Shown: positions 1 through 64,000 of the stretch, in pieces
Position numbering within the stretch: the stretch's first letter is position 1
Layout of the letters: each line of letters begins with the position of its first letter
DNA from: Rhodanobacteraceae bacterium
GTDB taxonomy: Bacteria; Pseudomonadota; Gammaproteobacteria; Xanthomonadales; Rhodanobacteraceae
Assembly: GCA_050738155.1 (NCBI GenBank)
Contig: JBOHYW010000002.1
Coordinates: 2,838 to 66,837, forward strand
DNA: 64,000 nt
Reading direction: 5' to 3'
Position numbers and translations under genes: made by a program
The notes under the pieces: model-generated
Told to the model about the DNA's origin: nothing
Seen by the model: only the letters and a program-made list of their open reading frames with translations
Databases searched by the model: none

Positions 1-772
1 AAAGTGCGCGCAACGCGGTATCCACGCATGGCGTCGGCAGCGGATATGGCGGCATGATCTTGCGCAACAACGCGACCACCCGCGCATCAGCGAGCAGCGC
101 ACCAATCCGCACGCCGGCCAGCGCCCAGGCTTTCGACAAGGTTCGCAGCACCACCAGGTTCTCAAGTTCGCCGACGCAGTCGGCGACGCTGGCGCGATCG
201 CGACCCGGCTCAGCGAACTCCACATAGGCTTCGTCGATTACCAGCAATGCCCTGCCCGCCAATTCATCGGCCAACCGCAGGATCTCCGCGCGCGCCACGC
301 CGGCTCCGGCGGGATTGTTGGGCGCACACACGAACACCAGCTTCACCGCCGGTGTCATCGCTACCAGCAAGGCGTCGACATCCAGCGTGAAATCTCCGCG
401 CAACGGTGCCTCGATCACACCGGCGCCTTGCACCCGTGCGCATACCGCGTACATGCCGAACGTCGGTGGCGAAATCATGATGGCGTCGCGATCCGCTCGA
501 CAAAAGGCACGCACCAGCAGATCGATGCCCTCGTCACTGCCGCGGCCTACCAGCACCTGATTCGCGTCGACGCCGTAAATTCCGGCGAGTCGCTCCAGCA
601 ACACCGCAGGCTGGGGTTCGGGATAGCGGTTCCACGATTCCCCGCTGCCGAATGGCGGCCACGGCGATTCATTCGCGTTGAGCGCGATCGTGCCGCCGCG
701 CGCCTCCATGCGCGCCGACGAATACGCTTGCAGCGCCCGGATTTCCGGACGCGCCAGATCGAGCACGTTCAT
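1..772 (-). CDS. hisC: histidinol-phosphate aminotransferase; 3' end runs off the window, about 257 N-terminal codons present
   Basis: Own translation from the ATG at 772: [23 protein letters not shown]...[10 protein letters not shown]...[16 protein letters not shown] (aminotransferase PLP-Lys region). ATGA overlap with the hisD stop. Absent from the ORF track because there is no stop inside the window. Confidence 0.9.
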
Positions 773-2106
773 GCGTTGGCCTCGGATTCAACCATGTCGG
801 GCGCGACGTCACCAAGGCGCGCCAACCGCAAGGTGACCGCACGTCGGTGCGCATCGAGTTGCTCCGCCGCCGCCAAGGTCGCCGCGCATGGGCCTATCGC
901 GCGCAAACCTTGCGGATCACATTCCTGCACCGTGATCTGTTTCTGGAAGCTGGCCACTGACACGCCGCTGCAACTGCGTGCCCACCCGTAAGTCGGCAAC
1001 ACATGGTTGCTGCCGCTGCAGTAGTCACCGAGCGATTCCGGCGTCCACGAACCAAGGAATACCGACCCTGCGCTCACGATCCCGCCGAGCCAGCGGCGCG
1101 GCTCGCGCACGTTGAGAATCAGATGTTCCGGCGCGTAGCGATTGCTGACTTCCAGCGCGGTCTGGATCGAATCGACATGGATCACGCGCGCGTTGTCCAG
1201 CGCCGCCGTGGCGATAGCCACACGCGGCAACTCGGCGCATTGCCGCAGCACCTCGTTCTCGACATCGTCCAGCAAGGCCGGTGAATCGCTGACCAGCATC
1301 ACCTGCGAATCCGGGCCATGTTCGGCCTGCGACAACAGGTCCGCCGCAACGAACGCTGGATCAGCGGCGTCATCGGCGATAACCAGCACCTCCGAAGGCC
1401 CAGCCGGCATGTCGATGGCGCCCCCCTCGGGATCGGCGGAAACCTGCAACTTGGCTTCGGTGACGAACGCGTTCCCGGGACCGAAGACCTTGTCGCAACG
1501 CGGTACCGATTCACTGGCATACGCCATCGCCGCGATGGCTTGCGCGCCGCCAAGTTTAAATACCCGGTGCACATCGCAACGCTGCGCGGCGTACAGCACG
1601 GCCGGGTCGCACGAACCATTCGGACGCGGCGGCGTGCACAACACGATTTCCGGACAACCCGCCAGACGCGCGGGAATGCCGAGCATCAAGGCGGTGGATG
1701 GCAGCGATGCGCTGCCCGCCGGAACGTACAGCCCGATCCGTGCTATCGGTCGCGAAACGCGTTCGACGCGGACTCCCGGCGCCGTTTCGACCGCTACCGA
1801 TGCCAGCATGCACGCACGATGGAAAGCCTCGATGCGCGAGGCGGCTTCACCAATCGCGCGCTTCAGCCCGGTATCCAGTGCGGCTTCCGCTGCGGCGAAT
1901 TCGTCCTCGGCCACCTCGAGTTCCGCAAGCGCCACGTGATCGAACCGCGCAGTGCAATCGCGCAATGCCGCATCCCCACGCGCACGTACCGCGCTGATGA
2001 TCGCGGCCACCGATTCACGCAGCCGGGGATCGCGCGACTGCGCCGGTCGCGCCAATGCGGCGGAATGCAAATCTTCGCCCAAATTGGCCCAGTCAATGCG
2101 TTTCAT
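769..2106 (-). CDS. hisD: histidinol dehydrogenase
   Basis: 445-aa ORF with [13 protein letters not shown] and SQAEHGPDS motifs. Overlaps hisG and hisC in operon order. Confidence 0.93.
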
Positions 2107-2999
2107 GCCAGCGCGCGCTCCACCGGCAGCACGAACAGTTCACGGGCGCCGGCGCGCTGGATGGCCTCGAGTTGCCGCCAGCCGAGTTCGCCAGCACACA
2201 GCGCCTGCAGCATCACCTGCCCGGGCTGTCCATCCATCTGCAGCAACGTGGGATGCGGCGAGCCCGGCAACGCCCGCAGGATTGCATCGACCGATTCGCG
2301 CGCCGCCTGCAGCAGCAGCAGGCGCGAACCGCGCACCCGACCGACCCCGTCGATGCGCTTCAACAACAACTCGATGGCGTCGCGTCGGCCGTCGGTCGGC
2401 AAGCATGCCGGCGCGACCAGCACCGCCACGCTCTCGAGTACCACGTCGGCCTCGCGCAACTGATTGGCTACCAGCGTCGCGCCACTTTGCACGAGGTCGC
2501 AAATGGCATCCGCGGTCCCAAGCTTCGGTGCGATTTCGACCGAACCCGACAGGGTCACCACCTCAGCGGCAATTTCACGTTCCCTCAACCAGCGCCTCAG
2601 CAATCCGGGATACGAAGTTGCAATTCGTAACCTTTGCAGTGACGTTGCATCCGCGTAGGCGCTTGCCTGCGGCACCGCGATCGACAATCGGCACAGGCCG
2701 AACCCGAGAGCGCGCAGAACCTGCAACGATGGCGATTCCGCTGCACCCACATCGGCGGCGCGCTCCTCGACCACGTTCCGGCCAACGATTCCGAGATCGC
2801 AGGCGCCCTGCGCGATCAGACCCGGTATATCGTCATCACGCACCAGCAACAGGTCCACCGGCTCGCCATCGCCGTAGCAAAACAGCCCATCACGGCTGCG
2901 TCGGAACGAAAGACCGCAACGATCGAGCAGATCAAAGCACGGCTCGCTCAGGCGACCCGATCGTTGCACCGCGATCCGCAGGCGTTCGCGCGCACTCAT
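2103..2999 (-). CDS. hisG: ATP phosphoribosyltransferase, long form
   Basis: 298-aa ORF starting [19 protein letters not shown]. 4-nt overlaps with the upstream regulator gene and with hisD. Confidence 0.9.
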
Positions 3000-3361
3000 G
3001 CCCGTTGCTTCCGTGCAAGCGGCCGTGATCGACCGACGCGTGCTGCCGCGGTCCGATAGCCGCCGCTGCCCTGGTTCAGGAAACGCGCCACGCGCCCGAT
3101 GGTGGTGATGCTGACGGCGGTGTGCTCGTGGATTTCACGATATGGCATGCCGCCCAGCACGAACGGCACCACCGACCAGCGGTCCACCAGCGCTTCCAGT
3201 TCGGCCGGCGTGCACAGATCGTGCAGGAATGCGCGCATTTCTGGCACGTCGCGCATCGCCAGCAACGCCTTGCACAGCCGCGTCTCGGCGGAATCGGATG
3301 GCATTTCAGGGTCGAGTGTACGGCGTTTCATGGGCAGCCCCTTGCGTATCAAAAGCGGCAA
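2996..3361 (-). CDS. TrpR/YerC-YecD-like small HTH protein heading the his operon; alternative start at 3331 (MKRRTLD)
   Basis: 121-aa ORF. ELEALVDRWSVV...GMPYREIHEHTAVSITTIGRVARFL matches the Trp-repressor-like fold signature of the YerC/YecD family. Translationally coupled to hisG. Confidence 0.75.
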   Translation of the reverse strand: MPLLIRKGLPMKRRTLDPEMPSDSAETRLCKALLAMRDVPEMRAFLHDLCTPAELEALVDRWSVVPFVLGGMPYREIHEHTAVSITTIGRVARFLNQGSGGYRTAAARVGRSRPLARKQRA

Positions 3362-3373
3362 ATAGAATACGAT

Positions 3374-3397
3374 AATGTACTAATGCGTTAGTACATT
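3374..3397. promoter_or_regulatory. perfect 10-4-10 palindrome AATGTACTAA-TGCG-TTAGTACATT; candidate operator
   Basis: Read directly from the sequence. It lies 13 nt upstream of the 3361 start (43 nt from the 3331 start). The GTACTA/TAGTAC half-sites resemble E. coli TrpR operator half-sites. Confidence 0.55.
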
Positions 3398-3551
3398 GAA
3401 CCAAACTGTAACAGCAACCCGGGCTGCCGACAAGCATTCAAAAGGAAGGGTGGGGAAAGTCGCGCAGCGACGCATCCCGCCGCTGTTCGCAGCGAACCGA
3501 TTGATGGAAACTGATTGGTGGAAACCTCTGCGCGGGTTCCACCCTACATCT

Positions 3552-3653
3552 CAACATCGGGCTTCGCCGGCGTTGGGCATCGCGATGCTCAGCCCAACCT
3601 ACAAAGCCTCGATGCCTGGCCATGCGCAGGCGGGAGGAGCGCAGCGCATCCCG
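3552..3653. repeat. ~100-bp direct repeat copy 1, containing a REP hairpin GTTGGGC...GCCCAACCTAC
   Basis: Aligned by eye to 3802..3901. One substitution (3594 c versus 3844 t) and a 2-nt indel near the end. Confidence 0.85.
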
Positions 3654-3801
3654 CCCGCCGGTGTGACAACGGTGGGTTACCACCCGCCCTTGTATGTTGA
3701 TTTTGTCTGAGTCGCGCTCGGACAAGGACGTGCGGATGCCGTATCCGCCCTTGGATTCACCCGTAGCGGGTAGGTTGGGGTGAGCGGCTTCATGCGAACC
3801 C

Positions 3802-3901
3802 CAACATCGGGCTTCGCCGGCGTTGGGCATCGCGATGCTCAGCTCAACCTACAAAGCCTCGATGCCTGGCCATGCGCAGGCGGGAGGAGCAGCGCATCCC
3901 G
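3802..3901. repeat. ~100-bp direct repeat copy 2, offset 250 bp from copy 1
   Basis: Same as above. A further REP (GTAGGTTGGGGTGAGC...GAACCCCAAC) lies between the copies at about 3765..3803. Confidence 0.85.
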
Positions 3902-3955
3902 TCGTTGAGCATCATTGAAGGCAAGCTATCACCCGCCACGATGTGCCGCGCATCT

Positions 3956-5884
3956 TCAAGCGGAGGCTCCACTGGCCGTAGTGCGCAGAACGCGTTCGCG
4001 CACCAGCCGGCAAGCTTCGGCGATGTCGTGCTGCAGCGCGCGGTCACGGTGCATGAAGGCGATGCTTTCGCGCACGCGCGCATGTGCCGCAGCCACTGTC
4101 CCACCTGGCCTGAATGCATCCGATTCGGCGAGCTGCCGGGCCAGCGCCTGCACCTCGCGCTCGAATTGGGCACGCAGCGAGCCATCGGCCGCGGGGGCAT
4201 GCTCCACCTTTTCCGCAAGCGCCTGCCAGCCGGCATCCGCGGCCAGCCGCCGGGCGGCGTTGAGCATGTCGTTGCGGTAATCCAGCGCCTGCGCCGCGGT
4301 ATACAGCTCCAGCGCCAGTACGTCGGACAGATCGCGCGTCATGGTGAGCACCTGGCGCGCCTCGTTGGCGCCCATCGAGACGTGGTCTTCGGCGTTGGCG
4401 CTGGTCGGGATCGAATACACGCTGGCCGGATGCGCGTGGGTGGCGAGGTCGTTGACCAGCGCCGCGGCGGTGTATTGCACGATCATGAAGCCGGAATCGG
4501 TGCCGTCCTCGTTGCCGGTGAGGAACGCCGGCAAGCCGTCGTTGGTGGCCGGGTCGACCAGCTTGTTGAGGCGCCGTTCGGAAATCGATGCCAGCACCGG
4601 GATCGCGGCTTTCACGTAACTCATCGCCAGTGCCAGGGGCATGCCGTGGAAATGGCCCGCCGAAATGACTCTTTCTTCAATAGGGATGTTCTCGCTACGG
4701 GGTACGCCTTCGGCATCCGGGAAGATCAGCGGATTGTCGGTGACCGCGTTCAATTCAATGTCGATGACGCGACAAGCCTGCGCCCACGCATCGCGCACCG
4801 CGCCATGCACCTGCGGCATGCAGCGCAGGCAATAGGCATCCTGCGGCTGATGCTTCTTGCCGCCCTTGAACGGCAGGAAACGCTGGTAGAACGCTTCGCG
4901 TCCGTGGCGGCGATCGGCCGACACCCATTCCCAACCGATGTCGAAGCTGAGCGACTGATCCTGCGGGTCTGCCCATGCCTTGGCCGACCATGTCCGGAAA
5001 TGTGGCACCAGGTGATACGGAATATCGATCAACGTCGAATCGCGCAACAGCTCGCGTACGTGCCGAGCCGTTTCGACCTGTCCCGGGTGCGGGCGCAGCG
5101 CATGCACCTCTTCACGCAACGCCCCACTGCGGCCGGCGAAGGCGTCCAGCGTCATCGCCGCGGCGAGATCGGCGACACCGAGCAGGTACTCTAGTTCGTC
5201 CAGCACCAATACCGCCGTCGCCAGCATCTGCGCGGTGCCGTTGTTGAGCGCCAGACCTTCCTTGAACGACAGTTTCACCGGCTGCAGGCCAGCCCGGCGC
5301 AGCGCTTCGTCTCCGGCCACGCGTTCGCCTTCGAAGAAGGCTTCGCCGCCACCCAGCAACACGATCGCGAGATGCGACAGCGGTGCCAAATCGCCGCTCG
5401 CACCCACGGAACCCTTGGCCGGCACCACCGGCACGATACCGGCATTGAGCAGCGCCGCCAGTGCCTGCAGAGTCTCGACCCGTATCCCCGAATGTCCGCG
5501 CATCAAGGTGTTGATGCGGATCACCAGCATCGCCCTCACCACGTCCGCGTCCAGCGGCTCGCCCACGCACACGGCGTGCGTGATGATGAGGTTGTGTTGC
5601 AATTCTTCCGGCAAGGTTTCCTCGCGTGGATCCGGGTTGCCGCCCGGCAGTTCATCGCGCGCGCGATGCGCGCCCAGCAACTTGTCGGCATTGCTGCCGA
5701 ACCCGGTCGTCACGCCGTAGATCGGCTCACCGCAGCGCACTTTTTCGGCGATGAAATCGGCGGCACGTTGCACTTTCTGCAACTGCACTGCATCCAGTTC
5801 AACCGTCGCACCGCCGCGCGCCACCGCGACCACCTGCGCACGAGTGAGAGTATTTCCGTCGAGCCTGATTCGTTTGTCGGTCAT
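3956..5884 (-). CDS. HAL/PAL-family (MIO-dependent) ammonia-lyase, long form of 642 aa
   Basis: YGVTTGFG and GSVGASGDLAPLSHLA (the Ala-Ser-Gly MIO triad), NGTAQM, QDAYCLRC. The selectivity position reads LIITHA, like the S-H of histidine ammonia-lyases. Confidence 0.85.
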   Translation of the reverse strand: MTDKRIRLDGNTLTRAQVVAVARGGATVELDAVQLQKVQRAADFIAEKVRCGEPIYGVTTGFGSNADKLLGAHRARDELPGGNPDPREETLPEELQHNLIITHAVCVGEPLDADVVRAMLVIRINTLMRGHSGIRVETLQALAALLNAGIVPVVPAKGSVGASGDLAPLSHLAIVLLGGGEAFFEGERVAGDEALRRAGLQPVKLSFKEGLALNNGTAQMLATAVLVLDELEYLLGVADLAAAMTLDAFAGRSGALREEVHALRPHPGQVETARHVRELLRDSTLIDIPYHLVPHFRTWSAKAWADPQDQSLSFDIGWEWVSADRRHGREAFYQRFLPFKGGKKHQPQDAYCLRCMPQVHGAVRDAWAQACRVIDIELNAVTDNPLIFPDAEGVPRSENIPIEERVISAGHFHGMPLALAMSYVKAAIPVLASISERRLNKLVDPATNDGLPAFLTGNEDGTDSGFMIVQYTAAALVNDLATHAHPASVYSIPTSANAEDHVSMGANEARQVLTMTRDLSDVLALELYTAAQALDYRNDMLNAARRLAADAGWQALAEKVEHAPAADGSLRAQFEREVQALARQLAESDAFRPGGTVAAAHARVRESIAFMHRDRALQHDIAEACRLVRERVLRTTASGASA

Positions 5885-6037
5885 GAAGCTGTCAATCCCA
5901 TATGGACGTCATTCCCGCGCAAGCGGGACTGCGAAGGCAAAGCCTGTCCGGACTTGATCCGGGAATGCCGAAGCGATCACCGGCATAGCCGATGGCCCGA
6001 AGGGCGAACCGCGGATGCGGCGAGTAATCCATTTGCA

Positions 6038-7432
6038 TCATGCGGCGGAAGGCTTTCCAACCAGGGCCGTCTCTTCCTGCGCCAGTTCCACCCGCATGGA
6101 TTTCACCAGCTCGGCGCGCGGCACCTCGAACTGATCGCCGCGGCGCAAATCCTTGACTGCCACCGCGCCACGCGTGAGTTCGTCCTCGCCGAGCACTATC
6201 GCAAAACGAATGCCGGCGCGGTCTGCATACTTCAATTGCTTGCCGAGCTTGCCACCTTCCAGCGCAATTTCGGTGGCGATGCCGGCGTCGCGAAGCTCTT
6301 TCGCCAAATCAAGGCACACCGCCAGTTGCGAGGTATCCATCTGCGTCACCAACGCCTGCACGGTGCTGTTCGATGTCTTGAGCAATCCCGCTTCGCGCAG
6401 CTGCCAGAACAACCGCGTCAGCCCGATCGAAATGCCGACACCCGGCAACTTCGACTTGGTGTAATTGGCCGCGAGGTTGTCATAGCGGCCACCGGAACAG
6501 ATCGAACCGATTCCCGGATGTTCGTTCAAAGTCGTTTCGTACACCGTGCCGGTGTAATAGTCGAGCCCGCGCGCGATCGACAGGTTCAGGGCGAACGCCG
6601 ATTCCGGCACGCCGAAGGCGGCAACCGTATCCAGCACCTCGCGCAATTCCTGCCTGCCCTGCTCGAAGGTTTCGCTGCCGTGGCCGAGCGCGTCGAGTTG
6701 TGCGTGTGCATCGGCGAGCGAAGTCGAGCGCACTTCCACGAGTTGCAGGATCTTGTTCACCGCATCCGCCGACATCCCGAATGCGTCGCCCGTCAACACG
6801 CCGCGCACGTGGTCCGCGCCACGCTTGTCCAGCTTGTCGACTTCGCGCAGCACCAACATCTGCCGCTCGCCATCGTCGATTCCCAGACCCTCGAAGAATC
6901 CGCGCATCAGCTTGCGGTTGTTGAGCCAGATCGTGAACGCGCCGAGATCGAGCGCATGGAACACGGCGTGGATCACCGCCGGTATCTCGGCGTCGTAACG
7001 GATCGACAACGAATCCTTGCCGATCACGTCGATATCGCACTGGTAGAACTCGCGGAAGCGCCCGCGCTGGGCGCGCTCCCCGCGATACACCCGCTGCATC
7101 TGGTAGCGTCGGAACGGAAACGCCAGCTCGCGCTCGTGCTCGGCCACATAGCGCGCCAGCGGCACGGTCAGGTCGAAGCGTAGCGCATGTTCGGGGTGGC
7201 CCGATTGTTCCAGCGCACCAGTCGATTGCACGAAATAGACCTGCCGCTCGGTCTCGCCCCCGCTTTTGGTCAAAAGCACGTCGGCGAACTCGATGGCCGG
7301 CGTTTCGATCGGCAGGAAACCATACACCTCGAAGCCGCGCCGAATGGCGTCCAGCATCGCCTGGAACGCGATCTGGTCGCGCGGCAGCAACTCCAGCACG
7401 CCGGGCATGGTTCGGGGCGTGGTCAGCGCCAT
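6038..7432 (-). CDS. hisS: histidine--tRNA ligase; the longest ORF extends to 7459
   Basis: MPGVLELLP...[11 protein letters not shown]...[11 protein letters not shown]...[24 protein letters not shown]...GGRYDNL class II aaRS/HisRS motifs. Confidence 0.92.
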
Positions 7433-7552
7433 GGCTTGGGTCTCGCGGTAAAACCGCAAGATTAGCAGTGCCCGCTGCCGTCTTGCGCGCGTGAAGCGGT
7501 GCCAAGTATCATTTGCGGCTCGCTTGGGCGCTTTGATGCCCTGGCGGACCGT

Positions 7553-7629
7553 CGGGGTGTAGCTCAGCCTGGTAGAGCGCTACGTTCGGGACGTAGAAGT
7601 CGCAGGTTCAAATCCTGTCTCCCCGACCA
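7553..7629 (+). tRNA. tRNA-Pro (anticodon CGG)
   Basis: 77 nt, CGGGGTG...CTCCCCGACCA. Cloverleaf folded by hand. Anticodon loop TTCGGGA. Close to the E. coli tRNA-Pro layout. Encoded CCA. Confidence 0.9.
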
Positions 7630-7646
7630 ATGATTTCAAGTATTTG

Positions 7647-7669
7647 GGCCACCTTCGCGGTGGCCTTTT
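7647..7669 (+). terminator. rho-independent terminator after tRNA-Pro
   Basis: GGCCACC-TTCGC-GGTGGCC followed by TTTT. Confidence 0.7.
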
Positions 7670-7751
7670 GGTGTCCACTGCCTGCAGGTTGCCCACGGCC
7701 CCTGATTTGCTCCGCAATCTGCCGAGCGCCGAGGCGATGTTCTCTTGTGGA

Positions 7752-8096
7752 TCAAACCATCTTTTCCGGCATCTGCTTGCCCGCCATCAGGTGCACATGC
7801 AGGTGGTAGACCGTCTGGCCACCACCGCGGTTGCAATTGATCACGCAGCGATAGCCGTCCTCGGCAAACCCTTCGCGCTTGGCGTAGGCCGAAACTGCCA
7901 GGAGCAGCCTGCCCAATAGTTCGGCATCACTCTCTGTACAGTCGTTCAAGGTCGCGAATGATTGCTTCGGAATAAACAGTACGTGCACCGGTGCTTGTGG
8001 ATGGATGTCACGGAAACCCACAATTTCATCGTCTTCGTAAACAATGTCGGCGGGCAATTCGCGGCGAATGATCTTGTCGAAAATGGTATCGCTCAC
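7752..8096 (-). CDS. HIT-family (HinT-like) nucleotide hydrolase; GTG start
   Basis: VSDTIFDKIIRRELPADIVYEDD...HLHVHLMAG histidine triad. The GTG at 8096 overlaps the GNAT stop (GTGA). The longer track ORF to 8291 would overlap the GNAT gene. Confidence 0.85.
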   Translation of the reverse strand: MSDTIFDKIIRRELPADIVYEDDEIVGFRDIHPQAPVHVLFIPKQSFATLNDCTESDAELLGRLLLAVSAYAKREGFAEDGYRCVINCNRGGGQTVYHLHVHLMAGKQMPEKMV

Positions 8097-8527
8097 GCGT
8101 GTTCTCCTTCCTCGATCCGCAACGACATGCCCTGCGATTCGGGCGCGACCAACCTGAAACCGAACTTTTCGTACAAAAGATTGGCAGTGCCATCGGCGAT
8201 CAGGCCCACCTGGGTGCATGGAAAGGCGCGCGCGTGCACCTGCTCCATCAACGCCTGCATGATGCGCCGTCCCAGGCCGCGTCGTTGCCAAGCCGGCGCC
8301 ACCGCAATGTCGACCACGAACAGGAACAGGCCACCATCACCCACGATGCGGCCCATGCCGATCAACTCGGCGCCGGCACGCACGCATACCGAACACCAGC
8401 TTGCCTTGAGTCCTTCGCGCGCGCCAGCGGGACTCATCGCGCTGAGACCGGCGGCCACCCGCAGCGCGAGGTATTCCTCCACGGCGGGAACCTGCAGTTG
8501 CAGATCGGGTTCGTTGTGCATCGACAT
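8093..8527 (-). CDS. GNAT-family N-acetyltransferase
   Basis: 144 aa. Motif A WQRRGLGRRIM, and a LYEKFGF tail. Confidence 0.8.
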   Translation of the reverse strand: MSMHNEPDLQLQVPAVEEYLALRVAAGLSAMSPAGAREGLKASWCSVCVRAGAELIGMGRIVGDGGLFLFVVDIAVAPAWQRRGLGRRIMQALMEQVHARAFPCTQVGLIADGTANLLYEKFGFRLVAPESQGMSLRIEEGEHA

Positions 8528-8530
8528 CGC

Positions 8531-9133
8531 CTACTCCATCGTCAAACGACTGCCGAACGCATGCGCCAGCGTGCCGCGATCGACGTATTCGAGTTCGCCG
8601 CCAAGCGGTACGCCATGCGCAAGATGGGTGGCGCGGACACCGGCGGCGCGCGCCAACTGGCCGAGCCAGTGCGCCGTCGCTTCGCCCTCGACCGTGGGAT
8701 TGGTCGCGATCACGACTTCGCGTACTTCGTCATCGGCGAGCCTGCGTTGCAGCAGGTCGACGCCGAGTTCGTGCGGCCCGAGGCCGTCCAGCGGCGACAG
8801 CCGCCCCATCAGCACGAAATAACGGCCACGGTAGCCGGTGGCCTGCTCGATCGCGAGCAGATCGGCCGGGGTTTCGATCACGCACAATTGGCTCGCGTCG
8901 CGCGAGACATTGGCGCAAATCGCGCATTCGTCGCTCTCGCTGAAATTGCGGCAGGATTTGCAATGACCGATGCGTTGCATCGCCTCGCCGAGCACCTGTG
9001 ACAGTCGCACGCCGCCTTCGCGATCGCGTTCCAGCAACTGGAAAGCCATGCGCTGCGCGCTCTTGGCGCCAACGCCCGGCAGGCAGCGCAGGGCTTCGAT
9101 CAGTTCGGCGAGAAGGTTGGATTGGTTGGACAT
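8531..9133 (-). CDS. recR: recombination protein RecR
   Basis: [21 protein letters not shown], a CxxC...CxxC zinc finger, and Toprim [12 protein letters not shown]. Confidence 0.95.
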
Positions 9134-9268
9134 GGGTTTAGAATTTCAGCGATTTGCACGCGGCTGACGTGAAGGACATCCCCCCGGCGCTTGCGCGCCG
9201 ACCCCCTTCCTGCGGAAGCGGGTGAAGCCTGCGCCACTTACAAGTCCCGAGTCCCGATTCACGGATTC

Positions 9269-9592
9269 TCAGAATGGCAATTTGAATCCGGGCGGCAGAT
9301 TCATCCCGGAACTCACGCCACCGAGTTTCTCTTGGCTGACCTCGGCGATCTTGTTGACCGCATCGTTGATCGCGGCGGTGACCATGTCCTCGGTCATTTC
9401 GGGATCGTCGGCCATCATCTTGCGGTCGATCCGCACGCGGCGCACTTCGTGGCGACCGGTCATGGTCACTTCCACCATGCCGCCGCCGGCGCTGCCGGTC
9501 ACTTCCATGCGGGCGATTTCTTCCTGCGCATGCTTCAACTCTTCCTGCATGCGCTGCGCCTGCTGCATCAGTTGCCCTATTTGTCCTTTCAT
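9269..9592 (-). CDS. ybaB: YbaB/EbfC nucleoid-associated protein
   Basis: 107 aa. MKGQIGQLMQQAQRMQEEL...GGMVEVTMTG. dnaX-ybaB-recR synteny. Confidence 0.93.
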   Translation of the reverse strand: MKGQIGQLMQQAQRMQEELKHAQEEIARMEVTGSAGGGMVEVTMTGRHEVRRVRIDRKMMADDPEMTEDMVTAAINDAVNKIAEVSQEKLGGVSSGMNLPPGFKLPF

Positions 9593-11238
9593 GCCTGTCT
9601 ACCTGCCGGTCGAATACTTTCGGGGATGATTTCGGCGCCGAGCTGGCGCTGCATGTCCTGGATGATCGGATCCTCGGCGAGCGCACGCGCTACCGCGGAC
9701 TGTTCATCGGAACGCGCCTTGGCGGCACGGGTCGCGGGGGTCTCGGCCACGGCCTCGTGCACGATGCGCACGCGCAGTTTGCGGCCGATCGCGTCGCCCA
9801 GTTTGTCCTGCAATTGTTTGCACATCGCATCGCTGCAGAAAACCGCATGCTCAGGTTTCAGCACCAGTGTCAGCAACTCGCCCTCCAGCGATTTCGGCAC
9901 CGCGTTCTGCGCGAGCTGTCCGATCGGGCCGCCCAGATCCGCGCGCAAGATCCAGGCTTCCCAGTCCGCGATGCCGTCGATACGCGGCGCTGCGACCGGT
10001 TTCGATGCGGGTACAGGCGCCGCTGGCGAATCCGGCTTCCGTGATGACACGGGCGGTTTCGCGCTGTCGTGCGACGCCAGTGGCGCACTCGCAGCGGGCG
10101 ATGCCGACGAAGCCGCGCGTGCAGCCGGATGCGCGGGTGCAGCGCGCTCACCCGTCCCGCCACTGCGAAACGCCAGCATCCGCAGCAACGTCATCTCGAA
10201 GCCGGAACGAACGTCGGGGGCCAGCGGCAGGTCGCGACGGCCATGCAAGGCGAATTGATACCAGACCTGCACGTCCTCGGGGTCGACCGCGCCGGCGAGT
10301 TCGTCCAGCACCTCGCGCTCGGCTTCGTCACCCTGGAAGCCTGCAACCAGTTGCCGCAACTGGATGTGGTGCAATGCATTGGCGAGTTGTTCCAGCACCA
10401 CCGCAAAATCCGGCGACAGCCCGGCGATGCGGTCGGCCTCGTCCAGCAGCGCCTTGCCGTCGCCGGCCGCCAGCGCCCGCAGCAATGCTCCGACTTCGTT
10501 GTCGGCGATGGTACCCAGCATCGCACGCACGTCGTCGGCGCGCAGCGTGCCACCGCCGTGTGCAATGGCCTGGTCGAGCAACGACAAGCCATCGCGCAAC
10601 GAACCATCCGCGCCCCGCGCCAAGGCTTCCACGGCGCCATCGTCGAAGTCGATGCCTTCCTTGCCGAGGATCATCCGCATCTGCCCCGAGATTTGTTCCG
10701 GCAACAACCGCTTCAGGCCGAACTTCAGGCAGCGCGACAACACCGTCACCAGCAGTTTCTGCGGATCGGTGGTGGCGAGCAGGAACTTCACGTGTTCGGG
10801 CGGCTCTTCCAGCGTCTTCAGCAAGGCGTTGAAAGCGGCCTTGGAAAGCATGTGCACTTCGTCGATGAGGTACACCTTGAAGCGTCCGCGCGCCGGCGCA
10901 TACTGCGCGCTTTCGATCAGCTCGCGCACGTCGTCGACACCGGTGTTGCTGGCCGCGTCGATCTCGATCAGGTCGACGAAACGCCCGGCGTCCACCGCCG
11001 TGCAGATCGCGCATTCACCACAGGGATGCGCCGACATGCCACGTTCGCAATTGAGCGACTTGGCAAAGATGCGCGCGATGGTGGTCTTGCCGACCCCGCG
11101 CGTACCGGTAAATAGATAGGCGTGGTGCACGCGGCCGGAATCCAGCGCGTGCGCCAGCGCCTTGACGACGTGTTCCTGTCCAACCAGTTCGTCGAACTGT
11201 TTCGGACGCCATTTGCGGGCTAGGACCTGATACGTCAT
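9589..11238 (-). CDS. dnaX: DNA polymerase III subunit gamma/tau; the track ORF extends to 11337, and the likely start is MTYQVLARKWRP
   Basis: MTYQVLARKWRPKQFDELVGQEHV...GTRGVGKTT...YLIDEVHMLS clamp-loader AAA+ motifs. Confidence 0.93.
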   Translation of the reverse strand: MTYQVLARKWRPKQFDELVGQEHVVKALAHALDSGRVHHAYLFTGTRGVGKTTIARIFAKSLNCERGMSAHPCGECAICTAVDAGRFVDLIEIDAASNTGVDDVRELIESAQYAPARGRFKVYLIDEVHMLSKAAFNALLKTLEEPPEHVKFLLATTDPQKLLVTVLSRCLKFGLKRLLPEQISGQMRMILGKEGIDFDDGAVEALARGADGSLRDGLSLLDQAIAHGGGTLRADDVRAMLGTIADNEVGALLRALAAGDGKALLDEADRIAGLSPDFAVVLEQLANALHHIQLRQLVAGFQGDEAEREVLDELAGAVDPEDVQVWYQFALHGRRDLPLAPDVRSGFEMTLLRMLAFRSGGTGERAAPAHPAARAASSASPAASAPLASHDSAKPPVSSRKPDSPAAPVPASKPVAAPRIDGIADWEAWILRADLGGPIGQLAQNAVPKSLEGELLTLVLKPEHAVFCSDAMCKQLQDKLGDAIGRKLRVRIVHEAVAETPATRAAKARSDEQSAVARALAEDPIIQDMQRQLGAEIIPESIRPAGRQA

Positions 11239-11311
11239 GGGGCACAGTCTTGGGGCGAAACCCCATTGTGCCAAGTAAGGCGGCCAAGACCAAGCTCGCT
11301 GAGACCGCACC

Positions 11312-11469
11312 GTTGGGGTGAGTGTTGCGCGCCCCAACCTGCCGGGCCAGCTGAAACCGCAGGCTGGGGTGAGCGCTGTTTGCGAACCCCAACGGTACCA
11401 ACGGTCAAGTTCGATGATTCGTCACTAAGCCGCAAGACGTTGGGGTTCGCTTTGCTCACCCCAACCTAC
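11312..11469. repeat. cluster of three REP hairpins (GTTGGGG...CCCCAAC type)
   Basis: gttggggtgagtgttgcgcgccccaac, gctggggtgagcgctgtttgcgaaccccaac and gttggggttcgctttgctcaccccaacctac, read directly. Confidence 0.8.
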
Positions 11470-11479
11470 CGAACTCGCC

Positions 11480-11580
11480 AAATGGCGGCAGCCCCGCCAG
11501 CGTATCTCCGGCGCACGAGTCGATCGATACCGTTGCTTCCTTCCGGACCTGGCGGGATTTTCGATTTATCGTCGCGGGGG
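11480..11580 (-). repeat. 5'-truncated second copy of the SRP RNA core, 101 nt identical to 11694..11794
   Basis: Exact 101-nt match at an offset of 214 nt. It contains the domain IV motif but lacks the 5' strand GGTGGCCCCGTTGGCG needed for the closing helix. Confidence 0.8.
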
Positions 11581-11696
11581 GCGAGATGACGCGTTTGCGT
11601 GATGCCGGGGGCATTACGCGCGTCGTCGAGCGCCCGACCGGGGATGGCCGGGCCGGTGCCACGCACCATGGATGGTTGCTCGCACGATTTCAAAAA

Positions 11697-11810
11697 TGGC
11701 GGCAGCCCCGCCAGCGTATCTCCGGCGCACGAGTCGATCGATACCGTTGCTTCCTTCCGGACCTGGCGGGATTTTCGATTTATCGTCGCGGGGGCGCCAA
11801 CGGGGCCACC
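11697..11810 (-). ncRNA. ffs: signal recognition particle RNA (4.5S type, ~114 nt)
   Basis: Minus strand reads GGTGGCCCCGTTGGCGCCCCCGCGACG...CCAGGTCCGGAAGGAAGCAACGG...GTGCGCCGGAGATACGCTGGCGGGGCTGCCGCCA. This is collinear with E. coli 4.5S RNA. The 5' and 3' ends pair, and TTTTTG follows. Confidence 0.85.
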
Positions 11811-11825
11811 ATGAACTTCTGAAAC

Positions 11826-11918
11826 TGGCGGAGAGGAAGGGATTCGAACCCTTGAAGCGGGGTTTAGCCGCTTACACACTTTCCAGGCGTGCTCCTTCGA
11901 CCGCTCGGACACCTCTCC
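11826..11918 (-). tRNA. tRNA-Ser (anticodon GGA)
   Basis: 93 nt, GGAGAGGTGTCCGAGCGG...CTGGAAA...long variable arm...GGTTCGAATCCCTTCCTCTCCGCCA. Confidence 0.9.
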
Positions 11919-11964
11919 GAGAAAGTGAACGCAGCAGGATACCGGCGTCCGGAGTTTCGGGCAA

Positions 11965-12411
11965 TCATTTTGGCCATGTCCGTGGGTCAGGATGCAGCCA
12001 CTCCGCGGCGCCTTCGAGGTAATGCTCGCGCTTCCAGATCGGCACCCGCGCCTTGACCTCGTCGATCACGTAGCGGCAGGCGTCGAATGCGGCGGCACGA
12101 TGCCCGGCCGACGCGCCGGCCCATACAGCAATGTCGCCGATCGCAAGATCGCCTGTCCGGTGCACGCACACAACGCGTTCCACGTCGAACCGCGCACGTG
12201 CTTGCTCGATGATGTGCAGGCCCTCGGCTTCCGCAAGTTCAACGTAAGCCTGGTACGACAGCCCGTTCACCGTCCGACCGTCGTTGTGATTTCGCACACG
12301 GCCCTCGAAGCACACCGCAGCGCCGATCGTCTGCCCTTCCAGTTCCCGCCGCAACTGCGCCACGTCGATCGGCGAGTCCAGCAATGCGAAATCGCGCACG
12401 TCAGCCACCAC
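11965..12411 (-). CDS. moaE: molybdopterin synthase catalytic subunit
   Basis: 148-aa ORF overlapping the moaD stop; moaA-C-D-E order. Confidence 0.85.
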   Translation of the reverse strand: MVADVRDFALLDSPIDVAQLRRELEGQTIGAAVCFEGRVRNHNDGRTVNGLSYQAYVELAEAEGLHIIEQARARFDVERVVCVHRTGDLAIGDIAVWAGASAGHRAAAFDACRYVIDEVKARVPIWKREHYLEGAAEWLHPDPRTWPK

Positions 12412-12640
12412 TCACCGGCGGCAGGAATACCACTTCGTCGTTATCGGCGAGGCGATGCTCCCAATCCGTGAATGCACCATTGACCGCGACGCGCAGACGC
12501 TCAGGCGTGAAGGTGAAACCGTGGCGCGCCGCGAGTTCGGCATACAGGGCCCGCACGTCCCGCGCATCGCTGGCGACGGCTTCCTCGCTGCGACCCGCGG
12601 CGTCACGCAACGAAGCGAAATAGAGCATCCTGTAATTCAT
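12401..12640 (-). CDS. moaD: molybdopterin synthase sulfur-carrier subunit; internal start [11 protein letters not shown]
   Basis: 79 aa ending in VSGG (C-terminal Gly-Gly). ATGA-type overlap with the moaC stop at 12637. Confidence 0.85.
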
Positions 12641-13140
12641 CGTTTGGCAGCCGCACGCGCCCTGCCCTTGCGCACGTCCCGTTTTCCGCCCGATTTTTCC
12701 AGCAGGCGTACACCTTCGATTACGATTTCGTGCGAGAGCGCCTTGCACATGTCGTAGACCGTGAGCGCCGCGACGCTGGCGCCGGTCAGGGCTTCCATTT
12801 CGACCCCGGTCTTGTGCGTGATGGCAACTTCGCAGCGAATCGCCAATTGCGTGTCCGACACGAAACCGGCTTCGATCTTGCAGCGTTCGATTGCCAACGG
12901 ATGGCAGAACGGAATCAATTCGTGGGTACGTTTGGCGGCCATGGTGCCGGCGATCACGGCGGTGTCGAGCACCGGCCCTTTGGGCGATCGCAGACCGCCA
13001 TCACGCAAGGTGGCGGCAACCTTCGGTGGGAAACGCACCACGGCCTCGGCCACCGCGACCCGCGCGGTGACGGCCTTGGCGCCGACATCGACCATGCGCG
13101 GGCGGTTGGACGCATCCAGATGAGATAGCTTCGTTGCCAT
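12637..13140 (-). CDS. moaC: cyclic pyranopterin monophosphate synthase; the track ORF extends to 13170
   Basis: [29 protein letters not shown]...MCKA motifs. Confidence 0.9.
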
Positions 13141-13164
13141 TACATACCAAAAGAGAAAGGCACT

Positions 13165-13267
13165 TGACACGGATTGTCACGGATAAAAGCGGACCAAGCC
13201 AAGTGCAACCACGGTTTCGCACGTGAAGCCACGCTTATCCGAATTGATCCGCCGTTATCCGTATCCA
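13165..13267. repeat. structured hairpin repeat, CACGGAT family, copy A; inside the moa operon between moaA and moaC
   Basis: gACACGGATtgtCACGGATaaaaGCGGAC ... ttATCCGAAttgATCCGCCgttATCCGTAtcc. Three forward and three inverted ~10-nt modules. Confidence 0.75.
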
Positions 13268-13295
13268 ATGCATTTGCTGCCATCTCGACCAAGGT

Positions 13296-14342
13296 CTACC
13301 CGCCAATACGATACATCTCGACATGCTCCAGCACACCGGCCGCGCGCAATTCCGCGCGGCGTTCACTGTAGCGGTCGCCGCGGTGGCTCCAGATGCCCGC
13401 GACGGTCGCGCGCAATGCCTCGTCGGATTCGCCGGCTCGCAGCAGCACGCGCAGGTCGTGGCCTGAGTGCGCGAACAGGCAGGTATACAGCTTGCCGTCG
13501 GCGGACAGCCGCGCGCGGGTGCAGCCGCCGCAGAACGGCTCGGTGACCGAGTTGATGAAACCGACTTCGCCACCCCCGTCGCGAAACCGCCAGCGGCGCG
13601 CGGTTGCCGAAGGGTTGCGTGGCAACGGTTCCAGCGGCCAGCGCGCATCGATGCGGCGAACCAGTTCTGCACCCGGCACCACCCGGTCGCTGCGCCAGCC
13701 ATTGACGGTGCCGACGTCCATGTATTCGATGAACCGCACGATATGCCCACTGCCGCGGAAGCGTTGCAACAGATCGAATATCCCATCGTCGTTCACGCCG
13801 CGCATCACCACGCAATTGATCTTGAGTGGCGCGAAACCAGCCTGCTCGGCCGCGGCGATCGCCGCCTCGACTTCGGCGAGTTCACCGCGTCCGCCCGACA
13901 TGCGCCGGAAGGTTTCGGGATTGGCGCTGTCCATGCTCAAGGTGATGCGGTTCAAGCCTGCGTCGCGCAGTGGCTGCGCCAGCTTCGGCAGCAACACGCC
14001 ATTGCTGGTCAGCGCCAGGTCCTCGACGCCCTCGATCGCGGCAAGCCGCGCCACCAGATCCGCGATGTCGCGCCGCAGCAGTGGTTCGCCACCGGTCAGC
14101 CGCAACTTGCGCACACCCAACGACACGAAGGCGCGCGCGATGCGCACGATCTCGTCGAAATCCAGCCGGTCGCGCGCACGCAGGAACGGGTGCCCGGCGG
14201 GATACGCCTCTTCCGGCATGCAATAGGGACAACGGAAATTGCAACGGTCGATCAGCGAAATGCGCAAGTCCGCAAGCACCCGCCCCAGCGCATCCGGCGG
14301 CGCCGGTGTACGTTGCAGGGTCAGCGGTGACTCGGGTTTCAT
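13296..14342 (-). CDS. moaA: GTP 3',8-cyclase (radical SAM)
   Basis: CNFRCPYCMP radical-SAM cluster, TGGEPLLR, and a C-terminal CGGCTRARL cluster. Confidence 0.93.
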   Translation of the reverse strand: MKPESPLTLQRTPAPPDALGRVLADLRISLIDRCNFRCPYCMPEEAYPAGHPFLRARDRLDFDEIVRIARAFVSLGVRKLRLTGGEPLLRRDIADLVARLAAIEGVEDLALTSNGVLLPKLAQPLRDAGLNRITLSMDSANPETFRRMSGGRGELAEVEAAIAAAEQAGFAPLKINCVVMRGVNDDGIFDLLQRFRGSGHIVRFIEYMDVGTVNGWRSDRVVPGAELVRRIDARWPLEPLPRNPSATARRWRFRDGGGEVGFINSVTEPFCGGCTRARLSADGKLYTCLFAHSGHDLRVLLRAGESDEALRATVAGIWSHRGDRYSERRAELRAAGVLEHVEMYRIGG

Positions 14343-15163
14343 CAGCCGGCCTCCACCCGCACGGGGTGCGGCGCGTGCAGCGGATAACGGCCGTCCGGGG
14401 TCGCCACCTTGAAGCCGCGTTGGCGCAGCGCGTCGGCATCGGCGGCGCTGGAATAGTGGTACAGGAGCAGACGGTCGCGCAATGCAGGCGGATATTCGCG
14501 CTCGAGATCATCCACGCCCGTGTGCGACGGGTTGCCGGTCAACGCACAATCGTGTGCGACCAGGGTGTGTTCGTCGGAATACGCCGCCACCGCTTCCGGA
14601 ATTGGCCGGGTGTCGCCGGTCCACGCGAAGCAACCGCGCAGCGCGACACCGAACGAAGTCCCCGGCACGTGGTGGCGGGTCGCGAACACGTCGAACCACC
14701 ATTCGTCCAGCCAGAAACCGCGCGACAACGCGACCAGCCGAAAGCCTTCCCAGAAATTCGAGCCACCTTCGGCGATCGCGTTGGGATAATCGGCGACCCG
14801 CGCCTGCAGGATCGGCACCAGGTTCGCATGCACGAACAATTTGACCTGCCCACGCAGGCCGTGACCAAACCACGCGGCATGGAACAGGCGCTCCAGGCCG
14901 GCGACGTGATCCATATGGCCATGGGTGATGAACACCGCCGACGGCAACGCGCCGTAGCACCTGAGGTAATGTTCCAACGTGCCGGGACCGCAGTCGATGA
15001 GCAACACCGGCCGACCATCACGTTCCAGCACCGCACCGGACGAACCCAGATCGACCGCGCTGGCGGCGCCCGTACCCAGCACGTGCAGCGACCATGTGCC
15101 CTCGCCGCCAGCGGCAGGCGGGGGCGGTGTCGTCTCGCCCGGGTGCGCCGTGGATTTCTTCAT
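14342..15163 (-). CDS. MBL-fold metallo-hydrolase
   Basis: 273 aa with THGHMDH (the HxHxDH motif). 1-nt overlap with the moaA start. Confidence 0.8.
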   Translation of the reverse strand: MKKSTAHPGETTPPPPAAGGEGTWSLHVLGTGAASAVDLGSSGAVLERDGRPVLLIDCGPGTLEHYLRCYGALPSAVFITHGHMDHVAGLERLFHAAWFGHGLRGQVKLFVHANLVPILQARVADYPNAIAEGGSNFWEGFRLVALSRGFWLDEWWFDVFATRHHVPGTSFGVALRGCFAWTGDTRPIPEAVAAYSDEHTLVAHDCALTGNPSHTGVDDLEREYPPALRDRLLLYHYSSAADADALRQRGFKVATPDGRYPLHAPHPVRVEAG

Positions 15164-15930
15164 GGACTGTTTCCGAAAGCGTGTTGATAGCCGTGCAGGA
15201 ACGGCGTCCAGATTTCGCGATCCAGCGCCGCCTCGTCATGATCGCACGCGCCGACCTTCAGCAGCGAACGCTTGAATCGCGCAAGGTTGGCCAGCTTCCA
15301 GGCGGTGCCGATCGCACGAATTTCACCACGATCGAAATCGATCAACCACAAATCTTCGCCGGCCATGAGGATATTGTGCGCGTTCAAGTCAGCGTGATCC
15401 ACGCCCGCAACGTGGAACCGCGCAATCAGCGCACCGACGCGTCCGGCAAGCGCGGCGTCGAGTCGATCCTGTGCGATGATCTCGGTGAGCGTTTGCGCCC
15501 CCTCGATCGTGCGCGTGATCAGGTCCGCGGTGTAGTACGGCCCGCGCCGTCGGTAGCGCGCGGCGACCGGCATCGGCACCGGCAATCCGCGCTGAACGAG
15601 TTCCGCCAGCAGGTGGAATTCCGCGAACCCACGGCTGCGAAGGCGGCTGTTCCACAGGTAGCGATCGCCCAGTAGCGGCGCCATCCAGCCACCACGCTGG
15701 TAGTGGCGCAATACGCACGGCCCCGCCTGAGTGTCGAGAAACGCCACCCCACCGCGTCCTCCAGGCCCCGGACGCATGCGGTTCTGCGATTGCCACCAGC
15801 CACGTTCGAACCAATCGCCGGTTGGAGATTCGGCAAGATTCGCGTCGAACACCATCGCATCGTTCCCGGATGCGACAATGCGCGGGTCGACGGCAGGGCG
15901 TGCCCCGTTCGAAAGCGTCGGCGTATTCAC
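15160..15930 (-). CDS. kdkA: 3-deoxy-D-manno-octulosonic acid (Kdo) kinase
   Basis: 256 aa. VLRHYQRGGWMAPLLGDRYLW, HADLNAHNILM and WLIDFDRG are kinase-fold motifs typical of KdkA. Confidence 0.8.
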   Translation of the reverse strand: MNTPTLSNGARPAVDPRIVASGNDAMVFDANLAESPTGDWFERGWWQSQNRMRPGPGGRGGVAFLDTQAGPCVLRHYQRGGWMAPLLGDRYLWNSRLRSRGFAEFHLLAELVQRGLPVPMPVAARYRRRGPYYTADLITRTIEGAQTLTEIIAQDRLDAALAGRVGALIARFHVAGVDHADLNAHNILMAGEDLWLIDFDRGEIRAIGTAWKLANLARFKRSLLKVGACDHDEAALDREIWTPFLHGYQHAFGNSP

Positions 15931-15951
15931 TCCACCAGTTTAGCAAGCCCG

Positions 15952-16995
15952 ATGGCCGCAATCCCGCAAACCTTGTGCCTGTTGCGCACTTCCGCGCTCG
16001 GCGACGTCACCCACGTCGTGCCACTGGTACGCACGCTGCAGTCGGCCTGGCCAGCCACGCAACTGACGTGGCTGATCGGCAAACTGGAGCGCAAGCTGGT
16101 CGGCGATATTCCCGGCATCGAATTCGTGACCTTCGACAAAAGCGCAGGCTTGGCCGCTTACCGCGCGGTGCGGCGCGCCATTGGCGCGCGACGTTTCGAC
16201 GCGCTGCTGCACATGCAGGTCGCGTTGCGCGCCAACCTGCTCAGCCTGTGCATGCATGCCGACCGACGGGTTGGCTATGACCATGCGCGCTCGAAGGACC
16301 TGCACGGGTTGTTCGTGCGCGAACGCATTCCCGCGCGCACCGGCGAACACGTGCTGGACGCGATCGGGAGTTTCGTCGAACCGCTGGGTCTCGAGCAGAC
16401 CACGGTGCGCTGGGACATCCCGATTCCGGAAGCAGCGCGTGCATGGGCGGCTGCGCAATGGCCCGACGACGGCCAACCCGTGCTGCTGATTTCGGCCAGT
16501 TCCAGCCACGCGCTGCGCAACTGGCGTGCCGAGCGCTACGCCACGGTCGCCGATCACGCGGCGACGGCGCTGCACATGCGGGTGGTGCTGACCGGCGGTC
16601 CATCGGCAGCCGAACGCGCGTTGGGCGACGCCATCCTCGCCGCGATGAAGACGCGGCCGCTGGATCTCATCGGCAAGGACACCCTGAAGCGCGCGTTGGC
16701 CGCGTACCAGCGCGCCACGATTGTGCTGACCCCGGACGCCGGTCCGATGCACATGGCCAACGCGGTCAGTGCCAAGGTGCTCGGCCTGCACGCCGCCAGC
16801 AATCCCGCGCGTTCCGGGCCGTATTCCGACCGCCACTGGTGCGTGGATCGCTACGACGATGCCGCGCGCAAATACCTGCACAAGAGCGCCGCCGAAATTC
16901 CGTGGGGCACCAAGATCGAATATCCCGGTGTGATGGACCTGGTGACGGTGGATGACGTGGTGGAGAAGCTCGAAACCTTCATCCAAACCGGGTAG
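15952..16995 (+). CDS. GT9-family LPS heptosyltransferase; internal start MAAIPQTLCLLRTSALGDV
   Basis: LRTSALGDVTHVVPL N-terminus and a ...GPMHMANA... C-terminal motif, both typical of the WaaC/WaaF family. The track ORF from 15703 overlaps kdkA and is rejected. Confidence 0.8.
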   Translation: MAAIPQTLCLLRTSALGDVTHVVPLVRTLQSAWPATQLTWLIGKLERKLVGDIPGIEFVTFDKSAGLAAYRAVRRAIGARRFDALLHMQVALRANLLSLCMHADRRVGYDHARSKDLHGLFVRERIPARTGEHVLDAIGSFVEPLGLEQTTVRWDIPIPEAARAWAAAQWPDDGQPVLLISASSSHALRNWRAERYATVADHAATALHMRVVLTGGPSAAERALGDAILAAMKTRPLDLIGKDTLKRALAAYQRATIVLTPDAGPMHMANAVSAKVLGLHAASNPARSGPYSDRHWCVDRYDDAARKYLHKSAAEIPWGTKIEYPGVMDLVTVDDVVEKLETFIQTG

Positions 16996-17044
16996 GCGCG
17001 GCAACGCGCGCCATGTTTATCTGTCGCGCGCGTGGGGCGCGCCC

Positions 17045-17335
17045 ACTACAGCCATGTGGATTGGGCTGAGCCTTGCGAAGCCCAACGCAATCGCGTGGGC
17101 AGTGTTGGGCTTCCGCCGATAAAGCCGGCGTCAGCCCAACCTACGCTTGCTTCCACAATCGCCAGCTCGATGAGAGAGGAGCGGGCCACGCCCGCAATGC
17201 TCGTCTTTCGCGCGCATGGCGCGCGCCCACCACAGCCACGTAGGTTGGGTTGAGCCTTGCGAAGCCCAACGCAATCGGCGGGCGGTGTTGGGCTTCCGCT
17301 GATAAAGCCGGCGTCAGCCTAACCTACGCTTGCTT
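17045..17335. repeat. tandem composite REP array; two ~185-bp units, each with two GTTGGGC/GCCCAAC hairpins
   Basis: Unit 1 (about 17045-17150) and unit 2 (about 17230-17335) align by eye: ...ttgggctgagccttgcgaagcccaacgcaatcg...gtgttgggcttccgc.gataaagccggcgtcagcc.aacctacgcttgcttc. Confidence 0.8.
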
Positions 17336-17421
17336 CGTGGGAGCGGGCCACGCCCGCGACGGAAGCGCCTTGGTTACCGCACCCTTTGGCGATGCTTCAC
17401 CGGTCGCGAGCACGCTCGCTC

Positions 17422-17823
17422 CTATGTGTGCGCGCCGTAATCCTGGTACGACTTCTCTTCCACCAGCCTCGACCCGAGCTTCACGTTGATCGCGCGCTTG
17501 ACTGCCGCGCGTTGGTCATTGGTGTGGTAAACCTCGCGCGCCAGCTCGATGAAACGCGCGTCGAAAGCCCGGTCGCGTTCCTTCAGGCGGATCTCGTCCT
17601 CGATCCCCCACAGCGCTTCATTGATGCGTTTCAACTCCGCACGCTCGGCGGAAATGTCGGTGCGCGACGCGGGATCGCGCGTCCACAGACCATCCAGCAA
17701 TTGCAACTCGTCGCGTACGTTGGCCAGCTTGGCCGCATCGCCAATGCGTTCAGACTTGATTTCGAGAATCGTGATCTTGTCGATCAGTTCGCCGTGGGAA
17801 ATCGGCGCCGATATCAGGCTCAT
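17422..17823 (-). CDS. conserved hypothetical, DUF6165-like; internal start MSLISAPISHGELIDKITILEIK
   Basis: 133-aa helical protein. The family assignment is from memory of the HGELIDKITILEIK-type N-terminus. Confidence 0.55.
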   Translation of the reverse strand: MSLISAPISHGELIDKITILEIKSERIGDAAKLANVRDELQLLDGLWTRDPASRTDISAERAELKRINEALWGIEDEIRLKERDRAFDARFIELAREVYHTNDQRAAVKRAINVKLGSRLVEEKSYQDYGAHT

Positions 17824-17970
17824 GCTCGTTCGCTCGGGAATCATTCGGAAAGGTGTATGCAGACTAACGGCGCCGCGCGGATTGCACACTCCCGGCTTGC
17901 ATTTTTTCGCGTTTGTCCCAAGTTCCAAAACAGGTTCGCAAGCAAGGAACGACGTTTCCGGGAGCATTTC

Positions 17971-18670
17971 GATGAAAATTCTGATGATAGTTACCTCACA
18001 TGGCCAGCTCGGTGAAACCGGCAAATCCACCGGGCTATGGCTGGAAGAACTCGCCAGTCCGTACTATGTTTTCAAGGGTGCCGGCGCCGAAATCACGCTG
18101 GCATCGCCCGCCGGCGGGCAGCCACCGGTTGATCCGGGCAGCGAACAAACCGGCAACCAGACCGAAGCCACCAAACGCTTCCAGGCCGACGGCGAAGCCA
18201 TGCAGGCACTCGCGAATACCCACAAGTTGGCGGATATCGACCCCGATACCTACGACGCGGTGTTTTATCCGGGCGGCCATGGTCCATTGTGGGATCTGGC
18301 GGACAACCAGGATTCGCTGCACGTGATCGAAAGCTTGTACGCGGCCGGCAAACCGGTCGCGGCGATTTGCCACGGCCCGGCGGCACTGCGCGACGCGCGC
18401 GGGCCTTACGGATTACCGCTGCTGCGCGGCAAGGCCGTCACCGGGTTTTCCGATTCCGAGGAGCAGGCCGCGGGTCTCGTGGATGTCGTGCCGTTCCTGA
18501 TCGAGGACATGTTGAAGGAAAGCGGCGCGGAGTATTCGAAAGCCGCGGACGGACAGGCACACGTCGTCACGTCCGGTAACCTCATCACCGGCCAGAACCC
18601 GGCATCGTCGGCCGGTGCCGCGAAAGCCGTCCTGCAACAGTTGCGCCAACCGGCCACGAAAGCGGCTTGA
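17971..18670 (+). CDS. DJ-1/PfpI (type 1 glutamine amidotransferase-like) protein
   Basis: MKILMIVTSH...PGGHGPLWDL...AAICHGPAAL (nucleophile-elbow Cys). The track ORF from 17549 is rejected as a 5' extension. Confidence 0.85.
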
Positions 18671-18782
18671 GTGGCAGCTGGCGACCACGCCCGCTTCGTC
18701 TTGACCGTTGCACAATGCCCCCGATTCCCGGCGCACCGGCAGGAGACACGGGATCGGGCCGCGGCTGGGAGCTTCCGACGAG

Positions 18783-19028
18783 TCAACGATGGTGCGACGT
18801 TTCGGAAAACCGGCTGTCGCTGCGATCCGCCTGCCGGGATGCATGATCATCCGCGGCGGGTTGGTCTTGCCCGCGCTTGGCACCGGACGCCCGCAGCTCG
18901 TCCCTGAACTGATTCAGTTGCTTCTGGAGCGCGTCCAATTGCACGGTATGCCTGTGCAACGCCGCCATGACCGCCCATAACAGCACGCATAGCACGACAA
19001 GCAAGATGCCGATATCGGTGATGGTCAT
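18783..19028 (-). CDS. possible small single-pass membrane protein (81 aa)
   Basis: MTITDIGILLVVLCVLLWAVMAAL TM segment followed by a helical QLDALQKQLNQFRDEL segment. GGGGAA lies 8 nt upstream. No recognisable family. Confidence 0.25.
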   Translation of the reverse strand: MTITDIGILLVVLCVLLWAVMAALHRHTVQLDALQKQLNQFRDELRASGAKRGQDQPAADDHASRQADRSDSRFSETSHHR

Positions 19029-19365
19029 TTCGTGATTCCCCAAACGGCGTGCCGTTGGAACAAGAAGCGCGTACCTGCCATGCACTGCGATGTTTTCGGT
19101 CATCGCCGTGCCTCCCTTCACCTGTAATTGTATGCAATTTCCACGCCACAACCAATCCTCGGGGTGGTGGCCGTGCGGCCGTGCAAGGACTACCTGAACG
19201 GCGCAGTGCGGCGACGACCGCGACATTGTTCAGACGGTATACGTGCACAACACGGCAACCTGGTGACAATGCGAACGCCGCCACGAGCGGACCCCAATGT
19301 GTCGCAGCCAGTATCACGCTGCACGGTTTGCTCCAGGCGAAACGTTGCCATCGACAAATGCTTGC

Positions 19366-19429
19366 ATGAATCATTCATATGTCTCACGAATTAATTGATT
19401 ATTCATGAACACCGGAACATTCGTGAATG
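19366..19429. promoter_or_regulatory. three inverted repeats built from ATTCA/TGAAT half-sites in the AT-rich wecA leader
   Basis: ATGAAT-c-ATTCAT (19366..19378), TTCATGAA (19402..19409) and CATTC-gt-GAATG (19418..19429), 105-170 nt upstream of wecA. Confidence 0.35.
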
Positions 19430-19533
19430 GGTTTCACCGACATTTCCATTGCGTAAAAATATTGCAAGATATTCAGCAGTAGTTTCAGCGGTCATCCCGA
19501 TACTGAGCATCCGAAAACAGGGCACAATATTGG

Positions 19534-20625
19534 ATGGATCCCGCTGTGCACACGATTTTGTCGGCATGCCTGGTGTCATTCGGAGCTTCGACCCTCGGCC
19601 TGTTCGCGCTGGTGCCGGCCAGCAAGTCGATGGGTCTACTCGACTACCCTGATTACCGCAAGCGACACGAGTTCGCGACACCATTGGTGGGTGGACTGTC
19701 GATTTTCTTCGGGTTGTTGGCCGGGTGGTTGTGGCTGGGAATGTCAGGCCGGTTCGACGACGTCATACTTGCCACGGCCTGCGTGTTGCTGGCGCTGGGC
19801 GCCCTCGATGACCGCTTCGGGTTGCGCGTCAGTGTACGTGTTGCCGTGCAGATCGGCGCAATCCTCGTCGTGGTATTCACGACCGGCGTGTACGTGCATT
19901 CACTCGGGATGCTGCACGGGCACGTACTCAGGCTCGGATGGCTGGGGATTCCCTTCACCATCTTTGCCGTGATCGGCCTGATCAACGCTTTCAACCTCAT
20001 GGACGGCATTGATGGCTTGGCCGGCTGCCTCGCGCTGGTCAGCGCCACCTCTATTCTGCTGCTGGCTTCGCGCGTTCCCACTTACGTGACGGCGCTGGTG
20101 CTGCTGCTTGCCGTCGCGCTGTATCCCTACCTCATCGCCAACCTCGGCTTGCTCGGCCGCAAGAGCAAGGTGTTCCTCGGCGATGCCGGCAGCGTGGTGC
20201 TGGGCTATATCATTGCCTGGGCGCTGATCTACCTGAGCCAAAGCGCACCACGCCAGATTTCGCCGGGCCTGGTGTTGTGGTGCGTGGCCCTCCCCGTCTT
20301 CGACACGCTGGCGGTGATATACCGCCGACTGCAGCGCGGCGTGTCGCCGTTCACGCCAGACCGCACGCATGTGCACCACTTGTTGATGAACGCAGGCCTG
20401 GGCTCACGCACGACGCTGCTCTGCCTGATCGCGTTTGCAGCGGCCTTGCCATTCGTCGGCGTCGGCGTCCACAAGGCATTTGGCCCGATCGCGAACTTCG
20501 TGGCATTCGTCGTGGTATTGGCTCTGTATATAGCCGCCACCACACGGCTTTCGAAATCACAGGAAAAGCCGCAACCACGAGGTCCTTTTCAGGTACAACA
20601 AGTACCCGTCGAAAGGAAGCATTGA
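19534..20625 (+). CDS. wecA: undecaprenyl-phosphate sugar-1-phosphate transferase (WecA/MraY family)
   Basis: 363 aa, polytopic. NLMDGIDGLAG and VFLGDAGS motifs. Confidence 0.85.
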   Translation: MDPAVHTILSACLVSFGASTLGLFALVPASKSMGLLDYPDYRKRHEFATPLVGGLSIFFGLLAGWLWLGMSGRFDDVILATACVLLALGALDDRFGLRVSVRVAVQIGAILVVVFTTGVYVHSLGMLHGHVLRLGWLGIPFTIFAVIGLINAFNLMDGIDGLAGCLALVSATSILLLASRVPTYVTALVLLLAVALYPYLIANLGLLGRKSKVFLGDAGSVVLGYIIAWALIYLSQSAPRQISPGLVLWCVALPVFDTLAVIYRRLQRGVSPFTPDRTHVHHLLMNAGLGSRTTLLCLIAFAAALPFVGVGVHKAFGPIANFVAFVVVLALYIAATTRLSKSQEKPQPRGPFQVQQVPVERKH

Positions 20626-20737
20626 GGGACCTCTGAGCAACCTGCTGCGCCTGGCCAGCTTGCGGCTTTCTTGCAACGGTTCTTCAAACGCTCCCGGATG
20701 CATGACGCCGCAATATGTATTGGCGCCGTGCACTCCG

Positions 20738-21913
20738 TCAAACCGCGGGTTTGACCTTCGCTCCCGTCAGCAACTCGCGATAAATCTCCAGCGTGCGTCG
20801 TATGACGATGCGTTCGTCGAATTTGGCCAATACTTTTGCGCGTGCCGCCTCGCCCAGCCGTGCCGCCAGCGGTCGCGAGTCGAGCAGGCGCGCGATCGCG
20901 CGCGCCAGTGCGCCCGAATCGCGTGGTGGTATCAACAGGCCGTCTACCTCGTCAGTCACCACCTCGCGGCAGCCCGGCATGTCGGTGGTAACCAGCGGCA
21001 GCCCGCAGGCAGCAGCTTCGGTGAGCGACGTCGGCAGGCCCTCGCGGTAGTAGCTTGGCAACACCACGATGTCCACCGACGCATACAGCGCGGACATGTC
21101 GCCGACGTGCCCAAGCCATTCGAATACGCCTTGGTTCACCCATTCGCGCAGCGTCGCTTCCGGTACCGCCGCCGGGTTTCCCGGGTCAGGCATCCCGGCG
21201 AGCAGGAAGCGAACCTTGCGGCCTTGCGCTTGCAGGGTTTGCGCCGCCTGCGCGTATTCGGCAATGCCCTTCTCCCACAGCAGCCGCGCGGCGAGCAGCA
21301 CGCATGGCTGCGAATCGTTGGAATCATTATTGGTTGCCCTGCGCTGCGCGATGCGTGGCGCAAACCGCGTGCAGTCGACGCCGGCGCCGGGTATCAAATC
21401 CACGCAGCGGGCTTCGGCCAATTTGAATTTGACGAACGCCGCCTGGTCGTCCGGATTCTGCAGGACCAACCGGGCAGCCCGGCCGCGCAGGGCGGAACGC
21501 AACATCGCACGCACCACCGGACGCAGCAGCCGCGCCTTGCGGTCGCTGCTCGCGAACACATAGCCGAGTCCATCCACCGCGTTGATGCGCGCCCGCACGC
21601 GTGCCAGCCGCGCCGCCAGCGACCCGTATGCCGCGCTCTTGATCGTGAAGTTGTGGATCAATGCCGGCCGTTCGCGTCGCAACAGGCGCGTCAACCGCAG
21701 CAACAATGCAGCCTCGCGCAGCGGGTTGATGCTGCGCCGGTCCATCTGCAGCGGCCGCCAGCGCAATCCCAATGCGCGCAGGCGCGCACCGTATTCTCCC
21801 GGCGGCGACACCAGCAGGACCTCGTAGCCCGCCGCTTGCAGCGCCAAGGCCAGCGAGCGTCGAAAGTTGTAAAGGTACCAATCCGTATTGGCGAACAGCA
21901 GAATCTTCTTCAT
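20738..21913 (-). CDS. GT4-family glycosyltransferase; start MKKILLFANTDWYLYNFR
   Basis: EGLPTSLTEAAACGLP (E-x7-E) motif. Confidence 0.85.
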   Translation of the reverse strand: MKKILLFANTDWYLYNFRRSLALALQAAGYEVLLVSPPGEYGARLRALGLRWRPLQMDRRSINPLREAALLLRLTRLLRRERPALIHNFTIKSAAYGSLAARLARVRARINAVDGLGYVFASSDRKARLLRPVVRAMLRSALRGRAARLVLQNPDDQAAFVKFKLAEARCVDLIPGAGVDCTRFAPRIAQRRATNNDSNDSQPCVLLAARLLWEKGIAEYAQAAQTLQAQGRKVRFLLAGMPDPGNPAAVPEATLREWVNQGVFEWLGHVGDMSALYASVDIVVLPSYYREGLPTSLTEAAACGLPLVTTDMPGCREVVTDEVDGLLIPPRDSGALARAIARLLDSRPLAARLGEAARAKVLAKFDERIVIRRTLEIYRELLTGAKVKPAV

Positions 21914-22040
21914 GTTCGCCGCCGGCAATCGAGCGGCCAGTGTGTCCATCGATACATCCCGTAAAAGAATTCAAACCTGCTTGCGCTCGCGTTCCGTCCG
22001 ACCATGCAGCCACGTGACCCATGCCATGCACGGCCGCCAG

Positions 22041-23114
22041 TCACTTGTGGCAACTGGCATGAACCTGGTGGATCGCGTTCACGAACTGCTGGAAGCTCGG
22101 GGCGACCGGCCCCGGAATCGGGCCGAGCGGGCCGTTGGCCTGCCACGCACTGTTCGATCCGTAAATCCAGACGTACTGCTGCGAGACCTTGTATGCCTCT
22201 TCGAGTCGTTGCTTGAAGCGTTCGGGCGTTTCGCGCGCGGATTTGTTTGCGCGGGATGGGCCGAGCGGCCACAGCCCCGGCGCGACGCTGAAGCGCGCGC
22301 GCGTGACGCCCGGGACATCCAGCTTCAGGTAGCGTTGCGCGGCTTCCTGCACGCTCGACACGATTCGATCGGGTGACACGCTGTAGGTGTACTCGGTCGC
22401 CATCACCACCTGCGCCCATCGCACCGACAACAGGCCGCGCACGAACGCGGCCGACAGCCCGTAACCACCGTTGTGGCGGGCGGCCCAGTCCCGCGGCAAG
22501 GTTTTTTCGTGCTCGACTTCCCGCAGCGCGTCCGGCAGCACCATCAAGGTCATGTCCGGATATGCGGCGTGCATCGCATTGCCGATATCCCGGCCTATTT
22601 TTTCCACCGTTCGCGCAAGCTTCGGTCCACCTGCCGCGCCACCCCAAGTCGGTTTGTACGGCTCGAGGTCCAGCGCCACACCCTTGAACCGCGCGAATTT
22701 GGCCAGCGCTGCGGCATGCGCCATGTTCTTCACTATGGCCTGGTTTTTCGCTTCGCTGTTCCAGTCGTGCGCTTTGAAAATACTGATCTTGATGAAGTTG
22801 TCGGTAACCCCGTAACGGGAATACAGCGACTGGAACCGGCTTGCCAGCTTCCACAGCCCGCTGTCGGGATTGCTGCCGACGTCCGTTTGCCAATCCGAGA
22901 CCATGTAATTGACCAGGAATCCCTGCACGCCAACCGTCTGGCCCCAGTAATTGGCGTCCTTGGCGTTGGTCTGCTTGCGGAAATTCAGGCCCGCGGACAT
23001 CAGCAGTTTCGGGCATGCCGGCCACGCCGGTGCACTCACCAGGACACACAGCAGCAACATGCAACAACGCAAGATGCATGAGCGGTCCGGGGTCTTCGAC
23101 AGGCCAATGTTCAT
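22041..23114 (-). CDS. secreted or lipoprotein hypothetical of the polysaccharide locus
   Basis: 357 aa with a hydrophobic N-terminus LLLCVLVSAPAWPAC. No motif I recognise. GVALDLEPY and the alternating pattern are compatible with a TIM-barrel glycoside-hydrolase-like fold, which is a guess. Confidence 0.6.
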   Translation of the reverse strand: MNIGLSKTPDRSCILRCCMLLLCVLVSAPAWPACPKLLMSAGLNFRKQTNAKDANYWGQTVGVQGFLVNYMVSDWQTDVGSNPDSGLWKLASRFQSLYSRYGVTDNFIKISIFKAHDWNSEAKNQAIVKNMAHAAALAKFARFKGVALDLEPYKPTWGGAAGGPKLARTVEKIGRDIGNAMHAAYPDMTLMVLPDALREVEHEKTLPRDWAARHNGGYGLSAAFVRGLLSVRWAQVVMATEYTYSVSPDRIVSSVQEAAQRYLKLDVPGVTRARFSVAPGLWPLGPSRANKSARETPERFKQRLEEAYKVSQQYVWIYGSNSAWQANGPLGPIPGPVAPSFQQFVNAIHQVHASCHK

Positions 23115-23237
23115 GACACATCCTTATGGAAACCGTGACAGCCACTCTTGCTTGTCATCGACACAATTGGGCGTAAAGTGAATCTGTTTTACAACATTCA
23201 TGTCCACGACCCATAACGTGCAATCATGAACGGAACA

Positions 23238-24179
23238 TCAACCGGAACAGGCAGTCGATAATCGACGTACCGAGGGACCCTGCAGCGCTGGCGCATAGCC
23301 GTAGCGCGGCAACGCTTCCGCCAGAACCGAGTCCAGAATCGCCCGTTGCACATCGGTGAGGTCGACGCGCCATTTGTCATTGGCCGGACGCAGCTGCTGG
23401 CGCAAGATCGCCTGCTCGAAGCGCGCAGCCCAATCCAGCTCGCAGAACTCCGTGACACGCTTGAAACATGCGACCGGATTGGCCATCAAATCCTCATAGC
23501 GAACCGGCAGGAAATTCGCCGCCGGAACATTCGCCGCGGCTGTGTCCATCGCCGCCATCATCAGCTTCCACTGGATGCCGGCCAACGCAACGAACGATCG
23601 GCCATGCCGCTCCCATTCGGCGCGCTGCGCCGATGTGAGTTCACCGGCCCGCCATCCGCCCGGTCCCTGCCAGCCGCGCCAAAACCCGACCTCGAGCAGG
23701 GAATTGGCCACTGCCCTGCCATCGCGGTACACATGAATGAACTTCGCATCCGGGAACAGCTCCCGCAGATAGCCGACGCGCGGCCATCCGGTGAGCTTGA
23801 CCAGGACGCGCCGGCGGCGCGGCGTGGCGAGCCGTGCCACGGCGCCGGGGGCCTTGCGCAGGACACGCGCGGTGACGTCCGAGGCCAGCAGATCCCTGCA
23901 TGGCTGGGAAAATCCGGGACAAAGATGGTCCCAGTACTTGTAACGCTCGCCCGGTCGGAAGTAACGCTTCAAAACCTGCCCCACGATCGGCAGGTCAGCC
24001 ATGCGCAGCAGCACTCCGTTGGCGCCGGGCCGATCCGGAAACAGATCGCAGAACGGCGACTGCCACGCGACGACCGGGTGTTCCGCAAATATCTTGTGGA
24101 AGATGGTGGAGCCGCTGCGACCCGTGCCGACCACGAAGATCGGCCGATCAACCATCCCGTCGATGCGTGACTTTGCCAT
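23238..24179 (-). CDS. sulfotransferase-family protein; start MAKSRIDGMV, track ORF extends to 24221
   Basis: PIFVVGTGRSGSTIFHKIF is a 5'-PAPS-binding P-loop. Confidence 0.8.
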   Translation of the reverse strand: MAKSRIDGMVDRPIFVVGTGRSGSTIFHKIFAEHPVVAWQSPFCDLFPDRPGANGVLLRMADLPIVGQVLKRYFRPGERYKYWDHLCPGFSQPCRDLLASDVTARVLRKAPGAVARLATPRRRRVLVKLTGWPRVGYLRELFPDAKFIHVYRDGRAVANSLLEVGFWRGWQGPGGWRAGELTSAQRAEWERHGRSFVALAGIQWKLMMAAMDTAAANVPAANFLPVRYEDLMANPVACFKRVTEFCELDWAARFEQAILRQQLRPANDKWRVDLTDVQRAILDSVLAEALPRYGYAPALQGPSVRRLSTACSG

Positions 24180-24596
24180 CACTACTCCGTTCGTGGACGC
24201 GTGCAACGCCTGCCGATGCATGCGATCGCACGCTGGTGCACAACCACCGACGATGATGACGACGATTGGTGCCAGGATTCATCCTGAGCAGCCTAAAGCG
24301 TGCAACATTAACCTTCGAATATCACACCTTTGATTGGCTCGTTTCGGTAATTTTTACCGAAAAAACACAAGCAAGATTCAGTTGAATTTTTTGCGCACGT
24401 AATCATGTTCTTGTTAAGCATCGGTCGCACACAATGGGCAGGCCGATTCAGCTACATGAAACAGCCTGAAACAATTCGCGTCATTTATTTTCACATCATT
24501 TGTCCGGGTGAAAGACGGTGCACATGGATCGCTCCCTGACTCGCAGCCTGGCGGAAGCAGCCGTGCCGCCACACCCGCCATAGGGAAGACCAAGAC

Positions 24597-26600
24597 ATGT
24601 GCGGGATTGCCGGATTCTGGGATGTAGCCAATCGCTTCGACACCGACGGTGGCAGCGCGGCGATCGATCGCATGACGTGCGCCATCCGTCATCGTGGTCC
24701 CGACGACGCCGGCAGGTATCGCGACCGTCATGCCGGCGTGTGGCTCGGGCACCGTCGGCTGTCGGTGGTTGACCTGTCGCCCGAAGGACGCCAGCCGATG
24801 ACCTCGGCCAGTGGCCGCTACGTGATCGTGTTCAATGGCGAGGTCTACAACCACCACCGCCTGCGCCCCGAACTCGAGGCGTACGGCGCCCGTTTTCGCG
24901 GCCACTCCGACACCGAAGTCATGCTGGCGGCGATCGAATGCTGGGGACTTGAGCCTGCCGTGGATCGCTTCATCGGCATGTTCGCGTTCGTGCTGTGGGA
25001 CCGGCATGCCCATACCCTGACGCTGGCGCGCGACCGCGTGGGCATCAAACCGCTCTACTACGGGTGGGCGGGCGCGGTGTTCGTGTTCGGTTCCGAGTTG
25101 AAGGCGCTCACGGCGCTGCCGGGCTTCGACAATCCGGTCGATCGTGGCGCGTTGTGCCTGCTGCTGCGCCACAACTACATCATTGGCCCGCATTCGATCT
25201 ACAGGGACATCCACAAACTGCCGCCAGCGACGATGTTGACAGTCGACCGCAATCTGGCGGCAACGCCTGCGTCGGTCGAGTCGCTGGAAAAGTGCGTTCG
25301 CAGGTACTGGTCGATCGCGGATGCGGCCGCGGCCGACCCACACCGCCAGCAACAAACCGACGAAGATGCGGTGGAACAATTGGACTGTCTGCTGCGCGAC
25401 GCGGTTGCGTTGCGCATGGAAGCGGATGTGCCGCTCGGCGCGTTTTTGTCAGGCGGCGTGGATTCGTCGACGGTCGTCGCGCTGATGCAGGCCCAATCGA
25501 ATCGTCCGGTGCAGACGTTTTCGATCGGCTTCCACGAACAGGCGCACGACGAGGCGCAATATGCCCGCGGAGTCGCCCACCACCTCGGCACCGAGCACCA
25601 CGAGTTGTACGTTTCGGCACGCGACGCGCTGGACGTCATCCCGCGGTTGCCGACGATGTTCGACGAACCGTTTTCGGATTCTTCGCAGATTCCAACGTAT
25701 CTGTTGTCGAAGTTGGCGCGCAGCCAGGTCACGGTCGCGTTGTCGGGCGATGGCGGCGATGAATTGTTTGCCGGTTACAGCCGCTACCTGTGGGCGGCCA
25801 AGGTCGAACATTGGCTGGGGCGTACACCGCGATCGCTGCGCCTGCCGCTGGCAGGCTCGCTGCACGCGCGCCCGGGCATCTACGAAGCGCTGTTCGGTGG
25901 CGCCAACCGTTGCATGCCGCGCCGGTTCCGGGTGCGCAATCCGAAGACCAAGATCGGCCTGTTGGCAAGAATGCTTGAAACGTCATCGATCGACGAACGT
26001 TACCGGTTGCTGATTTCGCAATGGTTCGATCCGGCATCGGTGGTGCCGGGAGCACGCGAACCGTCGACGGTGCTTGCCGATTTCGCCGCGTGGCCAAACG
26101 TTCAGGGCCCGATGGAACGCATGATGTACAGCGACCTGGTTGGCTATCTGCCCGGCGACATTCTCGTGAAAGTCGATCGCGCCAGCATGGCGACCGGCCT
26201 CGAAGCACGCGTACCGCTGCTTGATCACCGGGTTGTCGAATTCGGGTGGCAAACACCGTTGCGACAGAAATTGCGTGACGGACAAGGCAAGTGGTTGCTG
26301 CGCCAGGTGCTGTACCGGTACGTGCCCCGACACCTGATCGACCGGCCCAAGAAGGGATTCAGCGTACCGATCGACGTGTGGCTGCGTGGCCCGTTGCGCG
26401 ACTGGGCCGAATCGCTGCTGGACGAACGGCGGCTACGAGAAGAGGGCTTTTTCGACCCTGCGCCGATCCGCAAGATGTGGACCGACCACGTCGAGGGACG
26501 CGTGCGCGAACACCACCGTCTGTGGGACGTATTGATGTTCCAGGCATGGCTCGCACAATCGGCTCGCTGCCGCACGGACCGCAACGAAATCGCCGCCTGA
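24597..26600 (+). CDS. asnB: asparagine synthase (glutamine-hydrolysing) family amidotransferase
   Basis: MCGIAGFWD N-terminal nucleophile Cys, and SGGVDSS PP-loop. 667 aa. Confidence 0.9.
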   Translation: MCGIAGFWDVANRFDTDGGSAAIDRMTCAIRHRGPDDAGRYRDRHAGVWLGHRRLSVVDLSPEGRQPMTSASGRYVIVFNGEVYNHHRLRPELEAYGARFRGHSDTEVMLAAIECWGLEPAVDRFIGMFAFVLWDRHAHTLTLARDRVGIKPLYYGWAGAVFVFGSELKALTALPGFDNPVDRGALCLLLRHNYIIGPHSIYRDIHKLPPATMLTVDRNLAATPASVESLEKCVRRYWSIADAAAADPHRQQQTDEDAVEQLDCLLRDAVALRMEADVPLGAFLSGGVDSSTVVALMQAQSNRPVQTFSIGFHEQAHDEAQYARGVAHHLGTEHHELYVSARDALDVIPRLPTMFDEPFSDSSQIPTYLLSKLARSQVTVALSGDGGDELFAGYSRYLWAAKVEHWLGRTPRSLRLPLAGSLHARPGIYEALFGGANRCMPRRFRVRNPKTKIGLLARMLETSSIDERYRLLISQWFDPASVVPGAREPSTVLADFAAWPNVQGPMERMMYSDLVGYLPGDILVKVDRASMATGLEARVPLLDHRVVEFGWQTPLRQKLRDGQGKWLLRQVLYRYVPRHLIDRPKKGFSVPIDVWLRGPLRDWAESLLDERRLREEGFFDPAPIRKMWTDHVEGRVREHHRLWDVLMFQAWLAQSARCRTDRNEIAA

Positions 26601-26695
26601 AACGAGCGCCGAGTCGACGCGCGCGGTCGCCGCGCATCCACCAGCGCGGGTTCCAATAATCGCAAAAGATCCAGTCGCAAGGAGTAGACGCAACC

Positions 26696-27604
26696 ATGAA
26701 GATCCTCTATGTCATGGGCTTTTCGCGCAGCGGTTCCACCCTGCTCGACATCCTGTTCTCCGACCATCCCGGCATATTCGGGTCGGGCGAATTGATGAAT
26801 CTGATCGGCGCCATGGACGTTAGCCACAACTATTGCGCGTGCGGCCAACCGTCAAGTTCCTGCCCCTTGTGGCGAAAGGTACGGCGCAAGTGGGCGCGTA
26901 CGGTTGGCGACGACGTGGCGTTGCAATACCCCGCGCTGCAGGCACGCCTCGAACGCGTCCGCAACCTGCCCCGCTACCGCCGGCCACACGACCAGAACGA
27001 CGCGCTCGGTAAATACCTCGTGCAGTCGCGTGCATTGTTCGATGCCATCGCCGAGGCAAGCGGAGCCACCACGATCGTGGATTCCTCCAAGGCGCCCGTT
27101 CGCGCGCTGGCATTGTCACGGATGCAAGGTGTGGATTTTCGCGTCATCCACCTGGTCCGCGACGTGCGCGGCGTCGCCTGCTCCACTCGCAGGCCGTTCA
27201 AGAAAAATCGCGAAGGAGGAATCATGACCGAGCAGCCGGGCATGAAGCCATCGGTCACGGCCGGCAAATGGATGGTGATCAACGCGGCGGCCAACCGGGT
27301 GCGCGCGCGGTTGGGCAGCCGCGCCATGCTGGTTCGCTATGAAGACCTCGTCAACAAACCGCTCGCGACCCTCGAACGCCTGTCGCGATTCGCCGGCGTC
27401 GATTGGTCGTCCACCGCGCGCAAACTCGGCACGGGCGGCGAATTCAGTGCCGAACACATGATCGAGGGCAATCGCCTGCGCATGCAGAAACGCATCGAAC
27501 TGAAACAGGACATGCGCTGGCGCAAGGAACTGTCCAGGTTGCATCAGGCGGTGTTGCCGCTGGTGACCGCGCCGGTGGCGTGGCCATACGGTTACCGGCC
27601 GTGA
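26696..27604 (+). CDS. sulfotransferase-family protein
   Basis: MKILYVMGFSRSGSTLLDILF P-loop. AAGGAG Shine-Dalgarno upstream. Confidence 0.8.
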   Translation: MKILYVMGFSRSGSTLLDILFSDHPGIFGSGELMNLIGAMDVSHNYCACGQPSSSCPLWRKVRRKWARTVGDDVALQYPALQARLERVRNLPRYRRPHDQNDALGKYLVQSRALFDAIAEASGATTIVDSSKAPVRALALSRMQGVDFRVIHLVRDVRGVACSTRRPFKKNREGGIMTEQPGMKPSVTAGKWMVINAAANRVRARLGSRAMLVRYEDLVNKPLATLERLSRFAGVDWSSTARKLGTGGEFSAEHMIEGNRLRMQKRIELKQDMRWRKELSRLHQAVLPLVTAPVAWPYGYRP

Positions 27605-27631
27605 TGGCGGCAGCACAGGAGGCACATTCGC

Positions 27632-28297
27632 GTGAACAACTATGAATTTTGTGCTGCATGGGTGCTCGACCAGGCACTGAATCGGGATACGCGCGTACTC
27701 GATTACGGCTGCGGGCGCCGGCGAGATCGTCAAGGCGCTGCGCGCGCACCAGGCCGATGCCTTCGGCTGCGACACTTTCTACGAGGGCGGCGACCACTCG
27801 AGCCAGGTGCAGTCGGGCCTGCTGGATGCCGGATACGTCAGGAGGATGCACGGGGACCACATCCCGTTCGACGACGACTCGTTTGACATGATCGTCAACA
27901 ACCAGGTGATGGAACACGTCGAGGACATCGACGGCGTGCTGGCCGAATTGCGGCGCGTGTTGAAGCCTGCACTGGTTCCCGAAGCACGGCGGGCCGCACG
28001 TCTACTATGCCGCGCTGTTCCGTTCCATCGGCTTCGGTTACCACAAGGACGACAAAAGCGTCATCGACTGGAGCCGGAATTTTTGCACCTGGCTCGACAA
28101 CTGGACCCACTACCGGAGGCGCCGCGGGATCAACGCCGCGGTATGTCCGGTATTTCCACGACATCCGGTATATGGAAGACTACTGGCTGCGACGCAGGCT
28201 CGGCGCCAAACAACGCATGGTCGCGTGGCTACCGGCACTGGTGCAAAAGGCCATCGTGCAGAAGCTTGGCGGGACGGTGATGGTCGCGGACAAGTAA
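27632..28297 (+). pseudogene. class I SAM-dependent methyltransferase with at least three frameshifts
   Basis: Sense can be followed across four frame segments. Segment 1: MNNYEFCAAWVLDQALNRDTRVLDYGCG. Segment 2: GEIVKALRAHQADAFGCDTFYEGG...DDDSFDMIVNNQVMEHVEDIDGVLAELRRVLKP. Segment 3: HWFPKHGGPHVYYAALFRSIGFGYHKDD. Segment 4: YFHDIRYMEDYWLRRRLG...VMVADK. Confidence 0.65.
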
Positions 28298-28332
28298 TCC
28301 TATTTCCAACATGAAAACAAAAAAGAGCGCCT

Positions 28333-28420
28333 GACACGGATCAAAGCGGAAAAAAGCCGATAGACACGGATTTCCATCGAATCATTGTCTGATCCGCGTG
28401 CATCCGTGTAAATCCGTGTC
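28333..28420. repeat. structured hairpin repeat, CACGGAT family, copy B; between convergent genes
   Basis: GACACGGATcaaaGCGGAAaaaagccgataGACACGGAT...tGATCCGCGtgcATCCGTGTaaATCCGTGTC. Confidence 0.75.
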
Positions 28421-28494
28421 CAAAATTTCCCGGTTCATGCGGGATGCCTGCATGGTCGACAGCATGGAAGCGGAATAACCAGCCGCTACGCACG

Positions 28495-29379
28495 TCAAAA
28501 CCGCAACGTTTCGAGTACGCGGTGCAGCCGCTGGAAATAAAGCCGGGTGTAGGCAACACCAATGACGTTGCCCGGGCTGCGCATGTGCCGCGCCAGCCGC
28601 ATGGCGTAGAACTGCCGCTTGGCCAGTTGCTCGCGCACGAAGTAATCCAGCAACTCCCTGTCGAGCTTGGCGTGGGTCGACGCTTCGTAAGTCGCAAGCA
28701 ACGCGAAACGGTCGAACCCCGTCCACGGGCGCGGACCGCCACGCTTGCCCCGGATCATCAACAGCGACACCATGAAGCGGGCGAAATCTTCCTCGGGAAA
28801 ACCGCACCAGAGGTGGTGCGGGTCGAAGAAAAACCAGCCGGCCTCGTGCTTGTCGAAACGGAAGTTGCGCGCCTCGAACCCGGTGACGACGAGCATTCGC
28901 TGGCGGTCCCGCATGCGGGCCATCACCCTCGGACCGGGCGCGAGAAAGCCCTCGAGCTGGTAGTTCTTGACCGGCAAGCCATCAGCCTTGTGACAATGCA
29001 GGCGCGCCAGCAGCAGCATCGCCGCTTGCAGGCACTGCGTGGCTTGTTCGCAAGCGGGACGGCGTGTCAACAATTCATGCATGTCGGGCCCGCTCAGCAC
29101 TGGATAGACGATGCAGGCCTGCTCGATGCGCTCCGGACAGCACGCGGCAGCGTCGATGCCGTGCAGGAAACGCATGTCGCCGTACTCGCGCTGGGCGGAT
29201 GCGATACATGCCGGATCGACGAAATCGTGCATCGCATCGTCGCTGGCGCGGACGATCTTGTAGAAATGCCCGGCCGATTGCGCAACCCAGGATTCCCGCC
29301 GGCGCGTGAACTTGAGGGCGCCGATGGCGCTGGCGTCGCTTCGCCGCGGACTCGCTTCGACCGGCTGCGCGACGGTCAT
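28495..29379 (-). CDS. kinase-fold (APH/CotS-like) protein with a non-canonical catalytic loop; start MTVAQPVEAS
   Basis: LARLH..., FFFDPHHLWCGFPEEDFARF (equivalent to the IDWE..G.P..DLA segment). TGFEARN stands where HGDxxxxN is expected. ATGA overlap with the upstream gene. Confidence 0.6.
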   Translation of the reverse strand: MTVAQPVEASPRRSDASAIGALKFTRRRESWVAQSAGHFYKIVRASDDAMHDFVDPACIASAQREYGDMRFLHGIDAAACCPERIEQACIVYPVLSGPDMHELLTRRPACEQATQCLQAAMLLLARLHCHKADGLPVKNYQLEGFLAPGPRVMARMRDRQRMLVVTGFEARNFRFDKHEAGWFFFDPHHLWCGFPEEDFARFMVSLLMIRGKRGGPRPWTGFDRFALLATYEASTHAKLDRELLDYFVREQLAKRQFYAMRLARHMRSPGNVIGVAYTRLYFQRLHRVLETLRF

Positions 29380-30215
29380 GACAGATCCGTCACCAACGAC
29401 TTGATATCGCTGCCACCACCCACCTCGTTTTCGACGACGAAGCGGCCGTCCACGAGGCGGAAGATATTCGACTGCTCGATGCGCCGGTTCTCGATGATGG
29501 CCAGCCTGCCGGATTCCTTCAATGCGCCGCGCAGGTTCCTCATCGCTTCGCACAAGCGCGTGTCGGGAAAGTAGCTACGGTTGAGGATGTTTGCGGCGAT
29601 CACGAGATCGGCTTTTTCGAACGGCCAAGCGTCGAAGATGCTGTACCGCTCGAGGCGTATGTCGTTGCCGAGCCTCGGCAACAGCGCGCGATTCATCAGG
29701 GCGACCTTGCGCACGTGCTTGCATCTGGATGCATCGAAACCACCAAACAGCCGCGCCACCATGCCGGACTGCAGCGACGACGCCTCGCCGGTGTCGTTGT
29801 AGACGACAAAGAAGCGGTTGGCGAACATGAAGGGGACGAGGTCGGCGTCGCAAAAGAACACGCCCTTCCTGGTGTGGCAAGCATAGGCGTATATGTGCCG
29901 GTCGGTGACGTAATAACGGGAAAACCGCATCGCATTGATGACACTCAGCGAAGCGCTTCCATCGGATGCGCCGACATCGACCACCACCGGCCGCGACGCA
30001 AAAGTCGTCCCGGCGAGCAGTTGCGTGGTCATGGGATAACGATCGTCACTGGTGGTCTTGAACACGCCCCCGATCTTGATCCGGGCGATGATGTCGGTTG
30101 CCTTGCGGGCGTCGATTTCCGGGCTGAGCAAAGCGCGCGGATCGGGGCAGCCCCGCTCGAGGTTCGGGCGCACCTTTTGCACGAAAGTTCGATTCAATCT
30201 AATGGGTCTTTCCAC
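29376..30215 (-). CDS. class I SAM-methyltransferase-like protein
   Basis: VVDVGASDGSAS (motif I-like), ADLVIAANILN and LKESGRLAII. Confidence 0.6.
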   Translation of the reverse strand: MERPIRLNRTFVQKVRPNLERGCPDPRALLSPEIDARKATDIIARIKIGGVFKTTSDDRYPMTTQLLAGTTFASRPVVVDVGASDGSASLSVINAMRFSRYYVTDRHIYAYACHTRKGVFFCDADLVPFMFANRFFVVYNDTGEASSLQSGMVARLFGGFDASRCKHVRKVALMNRALLPRLGNDIRLERYSIFDAWPFEKADLVIAANILNRSYFPDTRLCEAMRNLRGALKESGRLAIIENRRIEQSNIFRLVDGRFVVENEVGGGSDIKSLVTDLS

Positions 30216-31338
30216 GGCTCGTCACCAGCTCTTGATAGAGATCGGAGAAGCGATGGCCTATGGCCTCGCGCGCAAACAGTTCGGTGATGCGTTGGCGGGC
30301 ACGCATGCCGAGCGACCGACGCGCAGCGACAGCGAGGGCCGCGAGTTGCTCCCAGCCATCGGCCAGGGCGGCAGCATCGCGCGGTGGCACCACGACCCCT
30401 GCATCGCCGACGATCGTGGCGGCGTCGCCGACGTTGGTGGAAACGCATGGGACACCACATGCCATGGCTTCGGCAACCGCGTTGGGAAATGCCTCGCCGC
30501 GCGAGGACAGCGTGGCGATGTCCAGCGCCGAGTACACGGCGGGAATGTCGTCACGTCGTCCGCACAGGCGAATGTGCGGACGCAAACCCATGCGCTCAAT
30601 CGAACCCGACAATTGCGGGTTGTCATCGTCGGCGCCTTCGCCCGCCAGCAGGAACACCGCATCCGGATGATCCGCATGGAAATACGCCGCGGCCTGCAGG
30701 AAATTGTCATGGTCCTTGGTCGGGTGCGCCCGCGCGACCATGCCGACGGTCAGTGCGCCATCGGGAATTTCGAACTCGCGGCGCATGCGGCTGCGCGCGT
30801 CCGGGTCCGGCCTGAACCGATGCATGTCGTAGCCGTTCGGGATCACCACGGTGCGGCCGGGCGCGAAACCTGCCCGCTGGTGTTGCGCCGCCGCCACCGC
30901 CGAAACATAGCGAATCCGGTCCGGCGCCCGCGACAACAGCGCGTTCACGCGTATCACGGCCCTGGTCTTGCGCTTCTCGCTCGCGAGGTCACTCAACGAA
31001 TGGTGCACACCCCAAATCAAGGGGATGCGGGTCCCGACCAACGCCAACGATGACATCAGGTTCGCGTGGTACATCCACGCGTGCACCACGTCCGGGCGCC
31101 CAATCTGTGCATCCATGATCCGTCGCAACCGCAGCAGGTCGCGCGGCCCCGCCTTGCCCGCATGCATCCCGACATGATGGAGTTCGGCCAAGCCCGCCAC
31201 GCGCGCGCTCAATGGTCCCTTTCCACCCAGCACCACCACCATGCTGTCGGGTTGTCCGAGCGTCTCGAGCAACCCGCACAGGGCCAGTTCGGCGCCGCCC
31301 ACATTGAGCCCGGTAATGACATGACAGATCCTCATCAT
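30199..31338 (-). CDS. GT4-family glycosyltransferase
   Basis: MMRICHVITGLNVGGAE...EAFPNAVAEAMACGVP. Confidence 0.85.
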   Translation of the reverse strand: MMRICHVITGLNVGGAELALCGLLETLGQPDSMVVVLGGKGPLSARVAGLAELHHVGMHAGKAGPRDLLRLRRIMDAQIGRPDVVHAWMYHANLMSSLALVGTRIPLIWGVHHSLSDLASEKRKTRAVIRVNALLSRAPDRIRYVSAVAAAQHQRAGFAPGRTVVIPNGYDMHRFRPDPDARSRMRREFEIPDGALTVGMVARAHPTKDHDNFLQAAAYFHADHPDAVFLLAGEGADDDNPQLSGSIERMGLRPHIRLCGRRDDIPAVYSALDIATLSSRGEAFPNAVAEAMACGVPCVSTNVGDAATIVGDAGVVVPPRDAAALADGWEQLAALAVAARRSLGMRARQRITELFAREAIGHRFSDLYQELVTSRGKTH

Positions 31339-32612
31339 TTGGTACCACCCGCCGGTGCGATCCAGTCGCGATAGCCGGGGCGCGCCGCACCCGCATCGTC
31401 ATCGTCATCGAACGATGCAACAGCGCGTCCGCCGACCGTCTGATACAGCTTCAATGACCTGATCGCCATTGCATGCTGTTTGATGCGGAACCGTTTTCGC
31501 AACAAGGCCAATACGCCGTAATACTGGAAAATCACTACCAGTCCGTCTATCTGGACCCGGTGTCTCGGCCCCTGCAACAGCGTGAACGATCCGTACAACA
31601 GGATCATCGCGAGAAAGTAGATAACCATGAAACGCGCCGCAATGGTTGCTTTTTTCCAGACCACCCAGATTCCATAAACCATCAGCGGCAACAGCAACCA
31701 ATAGACGAGCTGTGGAATATCCAGGAATCCGTAACCGGTGTCCGTGTGGAAAGGTATTGGCGTCAGCGTGAACCGAAGCACACCTACCAGCGGATTGTCC
31801 ATTTTCGAGCGCAATGTATGCACTGCACCAAGCAGGCTGCCGTGCCCGAGCACGTGCACCGCCGCCGCCAGTCCGCAGATTGCGAACAGCCACAACCACG
31901 GACTGCGCCTGCCGCGCGGAGACAGACCCAACGTGACCATGAACGCCATGCCGAGCATCAGCGGCACGTACAACCGCGTGACTGCCAGCACGCATGCCCC
32001 TGCTGCTGCGACCAGGATGGCGCGCCAGACCCTGCGTTCGGACATCAGAGCCACCGCGTAAACCACCGCGGCGGTCGCGGTGGCGACCAGCGTGTCCTTG
32101 AGGTTGGGTATTGTCGACCAGGCCAGGATGTCCGGGCTCAGTGCAAGAAAGACGAACAGGCCGACGCTGGTGCGGTCACTCATGCCGAGGCCGATGCGTG
32201 CTGCCTTCATCAGCAACCCGGCGGCCAGGAACGTCAATACCACGTTCAGCGCGACCGGCGCGTAGTAGCCGATGCCGAAAATCTCCATGGCCGTTGCGTT
32301 GTAGACGTAATAGGCAACGTTCCAGCCGGTCACGGTATGCACCACCTGGTCATAATGACTCACGAAATTCAATATGCCTATGTTGTCGTGCGCCAGCCTT
32401 CTTCCTATATTGAAATAATTCCAGTCATCAAAGAACGTATAGGTGCCGTTGAACAAGACGCCGAAATACAGCATGAACAAACCGGCCTTGATGATGGCGA
32501 TTGCATAGCTCAACAGCGCGCGTCTGGTATACGCATACGAAACGAACAAACCAACCCCGGCGATGAAAGCCGTCGGCCATACCAACTGATAGATTGGAAA
32601 TGCATGCAGCAT
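31335..32612 (-). CDS. polytopic membrane protein; Wzy (polymerase) candidate by elimination; start MLHAFPIYQLVW
   Basis: About 10-12 hydrophobic segments. Visibly lower GC than its neighbours. It is the only unassigned polytopic protein in a Wzx/Wzc/Wza locus. The track ORF to 32924 overlaps the upstream GT gene. Confidence 0.5.
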   Translation of the reverse strand: MLHAFPIYQLVWPTAFIAGVGLFVSYAYTRRALLSYAIAIIKAGLFMLYFGVLFNGTYTFFDDWNYFNIGRRLAHDNIGILNFVSHYDQVVHTVTGWNVAYYVYNATAMEIFGIGYYAPVALNVVLTFLAAGLLMKAARIGLGMSDRTSVGLFVFLALSPDILAWSTIPNLKDTLVATATAAVVYAVALMSERRVWRAILVAAAGACVLAVTRLYVPLMLGMAFMVTLGLSPRGRRSPWLWLFAICGLAAAVHVLGHGSLLGAVHTLRSKMDNPLVGVLRFTLTPIPFHTDTGYGFLDIPQLVYWLLLPLMVYGIWVVWKKATIAARFMVIYFLAMILLYGSFTLLQGPRHRVQIDGLVVIFQYYGVLALLRKRFRIKQHAMAIRSLKLYQTVGGRAVASFDDDDDAGAARPGYRDWIAPAGGTK

Positions 32613-32617
32613 GGCGG

Positions 32618-33823
32618 TCAGGTTCGCTTGTACCGTCCACACAATTCGTGGAATACCTGTTCCGAATTGTGCAGCAGCGAATCCATCGAAAAGGTTTCCA
32701 CGATGCGCTGCCTTGCCATGGTCCCCAACCCGGCTGGCGCAGCCGTACCGTCCAGCGATGCCCCGAGGCATTCGATGGCGCTGGCCAGTGCGGCCGGATT
32801 GCGCGCTTCGACCACCGCGCCACACTCGCCCACGATGCGGGCGGAGTCGCCGACATTGGTCACTGCGCACGGTCGCTCGCAGGCCATTGCCTCGGCGATG
32901 ACGTTGGGAAAACCCTCGCCCCATGAACTGGAAACGGCGACGTCAAGCGCGCTGTAAACCGCGGCCATGTCGTTGCGCGCGCCAGCCCAGACCAGACGGT
33001 CACCCAATCCCAGCCGTTGCGCTTGCGCCTTGATCGACTGCACGTAACCTGGCTCGCCGCCGCCGACACAGACGAACCGCCAGCGCGCATCGCGCGCCGC
33101 CAGCAACGCCGCGGCCTGCAGAAACGTGGCGTGGTCCTTGATGGGATCGATCCGTCCGACCAGACCCGCCAACATGCAGGTATCGGCGACGTCCCAGTCC
33201 AGCCGCATGCGTTGCCGCCCCGCCGCATCGAACCGAAACCGTTGCGTGTCGATGCCGTTGGCGACGACCTTGATGCGCGTTCCCGGATAACCGAGCGACG
33301 CGTGGTAGCTCGCGCCGGCTTCGGAGTTGGCGATGATGCTGTCGGCGAAACGCGCGACCTTGCGGGTCATGTTGAAGGTCAGTCGCGACAACCAGTCGCG
33401 ATCCCCGCGGTCGATCAGGGTGGAACGCACGCCCCACACCACCCGTGTGCGCGGATGCGCCGCGCGTGCCAGCAGCGCCAGCAGATTGGCGACCGGCATG
33501 TAACCGTGCACGATCACGGCATTGGTGTTGCGGAAAGTGCGCAACAACCGCCACAGGAAACGGGCCACGTCCCAGCGGCCGCTCTTGCGCAGGTCGATCA
33601 GCGGCACACCGGCATTTTCCAGATCGGCCTGGAAGATGCCGCCGCCATAAAAACAAACCACCGTGACGGGCCACCCGCGTCGGTGCAGCCCGGCCGCCAG
33701 CGCCACCAATTGCCGTTCCGCACCACCCTGCCTGAGCGATCTCGCCAGGAACAACACGCGCGGCAGGCTGCGGCTTGCATCCACCCGCATCTCGTCGTCC
33801 TGCATTTCGCAGACGGCGCTCAT
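32618..33823 (-). CDS. GT4-family glycosyltransferase; start MSAVCEMQ with ATGA overlap
   Basis: RVLFLARSLRQGGAERQLV...EGFPNVIAEAMACERP. Confidence 0.85.
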   Translation of the reverse strand: MSAVCEMQDDEMRVDASRSLPRVLFLARSLRQGGAERQLVALAAGLHRRGWPVTVVCFYGGGIFQADLENAGVPLIDLRKSGRWDVARFLWRLLRTFRNTNAVIVHGYMPVANLLALLARAAHPRTRVVWGVRSTLIDRGDRDWLSRLTFNMTRKVARFADSIIANSEAGASYHASLGYPGTRIKVVANGIDTQRFRFDAAGRQRMRLDWDVADTCMLAGLVGRIDPIKDHATFLQAAALLAARDARWRFVCVGGGEPGYVQSIKAQAQRLGLGDRLVWAGARNDMAAVYSALDVAVSSSWGEGFPNVIAEAMACERPCAVTNVGDSARIVGECGAVVEARNPAALASAIECLGASLDGTAAPAGLGTMARQRIVETFSMDSLLHNSEQVFHELCGRYKRT

Positions 33824-34971
33824 CGTTGCAATGCCCGTTGCATTTGCGGCGCCGGTCGCAGGCTGGACGCCACCAGTTCGTCCCACTGGTCGAGGATCGC
33901 CGACAGCGAGTAATGGATGCGCACCTCACGCGCGCGAATCCCGAGGCGTTCGCGCAGGTCCGCGTCGCGCATCAGGACATCGAGCGCCTCCGCGAGCGCC
34001 GGCACGTCGCCCGCCGGAACCAGCCAGCCATTGCGGCCGTGTTCGATCAACTCGCGCGGGCCGGTGTCGCAATCGAAACTCACGCAAGCCCGGCTCTCCG
34101 ACATGGCTTCCAGCAGTGCATTGGGAATTCCCTCGAAGCGCGACGACAACACGAACAGATCCGCACGTCGCATTGCGTCGCGCACATGCGGATCGAATCC
34201 CGGCATGCTGACCCGCGACGCGAGCCCGGCGGCATCGATCATCCGCGCGAGGTCCTCGCGCAATTTGCCTTCGCCCAGAATAACCAGGTCCCAGTCGGCG
34301 TGGATTCCGGCAATACGCGCGAACGCGCGAATCAGCAAGTCGAAGCCCTTTTGGTGCGCAAGCCGTCCCACCGCCAGCAGCGTGCGACGGTCGCCACGGC
34401 GCCCGGGTTGCAGCGGGTGCACCCCGCGCGCACCGACCAGGCCATCCGCCGGTTCGGACAGTATCGGGTTCGGTATCACCGCAACCTTGTGCGCCAACGT
34501 GGCCAGCGGACCCGCACAACGCTGCGTCTGCACCACCACGGCCGCCGCGCGCGGATACAACAGCCGGTACATCACGCGCCATACGCCGTGCACGCCATGC
34601 CCGACCGGGAACGTGCGTTCCGAGACAATGATCGGCATGCGTGTCCCAAATAGCGAGGCCAGCACCAGAACGTTGTTCTTGGCGATGAAGCTGATCACGA
34701 CATCCGGTTGCAACGTCGTGATCGCGCGGCGCAGGGCGAACAGACGCGTGACGTTGTGCCCGATTCCGGCCAGGACATTCGTCGACAGACCCGCAACGCC
34801 CAAGGCGATCCGACGCACGCCCGGATCGAGCACATACCTGTCACGGTCGCTCGAAGAAAGCGTGACCAGCGTGACCTCGTGGCCGCGCTCGGCCCAGGCG
34901 TTGGCGAGCGCCGCCATGACGCGTTCGGCGCCGCCACCGCCCAGGGATGAAATGGCCAAAGCAATCCTCAT
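33820..34971 (-). CDS. GT4-family glycosyltransferase; start MRIALAISSLGGGGAERV
   Basis: EGIPNALLEAMSESRA motif. ATGA overlap with the wzx stop. Confidence 0.85.
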   Translation of the reverse strand: MRIALAISSLGGGGAERVMAALANAWAERGHEVTLVTLSSSDRDRYVLDPGVRRIALGVAGLSTNVLAGIGHNVTRLFALRRAITTLQPDVVISFIAKNNVLVLASLFGTRMPIIVSERTFPVGHGVHGVWRVMYRLLYPRAAAVVVQTQRCAGPLATLAHKVAVIPNPILSEPADGLVGARGVHPLQPGRRGDRRTLLAVGRLAHQKGFDLLIRAFARIAGIHADWDLVILGEGKLREDLARMIDAAGLASRVSMPGFDPHVRDAMRRADLFVLSSRFEGIPNALLEAMSESRACVSFDCDTGPRELIEHGRNGWLVPAGDVPALAEALDVLMRDADLRERLGIRAREVRIHYSLSAILDQWDELVASSLRPAPQMQRALQR

Positions 34972-36353
34972 GTCTTGCCACCCTTGCTTGCGGTTGAACA
35001 CCTGCCGAACACCGACGGTTCCACCCCCAGTCGCGTGGCGACGAACCACCACGCCAAGCCTCGCCAGACCAGCACCGACAGCACCGCGCCGATCGCCGCG
35101 CCGGTGGCACCCAGTCGCGGAACCAGCACGGCTGCGGCAGCGCAGTTCACGGCAATGCCGATCAACACGAACAACGATGCCTGCATCTGGTATCTGGTCA
35201 TCGACAACATGAAGCCGACCTCGCCGAAACAGGTGCTGATGCAATAGCCAAGCAGCAAGATCAGCAACGGCACGTAGGCGACTTCGAAACCCTGTCCGAA
35301 CAAACCCAGCACCCAATGACCGGCCGCCGCGCAGAACAAGGCGACCGCCAGCGCGCCCGCCAACCCGAGGCGCGCGGCGTAGACCGACACGGTCTGCAGC
35401 CCTTGCATGTCGCCCGCGTCATAGCGCTCGGCGATCATCGGCGCCAGCACCACGTTGACGGCGCGCATCGCGAACAGCGCGAAGCCGGCCATCTTCACGG
35501 CCGCGTAGTATGGCCCCACGTCGCCGGTACCCATGATCGCGCCGAGGATCATCACGTCCAGGCGATTGCCGGTGACGATGATGATCGACAGCAACGACAG
35601 TTGCGAACCCACCACGGCCCAACGCTTGAACTCGTAGCTCGGCCGCACCGCCCGGCCCTGCACCGGCCACGCACGCGTCATGTGCGAGGCGGAAGCCACC
35701 AGCGAAAGCAGCGCGGCCACCGCCACGCACGCGGCCGCCACCGGTGCGTCGAAACGCGCCACGGTGAGCATGGCCAGCCCGAGCAATCCCATCAGTACGA
35801 TCGGGCGCATCACGGTCGAATAGATGCCGGTCGTGACCGGCCGCTTGAAAGAACGATGCATGGCGCCGCTCTGCTGGAGCTGCGTCAGGATCGGCAGCAT
35901 CGCGAACCCGATGTAAAAGGTCGCACGCCAACTCGCGCTGTGCCCGGCGCCCACGAAATACACGACCAGGCAACCGACCAGCGCGACAACCACGCTGGTC
36001 ACGAACACGAACAACCCCAGCCCGACCCGCAAGCCCAGCACCTTGCTCCAGTCCCGTTCCTGGATGTACGTCGGCAGGAATCGGATGATGCTGATGTCCT
36101 GGCCCGCCTGCGCGACCATTGCCAGCACGCTGACCCAACTGAACATCAACGCGTAGATGCCGTATTCGGCGCGGCCGATCAGTCTCGCCATGACCAGGTT
36201 TGCGACCAGGCCAAGTCCGGTGCCGGCGACCGAGACGATGAACGCCCCGGACGCCCCGCGCCGCAGCAGGCGCATGCGGCCGGCATGGCCCAACGCGGGC
36301 CGCGGGCTGGCGGGCACGTCTGATGAATCCCCGGTGGCTTCGCGCGAAACCAT
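34968..36353 (-). CDS. wzx: oligosaccharide-unit flippase (MOP/Wzx family); alternative start at 36275
   Basis: About 12-14 TM segments with the layout typical of polysaccharide biosynthesis protein flippases. Positioned between the GT genes and wzc. Confidence 0.75.
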   Translation of the reverse strand: MVSREATGDSSDVPASPRPALGHAGRMRLLRRGASGAFIVSVAGTGLGLVANLVMARLIGRAEYGIYALMFSWVSVLAMVAQAGQDISIIRFLPTYIQERDWSKVLGLRVGLGLFVFVTSVVVALVGCLVVYFVGAGHSASWRATFYIGFAMLPILTQLQQSGAMHRSFKRPVTTGIYSTVMRPIVLMGLLGLAMLTVARFDAPVAAACVAVAALLSLVASASHMTRAWPVQGRAVRPSYEFKRWAVVGSQLSLLSIIIVTGNRLDVMILGAIMGTGDVGPYYAAVKMAGFALFAMRAVNVVLAPMIAERYDAGDMQGLQTVSVYAARLGLAGALAVALFCAAAGHWVLGLFGQGFEVAYVPLLILLLGYCISTCFGEVGFMLSMTRYQMQASLFVLIGIAVNCAAAAVLVPRLGATGAAIGAVLSVLVWRGLAWWFVATRLGVEPSVFGRCSTASKGGKT

Positions 36354-36412
36354 TCAGGCACCCGCCCGCATCGACTTCCACGCAATGGCCCTCGGCAAAT
36401 CCATGCAATACG

Positions 36413-37681
36413 TCATCCTTGCGCCATCCCCACCAACCTGGCGAAGCGCGGATGCGTGAGCAGGACGTCCAGCATCGCGGCATCATTCCGCTCGCTTTCC
36501 CATTGCAACGGCGTGCCGTCGACGGATGGTGGCTGGCGGCTGGCGCCACGCAGCGCTTGCACGCACTGGTATGCGACCAGTCGGCTGTACGCATCCGCTT
36601 CGCCGCGGCCGAGTTCGCCTACCAGCGTTCGCATGATCGTCTCGGCGTGCCGCAAGGGCCGTGCCACCGCCAAACGTGTCTGGACATCGAGATAGCGGAT
36701 CAGATCGAAATCGGCCGGATAATCGCCGCCGGCATATTCCCAATCGAAAACGAAAAGCTTGTCGCGATACATGAAGGTGTTCACTGGCGTGAAATCACCG
36801 TGCGCCAATCCGCGTGAAGCGAGCAATTCCGGTCGTGCTGCCAGCATCCACAGCGCGCGCCCGAGACGGACCCGCCATTCGGAAGACAGGCATCCATCGA
36901 GCGCCCGCGCCTGTGCATCCCAACCACGCAACAACACGTCCCCGCTTCTCGCCCACACCGCCTCGGTTCGCACCGCCAGTTCATCCAGGAAACGCAAATG
37001 GGCCGTCCGCAGATGCGATGGCGAACCTTTGCGCGGCGCATCGATGGTATCCATCACCAGCACCGCCGCGCCGTCGCGAATTTCGTTGAGCAATACGCGC
37101 GGGATTATCGCCGACTGCAAGCCGGTGCGGCGCAGCTCCTGCATGATGGATGCTTCGCGCACGAGCAATGCGTGCACGGCCGGAACGCAAGCCACCTTGG
37201 CATAGCCCTTGACGCGGCCTGCGCCGTCCATGAACTGCACGACCAGCTTGCGATGTGGACCTGCGGTGCCACTGAAGAATGCGTCGTGCATGGGTTCCGA
37301 ATCAAACACGCCGGCAAGCCGGTTGGCGCCGGAGACGTGCACGCCTTGCCAACCCCACAGCCCCGCCAGTCCGAGCCGGGCCATGGCGACGGCGCAGTGT
37401 TTGAGTGCACGCGGCATCGGACGCATCGGCTGCACGAATGCCATGGAACTTGCGCAAACTGCGCGCGGCTGCGACGGCAACATGAACCAGCGCATGCCTG
37501 ATCGGCCGGACAACCAACGGTATGGCCGCGAACCCGCATGCGATATTTCCGATACGCGCAGCCCAAGCGCCTGCATTTCACGCAGCGCAGGCCGCAACCG
37601 GGAATTCAAAGCGGCGGTGCGAGCCTCCGCCGCCGGCACAAGCTGCGGCGATGGTCCGTGGTCAACCGCTCCGACTGCCAT
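36413..37681 (-). CDS. aminoglycoside-phosphotransferase-fold kinase; start MAVGAVDHG
   Basis: Canonical HGDFTPVN catalytic loop and VFDWEYAGGDYPADFDLIRY metal-binding segment. Confidence 0.7.
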   Translation of the reverse strand: MAVGAVDHGPSPQLVPAAEARTAALNSRLRPALREMQALGLRVSEISHAGSRPYRWLSGRSGMRWFMLPSQPRAVCASSMAFVQPMRPMPRALKHCAVAMARLGLAGLWGWQGVHVSGANRLAGVFDSEPMHDAFFSGTAGPHRKLVVQFMDGAGRVKGYAKVACVPAVHALLVREASIMQELRRTGLQSAIIPRVLLNEIRDGAAVLVMDTIDAPRKGSPSHLRTAHLRFLDELAVRTEAVWARSGDVLLRGWDAQARALDGCLSSEWRVRLGRALWMLAARPELLASRGLAHGDFTPVNTFMYRDKLFVFDWEYAGGDYPADFDLIRYLDVQTRLAVARPLRHAETIMRTLVGELGRGEADAYSRLVAYQCVQALRGASRQPPSVDGTPLQWESERNDAAMLDVLLTHPRFARLVGMAQG

Positions 37682-37697
37682 CTGGAGGCGGTCCCGA

Positions 37698-39971
37698 TCA
37701 ACTGGCGAAGCTGGTGTTGTAGCCGTACACGGAATAGCCGCCATTGCGTTTCTCCACGCCATTGAACACCACACCCTTGATCTCGACACCGGCCTGCCCG
37801 AATCGCTGCATGGCCATTTCGACCTCGCGCGATTGATTGAGACCGAAGCGCACCACCAGCAAGCTGGTGCCCACGTGTCGGCCGATGATCGCGGCATCGG
37901 TTACCGCCAGGACTGGCGGGCTGTCGATCACGATCAGATCGTATTTCGGCGACAGTTGTCGCAGCAGCGCGGCAAACCGCGGCCGCATCAACAACTCGGA
38001 GGGATCGGGCGGCTTCCTGCCACTGGCGATGAAATACAGGCCGTCGAGCTCGTCGACCGGCCGGATCGCTTCATCCACTTCGATCGCGCCCGCGAGCAGT
38101 TCGGACAAGCCGTTCTCGGGACGGCCGCCCAATACGGTGTGCAGCTTGCCGTCGCGCATGTTGGCGTCGATCAGCAACACGCGTTGGCCAGCTTGCGCGC
38201 TCAGTGCGGCAAGGTTCGCGGAAATGAAGGTCTTGCCGGCCTTGGGGCTCGATCCGCAAATCATCAGGCGGTTGTCGGCTGCATCCGGTCGGATGAAACA
38301 CAGGCTCGTGCGCAGCCCGCGCAAGGCTTCCGCCGCGAGGTCGCCGGGCGCCGTCAACGCCAGCAGACGCTGCTGCCCGCGCGCGAACAGCCGGTTGCCG
38401 CCCTTTTGCGACAGCGCGAGTTGCTGGTCGCTCAACGGGATCGCGGTGTACACCGGCAACCCGAGTTGTTCGATGTCCGCCGGGTCTTCGACGCCACGCT
38501 TGAGTATCTGCCGCAACAGCACGAACGCCACCGCCAGGAAGCCGCCGACGAAGGTGCACCCTGCCACCGTGGTCAACTTCTTCGGCTTGGCGGGACGAGT
38601 GATGTCGACGGCCGGCGCGTCCACGATTCGCGTGGTGCCAACCGTGCCGGCCTGCGCAATTTCCAGTTGCTGCGCTTCCTTGAGCAAGCCCGTATACGTG
38701 GTATCGAGCACGTTCACGTTGCCCTTCAGGCGCAACAGCTCGCGCTGGGTGTCGGGCAGCGTGCCCAATTGTTTTTCGATCGCGGCCTTCTGCCCGTTCA
38801 AGGTGGCGATCTGCTTCTCGACTGCCTTGTAGGCTGGATGTTGCGGCGTGTACAGGCGCGCGTCCTGGACCTTCTGCACCTTGAGTTGTTGCAGGCTGGC
38901 TTCGATGGTGTCCATGCGCGTCAGCAAACTTTGCGTCTGCATCGGCACGTTCACCGAATGCGCCTTGATCTGGTAAGCGTTGAGCGCAGCCTGTGCCTTC
39001 TCGAGCTGCTGCTTCACCACTGGCATCTGCTGCTTGACGAACTTCAGGCTGTTGGCGGCCTGCGCAGAGTTGCGGCCCACGTTCTGGGCAAGGTACGCCT
39101 TGGTGACCTGGCCGAGGATGGCGACCGCCATGGCCGGGCTGGAACTGTCGTAACTCAACGTGATGACGTTCGATTCGGGCGCCGTCTGCTTCGCCTGGAT
39201 GGCATTCTGCAACCTGTGCACGGTCGTCATTTCGTAATTGCGGACGACGTGGAAATGCATGCCGGGGTTGGCGTGCATGCCGGATACCAGCATCGTGATG
39301 CCCGCGCCCTTGGCAACCTGGCCAACCTGGCCGCGCAACAACAAGCGTCCGCGCAACAACGGAATCGAACTGTCTTGCCACAGCGAGTACGCGCCATTCT
39401 TGCTGGCAATCAAGGTCAATTTCTTTCCGTACAAGTCACGCGGCACGTCGAGTTTCGGCACCTTCAGTTGTGCGCCGCCCCAACCGTAGCTTGCAAACCC
39501 GGGCCAAGCCGGCGCGACGTCACCGGGCGCCGCCGGCGTGAAGTTTCGCGCAGCCAGGCTGCCCAGCAGCGGCACCCGGTACGGGCTGACCACGATGTTC
39601 AAATTGAGCGCGTCGACGGCCTTCTTGGCCACCGACTGCGAGGTGAGGATCGAAAGCGCGTCGGTGGCTTCCGGGTTGCGCGCACCCACCGCCTGCTCGA
39701 ATTCCGTGATGCCCGGCAGGGTCGGCGCCTGCTCCACCTGCACCATCGCTGTCGCCCGATACACCGGCGTGGCGATGAGCACGTAAGCTGCCCCGAGCAG
39801 GAAAAAGATGACGGTGATCGCAATGATCATCCGCTTGTGGTCGATCAGGGTGCCGAGCAAGGCCCGCAGATCGATTTCATCGCCATGTTGTTCGGGCGGC
39901 GGCAGCGAAAGCGGGCCGTCCGCCGCGTGGCGCGAATATCCCAATTGTCTTGCAGGTGTCATCGCACTCAT
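37698..39971 (-). CDS. wzc: polysaccharide co-polymerase / tyrosine autokinase (PCP-2a, Wzc/GumC-like)
   Basis: Two TM segments flanking a long periplasmic coiled region. Walker A GSSPKAGKT, VLLIDANMRD and DLIVIDSPP. C-terminal Tyr cluster GGYSVYGYNTS. Confidence 0.9.
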   Translation of the reverse strand: MSAMTPARQLGYSRHAADGPLSLPPPEQHGDEIDLRALLGTLIDHKRMIIAITVIFFLLGAAYVLIATPVYRATAMVQVEQAPTLPGITEFEQAVGARNPEATDALSILTSQSVAKKAVDALNLNIVVSPYRVPLLGSLAARNFTPAAPGDVAPAWPGFASYGWGGAQLKVPKLDVPRDLYGKKLTLIASKNGAYSLWQDSSIPLLRGRLLLRGQVGQVAKGAGITMLVSGMHANPGMHFHVVRNYEMTTVHRLQNAIQAKQTAPESNVITLSYDSSSPAMAVAILGQVTKAYLAQNVGRNSAQAANSLKFVKQQMPVVKQQLEKAQAALNAYQIKAHSVNVPMQTQSLLTRMDTIEASLQQLKVQKVQDARLYTPQHPAYKAVEKQIATLNGQKAAIEKQLGTLPDTQRELLRLKGNVNVLDTTYTGLLKEAQQLEIAQAGTVGTTRIVDAPAVDITRPAKPKKLTTVAGCTFVGGFLAVAFVLLRQILKRGVEDPADIEQLGLPVYTAIPLSDQQLALSQKGGNRLFARGQQRLLALTAPGDLAAEALRGLRTSLCFIRPDAADNRLMICGSSPKAGKTFISANLAALSAQAGQRVLLIDANMRDGKLHTVLGGRPENGLSELLAGAIEVDEAIRPVDELDGLYFIASGRKPPDPSELLMRPRFAALLRQLSPKYDLIVIDSPPVLAVTDAAIIGRHVGTSLLVVRFGLNQSREVEMAMQRFGQAGVEIKGVVFNGVEKRNGGYSVYGYNTSFAS

Positions 39972-40690
39972 CCCGGAGTCGTCGAGGCCGGTCACTGGAA
40001 GCACTTGTGCGATGCACCCCGGCAAGGCCCATCGCGCTTCACGTCATCATCGTCATCTTCACGATACGTCCGCCGCACCTCGAAACCGGCACCACACATC
40101 GATTTTCGTCAAGCGGATCTGCTGCGTGTTTGCTGCGGGCGACAAGTCGAATGACCCACCACGCTCCGAATTGTTCCACTCGACTTTCTGGTGAAATCCG
40201 GAAATGCAATTGTTGCAATGACGCGCTGAACGGACCCATCACGAATGTGGCAATCAGTGGGAATAATTTTCACATTCAGTCATCAGACAGACAGTTGAAC
40301 GGTCATAAAGCCGAGTGCGCGCGGAACCTTGACGTGATATATCCGCGGCAAATATCGTCCACTGACAATGTCAAGGCGCCTTGATTCAGCCAAACATGCT
40401 GGACACGATCAAACCAACGTGGCTTACTGACACAACCTTGTCGTTGTCGTGTGATCACGCTGTCGGCCGAAGTGCGGTTCGCATCGGCGGGCGATACTCG
40501 CGATCGACGGCGTCGTTCACGCGCCGCGCCTGGAACACGCAGGCGACTACCGCCACGCCCGCCGCACGGCGAAGTTCGGCATGCCGCCCGATGCTTTACG
40601 CAGGAACCATGCAGCCCGACGGTGCCCGTTGAGGGCACTGAACGACCGCGTTTCGTGGCGATGAGCCATCACGGATTCGAGGCACTGACC

Positions 40691-41866
40691 ATGAATATTT
40701 CACAAGCAACCCCTTCCGGATCGATTGAGTCGTGGTCCAACCGCGCGTTCGCACGTCTGCGCATGGCACTCCGGTGGCGCGCATTGATTGCACTGTGCCT
40801 GTGCCTTGCAATGGCGGGCTGTGTGTGGGCGCCCGGCCAGGACATGTCGATGAAGGTACGCGGCGAGCCCAATTCGGACTATGTCAAGCTGGTGCCGATC
40901 ACGCCGCAAGTGCTGGCCAATTACGAGCAACCCGGCTCTTCTCCGATCAATATCCCGTCGACATTGCTCGACTACCAGCCGCAGCCATACGAGATCGGCC
41001 CCGGCGATACGCTTTACATAACGGTCTGGGATCATCCCGAGCTGACCTCGCCAGCCGGCTCGCAGCAACAAACAAAAGCCAACGGTCGCCTGGTACGGCC
41101 CGACGGCACGATTTACTACCCGTTTGCCGGCTCGGTGCACGCCGCCGGCATGACCATCGAGCAATTGCGCGACCTGCTCAGCAACAAGCTCGCCACCTAC
41201 ATCAACAACCCCAAGGTCGACGTCAGCGTCGTCAACTACGGTAGCCAGCACGTGTTGCTCGGCGGAGCATTCACCAAGACCGGCCCGATCCCCATCACCA
41301 CGGTTCCGCTCACGCTGGGCGAGGCAATGGCATCGGCGACCGTGGACACCAGCAATGCCAACCTTTCGAATGTATTACTGGAACGGAACGGACAGATTTA
41401 TCACCTGAACATGTATGCCCTGCAACAAAAAGGGCTTTCCAAACGTATTTATCTCGAGTCTGGGGACAGGGTTTATCTACCCTATAACGATGCGCAGGAA
41501 ATCTATGTCATGGGCGAAGTCGTGCACCCGATGGCACTGCGTTTCAAAAATGGCAACATGAGTTTGACGCAGGTAATCGGCAAGGCCGGCGGGCTGAATC
41601 AATTGACGTCCCAAGGCAAGATTTACGTCATTCGCGATACGTCAATGCATGGCAAGGGCAATCCCGGTGCCACCGTATACGAACTGGATGCCAAATCGCC
41701 GGTCGCTTTCGCATTGGCTGATCAATTCAAGGTTCATCCGGGCGACGTCGTATTCGCGTCGGCGGCCGGCATTACCCGCTGGAACCGCTTCCTGACGCAG
41801 TTGCTTCCGATCACCAGTGCAATCAGCGCCACCGCGGCGGCTCAGTACAACTTCGAACGCAAGTAG
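40691..41866 (+). CDS. wza: outer-membrane polysaccharide export lipoprotein; alternative start at 40763 gives the signal MALRWRALIALCLCLAMAGC
   Basis: LAMAGC lipobox, IGPGDTLYITVWDHPELT Poly_export motif, and repeated SLBB-like segments. Confidence 0.88.
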   Translation: MNISQATPSGSIESWSNRAFARLRMALRWRALIALCLCLAMAGCVWAPGQDMSMKVRGEPNSDYVKLVPITPQVLANYEQPGSSPINIPSTLLDYQPQPYEIGPGDTLYITVWDHPELTSPAGSQQQTKANGRLVRPDGTIYYPFAGSVHAAGMTIEQLRDLLSNKLATYINNPKVDVSVVNYGSQHVLLGGAFTKTGPIPITTVPLTLGEAMASATVDTSNANLSNVLLERNGQIYHLNMYALQQKGLSKRIYLESGDRVYLPYNDAQEIYVMGEVVHPMALRFKNGNMSLTQVIGKAGGLNQLTSQGKIYVIRDTSMHGKGNPGATVYELDAKSPVAFALADQFKVHPGDVVFASAAGITRWNRFLTQLLPITSAISATAAAQYNFERK

Positions 41867-41950
41867 TGGCGAGGTGCCACTCGCGACTTCGCGTCCGCGA
41901 TCAACACCCGCGTCTATCGCCAGCCGAACATCGTCCGTTGTTACCGTGAA

Positions 41951-41974
41951 GCCACCCTCGCGCGCGAGGGTGGC
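41951..41974 (+). terminator. 24-nt perfect palindrome after wza; no U-tract
   Basis: GCCACCCTCGCG/CGCGAGGGTGGC, read directly, 85 nt after the wza stop. Confidence 0.4.
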
Positions 41975-42323
41975 GGGGATTGCGCTGTCCGTGTGTGGCG
42001 CCGCCGGCAGCGCCGAAACGGCTTTGCGGGAACTGCCGGGACTCGACGTCAACGTCGTCCTCATCGACATGTCACTGCCGCAGATGAGCGGCATCAAGCT
42101 GATCGCCGCGTTGCATACACAGTTTCCGGAAATGCGTTGCCTGATCATGTCCGGCCACAACGAACCCGGTTATGTGCAACGGGCATTGGCAGCCGGTGCA
42201 CGGGGGTATGTATTGAAGGGCAAGCCGCCGGAAGTCCAGCCCGCCATCGAGGCGGTGCTGGCCGGCGAACGGTACCTTAGCCCAGCATTGCGCGAGAAGT
42301 CCGCGGTCGGTTTCGCGCCGTAG
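41970..42323 (+). CDS. response-regulator receiver domain fragment; lacks the beta1 acidic pocket and any output domain; possible gene remnant
   Basis: VVLIDMSLPQMSG (phospho-acceptor Asp), LIMSGH and GYVLKG (conserved Ser and Lys). Nothing REC-like lies in frame upstream of the GTG at 41970. Confidence 0.45.
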   Translation: MAGIALSVCGAAGSAETALRELPGLDVNVVLIDMSLPQMSGIKLIAALHTQFPEMRCLIMSGHNEPGYVQRALAAGARGYVLKGKPPEVQPAIEAVLAGERYLSPALREKSAVGFAP

Positions 42324-42457
42324 CAGCGAAGGCATTGCATATCGCTTGGTGTTCCGCGGATTGTTGACGCGCTCCTCACGCACTGCATGGGACAGTCGGG
42401 CGCGGGGCTTTCCGTCGCAGGAAGTGGCGCCTTGCGGCAACGAAAAGGAATTCGACA

Positions 42458-43930
42458 ATGCAGCGCGGTTTCCCGCGGCCATTCGAAGGCCACTACGGAA
42501 TCAGTCTCACGGTCGCGATCATCGCGCTCGCGCCATTCATCGTGGTCAGCACCGCCGACACGATGTTCGCGAAGCAACTGCAAGCTTCGCTGCATACGGA
42601 CCAGCTCGGCACGCAACTGATTGCGGGATTCGCAATCGCCGGCTACGCATTCGGCGCCTTTACCGGCGGTGACCTGATCCAGCGCTTTCATCAGCGTTAC
42701 CTGTTTCTTGCCTGCCAGGCGGCGTTTGTCGCGGGCTGCGCCATCAGTGCCGCCGCTCCCGGCGTGTATGTGTACGGGTTCGGGCGCATCCTGATGGGAA
42801 TCGCAACCGGTCTGTTGCTGGTGATCGCATTGCCGCCGGTGATCCAGCGCTTTCCCTTCGAAAAGTTGCGCACCACGATGGCATGGGTCGACCTCGGCTT
42901 CTTTGGTGCGGTGTGCGCGGGACCACTGCTTGGTGGCGCGATCGCTTCGTGGCACGCGTGGCGCTGGCTGTTCGCGGGCCTCGCGATCATCGGCGCGTTG
43001 AATTTCGCCACGGCGCTGCTGACGGAACCGCTCCTCGATCCGCCCAACCCGAAGCTGCGTTTCGATGCGTGGGCGAGCGTGCTCGGCTTCGGTGCCGTGG
43101 TGCTGCCGTTCTGGGCCACCAGCGAATTGACGCAACACGGTTTCGCCTCCGTGATGTTCACCGTGCTGCTGGCCGCGGCGATGGTCTGTTTCGTGGCACT
43201 GCTGCTGGTCGAATACCACCAGAAGGAACCGCTTTCGCCAGTCAAGTTGATGTGGAACACGATCGCGGTGATCGGAACGCTGGTCGCGATGTTCGCCGGC
43301 GCGGCGTTCGTCACGCTGGTCGAACTGGCCGAGCGACTGCATGTCCAGGTGCTACACCACTCGCCGCTGGCCACTGGCGCCCTGCTGTCGCCGATGATCA
43401 TCGGGGCTTGCGTGACTGCGGTGTTGCTGGGCCTGCTGCTGAACACGCGCTACCTGCCGATCCTGATACTGGCCGGCATGGCGTGCCTGGTCGGTGCTGG
43501 CGTGGTGATGCTCGAGTTTGGCAGCGGCAATGCTTTCGTCCTCACCTTGGCCACCGCCGCCCTGCTGGGGCTGGGCGCGGGCGCAACCGTATCGGCGGGA
43601 CTCGTGATGGCGGCCTTCACGATTGCCTCGAAGATGGTCGGCCGTGTGTTCGCGCTGGTCGAATTGGTGCGCTCGCTCGCCGACTATGTCATCACCCCGG
43701 TGATCATGAAAACCGCCCGCGTGCATTCACACCAACCGCCGCTCGACTGGCCCGGCGTGCAACGCGCGACCGAAATCACGCTGTGGCTGACAGTAGGCTT
43801 CACCGTGCTCGGCGTGGCGCTGTGGATGGCGGGCGGTACCGGTCTGCCGGTGCCGGACATCAAGACGTGGATCGGTGGCAAAGACCCCGCGATCAAGTCA
43901 CCGACGTTGCTCGCGCGGTTGCGCAAGTAA
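42458..43930 (+). CDS. MFS transporter (14-TM, DHA2-like)
   Basis: 490 aa, about 14 hydrophobic segments, and a GRILMGIATG motif-A-like loop. Confidence 0.8.
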   Translation: MQRGFPRPFEGHYGISLTVAIIALAPFIVVSTADTMFAKQLQASLHTDQLGTQLIAGFAIAGYAFGAFTGGDLIQRFHQRYLFLACQAAFVAGCAISAAAPGVYVYGFGRILMGIATGLLLVIALPPVIQRFPFEKLRTTMAWVDLGFFGAVCAGPLLGGAIASWHAWRWLFAGLAIIGALNFATALLTEPLLDPPNPKLRFDAWASVLGFGAVVLPFWATSELTQHGFASVMFTVLLAAAMVCFVALLLVEYHQKEPLSPVKLMWNTIAVIGTLVAMFAGAAFVTLVELAERLHVQVLHHSPLATGALLSPMIIGACVTAVLLGLLLNTRYLPILILAGMACLVGAGVVMLEFGSGNAFVLTLATAALLGLGAGATVSAGLVMAAFTIASKMVGRVFALVELVRSLADYVITPVIMKTARVHSHQPPLDWPGVQRATEITLWLTVGFTVLGVALWMAGGTGLPVPDIKTWIGGKDPAIKSPTLLARLRK

Positions 43931-44214
43931 ATCCGCGGCTCGCGCTTCGTCCACCTGAATGATGCGGCTGCGATGATCGTGTCTGGTCATGGCGGCAACA
44001 CGTATCCATGGCCGCCCGTACGTTGCATGGAATCCTTCAGGCCGACAGTCATGATCGTCCGCATCCCGAGCAACTGTTCATCACGAAAGACGTCAATGCG
44101 TAACCGGCGATGGATCAGGATTCTTCACATTGCGGGCGTACTTGGCTGCTTGGTAGTTCAGCAAAATTTGCAGGTCAGTGCGTGCGCAGATTCGTCCGCA
44201 CCCCCACGTTCCCC

Positions 44215-44244
44215 AGAAACGCAAAACGCCCACAAGGGGCGTTT
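44215..44244 (-). terminator. rho-independent terminator after tRNA-Ser(CGA)
   Basis: Minus strand reads AAACGCCCC-TTGT-GGGCGTTT followed by TGCGTTT. Confidence 0.65.
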
Positions 44245-44249
44245 GCATT

Positions 44250-44342
<93 letters not shown>

Positions 44343-44599
44343 AAAATTTTAGCGCGCGGTTTTCGTGGCACTCGCGCCGGCGCATTGTTCGTCTCATCCC
44401 TGAGACTCACCCCTCGCGCTAAGCGCTCGGGGACAGCCTTGCGGCTATCCCAATTCGCTCCCGGCGAATTCGTCGGCCGCCCTGCTCTTCAGAAACGTAG
44501 CGCCCGCCTAGGCCTTGCCGCCATGGCGGGGCCGCCCATGATAACCGCGGTTGCTGGCAGTGCCAACTGAAACGGCTTGGGAAACCGCGGTTCCGCCGG

Positions 44600-46069
44600 C
44601 TAGCGTCGACAGCCTGTCAGTCGCAATCGCTTGCCGATGCTCAAGGTCGAGGATACGTGCAGGTGGTTGCTGCGGGCCAGTTTGCGCACGCTGTCGCAGT
44701 GGAAGCGGTGCGCGATCGCGTACAGCGAGTCACCTTTGCGCACGGTGTAATGCCGCGCCGGAGGCGGCGCGGGCGGATCGGGAAGTTGCGCCGCCTGCAA
44801 CTGATCGGCCAATGCCACCCATTCGCCGTGTACGCACGAGTGCTTGTACGCGCTTTCCAGGAAATGCGGCAGGTTGATGCGTGTGCCCTCGGGCTGCTCC
44901 TGCGATGGTTTCATCTGCGGGTTGAGGTTGCGCAGCGTGCGGTACCAGCCATAGCGTGCGTGGTCATCGCTGCCGAGGCACACCGTCAGTTGGTTGAGCG
45001 AGGCGGCATTGGCCAGATCGACGTGCCCGGGTGCGCCATCGACCTTGGGGAAATGCAGGTTGTAGCGATGCGGGTGCAGGAACAGCCAAGCCGCTGCCAA
45101 CACCATTGGCACGTAGGCACGCGTCTCCGGCGCCAGCGAGAAATAGACCTTGGGGTTCCAGAAGGTCGGGTCCGACGCGCCCGCGACCAGACGCCCCACC
45201 CGGCCTTCGCCGCCGTTGTAGGCAGCCAGCACCAGCGCGAGGTTGTCGTTGAGTTTGCCGAGTTGCTCGTTGAGATACGCTGCACCCGCTTGCGCCGCCA
45301 TGGTGGGATCGAAACGCTGGTCGAACCCGCTGACGGTGTTCAGCCCGAAACGCGCCCCGGTCGCCGGCATGAACTGTAGCGGTCCGGCCGCACCCGAGCG
45401 TGACATCGCGTGCACGCGACCGCCTGATTCCTTGGCGAGAATGCCGAACAGGATCGCCTCGGGCAGCCCCGCCTTGTGGAACGCTGGCCACATCTGGTAG
45501 CGCAGGTATTCGTAATCGACATAGGCGCGAACCAGGTTGGGCCGCAGACGCGTCAACCACACCTGCAAGGCGGCCTGGACGGTGCCGTTGGTGGCAACCA
45601 GGTCCGACAGCTTGTGGTCGTGCAGAAGTTCGACGGTGCGCTGTGCCTGCGGCAACGTGGTCAGCACCCCCGAGTCCGCATTGGCGTCGGTCTGGTCCTG
45701 GGTATCGAGTACGTCATCGTCGTCCTCGGTGCCGAGGAAACTGCCGTCCTTCAGGCGCAAGGCGCGGTCATAGGCAGCGAGGAAGCGCTCGGTATCGCAA
45801 CCCGAAGTGTTGAGGCATTGGTCCGAGGCATTGCGCATAGCATCCAGCGCCGCCTCAAGTGACTCCTGCGATTTGGAGTGGTCGCCTTGCCGCGCCAACT
45901 CCAACGCTTGATCATACTGCTGACTTGCCTGATCGAGCTGCGCGTACAGCGCATCAATATTGCTTGTCGTCGCAGTGTTTTTTTGCGTCGGTGTCGCCGC
46001 ACAACCTGCCAGCAAACCCCATGCACACGCACACGCAACCCACCCCGCAAACCGCCACGTCATGAACAA
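44600..46069 (-). CDS. mltD: membrane-bound lytic murein transglycosylase D-like lipoprotein (SLT domain plus LysM)
   Basis: LLAGCA lipobox, ESGGRVHAMSRSGAAGPLQFMPATG SLT motif, and a C-terminal LysM YTVRKGDSLYAIAHRF. Confidence 0.85.
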   Translation of the reverse strand: MFMTWRFAGWVACACAWGLLAGCAATPTQKNTATTSNIDALYAQLDQASQQYDQALELARQGDHSKSQESLEAALDAMRNASDQCLNTSGCDTERFLAAYDRALRLKDGSFLGTEDDDDVLDTQDQTDANADSGVLTTLPQAQRTVELLHDHKLSDLVATNGTVQAALQVWLTRLRPNLVRAYVDYEYLRYQMWPAFHKAGLPEAILFGILAKESGGRVHAMSRSGAAGPLQFMPATGARFGLNTVSGFDQRFDPTMAAQAGAAYLNEQLGKLNDNLALVLAAYNGGEGRVGRLVAGASDPTFWNPKVYFSLAPETRAYVPMVLAAAWLFLHPHRYNLHFPKVDGAPGHVDLANAASLNQLTVCLGSDDHARYGWYRTLRNLNPQMKPSQEQPEGTRINLPHFLESAYKHSCVHGEWVALADQLQAAQLPDPPAPPPARHYTVRKGDSLYAIAHRFHCDSVRKLARSNHLHVSSTLSIGKRLRLTGCRR

Positions 46070-46260
46070 CCCACCAAAGAACGGACAACGCTCGCACCCT
46101 AACGGTTCGCGGCGTGTGACTCAAGGCGCGTGCCGTACAATCGGAACCCGATCACATACTGCGCGGGGAATACAAGCGTGGTCGACATCCTGATTCACCG
46201 CGACGACATCGTGTCTGGCATGGCAAGCCGGACGCGATTTCCGACTGGAAACATTGCGCC

Positions 46261-47418
46261 ATGACGCCGCGCCCTCAGCTCGCCGCCGACACGCCGCTCG
46301 CACAGCGACTCGTCGCAGGCTTGCGTTATCCTGTGACGGGCGGAGCGCTGGCGACCTGTGTCGTGCTCGGCTTGTGCCGCTATGTGACGTTTCTGGTCGG
46401 CCACCTGCCTTCGTTGGGTGGCCTGCTGGCGATCGCCGTTGCCATCGCCATCTGGTGGGGAACCTGGCGCTACGCCATCGATTGCATGGTGCAAACCGCC
46501 GATGGTTTCGCCGAGCCGCCGGAAGTGAGCCTCGAAGACCACGCCGGCAGCCCGCGCAACCTGCTGGGTGTGCATCTGCTGGTGGTCGCGATCTGTGTGC
46601 TGGTCATGCTGTTCGCGCCTGCGCATCTTTGGATGGTGCTGGTGAGCGCGGCGGTTTTGCTGCCTGCCATCGACATGTCGCTGGCGTTCGACGGCAGCCT
46701 CGCCGTTGCACTCAATCCCGTGACCTGGATCGGCACCATCGTCCGCTTCGGGTTGTCCTACCTGATCCCGGTTGCCGCCAACATCGTGCTCGCGTTGCTG
46801 ATCTGGTTTGCATCGGCCGGCACATCGCACCTGCCCGCGTTGCTCGCGCTGCCGCTGTATGGCTTCGCCTGCACCTATCTGGTGCTGCTCGACTTCCACT
46901 GGATGGGATTGCTGGTCTGGCATTACCGCGAGCGCCTCGGCATGCACCCCAGGGCTCCGGAGCTGGCCCGCGCGATGGCGCTGGACGCCGACGGTGAATT
47001 GCTGCAGGAATGCCAGACGCTCGCAACAACCGATCCGGAGCAAGCCGCCATACGCCTGCGTGACCGCATCCGCGAGCGCAGCGCGCCCGCACCCGTGCAC
47101 AGCATGTTCCGCAGTCTGCTGCACAAGCTGCAGCGCAACGATCTCCTGTTGCAGCACGGGCAAACCTGGATCGCGCAATTGTGCGCCAATGGCGAAGCAC
47201 GTCGCGCGCTGGGCGTGGTACAGGAATGTCGCGAAGTCGATCCGGCCTTCATACCCGACGCCCCGGAAAATACCGCGATGCTGGCCGAACTCGCCGCACG
47301 GATCGGCATGCGCGATCTCTCGAGCCATCTGGCGCGCGGCTTCGGGCAACGCTGGCCGCGACATGAAGCCGGTGCACGAATCGCGCAATTGGCCACCGAT
47401 ACTTCGCAAACCACATGA
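46261..47418 (+). CDS. hypothetical membrane protein with a helical C-terminal domain
   Basis: 385 aa. About 6 TM segments followed by a soluble helical-repeat-like region. 4-nt overlap with greB. Confidence 0.6.
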
Positions 47419-47915
47419 GCCGTTGGCGTCCGCCCTCACCCCGTTCCACCGCGATCATCACCCGCGCGGGATTCGAGACGCTGAAGACCGAACTCGACCA
47501 TCTGTGGCGTGAGCTGCGGCCGGAAGTGGTCAAGGCGCTGGCGGCGGCGGCAGCCGAAGGCGATCGTTCGGAAAACGCCGAATACACCTATCGCAAGAAG
47601 CAACTCGGCGAAATCGATCGCCGCGTGCGTTATCTGTCCAAACGCATTCCGTCGCTGAAAGTCGCCGAAGGCGTGCCCGCCGATCGCGGGGCCATTTTTT
47701 TTGGCGCTCGTTTCGAAATCGAAAACTGCGACAGCGGCGATACCCACACCTACCGCATCGTCGGCCCCGACGAGACCGATGCAAAGAAAGGCTGGATCAG
47801 TGTCGATTCACCGCTCGCGCGCGCAGCGTTGAAGAGACGCGTCGATGATGAATTCGAGGCGGAGTTGCCGGGTGGCAAGGTGCGCTTCGTGGTGCTGGCA
47901 GTGCAATATCCGTAG
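47415..47915 (+). CDS. greB: transcription elongation factor GreB
   Basis: [25 protein letters not shown]...[27 protein letters not shown]. Confidence 0.9.
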
Positions 47916-47924
47916 GCGCACGCC

Positions 47925-47985
47925 GCGTCCATCCTCCGACGCTCGCTTACGCTCGCGCCGACCCTCTTCGTTCCGAAGGGGGAAG
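47925..47985. repeat. CCCTTCG..CGAAGGG hairpin repeat (family 3), copy 1
   Basis: ...catcctccgacgctcgcttacgctcgcgccgaCCCTCTTCGttCCGAAGGGGG. This is the reverse-complement relative of 61373..61432. Confidence 0.65.
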
Positions 47986-48013
47986 ACAAGCAGCTTCGCC
48001 TGCTGCTCGTTTG

Positions 48014-48052
48014 CCAGGTGCTGCTGCCGGTCTTCAGGTATTGGTTGAATCC
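48014..48052. other. 39-nt intergenic segment matching the autotransporter gene at 53040..53078 (37/39 identical)
   Basis: ccaggtgctgctgccggtcttcagGtaTtggttgaatcc versus ...cagAtaCtgg... Both differences are transitions. Confidence 0.9.
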
Positions 48053-48099
48053 ATGGGGCGGCGGGAGACAAGCGCAAGTAGCAAGGCTTCGGCTTTTGC

Positions 48100-49461
48100 T
48101 TACCCCCTTCCAAAGGAAGGGGGTCGATGCGCAGCATCGGGGGGATGCGACAACGCAGCCTCGAGGTCATGTTCACCCGCACCCGTCACGAGCACCTCGG
48201 CAAACTGCCCCGGATTCAATGATTGGCCGTCGCCAATCCGCACTACGCCGTCGATCTCCGGTGCATCGGCGGATGAGCGCGCGATGGCACCATCGGCGGT
48301 CGCTTCATCCACCAACACTTGCATCGTGCAGCCGATCTTGCGTTGCAGCTTGGCAGCGGAAATCTCTGCCTGCACTTCCATGAAGCGTTCGAGCCGGTCT
48401 TCCTTCAATTCTTCCGGCACCGGATCCGGCAATTCGTTGGCTTTGGCGCCCCCCACCGGCGAATAGGCGAACGCACCGACGCGATCAAGCTGCGCTTCGC
48501 GCAGGTAGTCGAGCAGCTCTTCGAATTCGGCATCGGTCTCACCGGGAAAGCCGACGATGAAGGTGCTGCGGATGGTGAGGCCCGGGCAAACCTCGCGCCA
48601 CGCGCGGATGCGGTCCAGGGTTTTTTCCGCGTGTGCCGGACGCTTCATCAGTTTCAAAATACGTCGCGAAGCATGCTGGAACGGAATGTCGAGATATGGA
48701 AGAATTTTTCCATCCGCCATCAGCGGGATGACTTCGTCGACGTGCGGGTACGGATAAACGTAGTGCAAGCGCACCCACGCGCCGAGTTCGCCCAAGGCCC
48801 GGCACAGGTCGGTCATGCGCGTGCGGTACGCGTTGCCGCGCCATTCGCGCTCCGCATATTTCAGGTCGACGCCATAGGCGCTGGTGTCCTGCGAAATCAC
48901 CAGCAATTCCTTGACGCCCGAGCGCACCAGTTTTTCGGCCTCGATCAGCACCTCGTCGATCGGACGCGAAACGAGATTGCCACGCATCGAGGGGATGATG
49001 CAGAAGGTGCAACGGTGGTTGCAGCCTTCGGAAATCTTCAAGTATGCGTAGTGCTTCGGCGTCAATTTGATACCGGCGTCAGGGACCAGATCCACGAATG
49101 GATCGTGCGGCTTCGGCAGCGCCTCGTGCACCGCGCCCATCACGCTGGCGTAATCCTGCGGACCGGTGATCGCCAGCACGTCGGGGTACGCTTCGCGGAT
49201 CAATGCATCACGTTTGCCGAGACAGCCGGTGACGATGACGCGGCCGTTTTCGTGCAAGGCTTCACCAATGGCGTCCAGCGATTCCTGCACCGCGGCATCG
49301 ATGAAGCCGCAGGTGTTGACGATCACCGCGTTGGCCTTGTCGTAACGCGGGACGATCTGGTAACCCTCGGCCTTCAGCTGGGTGAGGATGCGTTCGGAAT
49401 CGACCAGTGCCTTGGGACAACCGAGACTGACGAAACCGATCTTGGGGGACGCTGCGGGCAT
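48100..49461 (-). CDS. rimO: ribosomal protein S12 methylthiotransferase
   Basis: [17 protein letters not shown], radical-SAM [11 protein letters not shown], and a TRAM-like C-terminus. Confidence 0.92.
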
Positions 49462-49582
49462 TGAGGCAAACCGGTCGAAAACAGCCGCCTATTCTAGCGT
49501 GCTGCCCTCTGCTCGCGACTTCTGGTTACCCGCGGGACGGTACGCCAGGAAATTCCGGAAGAATCGTCGCCATGCTCGCTGG

Positions 49583-49617
49583 CAAAACGCACGCCTCCTC
49601 AATTGCGAGGAGGCGTG
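49583..49617 (-). terminator. rho-independent terminator after the autotransporter gene
   Basis: CACGCCTCCTC-(6 nt)-GAGGAGGCGTG, a perfect 11-bp stem. On the minus strand it is followed by CGTTTTGCC. Confidence 0.75.
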
Positions 49618-49682
49618 AATCCCAACCCCGGCCGGCGCTTGTCTTTCGATGTCACCGGCCGACCCGATCACCGCTGCGTTGT

Positions 49683-52600
49683 TCAGAAACGCAACGTGCT
49701 CTCCAGCATCGCCGCCACGGCCTGTTGGTGCAGACCCTGCTGACCCTCGAGGCCAAGATGGAGTTCGAGGTCGCGGGCCGGCCACAGTCCCACGCCCATC
49801 TTCAGCACCGAGTAGTTGCGCGACAGGCCGACGCCGCTCAATGGCATCCAGTCGTCAAAACCCGTGAACGACGCCTGGAACGCTTGGCCGTACTGGCTCA
49901 ACGTGTGCCGCCATTCGGCGCTGCCATCCAACTGCAAGCGCATGCCATTCGACAGATTCCAACCGCGCGTGGCGCGCATGCCGAGACCGGCCTGCCAACG
50001 GCCGGTGCCGCGACTGTCCGCCTTCAACCCGAACCCGCCGGCACCGTGTTCGGCGAATGCGCCCTCGTCGAGTTGCTCGTAGCGCAGGTTCACGAATGGC
50101 GCGATGCTGGCGCCCGCAAAATGCAAACGCATGCCGGCTTCGCCCGTCGCCAGGTTGAAGCTGCCATTGAAGCCGCCGGCAACCGGCGCGGCAATCTGGC
50201 CCAGCATCAGCAGGCGCTGCATGTCCTGGCGATACCAGCCGATACCGACGCTGCCGCCGACGAACCACGGACCGCGCGCCCAACCGCCATACACGGTCAC
50301 GCTGTTGGCACGATTGCGGCCGTGGTCGAAAGCGCCTTCGATCTGGCCGAACCCGTGGCTGGCACTGAGCGCATAACCGACGACGCCATTGCGGCCTACC
50401 CTGAAATCCGTGCCGATCATGCTGCCGGTATTCTGGACCGTGGTCCCCGCATACCCGCTTGCCTGCATGCTGCCTTGCCAGCCAAGGCCAGTAGCCCATA
50501 CGCCGGCCTTTTGATGGCCTTCGCGGACCGCGTCGAGATGCCCCGCCAAGGCAGCGGCGGAGATGTCAAGGCTGTCGAAAAGCATCGCCGCGCTGGCCGC
50601 TGGCAATTGTCCGGACAGACTCTGCAGCGACGCCTCGGCAAACGCCGCCGTCGGCGCATGCTGGATCGCGCCCGCCGCTTGCAGCGTGGCGAGTTCCGAT
50701 GCGTCGACACTGCCGCCGGCCGCCAGCCGCGCATCCAGCATGTCGAACGAACTCTGCAAGCGCGCCGCGGCCTGCAGGTCCGGTGCGCTGGTCATGCCCA
50801 TGGCTTGCGCGGCCTTGCTGATGTTGAGCGAGGTCGTGTCGAGCCAGACAGACGTGGGCGTGTAGCCGATCGTGGATTGCAGGAACATCCCCGGCGACAA
50901 CGTCAACGCCGCAAACTTGCCGTCGACGCCGTTGCCGGCGGTCAGGACATCCTGATGCTTGGCTTTGATGTAACCGTGATCGGCACCCAGAACATTGAGG
51001 TCACCGGCCAGCGACGCGTTGCCTGCGACGTTCAATTCCGAGCCAAGACTGACCGAGAACACCCCGCTCGCGGTCTGTGTGAAGTTGCCGCCGACGCGGG
51101 TATCGCCACCGCGCACGATCACCGTTCCGGCATTGGACAACGAACCGCCAATCCGCGGAGCCGCATCGAGCGTCCCGGCGCCCGTGACGTCGACATTGCC
51201 CGCCAAGGCACGGCTGTCGGCCCGCAACACGCCGCCAGCCACCGTCCAATTCACGGACGCGTCACCAACACCCATCAGTGTCCAGACGCTCGAACCGGAT
51301 TTCTCGAAATTCCGGAAGCCGACGTATTGGGTGCCGGAGTAGCGGCGCGGCAGGGTCGAGTCGATCGTGGACACATCGAAGTAATTGCCGAACCAGCCGT
51401 TGTCGTCACCGCCCAGGTTCAAGGTATCGCCACCATTGCCGGCACCGCTGATACTCACCACGTTGCCAATGAACTGGCCGCCGGATTCGAGCGTCAGCGT
51501 GTTGCCACCGCCGGAAAATTCCACGGCATTGGCGGGCAGCCCGAAACCACCCGGGAAGCCGCCCACGATCACGCCCGCGTTGACGATGGTGCTGCCACCG
51601 GTACTGACGACACCGGCACCGCCTGCCCCGGTTTGCCCGGACGCGCCACCGAACCACCAGGAACCGCCGTAGCCGGACTGCCCACCGGCACCACCGCTGA
51701 TGATGCCGACATTGACCAACGTGAAGTCGGAACCGCTCACACCAGCGCCACCCTGTCCGCCGTTGCCGCCGGTCCCGTTGTAGCCATAAGCATTGCCACC
51801 GGAACCCGCACTGCCACCCATGACCAAGCCGGCGTTGACCATTGCAAAACCGGAACCGTCGCCCCCGGCCTCTCCATCGGCGCCATTACCTGCAACGGCG
51901 TTGCCGCGGAAGGAACTCTGGCCGTCACTGCCGTCCATACCGAACACGCTGGCTCGCGATGCAACATCGAGCGCCGTGCCGGCGGCCATGCTCACGCCGC
52001 TGGTCAGCGCTGCCATGCTGCGACCGGTGCCAACTTGCAACGTTCCGCCCGCCACGCTGGTGCCGCCGTCGAACGGGTTGTACCCGCCGAGAATCAGGGT
52101 GCCAAGGTCGGTCTTGCGCAACCCGGCGTCGCCGCGCAAGTCGTTGTCGATCTCGGCGGTCATGCCGGCACCCGCCGCCGTGCCGTCACCCACGCGAATG
52201 ATCGGTGCCGCGCCTTGATGTCCGACCAGCGTCAGGTCATCGCCGGTCAGACGGTAACCATCCACCGCAAACTGCATGCCGGTGGTTTGCACGCGTCCCC
52301 AGCGATTGCTTGTCCGAACCTTGCCCGGCGTGCCAGTGAACACCGCAAAACCCGGATTCGGTGTCATGCGACCGCGCTGACTGGTGCCGTTTGTCGTCAC
52401 CTGTACCCAGTCCGACGATCTGGCTGTCCAGTTACCGTTGCCACCGAAGGAAACATGCGCGGGCGCCCAGATGTTCATGCCAAGGCCAAGCCCTGCGAAC
52501 AGGTCAATCTGGTTACGGCTGGCATCATTGACCACCGCGTAATCGCTGGTACCGGTTCCCGTCGGCACCGCGCCGATGTTGATACAACCGGTATTGCCTG

Positions 52601-55600
52601 CCACGGCGCAACCGCTGACGTGCAGCGTGCCGTAATCGAACAAGTGATAGAGGCCTGGATCGGGCGCACCGGCGCCGGCCAAATCCAGCGTCGAACCGGA
52701 ACCGGCAAAGCCGAGCGTCCCGCCAACTGCAACCCGATCGTTCGAAGTCGCCCCGTTGACCGTAATCAGATCGAACTGCAAATCGCTACCGGCATCCAGC
52801 GACAAGTTGCCGCCGATCGTGAGCTTGCCAGCCGTACCCGTCGTACCCGGCGACAGCATGCCACCGGGCTGGACTTCGACGTTGCCGGCGATCGCACCGA
52901 AGCCGCCCAGCAGCGCCGCGGGATCCACCGTGACGTTGCCACCGAGGGAAGTGCCATTGTCGGCCGCGGTGCCACCCACGAGGAGACTGCCGGCATGCAC
53001 CTCCCATGGCGCCGTCACGGAAGTGCTGCCGGTGAGGATCCAGGTGCTGCTGCCGGTCTTCAGATACTGGTTGAATCCGTAGTATTGAACGCTACCCGTC
53101 CACCCAGTCGGGGCACTGACCACGACCTGCGACAGGTCGAACCTGGCGTCTGCGCCACCCCCCAGGTTCAGCGTGTCGCCACCGGCCTTGCTACCGCTGG
53201 TGCTGACGACGTTGCCGACGAAACCATAGCCACTGGCCAGCAGCAACATGTTGCCACCACCCGAAAAGTCGACGGCATCCGCCCGTGTCGTGCCATCGCC
53301 GGACAAACCACCCGCAATGACACCGGCGTTCAGGACCCGGGCACCGCCCGTGGAGACGACGCCGACACCGCCCGCGCCTGCTGCACCGTATAGTCCCTCG
53401 CCACCGTAGCCACCGACGACGAGGCCGCTGTTGATCAGGGCAAACCCGCTGCCGATCACGCCCGCGCCACCGGTCCCCGCGGCTTCGTAAAAACCAAGGC
53501 CTCCCGTGCCACCGGCCACCACGCCTGAATTGATCAGGCTGAATGCCGTGCCGCGGACGCCCGCACCGCCCGTGCCGCCCGTGAAGCTGCTGGCCGCTCC
53601 GGACAAGTTGTAACCCTGTCCACCCGTCCCGCCGAGTGCGTAACCGCTGTTGGACGCCGCGAAACCGTTGCCCGAAATGCCGGCGCCACCCGTGCCGGCA
53701 ACCGCGGCAACGCCGTAACCGCCATCGCCGCCCTGGACCAGCCCGCTGTTGAGCAACCTGAAGTCACGCGCGCCGCTGTCGGACGCGGTGACAGGCATAC
53801 CACTGATCCCGGCGCCACCGGCACCGCCGGCTCCGCTGGCTCCCAAGCTCGGAATGAAACCCCCGTTGTTGCCCCTGCCGCCAAGCACGTAGCCACCATT
53901 GATGATGGTGGCGTCACCGCTCGCGGACACACCCGAACCGCCGGCGCCAGCGACCGAGCCGATGGTGCCGAGGGCACCTGCACCACCCTGGATATAGCCG
54001 CTGTTGCCCACCTGCGTTTCGGCACCACCCACGCTCAAGCCGCTACCACCGGCGCCGCTGTAGATCGCCCCGCGACCACCGTTGCCACCGGCGACGTAGC
54101 CGTCATTCGTCACCGACGAATTCCCCGACGCCACGACTCCGGCGCCACCCGCACCGCCAGCGCCACCGGCGCCATAACCGGCACTGCCGAAATAGAAGCC
54201 GGCGGTACCGCCGCCGCCGCCGATGATCTGGCTGTGGTTGATCACGCTGATGTCGGTTCCGCGGACCGCGTCACCACCGGCACCGCCATTGCCGTAGTAA
54301 CCAGACCCGCCGTGACCACCGCCGATGCCGCCGGCGTTGTTGGTCACCGAGAAATCGTGGCCCTGGATACCCGCGGCACCGTTGCCCGCATTGCCGAAAT
54401 AGCCGGCTCCACCGTAGCCGCCGAACAGCGAATTGTTGTTGGTCGCCACGAAATGGCTGCCGCTGATGCCGGCGCCCGCGTTGCCCGCATGCGCGTAGGC
54501 CCCGATGCCGCCGGCGCCCCCGCGCATGGTGGTGTTGTTGGTGACCGTCGACAGCGCGCCACCGGTTGCCACCATCGCGGCACCACCGTTGCCGCCGGCC
54601 GCGTACAACCCGTAACCGCCGCGACCGCCATGGACGTAACCCGCGTTGGTCAGGGCGAAACCGCTGCCGACGATGGCCGCGCCGCCATCCCCCGCAGTCC
54701 CGTATTGCCCCTTTCCGCCATCGCCACCTGCCACGCCCCCATTGTTGTTGAGCAAGGTGAAGCCATTGCCCACGACACCCGCGCCACCACTGCCCGCGGC
54801 TTCGTAGAAGCCAAGGCCACCGGTGCCACCCGCAACGTTCCCCGAGTTCGAAAGTTCGAATGCGACGCCGCTGACGCCGGCCCCACCTGCGCCACCGACA
54901 TAGCTGCTGGCAGTACCGGACAGGTTGTAGCCCTGACCGCCGGTGCCGCCGGTGATCGCGCCCGAATTGTCGGCAGCGAATCCGTTGCCCGAAACGCCCG
55001 CGCCACCATTGCCGGCGGTGGCGCTCACGCCGTAACCGCCATCGCCACCGCTGAGGTTGCCATCGTTGGTCAACTGGAACGCGGCACCGCCCACGGCCAG
55101 GGATGCACCGCTGATCGCCGCGCCGCCACTGCCGCCGTTGCCGCTGACGCTGCCGTTGAAACCACCGTTGCCACCGATTCCGCCGGACGTGCTGCCGTGA
55201 TTGATGACACTGGCACCACCCGCGGCGACGGTCCCCGCACCACCAGCGCCAGCACTGCCACCGACGCCACCCAGACCGCCGGCACCACCCGCGACCGCAC
55301 CGTAGTTGGTCACCATCACGTTGCCGCCGGTCGCCATCACGGCCGCGCCACCGCTACCGGCATCGAGCACGCTCTGGCCACCCATGCCGCCATACACGCT
55401 GCCTGTATCCGCATTGACGAGCGCCGAGCGACCGGAAGCAACGATGCCGATACCGCCATTGCCGCCGCTGCCACCGGTACCGTACGCCCCGCCACCGTGC
55501 GGGAACAACCCGCCGTTGCCGCCGGCACCACCGCCGATCTGGGCGTAATTGGCCAGCGAGACATCGCTGCCGTCGATTGCGTCCGCGCCTTGGCCGCCGT

Positions 55601-56477
55601 TGCCGAAATACCCCATGCCGCCCTTGCCGCCGAAAATGCCACCGGCGGTGTTGACCACGCGGATATTTCCACCCGCGATCGCGGCGGCCCCGTTGCCACC
55701 GTCGCCGAAGAAACCGTAGCCGGCGTTGCCGCCGAACAGGGCGTTGTTGTTGACGACCACAAAACGGCTGCCCACGACCCCGGCGCCGCCGTTGCCGCCA
55801 GCGCTGTAAACCCCGATGCCGCCAGCCCCGCCGCGGATCATCACGTCGTTGGTGATGACGGTGCGCCCCGCGCCCCTGACGACTACCGCGGCACCTCCCG
55901 CGCCGGCGGTAGCCCCATAGCCATAGCCGCCCACTCCGCCATGCACGTAGCCGTCGTTGGTCAGGTTGAACGCACCACCCATGATGGCGCTGCCGCCATT
56001 GCCGCCGGCCGCACCGTAGCCCGTGCCACCGGCACCACCACCCACGCCGCCATCAACGGTCAACTTGAAGCCGCTGCCGAGAAACCCCGCGCCACCTGCA
56101 CCGCCGTGCCCGCCCGTAGCCGCCGCGTCGCCGCCCTTGCCGCCCGTGACGAAGTAATTGGCCACCAGGCACATGTCGCTGCCGGCGGGTGCGCCTGCCG
56201 CCGCACCGCCCGCGGTGCCATTGCCATCAGAACCGGTGATCCCCGCCGCGCCAGTCGCCGAACCAATCGGGGCCGCGCCCGTCGGACAGGTCGCCGACCA
56301 AGCGGGCAAGGCCACGGCCGCCACACCCAGTGCCGCAACGCAAGCCAGCGCCAGCGGTCGTCGACGCGCCGATGCACCCCCAGTCGCACCCGCACCGCGT
56401 GGATGCGCGGCCAGTTCCGAAGCTACCTGCAGGATGCGCAGCGAGCGGTTCCATACCAGACTGTAGATGCGGTTCAT
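49683..56477 (-). CDS. type Va autotransporter, 2264 aa, with a glycine-rich repetitive passenger
   Basis: ESPR-type extended signal peptide MNRIYSLVWNRSLRILQVASE. Passenger made of GGxGGxG/NxG coils. PATR-like motifs (GFNQYLKTGSSTWILTG, FRNFEKSGSSVWTLMG). C-terminal ~270-aa beta-barrel ending in LRF. Confidence 0.9.
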   Translation of the reverse strand: MNRIYSLVWNRSLRILQVASELAAHPRGAGATGGASARRRPLALACVAALGVAAVALPAWSATCPTGAAPIGSATGAAGITGSDGNGTAGGAAAGAPAGSDMCLVANYFVTGGKGGDAAATGGHGGAGGAGFLGSGFKLTVDGGVGGGAGGTGYGAAGGNGGSAIMGGAFNLTNDGYVHGGVGGYGYGATAGAGGAAVVVRGAGRTVITNDVMIRGGAGGIGVYSAGGNGGAGVVGSRFVVVNNNALFGGNAGYGFFGDGGNGAAAIAGGNIRVVNTAGGIFGGKGGMGYFGNGGQGADAIDGSDVSLANYAQIGGGAGGNGGLFPHGGGAYGTGGSGGNGGIGIVASGRSALVNADTGSVYGGMGGQSVLDAGSGGAAVMATGGNVMVTNYGAVAGGAGGLGGVGGSAGAGGAGTVAAGGASVINHGSTSGGIGGNGGFNGSVSGNGGSGGAAISGASLAVGGAAFQLTNDGNLSGGDGGYGVSATAGNGGAGVSGNGFAADNSGAITGGTGGQGYNLSGTASSYVGGAGGAGVSGVAFELSNSGNVAGGTGGLGFYEAAGSGGAGVVGNGFTLLNNNGGVAGGDGGKGQYGTAGDGGAAIVGSGFALTNAGYVHGGRGGYGLYAAGGNGGAAMVATGGALSTVTNNTTMRGGAGGIGAYAHAGNAGAGISGSHFVATNNNSLFGGYGGAGYFGNAGNGAAGIQGHDFSVTNNAGGIGGGHGGSGYYGNGGAGGDAVRGTDISVINHSQIIGGGGGTAGFYFGSAGYGAGGAGGAGGAGVVASGNSSVTNDGYVAGGNGGRGAIYSGAGGSGLSVGGAETQVGNSGYIQGGAGALGTIGSVAGAGGSGVSASGDATIINGGYVLGGRGNNGGFIPSLGASGAGGAGGAGISGMPVTASDSGARDFRLLNSGLVQGGDGGYGVAAVAGTGGAGISGNGFAASNSGYALGGTGGQGYNLSGAASSFTGGTGGAGVRGTAFSLINSGVVAGGTGGLGFYEAAGTGGAGVIGSGFALINSGLVVGGYGGEGLYGAAGAGGVGVVSTGGARVLNAGVIAGGLSGDGTTRADAVDFSGGGNMLLLASGYGFVGNVVSTSGSKAGGDTLNLGGGADARFDLSQVVVSAPTGWTGSVQYYGFNQYLKTGSSTWILTGSTSVTAPWEVHAGSLLVGGTAADNGTSLGGNVTVDPAALLGGFGAIAGNVEVQPGGMLSPGTTGTAGKLTIGGNLSLDAGSDLQFDLITVNGATSNDRVAVGGTLGFAGSGSTLDLAGAGAPDPGLYHLFDYGTLHVSGCAVAGNTGCINIGAVPTGTGTSDYAVVNDASRNQIDLFAGLGLGMNIWAPAHVSFGGNGNWTARSSDWVQVTTNGTSQRGRMTPNPGFAVFTGTPGKVRTSNRWGRVQTTGMQFAVDGYRLTGDDLTLVGHQGAAPIIRVGDGTAAGAGMTAEIDNDLRGDAGLRKTDLGTLILGGYNPFDGGTSVAGGTLQVGTGRSMAALTSGVSMAAGTALDVASRASVFGMDGSDGQSSFRGNAVAGNGADGEAGGDGSGFAMVNAGLVMGGSAGSGGNAYGYNGTGGNGGQGGAGVSGSDFTLVNVGIISGGAGGQSGYGGSWWFGGASGQTGAGGAGVVSTGGSTIVNAGVIVGGFPGGFGLPANAVEFSGGGNTLTLESGGQFIGNVVSISGAGNGGDTLNLGGDDNGWFGNYFDVSTIDSTLPRRYSGTQYVGFRNFEKSGSSVWTLMGVGDASVNWTVAGGVLRADSRALAGNVDVTGAGTLDAAPRIGGSLSNAGTVIVRGGDTRVGGNFTQTASGVFSVSLGSELNVAGNASLAGDLNVLGADHGYIKAKHQDVLTAGNGVDGKFAALTLSPGMFLQSTIGYTPTSVWLDTTSLNISKAAQAMGMTSAPDLQAAARLQSSFDMLDARLAAGGSVDASELATLQAAGAIQHAPTAAFAEASLQSLSGQLPAASAAMLFDSLDISAAALAGHLDAVREGHQKAGVWATGLGWQGSMQASGYAGTTVQNTGSMIGTDFRVGRNGVVGYALSASHGFGQIEGAFDHGRNRANSVTVYGGWARGPWFVGGSVGIGWYRQDMQRLLMLGQIAAPVAGGFNGSFNLATGEAGMRLHFAGASIAPFVNLRYEQLDEGAFAEHGAGGFGLKADSRGTGRWQAGLGMRATRGWNLSNGMRLQLDGSAEWRHTLSQYGQAFQASFTGFDDWMPLSGVGLSRNYSVLKMGVGLWPARDLELHLGLEGQQGLHQQAVAAMLESTLRF

Positions 56478-56564
56478 TGGGCTGTCCTTATGTGATTTGA
56501 GGGTGAAGTCGACAAACGAAATCCACGGTCAACCAGCAACACTCAAACTCGAACCGGCCGATCG

Positions 56565-57377
56565 CTAGACGATGAGTACCCCGCGCGGATTGAGCTTCGG
56601 GTCGCGCCAGAAGGCATCGTGCTCGAAGCGGTGGAAGAGGTCGGGGGGAAGGATGGTGTCGCGCTGCTGCACCGCCACGCGCGGCCGCACCCGATGCAGG
56701 CCCGGCGTGCCCGCACGTGCATCGAACGCTTCGGCATCGAATTCGACGTGCTCGAAATCGTGCGCGAAGCGCGGTTCGCCGATGAAATCGTAGATGGCGG
56801 CAACGGCGCCAGCCGGATCGCGGGTCAGCGTTTCGTATTGCACCAGCATCAACTGCGCGGTGTGCTCGCCATAGAAGGCTTCCTTCAGGGCATCGAAGGG
56901 GTAACCAACCAGGCCTTCGGCGCTGGCCAGCCCGTTGGCGCGCGTATATACGGTGCCGCCGACGCTGTAATTGAAGATCGAGGACGGGCTGAAAGCATTG
57001 TTGCGTACCAACCGTTCGACGCTGTCGATGATCCACGACACGTCGCGCACGCAGGCAATCACCCGGCTTTGCGGAAACAGGCGCGCGAGTGCCGGCATCC
57101 GAGCGCACCAACTGCGGTTGGTGTCGAACACGACCTCGGCCGGACTGTCGGCGTAATAGTTCTCGAACAGGCCGCGCAGAATGCGCTGGCGTTGCGCGTC
57201 GGTGGTGAATACCGAGAACTCGTTGCTGCCGCCCATCTTGGTCAGCAGGTCGGCGAACAGACCCGCGAGCGGTCCGCTCATGCCCGCCTGGAAGCGCGGG
57301 TTCTGACGGAGCAATGCGCCCAGCAGCGTAGACCCCGAACGCGGCAGCCCGGAAATGAAATGGATGGTGCGCTCCGT
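56565..57377 (-). CDS. sulfotransferase-family protein (NodH/Sulfotransfer_3-like); no canonical start codon upstream of its P-loop
   Basis: Own translation: (ACG)ERTIHFISGLPRSGSTLLGALLRQNPRF..., then the 249-aa track ORF. AAGGGAGGTG Shine-Dalgarno lies 4 nt before the ACG at 57375..57377. The first canonical in-frame start (TTG at 57314) lies after the P-loop. Confidence 0.7.
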   Translation of the reverse strand, partial: TERTIHFISGLPRSGSTLLGALLRQNPRFQAGMSGPLAGLFADLLTKMGGSNEFSVFTTDAQRQRILRGLFENYYADSPAEVVFDTNRSWCARMPALARLFPQSRVIACVRDVSWIIDSVERLVRNNAFSPSSIFNYSVGGTVYTRANGLASAEGLVGYPFDALKEAFYGEHTAQLMLVQYETLTRDPAGAVAAIYDFIGEPRFAHDFEHVEFDAEAFDARAGTPGLHRVRPRVAVQQRDTILPPDLFHRFEHDAFWRDPKLNPRGVLIV

Positions 57378-57390
57378 AACACCTCCCTTC

Positions 57391-57415
57391 GCACTTCACG
57401 GTCCCCGTGAAGTGC
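57391..57415. promoter_or_regulatory. perfect 11-3-11 palindrome abutting the sulfotransferase Shine-Dalgarno
   Basis: GCACTTCACGG-tcc-CCGTGAAGTGC, read directly. It sits in the 160-bp divergent region between the sulfotransferase and the DLH gene. Confidence 0.5.
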
Positions 57416-57537
57416 ATCACAACGCAAGATATCGCTGCATGCTAGCAGAAAAAAACGGGACGCAATCGGCGGGATCGCTGCAAGCTGCCCGACAACCGCG
57501 TACGCTGCCAAGATCGCAACTCTTGGGAGTAACCGTC

Positions 57538-58215
57538 GTGGGCGAATCGATCCGCTTGAACACTGCCGGCATGCACTGCATCGGCGCCTATGTCGCCAAG
57601 CCGACCGGTAAACCCAAGGGCGGTATCGTGGTGGTGCAGGAAATTTTCGGCATCACTGCGCACATCCGCGAGGTCGCCGACGGTTTCGCGAAGCACGGCT
57701 ACACCGCGATCGCGCCGGCGTTCTTCGATTACGTCGAGAACGACGTCGAACTCGAATACGACAAGCCCGGCATGGAGCGCGGCAAGGGCCTCGCGGCGGA
57801 AGTGGGACTGGAGCGCGCCGTCGAAGCCGTCGCCAGCGCTGCCGACTCGATCCGGTCATCCGGAAAAATCGGCGTGGTGGGTTATTGCTGGGGCGGCACC
57901 GTCGCGCTGCTCGCGGCGCAGCGGTTGGGATTACCTGCCGTGAGCTATTACGGCGCGCGCAACGTGCCGTTCCTCGACCAGCCGCTGCAAGCGCCGGTGA
58001 TGTTCCACTTCGGTGCGAAAGATCGCTCGATTCCCCCCGACGCCGTGCAAAAGCACCGCGACGCCTACCCCTACGCACCCGTGTACGTCTACGACAAGGC
58101 CGGCCACGCCTTCAACCGCAATGTCGATCCGACGCATTACGATCCGGTCGGCGCACCGGTGGCGCTGGAACGGACGCTGGCTTTCTTCGCGAAACACCTC
58201 GCGGGCGGCGCATGA
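57538..58215 (+). CDS. dienelactone hydrolase family protein; GTG start
   Basis: GGIVVVQEIFGIT...VVGYCWGG (nucleophile Cys). GGGAG Shine-Dalgarno. The track ORF from 57355 is rejected. Confidence 0.85.
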   Translation: MGESIRLNTAGMHCIGAYVAKPTGKPKGGIVVVQEIFGITAHIREVADGFAKHGYTAIAPAFFDYVENDVELEYDKPGMERGKGLAAEVGLERAVEAVASAADSIRSSGKIGVVGYCWGGTVALLAAQRLGLPAVSYYGARNVPFLDQPLQAPVMFHFGAKDRSIPPDAVQKHRDAYPYAPVYVYDKAGHAFNRNVDPTHYDPVGAPVALERTLAFFAKHLAGGA

Positions 58216-58634
58216 CCAGCGCGCGTGAGGAAGCCGGATTCGCGCTCGACCCGCGCCTTGCCGCGGACACGATCTTCATTGCCGATTGGCCGCTCTGCCG
58301 CATAGTGCTGATGGACGATGCACGCTTTCCGTGGCTGATCCTGGTGCCACGCCGGCCGAGTCTGGCCGAATTGGATGATCTCGACGCGAACGAGCGCCTC
58401 GCGTTGACGCACGAAATCGATCGCGCAATGACGTGGCTGCGCGCCACCTCGGCTTGCGACAAGCTCAACGTCGCCGCGCTCGGCAACATCGTTCGGCAAC
58501 TGCACGTGCATGTGGTCGCACGCCGCGAGGGTGATGCAGCCTGGCCAGGGCTCGTTTGGGGACACGGCACCGCCCGGCGCTACGCGCCCGCGCAACGCGA
58601 CGCACTGGCGGCCCGGTTACGTGCCTGCGCCTGA
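58212..58634 (+). CDS. HIT-family protein
   Basis: 140 aa, FPWLILVPRR...QLHVHVVAR histidine triad. ATGA overlap with the DLH stop. Confidence 0.8.
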   Translation: MTSAREEAGFALDPRLAADTIFIADWPLCRIVLMDDARFPWLILVPRRPSLAELDDLDANERLALTHEIDRAMTWLRATSACDKLNVAALGNIVRQLHVHVVARREGDAAWPGLVWGHGTARRYAPAQRDALAARLRACA

Positions 58635-58719
58635 TCCGGCGGTTCCACTCCAACTGCACAATTCCTCGCCGCCAAGCGCCTCCGCGGAGCGGGCAACGCA
58701 TGGCTTGTAATATCGGTCG

Positions 58720-59538
58720 ATGACCTGCGACATCACCATCGGACCGCTTGCCGAAGACACGCTGCTGCTGCATTTCGGCGACACCATCGATCCCGCGACC
58801 AACGCGCGCGTACACGCAGCGGCACGCGCACTCCGTGAAGCCGCGTTGCCGGGCGTGACCGACATCGCGCCGGCTTACGCGAGTTTGTTGATTCGCTTTG
58901 ATCCCCAGGCGCTGTGCGACCAGGACGATGCGTCTCCTTGCGCGCGAATCGCCGCCTTGTCACGCGCACTGCTGGACGGCATCGATGGCAAAAACCGCCT
59001 CCCTTCGGGAACGGCTACCCGAAGCGAAAGGGATTCATCCGGAACGGGTGTCGAAACCGACATGGGATTCGTGGAAATCCCGGTGTGCTACGGCGATGAA
59101 TTCGGCCCCGATCTCGAAGCTGTCGCGGCGCACGCCGGCATGTCCTCCGAAGAAGTGATCAGCCGCCACAGCGCCGTCGAGTACACCGTCGCCATGTTGG
59201 GTTTCGCGCCAGGCTTTCCGTACCTGCTCGGACTCGACCCGGCGCTGCACGTCCCGCGACGCGAAACGCCCCGCACGCGGGTACCGGCCGGCTCGGTCGC
59301 AATCGGCGGCGCCCAGACCGGCATCTATCCGCGCGAATTGCCGGGTGGTTGGAACTTGATCGGCCGCACGCCGCTGGCGTTGTTCGACCCGCAATACGAG
59401 TCGCCCGCGCTGCTGCTCCCCGGCGATCGCGTGCGCTTTCGGAACATCCAGAACGACGAGTTTGAAAGGCTCCGCGAAAAGTACCGCCATGGATGGCCGT
59501 CTGTTGATTCCCGCAATCATGGACGATCGCAAAAATGA
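58720..59538 (+). CDS. pxpB: 5-oxoprolinase subunit B (KipI/allophanate hydrolase subunit 1 family)
   Basis: [14 protein letters not shown]...[15 protein letters not shown]...[14 protein letters not shown]...[11 protein letters not shown]. Confidence 0.85.
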
Positions 59539-60524
59539 CCGTAGCCGAGGTCATCAAACCCGGCCTGCTGACGACGCTGCAGGACGGCGGTCGTCTTGGG
59601 TACGCGCATCTCGGCATCGGTCGCAGTGGCGCGTTCGACGCGCCCGCCTTGCGCATCGCCAATGCGTTGTGCGGCAATCCACGTGACGCGTGCGGGCTGG
59701 AAATCACGTTGCTCGGAGCGACTCTGCGTTTCCATGCCGATGTCTGGATTGCCGTGACCGGTGCGCCGTTGCCGATCGTGATCGGCGGCTTCGACATGCC
59801 AGTGTGGGCACCGCTGCCGGTTCGTGCTGGTGCGACAGTCACGCTGGGCGCAATACGCGCGGGCTGTCGAAGCTATCTTGCGGTACATGGCGGATTCGAC
59901 GTACAACCCGTGCTTGGCAGCCGCAGCACCGACGTCAACGCGGCGCTCGGGCCGCGCGACGGACGAGCGTTGCGCGCCGGCGACCGGCTTGCGCTCGTCG
60001 CAAGGAACGCCGGCCCGGATGCCGCCGGCTCAATCGCAATCCCCAAATGGTGGCTGGATCCGCGCCCATGGTTTGATGACGATCCACAGCGTCCGCTGCG
60101 ACTGCTTCCAGGGAGTCATCTCGATAATCTGACAGACACCTCACGCAAGCTTCTGTTTTCACAAGCATTCACTGTGCAAGCCGATTCCAACCGTGTGGGT
60201 TTGCGATTGGTGGGACCGAAGCTGGAATGGAAAGCGCCGATCGAAATGATCAGCGAGGGTTGCATCCCGGGGCTCTTGCAACTTCCACCTTCCGGGCAGC
60301 CCATCGCGTTCGGTCCCGAGTGCCCGGTCAGCGGCGGCTACCCGCGCATCGGGCAAATCGCCGCCATCGACATCCCCCTGCTCGCACAACGCCGGCCCGG
60401 CGATACGGTACGCTTCACGCCATGCACACTCGACGATGCTCTTCAGACGCTGTACCGACGCGAGCGTGCATTGCAAAAACTGGAAACGTTCATCGAAAAA
60501 CGCCTGCAGAAAGGGCTGCAATGA
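59535..60524 (+). CDS. pxpC: 5-oxoprolinase subunit C (KipA/allophanate hydrolase subunit 2 family)
   Basis: [26 protein letters not shown]...GGYPRIGQI. Confidence 0.85.
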
Positions 60525-60585
60525 CGGCCGACAGCACTCTTCTGGTACTGCAGACCCGAGTTCCGGGTTCCGGGTCCCGAGTCCC

Positions 60586-61353
60586 GTGAATACCATCGAC
60601 CTCAACGCGGATCTCGGCGAATCGTTCGGCGCCTGGCGCATGGGCGACGATGCCGGCGTGATGCCGTGGATCACCTCGGCCAACGTGGCGTGCGGGTTTC
60701 ATGCCGGCGATCCCGTCACGATCCGACGCACGCTCGCGTTGTGCATCGAGCACGGCGTCGCGATCGGTGCGCATCCGTCGCTGCCGGACCTGCAGGGTTT
60801 CGGTCGTCGCGAAATGAAAATTTCGCAGGACGAGGTGTACGCACAGACGCTGTACCAAATCGGTGCGCTGGAGGCGCTTGCACGTGCCGCCGGCTCGCAC
60901 CTGCACCACGTCAAACCGCATGGCGCGCTGTACAACATGGCCGCACGCGACCGCGATCTGGCCGACGCCATCGCCGCCGCCGTGCGCGATTTCGATCCAT
61001 GTCTGATCCTCGTTGGCCTGGCCGGAAGCCGCCTGATCGATGCCGGACGCGACGCCGGTCTGACCGTGCTGCGCGAGGGTTTTTGCGATCGTCGTTATCA
61101 ACCGGATGGTTCGTTGGCGCCGCGCACGCAAGCCGGCTCGGTCATCGAGGACATCGACACTGCCGTCGCGCAAGCCGTCGCCATTGCGGCGCATGCCGAA
61201 ATCGCCGCCACCGATGGCAGTCTGGTTCGCGTCGAAGCCGATACCTTGTGCGTGCACGGCGACCGCGCCAATGCGGCGGTGTTCGCCGAGCGTCTGCGCC
61301 GGGCACTGGAAAACGCGGCCGTGCGGGTGGCTGCAACCGAGTCGCCGACGTGA
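60586..61353 (+). CDS. pxpA: 5-oxoprolinase subunit A (LamB/YcsF family); GTG start
   Basis: VNTIDLNADLGESFGAWRMGDD...ACGFHAGDP...HVKPHGALYN. Confidence 0.88.
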   Translation: MNTIDLNADLGESFGAWRMGDDAGVMPWITSANVACGFHAGDPVTIRRTLALCIEHGVAIGAHPSLPDLQGFGRREMKISQDEVYAQTLYQIGALEALARAAGSHLHHVKPHGALYNMAARDRDLADAIAAAVRDFDPCLILVGLAGSRLIDAGRDAGLTVLREGFCDRRYQPDGSLAPRTQAGSVIEDIDTAVAQAVAIAAHAEIAATDGSLVRVEADTLCVHGDRANAAVFAERLRRALENAAVRVAATESPT

Positions 61354-61372
61354 TGCACTGGCCTAAATGCTT

Positions 61373-61432
61373 CCCCCTTCGGAACGAAGGGCGGAGCGAA
61401 GCGAACGCGCGAGCAGCGCGAGCGGGGATGGC
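61373..61432. repeat. CCCTTCG..CGAAGGG hairpin repeat (family 3), copy 2, in inverted orientation
   Basis: CCCCCTTCGgaaCGAAGGGcggagcgaagcgaacgcgcgagcagcgcgagcggggatgg. Confidence 0.65.
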
Positions 61433-61441
61433 CTTCCGAAC

Positions 61442-62203
61442 ATGAGCATTTTTCTTCATTACCTGCCGTTGATCGGGGTGCTGGTCGTCGTCATCGGCTT
61501 CGCGCTGCGCTTCAATCCGGTGCCGGTGGTGGTCGCTGCCGGTATCGCCAGCGGCCTCGCAGCGGGCAAATCGATCGGCGAAATCCTGTCACTGCTCGGC
61601 ACCAGTTTCGTGTCCGAACGCGCCTTGCTGCTGTTCGTGCTCACCCTGCCCGCGATCGGGGTGCTGGAACGCGCGGGCTTGCGCGAACACGTCGGAAATT
61701 GGATTGCAACGCTGCGAGGGCTCACCCTTTCACGCATTTTGATTGTCTATCTGGCCATACGGCAAATCTTGGCCATGCTCGGTTTAACCGATGTCGCGGG
61801 CCAGGCCCAGACCGTACGCCCGCTGCTGGCACCGATGGCGGAGGCCGCGGCTGAAAAACGCGGTACACCGTTGCGGAAGGCCGAACGCAACGACGTGCGC
61901 GCATTCAGCGCCGCCACCGACAATGTTGGCCGTTTCTTCGGCGAGGACGTATTCATCGCACTCGGCGCGGTGTTGTTGATCCAGGGTTTCTACGCGCAAC
62001 ACGGCATCGAGCTGCAACCGTTGCAGATCGCGCTGTGGGCACTGCCGACCGCGATCGCGGCGTTCGTCATCCATGCGATCCGTACCGTGTTGTTCGCGCG
62101 GCGAATAAAGAACGTGGCTACTGGTCCCGCAGCTTCTCCGGGGATCCAGAGTCGCTCCGCAAACGACCAGAAAAACATGCTGGACACGGATCAACACGGA
62201 TGA
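61442..62203 (+). CDS. DUF969-family membrane protein; its C-terminus reads into a hairpin repeat
   Basis: MSIFLHYLPLIGVLVVVIGFALRFNP... polytopic. The family call rests on memory of the DUF969-DUF979-pcp gene neighbourhood. Confidence 0.65.
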   Translation: MSIFLHYLPLIGVLVVVIGFALRFNPVPVVVAAGIASGLAAGKSIGEILSLLGTSFVSERALLLFVLTLPAIGVLERAGLREHVGNWIATLRGLTLSRILIVYLAIRQILAMLGLTDVAGQAQTVRPLLAPMAEAAAEKRGTPLRKAERNDVRAFSAATDNVGRFFGEDVFIALGAVLLIQGFYAQHGIELQPLQIALWALPTAIAAFVIHAIRTVLFARRIKNVATGPAASPGIQSRSANDQKNMLDTDQHG

Positions 62204-62250
62204 ACGCGGATGCAGAGCCCGATCCGTGTGTATCCACTTCAACCCGTGTC
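62183..62250. repeat. structured hairpin repeat, CACGGAT family, copy C; between the DUF969 and DUF979 genes
   Basis: GACACGGATcaaCACGGATgaaCGCGGATgcagagcccGATCCGTGTGtATCCACTTCaACCCGTGTC. Confidence 0.75.
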
Positions 62251-62287
62251 AAAAGGCTCTGACATTGACCCGTGAATTTCGAACAGC

Positions 62288-63256
62288 ATGCTGACGATCG
62301 AACATGCCTACTGGTTGATGGCGCTGTTTCTGGCCGGCGCGGCGTGGCTGAACCTGCGCGAACGCCGCTGGTCGCACGCGGCGTTCTGGGCGGTGTTGGC
62401 AGCCTTGTTGGCGGGCGGCGACAGCGTGTTGCACGCGGCAAAGTTGCATCACGAACTGCCCGCGCAACTGGCCGGAATCGGCGTGATCGCGTTGGCGGTA
62501 CTGTCGCCACGGATGAAACGTGGGCACATCGTCGAGCGCGACGAGGCTGCGCGCGAAGCCGACGCGAAACGATTGGGCCATCGCCTGTTCGGTCCGGCCG
62601 TGCTGATTCCACTGGTGACGCTGCTGGTCGCGGTGTTCGGCGCATACATCGTGATCGATGGATGGCACCTGTTCGACAAGACCCGCATGACCTTGACCGG
62701 GCTTGCGTTGTCCTGCGTGATCGCGCTCGTCGCCGCGCTGGCAGTCACACGCGCCAAGCCACGCGCCGGCCTCGTCGAAGGCCGCCGCCTGCTCGACACC
62801 CTGGGCTGGGCGGCGTTGTTGCCGCTGACGCTGGCCGCGTTGGGTGGCGTGTTCGCCGCGACTGGCGTCGGGGCGGCGGTATCCGATTTGGTTCGGATGC
62901 TGATTCCGATCCAGAGTGCGCTCGCCTGCATCGTGGCCTACGGGCTCGGCATGGTGTTGTTCACCGTGATCATGGGCAACGCGTTCGCCGCGTTCCCGGT
63001 GCTGACCGCGGGCGTCGGTTTGCCGCTGTTGATCCACCTGCACGGCGCCAATCCGGCGATCCTCGGTTCGCTCGGCATGCTGGCAGGCTACTGCGGCACG
63101 CTGTTCACGCCGATGGCCGCCAATTTCAACATCGTGCCGGTAGCGCTGCTGGAACTGCCGAACCAGAACGACGTGATCCGCGCGCAATGGAAGACCGGCG
63201 CGGTGCTGCTGGTCGTAAACTTGATCCTGATGTATTTCCTGGTCTTCCGTTTTTGA
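62288..63256 (+). CDS. DUF979-family membrane protein
   Basis: 322 aa, about 9-10 TM segments, directly upstream of pcp. Confidence 0.65.
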   Translation: MLTIEHAYWLMALFLAGAAWLNLRERRWSHAAFWAVLAALLAGGDSVLHAAKLHHELPAQLAGIGVIALAVLSPRMKRGHIVERDEAAREADAKRLGHRLFGPAVLIPLVTLLVAVFGAYIVIDGWHLFDKTRMTLTGLALSCVIALVAALAVTRAKPRAGLVEGRRLLDTLGWAALLPLTLAALGGVFAATGVGAAVSDLVRMLIPIQSALACIVAYGLGMVLFTVIMGNAFAAFPVLTAGVGLPLLIHLHGANPAILGSLGMLAGYCGTLFTPMAANFNIVPVALLELPNQNDVIRAQWKTGAVLLVVNLILMYFLVFRF

Positions 63257-63918
63257 AATCGTCCAGCCGCCAGCAACACCCGACCATCCTGCTGACCGGT
63301 TTCACGCCGTTTGGCGGTGAAACCGTGAATCCATCGTGGCAGGCGGTACGCGCGCTCGACGGCACGGTGATCGAAGGTCATCGCGTAGTCGCGCTGGAGT
63401 TGCCGACGGAATTCGCTGCCGCATTGCCGGCCTTGCGCCGCGCATTGCGCAAAGCCGGGCCGCGCGTTGCGATCGCGGTTGGCCTCGCCGGTGGACGCGA
63501 CGGCGTCTCGCTGGAACGCGTGGCCATCAACGTGATCGACGCACGCATCCCCGACAACGCCGGCACCCAGCCGATCGATATGCCCGTGATACGCGGCGGC
63601 CCGGCTGCGTATTTCACCACGTTGCCGATCAAGGCGGCACTGGCAGCCTTGCAGCGCGAAGGCATTGCCGCGCACGTCTCGCAGACCGCGGGCACCTACG
63701 TTTGCAACCAGGTGTTCTACGCGCTGATGCACGCGACCCGCCGCCGCCGACATTTGCGCGCGGGCTTCGTGCACGTGCCGTGGCTACCCGAGCAGGCGGC
63801 ACGCCACCATGCGCCCGGCATGCCCATCGAAGAAACCACGCGCGCGCTGGAAATCATCGTGCGCGCCGCGTTGACGACCTCGCGCGACGCGCATATGAGT
63901 GGTGGCGCGGAAAGCTGA
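63253..63918 (+). CDS. pcp: pyroglutamyl-peptidase I; TTG start with TTGA overlap
   Basis: ILLTGFTPFGGETVNPSW...SLERVAIN...SQTAGTYVCNQVFY (catalytic Cys)...GFVHVP (His). Confidence 0.88.
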   Translation: MKSSSRQQHPTILLTGFTPFGGETVNPSWQAVRALDGTVIEGHRVVALELPTEFAAALPALRRALRKAGPRVAIAVGLAGGRDGVSLERVAINVIDARIPDNAGTQPIDMPVIRGGPAAYFTTLPIKAALAALQREGIAAHVSQTAGTYVCNQVFYALMHATRRRRHLRAGFVHVPWLPEQAARHHAPGMPIEETTRALEIIVRAALTTSRDAHMSGGAES

Positions 63919-64000
63919 CCGACCGCAGACGCGGTCATGGGAGCGGCCCATGGCCGCGATGACCGCAATGCGAGGCGCCACGATCGCGCGCAACAGCAAA

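What the first reader, a model, noticed from the sequence alone, without database searches (positions are those of the whole stretch)
19534..41866. 22-kb Wzx/Wzy-dependent polysaccharide locus carrying two sulfotransferases, an amidotransferase, methyltransferase(s) and two kinase-fold genes
Seen, core machinery: wecA, four GT4 glycosyltransferases, Wzx, a Wzy candidate, Wzc and Wza.

Seen, tailoring genes: two P-loop sulfotransferases (23238..24179 and 26696..27604), an AsnB-type amidotransferase, one methyltransferase-like gene, one decayed methyltransferase, two APH-fold proteins and a secreted unknown. The nine minus-strand genes from wzc (39971) to the kinase-like gene (28495) are chained by ATGA or short overlaps. 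Several genes (about 22.7-23.2, 29.4-30.2 and 31.4-32.6 kb) and the 24.2-24.6 kb divergent promoter region are visibly AT-richer than the core genome.

Established: PAPS-dependent sulfotransferases modify rhizobial Nod factors and LPS/K-antigens and the cyanobacterial sulfated EPS. AsnB homologues amidate uronic acids in some O-antigens.

Inference: the product is probably a sulfated, possibly amidated, methylated and/or phosphorylated, exopolysaccharide or O-antigen. That chemistry is rarely documented in gammaproteobacteria. No PAPS-synthesis genes (cysDN, cysC) and no Wzb phosphatase are in the window.
Basis: partly seen in the sequence, partly recalled or inferred. Interest (0 to 1): 0.65.

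Follow-up and report, generated by a model that had tools for sequence, protein, structure and literature searches.

The report
Polysaccharide export locus with two sulfotransferases
This is a real and complete gene cluster from an uncultured cave or soil bacterium for making and exporting a surface polysaccharide that is probably sulfated; it is a solid but fairly ordinary new example of a known kind of cluster.

Summary
Window 19.5-41.9 kb is a complete Wzx/Wzy-type polysaccharide locus. It has a WecA-like primer enzyme, four GT4 glycosyltransferases, Wzx, a polytopic Wzy candidate, a Wzc tyrosine autokinase and a Wza lipoprotein.

Tailoring genes:
- Two sulfotransferases score above Pfam's cut-off and keep both PAPS-binding motifs.
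- A WbpS/WbqG-like AsnB amidotransferase is present.
- One APH-fold kinase is confirmed. Its true gene is 36413-37681 (422 aa), not the 343 aa called in a public MAG assembly.
- One methyltransferase is a frameshifted pseudogene.
- Three conserved orphans remain unassigned: kin294, MT268 and the secreted sec357.

The second "kinase-fold" gene (kin294) could not be verified by any method.

The source is an uncultured Rhodanobacteraceae bacterium found in a cave metagenome. About 30 syntenic loci exist in related MAGs and soil metagenomes. In the 13 that span the kin294-sec357 slot, three unrelated sulfotransferase types, the amidotransferase and the Wzy are swapped. All 13 carry at least one sulfotransferase.

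A sulfated EPS or capsule is the best reading, but the chemistry is untested and no PAPS genes are in the window. Comparable clusters are already described: synechan xss, S. meliloti pSymB, and the Vibrio and Cobetia sulfated capsules. I class it as a new member of a known kind, of moderate-low interest.

The parts
19534..20625 (+). wecA-like polyprenyl-phosphate HexNAc-1-phosphate transferase, the initiating enzyme
   Evidence: PF00953 at 1.3e-30. TIGR02380 ECA_wecA scores 278 bits, below its cut-off of 326. About 11 or more hydrophobic segments. 68-72% identical orthologues sit at the same place in related loci.
20738..21949 (-). GT4 glycosyltransferase a
   Evidence: Glycos_transf_1 at 1.7e-33 plus Glyco_trans_4_2. 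75-78% identical orthologues.
22041..23114 (-). sec357: secreted or periplasmic orphan protein of unknown fold
   Evidence: One N-terminal hydrophobic segment at residues 10-35. No Pfam, NCBIfam or PDB hit, even with a profile. Conserved at 52-66% in related loci, with invariant C34, C355, DLEPY and TE(F/Y)TY motifs.
23238..24179 (-). ST1: Sulfotransfer_3-family sulfotransferase
   Evidence: PF13469 at 1.2e-26, 94.7 bits against a cut-off of 27. Invariant GxGRxGS and RDGRAVxxS motifs in 19 homologues. More than 1360 relatives. No signal peptide.
24180..24596 (.). Divergent intergenic spacer between ST1 and asnB
   Evidence: 417 bp at GC 0.51, against 0.636 for the window. The promoter consensus scan gave no more sites than shuffled sequence.
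24597..26600 (+). WbpS/WbqG-like (AsnB-type) glutamine-dependent amidotransferase
   Evidence: Asn_synthase at 1e-122 and GATase_7 at 1e-45. The best NCBIfam match is TIGR03108 eps_aminotran_1 at 613.6 bits, below its cut-off of 816.9. The N-terminal MCGI and the SGGVDSS PP-loop are present.
26696..27604 (+). ST2: second, distantly related sulfotransferase
   Evidence: PF13469 at 1.9e-16, 61.5 bits against a cut-off of 27. 29% identical to ST1 over the C-terminal half. 9793 representative clusters match at E<=1e-3, the nearest at 55% identity. 34% identical full-length homologues lie in the S. meliloti pSymB polysaccharide cluster.
27630..28280 (+). Frameshifted class-I methyltransferase pseudogene
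   Evidence: Only the C-terminal part of Methyltransf_11 is in frame. Motif I (RVLDYGCG) lies in a different frame from its continuation AGEIVKAL..., and the frame is lost again after RRVLKP. The same shift is in L001 and L002.
28495..29379 (-). kin294: conserved orphan protein; the kinase-like reading is unverified
   Evidence: No Pfam, NCBIfam or PDB hit as a single sequence or as a profile. hhalign against the APH family gives probability <=0.4%. The AF2 model has pLDDT 33. 48-61% identical orthologues are always next to MT268 or GT4b.
29376..30182 (-). MT268: methyltransferase-like orphan, translationally coupled to kin294
   Evidence: Methyltransf_12 scores 19.9 bits, below its cut-off of 30. 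Invariant DVGASDGS motif. No PDB hit. ATGA overlap with kin294.
30199..31338 (-). GT4 glycosyltransferase b
   Evidence: Glyco_trans_1_4 at 2e-30 and Glyco_transf_4 at 2e-17.
31335..32612 (-). Wzy (polymerase) candidate
   Evidence: About 9-10 hydrophobic segments; GC 0.57. No Pfam, NCBIfam or PDB match. In L090, L101 and L103 an unrelated polytopic protein occupies the same position.
32618..33823 (-). GT4 glycosyltransferase c
   Evidence: Glyco_trans_1_4 at 2e-30 and Glyco_transf_4 at 3e-26. Start taken from the MAG gene call.
33820..34971 (-). GT4 glycosyltransferase d
   Evidence: Glycos_transf_1 at 2.6e-36. Start taken from the MAG gene call.
34968..36353 (-). Wzx flippase
   Evidence: Polysacc_synt PF01943 at 7.5e-13, 49 bits against a cut-off of 28.2. 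Polytopic.
36413..37681 (-). aph422: APH/choline-kinase-fold small-molecule kinase
   Evidence: The 422-aa start is supported by alignment with 17 homologues. PF01636 is precomputed in most of 74 homologues. The Lys, the Glu, HGDFTPxN and DWEYA are conserved. The AF2 model has pLDDT 91.8. The best Foldseek matches are homoserine kinase II, choline/ethanolamine kinase and APH(3').
37698..39971 (-). Wzc: PCP-2a co-polymerase with a C-terminal tyrosine autokinase
   Evidence: Wzz, WZC_N, GNVR and AAA_31 domains. TIGR01007 scores 149 against a cut-off of 108; NF008568 Wzc scores 626, below its cut-off of 1068. The C-terminal tail ...GGYSVYGYNTSFAS has three Tyr. The start is uncertain, between 39971 and 40025.
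40763..41866 (+). Wza: outer-membrane polysaccharide export lipoprotein
   Evidence: Poly_export at 1e-26, SLBB_2 at 3e-27 and Wza_C at 2e-5. Lipobox LAMAGC follows MALRWRALIALCLC.

Best explanation
The region is a complete Wzx/Wzy-dependent, Wzc/Wza-exported heteropolysaccharide locus (EPS or capsule) of an uncultured Rhodanobacteraceae bacterium.

**Shown by sequence evidence**
- All assembly and export parts are present except an identifiable Wzb phosphatase.
- Two distinct cytoplasmic sulfotransferases have intact PAPS-binding motifs.
- A WbpS/WbqG-like amidotransferase has its catalytic Cys and PP-loop.
- An APH-fold kinase has a complete catalytic motif set.
- One methyltransferase is dead.

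**Inferred mechanism**
1. WecA puts a HexNAc-1-phosphate on undecaprenyl phosphate.
2. The four GT4 enzymes extend it, probably to a pentasaccharide repeat.
3. While the repeat is still on the cytoplasmic face, ST1 and ST2 transfer sulfate from PAPS to two positions. The amidotransferase converts a uronic-acid carboxylate to the amide. The APH-type kinase adds a phosphate, or activates a sugar.
4. Wzx flips the decorated unit and the Wzy candidate polymerises it.
5. Wzc and Wza export the polymer.

The roles of the periplasmic orphan sec357 and the coupled orphan pair MT268-kin294 are unknown.

**Variation among relatives**
The segment between kin294 and sec357 is a swap site. Three unrelated sulfotransferase types, the amidotransferase, a GT2 with a methyltransferase, and even the Wzy are exchanged there. 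Strains therefore probably differ in sulfation pattern, as serotypes do.
For: - Family assignments above curated cut-offs for WecA-type PF00953, the four GT4s, Wzx, Wzc (TIGR01007), Wza, both sulfotransferases and AsnB.
- PAPS-binding motifs are invariant across 19 ST1 homologues down to 48% identity and are shared by ST2.
- Neither sulfotransferase has a signal peptide or a membrane segment.
- The nine-gene operon is translationally coupled.
- The locus is syntenic at 48-78% amino-acid identity in about 30 contigs from Rhodanobacteraceae MAGs and soil metagenomes, including the wza-wzc-aph-wzx half. The genes are therefore under selection.
- All 13 related loci that span the variable slot carry at least one sulfotransferase, and 10 carry two.
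- More distant ST1 paralogues lie in glycan clusters with GT2 or GT4 genes, an epimerase and a Polysacc_synt flippase, plus in one of them an acyltransferase and a deacetylase.
- ST2 homologues lie in the S. meliloti pSymB cluster, which is predicted to make a sulfated polysaccharide (PMC5498481).
- The AsnB is nearest to eps_aminotran_1, the family of WbpS, WbqG and PGN_1234. WbqG and PGN_1234 are genetically tied to uronamide formation (PMC7468200).
- The APH fold is confirmed by a model with pLDDT 91.8 and by Foldseek. A 36%-identical homologue is also embedded in a Wzx/Wzy_C/GT2 cluster.
- The cluster design matches the genetically proven synechan xss cluster: Wzx/Wzy plus two sulfotransferases (PMC8205485).
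Against: - No chemistry is available, because the organism is uncultured (cave metagenome).
- No PAPS-synthesis genes (cysD, cysN, cysC) or cysQ are in the 64 kb window. Described sulfated-capsule clusters usually carry them (PMC11641403, PMC11766843).
- No uronic-acid precursor gene such as ugd or wbpO lies in the locus, so the amidotransferase substrate is a guess. Its TIGR03108 score is below the equivalog cut-off.
- Wzy is assigned only by elimination.
- No Wzb phosphatase is present.
- The closest solved relatives of ST1 by sequence are protein-tyrosine sulfotransferases, though only weakly (1e-6). Acceptor specificity cannot be read from sequence.
- The window's own APH protein does not reach the Pfam threshold; only its homologues do.
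Confidence: 0.7

Rival explanations
1. The polymer is an O-antigen, or an LPS-linked 'O-antigen capsule' ligated to lipid A-core by WaaL, rather than a free EPS or capsule. The tailoring would be the same. This overlaps with the main explanation rather than excluding it.
For: Initiation is WecA-type, as for many O-antigens and group 4 capsules. A heptosyltransferase gene of LPS core type lies 2.5 kb upstream at 15676-16995. WbpS and WbqG, the nearest named relatives of the amidotransferase, act in O-antigen synthesis (PMC7468200).
Against: A PCP-2a Wzc with an autokinase domain and a Wza OPX lipoprotein are the hallmark of capsule or EPS export, not of plain O-antigen, which uses Wzz. No waaL or wzz gene is in the window.
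Confidence: 0.25
2. The sulfotransferase genes are present, but the polysaccharide is not sulfated in this organism. Either no PAPS is made (an APS-type assimilation pathway without APS kinase), or the enzymes act on another acceptor such as a lipid, a small molecule or a protein tyrosine.
For: No cysC, cysDN or cysQ is in the window. Homologues of the window's third sulfotransferase elsewhere sit next to a dedicated cysC, which suggests that supply can be limiting. The best PDB sequence matches of ST1 are tyrosylprotein sulfotransferases. ST2's are polyketide sulfotransferase domains.
Against: Those PDB matches are weak (E 1e-6 to 1e-4) and cover only the PAPS-binding motifs. Sulfotransferases are retained in all 13 related loci that span the slot, and their binding motifs are conserved. 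ST1 paralogues and ST2 homologues are repeatedly embedded in glycan clusters. The rest of the genome, where PAPS genes normally lie, was not available.
Confidence: 0.12
3. The locus is a decaying, non-functional remnant.
For: One methyltransferase is frameshifted. A related strain in run X2 shows a further 1-nt difference inside it, at 28140.
Against: All other 16 genes are intact, show coding-type GC3 and are tightly coupled. They are conserved at 48-78% identity in many relatives.
Confidence: 0.03

Closest known systems
Synechan xss cluster of Synechocystis sp. PCC 6803 (PMC8205485)
   Same: A Wzx/Wzy-dependent EPS cluster with Wzx, Wzy and a PCP, several glycosyltransferases and two sulfotransferases from different subfamilies. 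The published model has the lipid-linked repeat modified before flipping.
   Different: xss is on a cyanobacterial plasmid, has eight GTs, lacks an in-cluster OPX and has its own regulators. It has no AsnB-type amidotransferase and no APH kinase. Its polymer is chemically shown to be sulfated; here nothing is shown. Sequence relatedness of ST1 and ST2 to XssA and XssE was not tested.
Cryptic pSymB polysaccharide cluster of Sinorhizobium meliloti (SMb21237, SMb21243 and SMb21249 sulfotransferases; PMC5498481)
   Same: A proteobacterial surface-polysaccharide cluster with several sulfotransferases, GT4 genes, an O-antigen-ligase/Wzy-like protein, a chain-length/tyrosine-kinase protein and an OPX exporter. 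One of its sulfotransferases is 34% identical to ST2 over the full length, E about 4e-50.
   Different: The organism is an alphaproteobacterium. The cluster is much larger (13 GTs) and nodP2Q2 (PAPS synthesis) is co-regulated with it. ST1 has no homologue there. Its polymer is also still uncharacterised.
Sulfated capsules of Vibrio sp. KMM 8419 and Cobetia marina KMM 1449 (PMC11641403, PMC11766843)
   Same: Gammaproteobacterial surface polysaccharides with in-cluster sulfotransferases; sulfation is proven chemically.
   Different: They are exported by ABC transporters (kps type) rather than by Wzx/Wzy. Their clusters carry cysDNC and cysQ, which are absent from this window.
WbpS / WbqG / PGN_1234 uronamide-forming amidotransferases (eps_aminotran_1, TIGR03108; PMC7468200)
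   Same: The best-matching family for the window's AsnB-type protein (613.6 bits). The catalytic N-terminal Cys and the PP-loop are present, and the gene is embedded in a polysaccharide locus.
   Different: The score is below the family's equivalog cut-off of 816.9. No uronic-acid precursor genes are nearby, and the substrate is untested.
Group 1/4 capsule and colanic-acid-type Wza-Wzb-Wzc export systems of Enterobacteria
   Same: A PCP-2a Wzc with a C-terminal Tyr cluster and a Wza lipoprotein with Poly_export, SLBB and Wza_C domains.
   Different: wza is divergent from wzc rather than in a wza-wzb-wzc operon, and no Wzb is present. The NCBIfam Wzc equivalog score is below its cut-off (626 against 1068).

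Membership tests
Wzx/Wzy-dependent polysaccharide assembly pathway | Initiating polyprenyl-phosphate sugar-phosphate transferase | tested here: met
   PF00953 at 1.3e-30. The best NCBIfam match is ECA_wecA at 278 bits, below its cut-off of 326.
Wzx/Wzy-dependent polysaccharide assembly pathway | Wzx flippase of the Polysacc_synt (MOP) family | tested here: met
   PF01943 scores 49 bits against a cut-off of 28.2. Polytopic.
Wzx/Wzy-dependent polysaccharide assembly pathway | Wzy polymerase | tested here: inconclusive
   A 425-aa protein with about 9-10 hydrophobic segments lies among the GT genes. It has no Wzy_C, NCBIfam or PDB match. Some related loci carry a different polytopic protein in its place.
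Wza/Wzb/Wzc (OPX / PCP-2a) export system | PCP-2a with a C-terminal BY-kinase domain and a Tyr-rich tail | tested here: met
   Wzz, WZC_N and GNVR domains. TIGR01007 scores 149 against a cut-off of 108. Three Tyr lie in the last 12 residues.
Wza/Wzb/Wzc (OPX / PCP-2a) export system | OPX lipoprotein Wza | tested here: met
   Poly_export, SLBB_2 and Wza_C domains, with a lipobox.
Wza/Wzb/Wzc (OPX / PCP-2a) export system | Cognate low-molecular-weight phosphotyrosine phosphatase Wzb | tested here: not met
   No LMWPc hit in the window ORFs I scanned. No CxGNxCRS motif in six frames. It is also absent from the syntenic locus L083. It may be encoded elsewhere in the genome.
PAPS-dependent sulfotransferases (Pfam Sulfotransfer_3 / Sulfotransfer_1) | Profile score above the curated gathering threshold | tested here: met
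   ST1 scores 94.7 bits and ST2 61.5 bits, against a cut-off of 27.
PAPS-dependent sulfotransferases (Pfam Sulfotransfer_3 / Sulfotransfer_1) | 5'-phosphosulfate-binding P-loop and 3'-phosphate-binding RDxxxxxxS motif | tested here: met
   ST1 has GTGRSGST and YRDGRAVANS, invariant in 19 homologues. ST2 has GFSRSGST and VRDVRGVACS.
PAPS-dependent sulfotransferases (Pfam Sulfotransfer_3 / Sulfotransfer_1) | A PAPS supply (ATP sulfurylase plus APS kinase) and a carbohydrate acceptor | not testable with these tools
   No cys genes are in the 64 kb window, and the rest of the genome was not available. The acceptor is inferred only from gene context.
eps_aminotran_1 (WbpS/WbqG) uronamide-forming amidotransferases | NCBIfam TIGR03108 score above its cut-off | tested here: not met
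   613.6 bits against a cut-off of 816.9. It is nevertheless the top-scoring family. The generic asn_synth_AEB model passes, at 506 against 267.
eps_aminotran_1 (WbpS/WbqG) uronamide-forming amidotransferases | Ntn catalytic Cys2 and an ATP-pyrophosphatase PP-loop | tested here: met
   MCGIAGFW at the N-terminus and AFLSGGVDSS.
APH / choline-kinase-like small-molecule kinases (PF01636): aph422 | Bilobal kinase fold with the beta3 Lys, alphaC Glu, HGDxxxxN catalytic loop and metal-binding Asp | tested here: met
   The AF2 model has pLDDT 91.8. The top Foldseek matches, at probability 1.00, are homoserine kinase II, choline/ethanolamine kinase and APH(3'). HGD..P.N and DWE.A are invariant in 52 sequences. 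PF01636 is precomputed for most homologues. The window protein itself does not reach the Pfam threshold.
APH / protein-kinase-like fold: kin294 | Any significant sequence, profile or structural match to a kinase family | tested here: inconclusive
   No Pfam, NCBIfam or PDB match, even with a 17-sequence profile. hhalign against the APH family gives probability 0.08-0.36%, though both runs pick the same FFFDPHH..PEEDFARF segment. The single-sequence AF2 model is unusable at pLDDT 33. If that segment is taken as the metal-binding region, the position expected for the catalytic Asp reads Phe (TGFEARN).
Class I SAM-dependent methyltransferases: MT268 | Profile score above threshold; motif I | tested here: inconclusive
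   Methyltransf_12 scores 19.9 bits, below its cut-off of 30, and is only 'faint' in the orthologue. The invariant DVGASDGS resembles motif I. No PDB hit.

The most novel reading that the evidence does not exclude
The locus may represent a widespread family of sulfated heteropolysaccharides in uncultured soil and cave Rhodanobacteraceae. A recombination slot would shuffle three unrelated sulfotransferase types, together with the amidotransferase and the Wzy, to produce strain-specific sulfation patterns, in effect sulfation serotypes. The three conserved orphan families (kin294, MT268 and periplasmic sec357) would be new kinds of glycan-modifying enzymes.
Probability: 0.3. Interest if true: 0.55.

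Novelty: new member of a known kind. Interest (0 to 1): 0.35.

Why it matters
Few bacterial sulfated polysaccharides are characterised outside cyanobacteria and some marine or halophilic strains. The sulfotransferases that act on bacterial glycans are almost entirely uncharacterised, and they are wanted as tools for making glycosaminoglycan-like polymers.

This locus family offers a compact, complete Wzx/Wzy cassette with two candidate glycan sulfotransferases. It also offers natural variants that differ in sulfotransferase content, which would be a convenient set for assigning specificities.

The family suggests that sulfated matrix polymers may be common in non-marine soil and cave Rhodanobacteraceae. 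That could bear on metal binding and desiccation tolerance.

All of this is prediction from sequence. The design is not new in kind.

Tried and rejected
1. **Fused-query search.** I joined kin294, sec357 and MT268 into one query to save a capped homologue search.
2. **Structure prediction with locus-derived alignments.** The single-sequence AF2 model of kin294 was unusable at pLDDT 33, so no fold search was run on it.
3. **Profile searches of the PDB.** Searches for kin294, sec357, MT268 and the Wzy candidate found nothing meaningful. Scanning every member of the kin294 and sec357 families against Pfam at E<=10 gave only noise.
4. **kin294 against the verified APH family.** hhalign gave probability <=0.4% with either 7 or 17 sequences. 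I therefore do not endorse the kinase label.
5. **MT268 plus kin294 as a split WbdD-like methyltransferase-kinase chain terminator.** WbdD structures are, to my knowledge, in the PDB. Neither protein matched any PDB chain at E<=10, so the idea has no support.
6. **The pseudogene as a remnant of the intact methyltransferases seen in the same slot of L010 or L101.** tblastn found no similarity, so I rejected this. Its relatives (27-37% identity over about 100 residues) instead sit near ST1-family genes in other phyla. Short 36-residue matches at 47-53% identity lie beside ST1 paralogues in Rhodanobacteraceae MAGs.
7. **Promoter and terminator scans.** Counts were no higher than in shuffled sequence, so I make no regulatory claim.
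8. **A conserved small ORF or Wzb between wzc and wza.** None was found.
9. **A conserved pairing of the third sulfotransferase with the autotransporter.** Homologues in Ralstonia and Nostoc sit next to cysC instead.

Full report
**Observation**

The window is GC-rich (0.636), so raw ORF lists are crowded with shadow ORFs. I picked genes by codon-position GC. I then checked starts against gene calls in a public MAG contig that carries the same DNA: L001, GCA_973403895.1.

- a WecA-type PF00953 initiating transferase, 19534-20625;
- four GT4 glycosyltransferases, at 20738-21949, 30199-31338, 32618-33823 and 33820-34971;
- a Polysacc_synt Wzx, 34968-36353;
- a Wzc with Wzz, WZC_N and GNVR domains plus an autokinase domain, 37698-39971 (TIGR01007 above its cut-off);
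- a Wza with Poly_export, SLBB and Wza_C domains.

Wza most likely starts at 40763, where MALRW...LAMAGC gives a lipobox.

Both P-loop proteins are sulfotransferases above Pfam's gathering score. ST1 scores 94.7 bits and ST2 61.5 bits, against a cut-off of 27.

The nine minus-strand genes from wzc to the last gene (28495) are coupled by four ATGA overlaps and gaps of 5, 16, 16 and 59 nt. The AT-richer patches exist but are modest.

Contigs from an independent sequencing run, a cave metagenome, cover 21-41 kb with one mismatch at about 18-19x depth. The locus is therefore not an assembly artefact.

**Corrections to the gene map**

- **APH kinase.** The gene between wzx and wzc is called as 343 aa in the MAG, but alignment with 17 homologues shows it is 422 aa (36413-37681). 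It starts 16 nt after the wzc stop.
  - Most of its 74 database relatives carry PF01636 (APH).
  - The Lys, the Glu, HGDFTPxN and DWEYA motifs are conserved.
  - A 52-sequence AlphaFold model has pLDDT 91.8.
  - The best PDB matches are homoserine kinase II, choline/ethanolamine kinase and APH(3').
  - This kinase-fold call is confirmed, although the window protein itself misses the Pfam threshold.
- **kin294 (28495-29379).** The second 'kinase-like' gene could not be confirmed.
  - It has no Pfam, NCBIfam or PDB hit as a single sequence or as a 7- or 17-sequence profile.
  - hhalign against the APH family gives probability of at most 0.4%.
  - The single-sequence model is unusable.
It is not evidence either.
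  - If that segment is taken as the metal-binding region, the position expected for the catalytic Asp reads Phe.
- **Decayed methyltransferase.** It is a genuine pseudogene. Motif I (RVLDYGCG) and its continuation are in different frames, and the frame is lost again after RRVLKP. The shift is present in two other assemblies.
- **MT268.** It scores below the Pfam threshold but has an invariant DVGASDGS motif.
- **sec357.** It has an N-terminal hydrophobic segment and no detectable relatives outside its own small family.

**Organism and relatives**

ST1 has more than 1360 database relatives. The closest named ones are Rhodanobacteraceae MAGs, followed by Gemmatimonadales, Chloroflexota and others. 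No isolate appears among the 80 best loci.

Ten species-level MAGs share a syntenic locus at 52-78% amino-acid identity. The order is wecA, GT4a, sec357, ST1, asnB, [slot], kin294, MT268, GT4b, wzy, GT4c, GT4d. One of them shows the other half as well: wza, wzc, aph, wzx. A metagenome scan seeded with kin294 added about 20 soil and rhizosphere contigs with the same layout.

**The variable slot**

Thirteen related loci span the segment between kin294 and sec357:
- nine carry ST1, the amidotransferase and a third, unrelated Sulfotransfer_1-type gene;
- one carries ST1 and the amidotransferase, with a GT2 and an intact methyltransferase in the slot;
- one carries ST1 plus an ST2 orthologue and no amidotransferase;
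- two carry only an ST2 orthologue.

The three loci with an ST2 orthologue also have a different polytopic Wzy-like protein. The window's combination of ST1, ST2, the amidotransferase and a dead methyltransferase is not among them.

Every variant keeps at least one sulfotransferase. I take this as the strongest indirect evidence that sulfation is a core property of this polymer family. The slot looks like a serotype-like swap site.

**Mechanism**

Shown:
- the parts list;
- intact PAPS-binding motifs in ST1 across 19 homologues and in ST2;
- absence of signal peptides on both sulfotransferases;
- catalytic Cys2 and the PP-loop in the amidotransferase;
- a complete catalytic motif set in the APH kinase.

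Inferred:
1. WecA primes undecaprenyl phosphate with a HexNAc-1-phosphate.
2. Four GT4 enzymes complete what is probably a five-sugar repeat.
3. Sulfation (twice), amidation of a uronic acid and phosphorylation take place on the cytoplasmic face.
4. Wzx flips the decorated repeat.
5. The polytopic protein at 31335-32612 polymerises it.
6. Wzc and Wza export the polymer.

This is the scheme demonstrated genetically for synechan (PMC8205485).

The amidotransferase scores best against eps_aminotran_1. That is the family of WbpS, WbqG and PGN_1234, whose members are tied to uronamide formation (PMC7468200). The score is below the equivalog cut-off, however, and no uronic-acid precursor gene is in the locus.

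More distant ST1 paralogues also sit in glycan clusters. So do ST2's 34%-identical homologues on S. meliloti pSymB. So does a 36%-identical relative of the APH kinase.

**Weak points**

- No PAPS genes are in the 64 kb window. Described sulfated-capsule clusters in Vibrio and Cobetia carry cysDNC (PMC11641403, PMC11766843).
- No Wzb is present.
- Wzy is assigned by elimination.
- Acceptor specificities cannot be read from sequence. The best PDB sequence matches are tyrosylprotein sulfotransferases for ST1 and polyketide sulfotransferase domains for ST2, both limited to the cofactor motifs.
- The organism is uncultured, so no chemistry exists.

**Comparison with known systems and novelty**

The design, a Wzx/Wzy cluster with two sulfotransferases, is that of the synechan xss cluster. 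A multi-sulfotransferase surface-polysaccharide cluster is also known on S. meliloti pSymB, where a sulfated polymer is predicted (PMC5498481). Sulfated capsules are chemically proven in two gammaproteobacteria, although those are exported by ABC transporters.

I found no paper that ties Rhodanobacteraceae to sulfated polysaccharides.

I class the locus as a new member of a known kind. The less ordinary features are the swap slot with three sulfotransferase types, the embedded APH-fold kinase family, and three orphan families conserved with the locus.

**Verdict**

Sulfation and amidation are well motivated and one kinase is verified. Methylation and the second kinase are weak, and the chemistry is untested.
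- Confidence in the overall model is about 0.7.
- Interest is about 0.35.

Noticed in passing
window 56565-57395 (-) and 49683-56528 (-): A third sulfotransferase-like ORF (Sulfotransfer_3, 1.9e-18) lies 37 nt upstream of a 2281-aa Gly-rich ORF. That ORF has an ESPR type V signal peptide and looks like an autotransporter. The sulfotransferase ORF has no ATG, GTG or TTG upstream of its P-loop, although a strong AAGGGAGG ribosome-binding site is there. Its start is therefore either non-canonical or lost. Homologues at 48-52% identity on Ralstonia megaplasmids and a Nostoc plasmid sit next to cysC, and next to an NRPS in Ralstonia, not next to autotransporters. The pairing is not conserved there.
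   Followed up: partly
window 27630-28280; run X2 at 28140: A related strain in a second cave-metagenome run has a 1-nt deletion at 28140 relative to the window, inside the methyltransferase pseudogene. About 6 of 9 depth units show it. The gene may be intact, or differently broken, in that strain.
   Followed up: no
L090, L101, L103 (about 2.5-3.95 kb in each locus): In the related loci that carry an ST2 orthologue, the Wzy candidate is replaced by an unrelated polytopic protein. L101 also has an intact 239-aa methyltransferase between kin294 and ST2. Polymerase and tailoring genes seem to be exchanged together.
   Followed up: partly
L086 and L087 (contexts of ST1 paralogues): ST1-family paralogues at 56-60% identity lie in other glycan clusters. 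These repeatedly contain a fused ATP-grasp + LMW phosphotyrosine-phosphatase protein of about 570 aa, and two conserved unknowns of about 560 and 635-705 aa.
   Followed up: no
window 15676-16995 (+): A GT9 heptosyltransferase-type gene (PF01075, 2.6e-36) lies 2.5 kb upstream of wecA, separated from it by a DJ-1/PfpI gene. This is the only hint of a link to LPS.
   Followed up: no
window 1285-2463 (+) and 46120-47418 (+): Two ORFs with coding-type composition (392 and 432 aa) have no Pfam match at E<=0.001.
   Followed up: no

What the first reader, a model, noticed from the sequence alone, without database searches (positions are those of the whole stretch)
56477..57377. Sulfotransferase gene immediately upstream of, and co-oriented with, the autotransporter: candidate modifier-adhesin pair
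Seen: a 270-codon sulfotransferase (P-loop HFISGLPRSGSTLL) ends 87 bp before the autotransporter start. I see no hairpin terminator in that gap, whereas a strong terminator follows the autotransporter (49583..49617).

Established: the autotransporter adhesins AIDA-I and TibA are modified by dedicated heptosyltransferases (Aah, TibC) encoded directly upstream of them. Xanthomonas RaxST shows that bacteria can sulfate protein tyrosines.

Inference: by analogy this enzyme may sulfate the passenger, which is rich in Tyr, Ser and Thr embedded in Gly coils, or a glycan on it. I am not aware of a described sulfated autotransporter. Alternatively it may be a NodH-like carbohydrate sulfotransferase serving the LPS or EPS pathway, and the adjacency may be fortuitous.
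Basis: partly seen in the sequence, partly recalled or inferred. Interest (0 to 1): 0.7.

Follow-up and report, generated by a model that had tools for sequence, protein, structure and literature searches.

The report
Sulfotransferase paired with glycine-rich secreted proteins
A small sulfotransferase gene sits directly in front of a giant glycine-rich autotransporter, and the same enzyme lies next to glycine-rich secreted proteins in many proteobacteria and mycobacteria, which points to an undescribed bacterial protein-sulfation system.

Summary
A PF13469 sulfotransferase (ST, 56565..57377, minus strand) ends 87 nt before a 2264-aa type Va autotransporter (AT, 49683..56477). The gap has no terminator; a hairpin follows the AT. 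One caveat: the ST has no ATG/GTG/TTG before its P-loop. ACG occupies the conserved start position.

The pairing is not fortuitous. In 80 genomes carrying 61-74% identical STs, about 22 of 34 Gram-negative loci have an ESPR, Gly-rich autotransporter directly beside the ST. These include Dyella, Rhodanobacter, Frateuria, Pseudomonas, Polynucleobacter, Burkholderia multivorans and a verrucomicrobial MAG. The gap is 15-270 nt and the flanking genes differ between genomes. In 24-28 of 46 actinobacterial loci the neighbour is a huge PGRS-type Gly-rich protein (PE_PGRS or signal-peptide type). The shared partner feature is the GGxGGxG repeat, not the secretion route.

The closest solved structures, by profile and by fold, are tyrosylprotein sulfotransferases. 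More distant homologues sit next to T1SS substrates or an NRPS, together with cysC.

Best reading: a dedicated cytoplasmic PAPS-dependent enzyme O-sulfates the Gly-rich exoprotein before export. The acceptor residue is unknown. Tyr is plausible in this AT but not in all partners. No report of this pairing turned up in the papers searched.

The parts
56565..57377 (-). Sulfotransferase CDS. It has 270 codons plus a stop and begins at ACG, at the conserved start position. No signal peptide, so it is predicted cytoplasmic.
   Evidence: Translation. Pfam PF13469 at 68 bits. Homologues are 61-97% identical. Start-position alignment.
57380..57389 (-). Shine-Dalgarno sequence AAGGGAGGTG, placed just ahead of the ACG start position. 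GGAGG ends 4 nt before the ACG.
   Evidence: Sequence. The same purine-rich element precedes the ATG/GTG start in homologues.
57327..57353 (-). 5'-phosphosulfate-binding P-loop, SGLPRSGST, with R13 invariant.
   Evidence: Invariant columns in alignment A1. Aligns to the TPST PSB loop GVPRSGTT.
57021..57047 (-). 3'-phosphate-binding motif, RDVSWIIDS. R111, D118 and S119 are invariant.
   Evidence: Alignment A1. The positions match RaxST R11/S118 as described in bioRxiv 10.1101/149930.
56478..56564 (-). 87-nt ST-AT intergenic spacer. It has no terminator, and an AGGA ribosome-binding site precedes the AT start.
   Evidence: In 22 related loci the same gap is 15-270 nt, median 83.
49683..56477 (-). 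Type Va autotransporter, 2264 aa, 26% Gly.
56334..56477 (-). ESPR extended signal peptide (MNRIYSLVWNRSL...).
   Evidence: Pfam PF13018, E 4e-10.
54108..55970 (-). Main block of ~33-aa Gly-rich repeats, FxLxNxGxVxGGxGGxG[Y/F]...GxGGAGV (aa 170-790).
   Evidence: Repeat listing. Motif statistics.
53343..53762 (-). Second block of the same repeats (aa 906-1045). It is a near-duplicate of aa 467-640.
51603..51848 (-). Third, shorter Gly-rich repeat block (aa 1544-1625).
52032..52121 (-). PATR (passenger-associated transport repeat).
   Evidence: Pfam PF12951, E 7e-8.
49749..50501 (-). Autotransporter beta-barrel translocator domain. The protein ends in ...LRF.
   Evidence: Pfam PF03797, E 4e-39.
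49590..49617 (-). Hairpin (11-bp perfect stem, 6-nt loop) followed by a short T run. Likely terminator of the ST-AT unit.
57378..57538 (.). Divergent intergenic region between the ST and the dienelactone-hydrolase gene, whose likely start is GTG at 57539. Presumed promoter region. No sigma-70 consensus was found.
   Evidence: The promoter role is inference.

Best explanation
The ST and the autotransporter form a conserved two-gene module, most likely one transcription unit that ends at the hairpin after the AT.

The ST is a cytoplasmic, PAPS-dependent enzyme with a sulfotransferase fold closest to the tyrosylprotein sulfotransferases. I propose that it O-sulfates hydroxyl residues in the unfolded Gly-rich GGxGGxG repeats of the passenger before Sec export. 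In this AT the likeliest acceptor is the Tyr that follows GGxGGxG in every repeat; elsewhere it may be Ser or Thr. The surface-displayed or released repeat domain would then carry sulfate groups. This parallels the cytoplasmic heptosylation of AIDA-I and TibA by Aah and TibC, and the sulfation of RaxX by RaxST.

What is shown: gene order, domain identities, the absence of a terminator in the gap, conservation of the pairing, and the resemblance to TPST. What is inferred: co-transcription, that the neighbour is the substrate, which residue is modified, and what sulfation does to the protein (charge, ligand mimicry or binding).
For: (1) The pairing recurs. Loci L001 (two pairs in tandem), L003 and L005 carry it with quite different flanking genes: RND efflux genes, TruB and PepP, versus RimO and DLH in the window.

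(2) In the 80-locus genome scan, about 22 of 34 Gram-negative loci have an ESPR, Gly-rich ORF directly adjacent and co-oriented with the ST. PF03797 beta-domains were confirmed in Burkholderia multivorans, Pseudomonas, Polynucleobacter, Rhodanobacter, Dyella and a metagenome contig. The gap is 15-270 nt, median 83.

(3) 24-28 of 46 actinobacterial loci have a 33-48% Gly protein within about 600 bp of the ST. Pfam identifies PGRS repeats (35 bits, cutoff 27) and a PE domain (3e-30) in these proteins. The linkage therefore survives a change of phylum and of secretion system.

(4) The partner feature is specific. The motif hydrophobic-x-GGxGGxG occurs in every ST-adjacent partner and in none of four ESPR proteins that lack an ST. 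The two metagenomic ESPR proteins that do have an ST upstream are Gly-rich.

(5) ST and AT beta-domain distances are correlated (r = 0.385; 2 of 5000 permutations reach it). Within one genome the ST paralogues are 72% identical, so the pairs are old.

(6) The enzyme resembles protein sulfotransferases. The profile search against PDB gives TPST1 at 4.5e-7 and TPST2 at 7.6e-6 as best hits. The 13 top Foldseek hits are all TPSTs (8e-10 to 4e-8), against 1e-5 for carbohydrate 3-OSTs.

(7) Homologues at 48-52% identity sit beside T1SS substrates. In Nostoc the order is an RTX protein with a GGY-rich region, then the ST, then cysC. In Caballeronia a repeat protein is followed by the ST and a C39-ABC/HlyD/OEP secretion system. 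In Ralstonia the ST sits next to cysC and an NRPS.

(8) The ST is under purifying selection: 46 synonymous against 7 nonsynonymous codon differences relative to a 97%-identical relative.

(9) Each of the 17 repeats in the window AT has Tyr or Phe within 4 residues after GGxGG. Tyr follows 38% of these motifs, against 11% expected.
Against: There is no biochemical evidence anywhere in the family.

The acceptor is unclear. No sequence motif stands out around Tyr. Some partners have almost no Tyr (L062: 0.1%).

The TPST catalytic Glu99 aligns with Met33/Ser34 of this enzyme.

Roughly 35-45% of family members have no Gly-rich neighbour. Examples are a Mycolicibacter clade next to ruvC and a Lysobacterales clade next to a PLP decarboxylase.

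An identity of 61-74% across phyla would also fit a constant small-molecule acceptor.

In actinobacteria a SAM methyltransferase often follows the ST, which could indicate a small-molecule pathway.

In this window the ST lacks a canonical start codon, so it may be poorly expressed or inactive here.

The AF2 model is only moderate (pLDDT 71; TM about 0.5 to TPST).
Confidence: 0.5

Rival explanations
1. The ST is functionally coupled to the Gly-rich proteins but does not modify them. It would sulfate another molecule, such as an envelope glycolipid, a polysaccharide or a small metabolite, that the Gly-rich protein binds, is anchored to, or acts together with.
For: The enzyme sequence is very highly conserved across phyla (61-74%) while the partners are hypervariable. 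Many members stand alone. Actinobacterial loci add a SAM methyltransferase. The Ralstonia homologue sits in an NRPS cluster, so its acceptor there is a small peptide or metabolite. The TPST catalytic Glu is not aligned.
Against: No glycosyltransferase, lipid or polysaccharide gene travels with the pair in any of the different contexts examined. The best structural and profile matches are protein sulfotransferases rather than carbohydrate or lipid ones. The tight spacing of 15-270 nt and the co-orientation with the exoprotein gene are typical of modifier-substrate pairs.
Confidence: 0.25
2. The linkage is historical rather than functional. The ST hitch-hikes with a mobile or recombination-prone Gly-rich gene cassette and has an unrelated housekeeping role.
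For: The pair occurs in many genomic contexts, and the ST tree does not follow the species tree, which implies lateral transfer. Beta-domains of paralogous ATs are homogenised, so recombination is active.
Against: Adjacency is kept in about 60% of loci across Proteobacteria, Verrucomicrobia and Actinomycetota. It is kept in three different arrangements: ST upstream of the partner, partner upstream of the ST, and convergent. It also holds with partners exported by different systems. Hitch-hiking would not survive that much rearrangement. No transposase or integrase flanks the pair in the window.
Confidence: 0.07
3. In this particular window the ST is a recent pseudogene, or the sequence carries an indel error. 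The module would then be non-functional here or mis-read, whatever it does elsewhere. This is not exclusive of the readings above.
For: There is no ATG/GTG/TTG between the in-frame TGA (57398-57396) and the P-loop. Compared with the 97%-identical relative, the window has one extra A, which puts the upstream ATG (57417) out of frame.
Against: The relative also has ACG at the conserved start position, with the same Shine-Dalgarno sequence. The loss of the canonical start therefore predates their split, yet the gene shows 46 synonymous against 7 nonsynonymous differences. There are no internal stops or frameshifts across the 270 codons. Near-cognate initiation at ACG is known to occur in bacteria at low efficiency (my own knowledge, not tested here).
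Confidence: 0.15

Closest known systems
Aah-AIDA-I and TibC-TibA (bacterial autotransporter heptosyltransferases, BAHT; PMC4358343)
   Same: A dedicated cytoplasmic modifying enzyme is encoded immediately upstream of, and co-oriented with, a type Va autotransporter that has a highly repetitive passenger. Modification precedes export.
   Different: The enzyme class and donor differ (GT with ADP-heptose versus sulfotransferase with PAPS), as does the repeat type. Modification here is not demonstrated. The same ST family also pairs with non-autotransporter Gly-rich proteins.
RaxST-RaxX-RaxAB of Xanthomonas oryzae (PMC4646787; bioRxiv 10.1101/149930)
   Same: It is a bacterial cytoplasmic PAPS-dependent sulfotransferase modelled on TPST2. 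The Arg of the 5'-PSB and the Ser of the 3'-PB sit at nearly the same positions (R11/S118 versus R13/S119). It is encoded next to its secreted protein substrate. A distant homologue of the window ST lies next to a C39-ABC/HlyD/OEP type I system in Caballeronia. One Ralstonia record labels its homologue raxST.
   Different: The RaxST substrate is a 60-residue RiPP-like peptide with one Tyr, not a 2000-aa Gly-rich repeat protein.
Animal tyrosylprotein sulfotransferases TPST1 and TPST2 (PDB 5WRI/5WRJ, 3AP1-3, 9WWE)
   Same: They are the best matches among solved structures, both by sequence profile (E 4.5e-7) and by fold (13 top Foldseek hits). The PSB and PB motifs are shared.
   Different: Identity is only 17-20% and TM is about 0.5. 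TPSTs are Golgi-lumenal membrane proteins. Their catalytic Glu99 aligns with Met/Ser here. The conserved region 127-157 of the ST has no counterpart that was modelled with confidence.
Mycobacterial PE_PGRS / PGRS proteins (Pfam PF21526, PF00934)
   Same: The actinobacterial neighbours of the ST are PGRS-repeat proteins, some with a PE domain. Their GGxGGxG repeats resemble the Gly loops of the window passenger.
   Different: The window passenger does not score against the Pfam PGRS model. Its repeat is about 33 aa long, with an FxLxN strand, as expected for an autotransporter beta-solenoid. Common ancestry is not shown.
Rhizobial carbohydrate sulfotransferases (NodH, NoeE, LpsS)
   Same: They are PAPS-dependent bacterial sulfotransferases.
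   Different: NoeE matches only the P-loop (17.6 bits against a cutoff of 500). No Sinorhizobium or Rhizobium plasmid was hit at E 1e-5. No glycan genes are linked to the pair.

Membership tests
PAPS-dependent sulfotransferase (Pfam Sulfotransfer_3, PF13469) | Profile match above the curated threshold | tested here: met
   68.2 bits against a cutoff of 27; also PF00685 at 36.6 against 22.
PAPS-dependent sulfotransferase (Pfam Sulfotransfer_3, PF13469) | 5'-PSB loop with a conserved Arg/Lys, and 3'-PB motif with a conserved Arg...Ser | tested here: met
   GLPRSGST (R13) and R111...D118-S119 are invariant in 17 homologues. They align to the TPST motifs.
PAPS-dependent sulfotransferase (Pfam Sulfotransfer_3, PF13469) | Sulfuryl-transfer activity with PAPS | not testable with these tools
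   Needs an enzyme assay.
Protein-tyrosine sulfotransferase (TPST/RaxST type) | Closest relatives by sequence profile and by fold are TPSTs | tested here: met
   TPST1 at 4.5e-7 and TPST2 at 7.6e-6 are the best PDB hits. Foldseek ranks 1-13 are all TPSTs.
Protein-tyrosine sulfotransferase (TPST/RaxST type) | Catalytic base equivalent to TPST2 Glu99 | tested here: not met
   In the HMMER alignments the GEE of TPST aligns with G-M33-S34 of the ST. Another conserved acidic residue or His could serve instead, but this is unresolved.
Protein-tyrosine sulfotransferase (TPST/RaxST type) | The partner protein offers Tyr acceptors | tested here: inconclusive
   In the window AT, Tyr follows GGxGG in the repeats. 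Some ST-adjacent PGRS proteins have 0.1-0.5% Tyr, and no motif is shared around Tyr.
Type Va (classical) autotransporter | N-terminal Sec/ESPR signal, passenger, and C-terminal 12-strand beta-domain ending in an aromatic residue | tested here: met
   ESPR at 4e-10, PATR at 7e-8, PF03797 at 4e-39, C-terminus ...LRF.
Dedicated modifier-autotransporter operon (Aah/TibC type arrangement) | The modifier lies directly upstream, is co-oriented, and no terminator intervenes | tested here: met
   The gap is 87 nt, with no terminator-like site or significant structure.
Dedicated modifier-autotransporter operon (Aah/TibC type arrangement) | The pairing is conserved across genomes and independent of flanking context | tested here: met
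   About 22 of 34 Gram-negative loci carry it. There are four different contexts within Rhodanobacteraceae alone.
Dedicated modifier-autotransporter operon (Aah/TibC type arrangement) | Co-transcription, and modification of the passenger by the enzyme | not testable with these tools
   Needs RT-PCR or RNA-seq, plus mass spectrometry or 35S labelling.
NodH/NoeE-like carbohydrate sulfotransferase | Match to the family model; linkage to glycan or Nod-factor genes | tested here: not met
   NoeE scores 17.6 bits against a cutoff of 500, over the P-loop only. No rhizobial plasmid was hit. The neighbours are RimO, DLH, HIT and PxpBC. The nearest polysaccharide gene (Wza-like, 40451..41866) lies about 8 kb beyond the AT's 3' end and about 15 kb from the ST.
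PGRS repeat family (PF21526), for the window passenger | Match to the PGRS profile | tested here: not met
   Passenger pieces give no hit even at E <= 10. The actinobacterial neighbours do match.

The most novel reading that the evidence does not exclude
A widespread, undescribed post-translational modification system. One conserved family of cytoplasmic TPST-like sulfotransferases would be dedicated to O-sulfating Gly-rich GGxGGxG repeat exoproteins, whatever the export route: type Va autotransporters in Proteobacteria and Verrucomicrobia, and PE_PGRS and signal-peptide PGRS proteins in mycobacteria. Relatives would serve T1SS substrates. This would be the first sulfated autotransporter and the first enzyme known to act on PGRS domains. 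It would imply that sulfate, as charge or as mimicry of host sulfated ligands, is part of how these enigmatic repeat proteins work.
Probability: 0.4. Interest if true: 0.85.

Novelty: new variant of a known kind. Interest (0 to 1): 0.72.

Why it matters
Protein sulfation in bacteria is known essentially from one case, RaxST and RaxX. Autotransporter passengers are known to be glycosylated, but not sulfated.

The cross-phylum linkage gives a concrete, testable hypothesis for two poorly understood protein classes: giant Gly-rich autotransporters of soil and plant-associated proteobacteria, and mycobacterial PGRS proteins. It also names a single small enzyme that can be deleted or co-expressed to test the idea.

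If true, the system would add a new surface-charge or ligand-mimicry mechanism. Sulfated Tyr and sulfated glycans are host recognition signals. It would also provide an enzyme that may be usable for sulfating recombinant proteins in bacteria.

If the ST acts on something else, the conserved linkage still identifies a functional partner for these repeat proteins.

Tried and rejected
(1) Sequence motif around Tyr in 22 Gram-negative and 19 actinobacterial partner proteins. There was only weak Gly enrichment and no acidic or other consensus. The 'GGxGG then Tyr' feature is strong in the window AT but not general.

(2) Pfam PGRS or Chlamydia-PMP-type hits on the window passenger. None were found even at E <= 10, so I do not file the passenger under PGRS.

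(3) Homology search with a 341-aa passenger segment. No hit scored E <= 0.001, probably because of composition filters. The search gave nothing useful.

(4) AF2 on a 241-aa passenger segment without an alignment. The pLDDT was 50. The model shows short strands with a ~33-aa period, consistent with a solenoid, but it is too poor to judge whether the Tyr residues are exposed.

(5) Sigma-70 promoter scan of 49300-58000. No site was found.

(6) Metagenome scan with the AT N-terminus. It returned only 8 loci, which is useful as a small control and not as statistics.

(7) Programmed +1 frameshift at GGG-AGG, which would join the upstream ATG to the ST frame. I considered this and judged it unnecessary, because the relative with the in-frame ATG also has ACG at the conserved start, and the upstream stretch diverges like non-coding DNA.

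(8) The 310-aa ORF 56488..57420 that overlaps the ST. It is an out-of-frame Arg/Ala/Pro-rich read-through typical of high-GC DNA and is not a gene.

(9) Literature searches for sulfotransferase with autotransporter, with PGRS, and with glycine-rich, and for sulfation with passenger domain. None returned a relevant report.

Full report
OBSERVATION

On the minus strand the window encodes, in order, RimO (48100..49461), a 2264-aa ORF (49683..56477) and a sulfotransferase frame that ends at 56565.

The large ORF is a classical type Va autotransporter. It has an ESPR signal (E 4e-10), a PATR repeat and a PF03797 beta-domain (E 4e-39 when the C-terminus is scanned alone), and it ends in ...LRF. It is 26% glycine.

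The small frame matches Pfam Sulfotransfer_3 at 68 bits against a cutoff of 27. It carries the P-loop HFISGLPRSGSTLL.

The gap between the two genes is exactly 87 nt. It has no terminator-like site and folds no better than shuffled sequence (z = 0.49). An 11-bp perfect hairpin followed by CGTTTTG lies after the autotransporter at 49590-49617.

One correction is needed. The sulfotransferase frame has no ATG, GTG or TTG between an in-frame TGA (57398-57396) and the P-loop. The '270 codons' start at ACG 57377.

IS THE PAIRING MORE THAN CHANCE?

Yes. The first three look-ups of close homologues (73-83% identical to the window ST) all showed the ST directly upstream of a giant ESPR protein, each with different flanking genes:
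- Rhodanobacter lycopersici Si-c has two ST-autotransporter pairs in tandem, next to pepP.
- Dyella terrae has the pair between RND-efflux genes.
- A metagenome contig has the pair after truB.
The window has it between rimO and a dienelactone hydrolase.

A scan of one genome per species returned 80 loci whose ST is 61-74% identical to the window's. About 22 of the 34 Gram-negative loci have an ORF directly beside the ST that begins with the ESPR motif MNRIYRLVWN and is 19-35% Gly. It lies downstream of the ST in most loci and upstream in three. The genera include Dyella, Rhodanobacter, Frateuria, Oleiagrimonas, Pseudomonas, Polynucleobacter, Burkholderia multivorans and a verrucomicrobial MAG.

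The C-termini of nine of these partners were checked, and eight carry PF03797. The gap between the ST stop and the ESPR start is 15-270 nt, median 83.

The window contains one such protein in 64 kb, so chance adjacency would be at the percent level at most.

ST and autotransporter beta-domain distances are correlated (r = 0.385; 2 of 5000 permutations reach it). Several sub-clades agree between the two trees. The two ST paralogues of Rhodanobacter are only 72% identical, so the pairs are old.

THE UNEXPECTED PART

More than half of the 80 loci come from Mycobacterium, Mycolicibacterium and other Actinomycetota, which have no autotransporters. In 24-28 of these 46 loci the ST lies within about 600 bp of a very large ORF of 33-48% glycine. 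That ORF is either upstream and co-oriented or downstream and convergent.

These are PGRS-type proteins. Pfam PGRS scores 35 bits (cutoff 27) on the Mycolicibacterium setense neighbour. The neighbour in Mycobacterium sp. 050134 begins with a PE domain (3e-30). Others begin with a basic signal-peptide-like N-terminus, MAGKHSSK..RRR..GLGxGAGA...AHADG.

The motif hydrophobic-x-GGxGGxG occurs in every ST-adjacent partner in both groups, at 1-13 per 1000 residues. It is absent from four ESPR proteins that lack an ST. Of eight ESPR loci recovered from metagenomes, the two with an ST upstream are Gly-rich. The four with 13-18% Gly have none. One Gly-rich protein lacks an ST within 3 kb.

The conserved partner is therefore the Gly-rich repeat, not the autotransporter machinery.

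In a neighbour-joining tree the actinobacterial STs form one clade beside a Dyella/Rhodanobacter branch. Loci without a Gly-rich neighbour fall mostly into two sub-clades: Mycolicibacter next to ruvC, and Lysobacterales next to a PLP decarboxylase. This pattern suggests that the association is ancestral and was lost secondarily. The tree has no bootstrap support and should be treated as tentative.

WHAT KIND OF ENZYME IS IT?

The ST has no signal peptide, because the P-loop starts at residue 9. It keeps both PAPS-binding motifs: R13 in the 5'-PSB and R111...S119 in the 3'-PB. These positions nearly coincide with R11 and S118 described for RaxST (bioRxiv 10.1101/149930).

Against all solved structures, the family profile hits TPST1 (4.5e-7) and TPST2 (7.6e-6) first. 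An AF2 model (pLDDT 71) gives thirteen TPST chains as the top Foldseek hits (8e-10 to 4e-8). They rank ahead of polyketide ST domains (3.5e-6), heparan 3-OSTs (1e-5) and mycobacterial Stf1 (1.4e-5).

The resemblance is moderate: 17-20% identity and TM about 0.5. The TPST catalytic Glu99 aligns with Met33/Ser34. I call the enzyme TPST-like and do not call it a TPST.

NCBIfam NoeE matches only the P-loop, far below its threshold. No rhizobial plasmid is hit.

More distant homologues (48-52% identity) point the same way:
- In Nostoc the ST lies between an RTX protein with a Gly/Tyr-rich (GGY) region and cysC.
- In Caballeronia it lies between a repeat protein with an M10 protease domain and a C39-ABC/HlyD/OEP type I secretion system.
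- In Ralstonia solanacearum it is followed by cysC and an NRPS.
These are peptide or secreted-protein contexts, two of them with a private PAPS supply. An Acetobacter homologue (38% identity) shows no such context.

MECHANISM

I propose that the ST and the autotransporter are one transcription unit. The ST, using PAPS in the cytoplasm, would O-sulfate the unfolded Gly-rich repeats of the passenger before Sec export. This parallels Aah and TibC, which heptosylate AIDA-I and TibA (PMC4358343), and RaxST, which sulfates RaxX (PMC4646787).

The window passenger is built from units of about 33 aa, FxLxNxGxVxGGxGGxG[Y/F]...GxGGAGV. Every one of its 17 clear repeats has Tyr or Phe within four residues after GGxGG. 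Tyr follows 38% of these motifs, against 11% expected. Tyr is therefore an attractive acceptor in this protein.

It cannot be the general rule. Some ST-adjacent PGRS proteins have 0.1-0.5% Tyr, and no motif is shared around Tyr. Ser or Thr may be used, or only a few sites may be modified.

Shown: the gene arrangement, the domain identities, the conserved linkage and the TPST-like fold. Inferred: co-transcription, that the neighbour is the substrate, which residue is modified, and the functional consequence.

RIVALS

The enzyme may sulfate a non-protein molecule that works together with the repeat protein. In favour of this: very high enzyme conservation, members that stand alone, a SAM methyltransferase after the ST in many actinobacterial loci, and the NRPS context in Ralstonia.

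Pure hitch-hiking is unlikely, because the linkage survives three gene arrangements, several secretion systems and three phyla.

The window's own copy may also be defective. Against that, the 97%-identical relatives also carry ACG at the conserved start position, behind the same Shine-Dalgarno sequence. The relative's upstream in-frame ATG lies in sequence that diverges like non-coding DNA. The two genes differ by 46 synonymous and only 7 nonsynonymous codons. Near-cognate initiation at ACG, or a one-base sequencing error, is at least as likely as decay.

SURROUNDINGS

The flanking genes are housekeeping: an SLT/LysM transglycosylase, GreA/B and RimO on one side; a dienelactone hydrolase, a HIT protein, PxpB/C/A, DUF969 and a pyroglutamyl peptidase on the other. 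The nearest polysaccharide gene, a Wza-like exporter at 40451..41866, lies about 8 kb beyond the AT's 3' end and about 15 kb from the ST, with unrelated genes between. Nothing nearby supports an LPS or EPS role.

NOVELTY

Six full-text literature searches found no report of a sulfated autotransporter, or of a sulfotransferase linked to autotransporters or PGRS proteins. A 2025 review of PE_PGRS evolution (PMC11939664) does not contain the word sulfotransferase. The library is incomplete, so absence from it is not proof.

I rate the finding as a new variant of known kinds (modifier-autotransporter operons; RaxST-type protein sulfation), with a substantial chance of being a new, widespread modification system.

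Noticed in passing
window 57375-57420 (minus strand): The ST has ACG at the position where homologues carry their ATG or GTG start, 5 codons before the His of IHFISG. A conserved Shine-Dalgarno sequence (AAGGGAGGTG) precedes it. The 97%-identical relatives (L089, L090) share the ACG. Relative to them, the window has one extra A, which puts the upstream ATG at 57417 out of frame. This is a candidate near-cognate start codon, an indel error or an incipient pseudogene.
   Followed up: partly
L001 (Rhodanobacter lycopersici Si-c) 587-15410, and L051: One genome carries at least three ST copies, with two ST-autotransporter pairs in tandem. The last 290 residues of the two autotransporters are 100% identical, while their STs are only 72% identical. 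This points to gene conversion of the beta-domains alongside old, diverged enzyme paralogues.
   Followed up: partly
L020 10986-12209, and the same position in L022, L027, L034, L038, L041, L049, L052: In many actinobacterial loci a ~410-aa class I SAM-dependent methyltransferase (Methyltransf_12/25/11) directly follows the ST, giving the order PGRS protein, ST, methyltransferase. This may be a second modification of the same target, or a hint of a small-molecule pathway.
   Followed up: partly
L094 (Ralstonia solanacearum OE1-1 megaplasmid) 8992-18774; 133 Ralstonia records: A 48%-identical ST is followed by cysC and a very large NRPS gene on the R. solanacearum megaplasmid. This suggests a sulfated non-ribosomal peptide in this well-studied pathogen. 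One record labels the ST raxST.
   Followed up: no
L095 (Nostoc sp. UHCC 0302 plasmid) 7119-12047; L096 (Caballeronia sp. SBC2 plasmid) 1563-15333: In Nostoc the gene order is an RTX protein with a GGY-rich Gly/Tyr region, the ST, cysC and a hemopexin-repeat protein. In Caballeronia the order is a repeat protein with acidic ..E-x-L-Y-D-F.. units and an M10 protease domain, the ST, and a C39-ABC/HlyD/OEP system. Both look like sulfation of T1SS substrates.
   Followed up: partly
window 53343-53762 versus 54558-55079 (autotransporter aa 906-1045 and 467-640): A four-repeat module of the passenger is duplicated almost verbatim within the protein, for example GGDGGYGV..GGTGGQGYNLSG..GGTGGLGFYEAAG. 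This indicates recent internal expansion of the repeat array.
   Followed up: no
window 56488-57420 (minus strand) and 57355-58215 (plus strand): There is a 310-aa ORF overlapping the ST in another frame. It is an Arg/Ala/Pro-rich artefact of high GC content. The listed start of the divergent dienelactone-hydrolase ORF (57355) overlaps the ST. Its Pfam match begins at residue 76, and a GTG at 57539 behind GGGAG is the more likely start.
   Followed up: partly
L040 (labelled Planctomycetaceae MAG) and L045 (labelled Chitinophagaceae MAG): The STs on these contigs group inside the mycobacterial clade and lie next to PGRS-type ORFs. The contigs are probably mis-binned actinobacterial DNA.
   Followed up: no
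window 40451-41866 (plus strand): A Wza-like polysaccharide export protein (Poly_export plus SLBB domains) lies here, so an exopolysaccharide locus is present in the window, about 8 kb from the AT's 3' end and about 15 kb from the ST. It is separated from the ST-AT pair by SLT/LysM, GreA/B and RimO.
   Followed up: no
L060 (Azoarcus indigens) 11455-15351; L037 (Dyella MAG) 6630-7676: In Azoarcus a 1298-aa ORF with an ESPR-like start (MNKLAFALIRNRHGQLQAVPETA) lies about 650 bp downstream of the ST. It was not counted as adjacent. L037 carries a second, unrelated sulfotransferase-like ORF with a P-loop, about 3 kb downstream of the ST.
   Followed up: no
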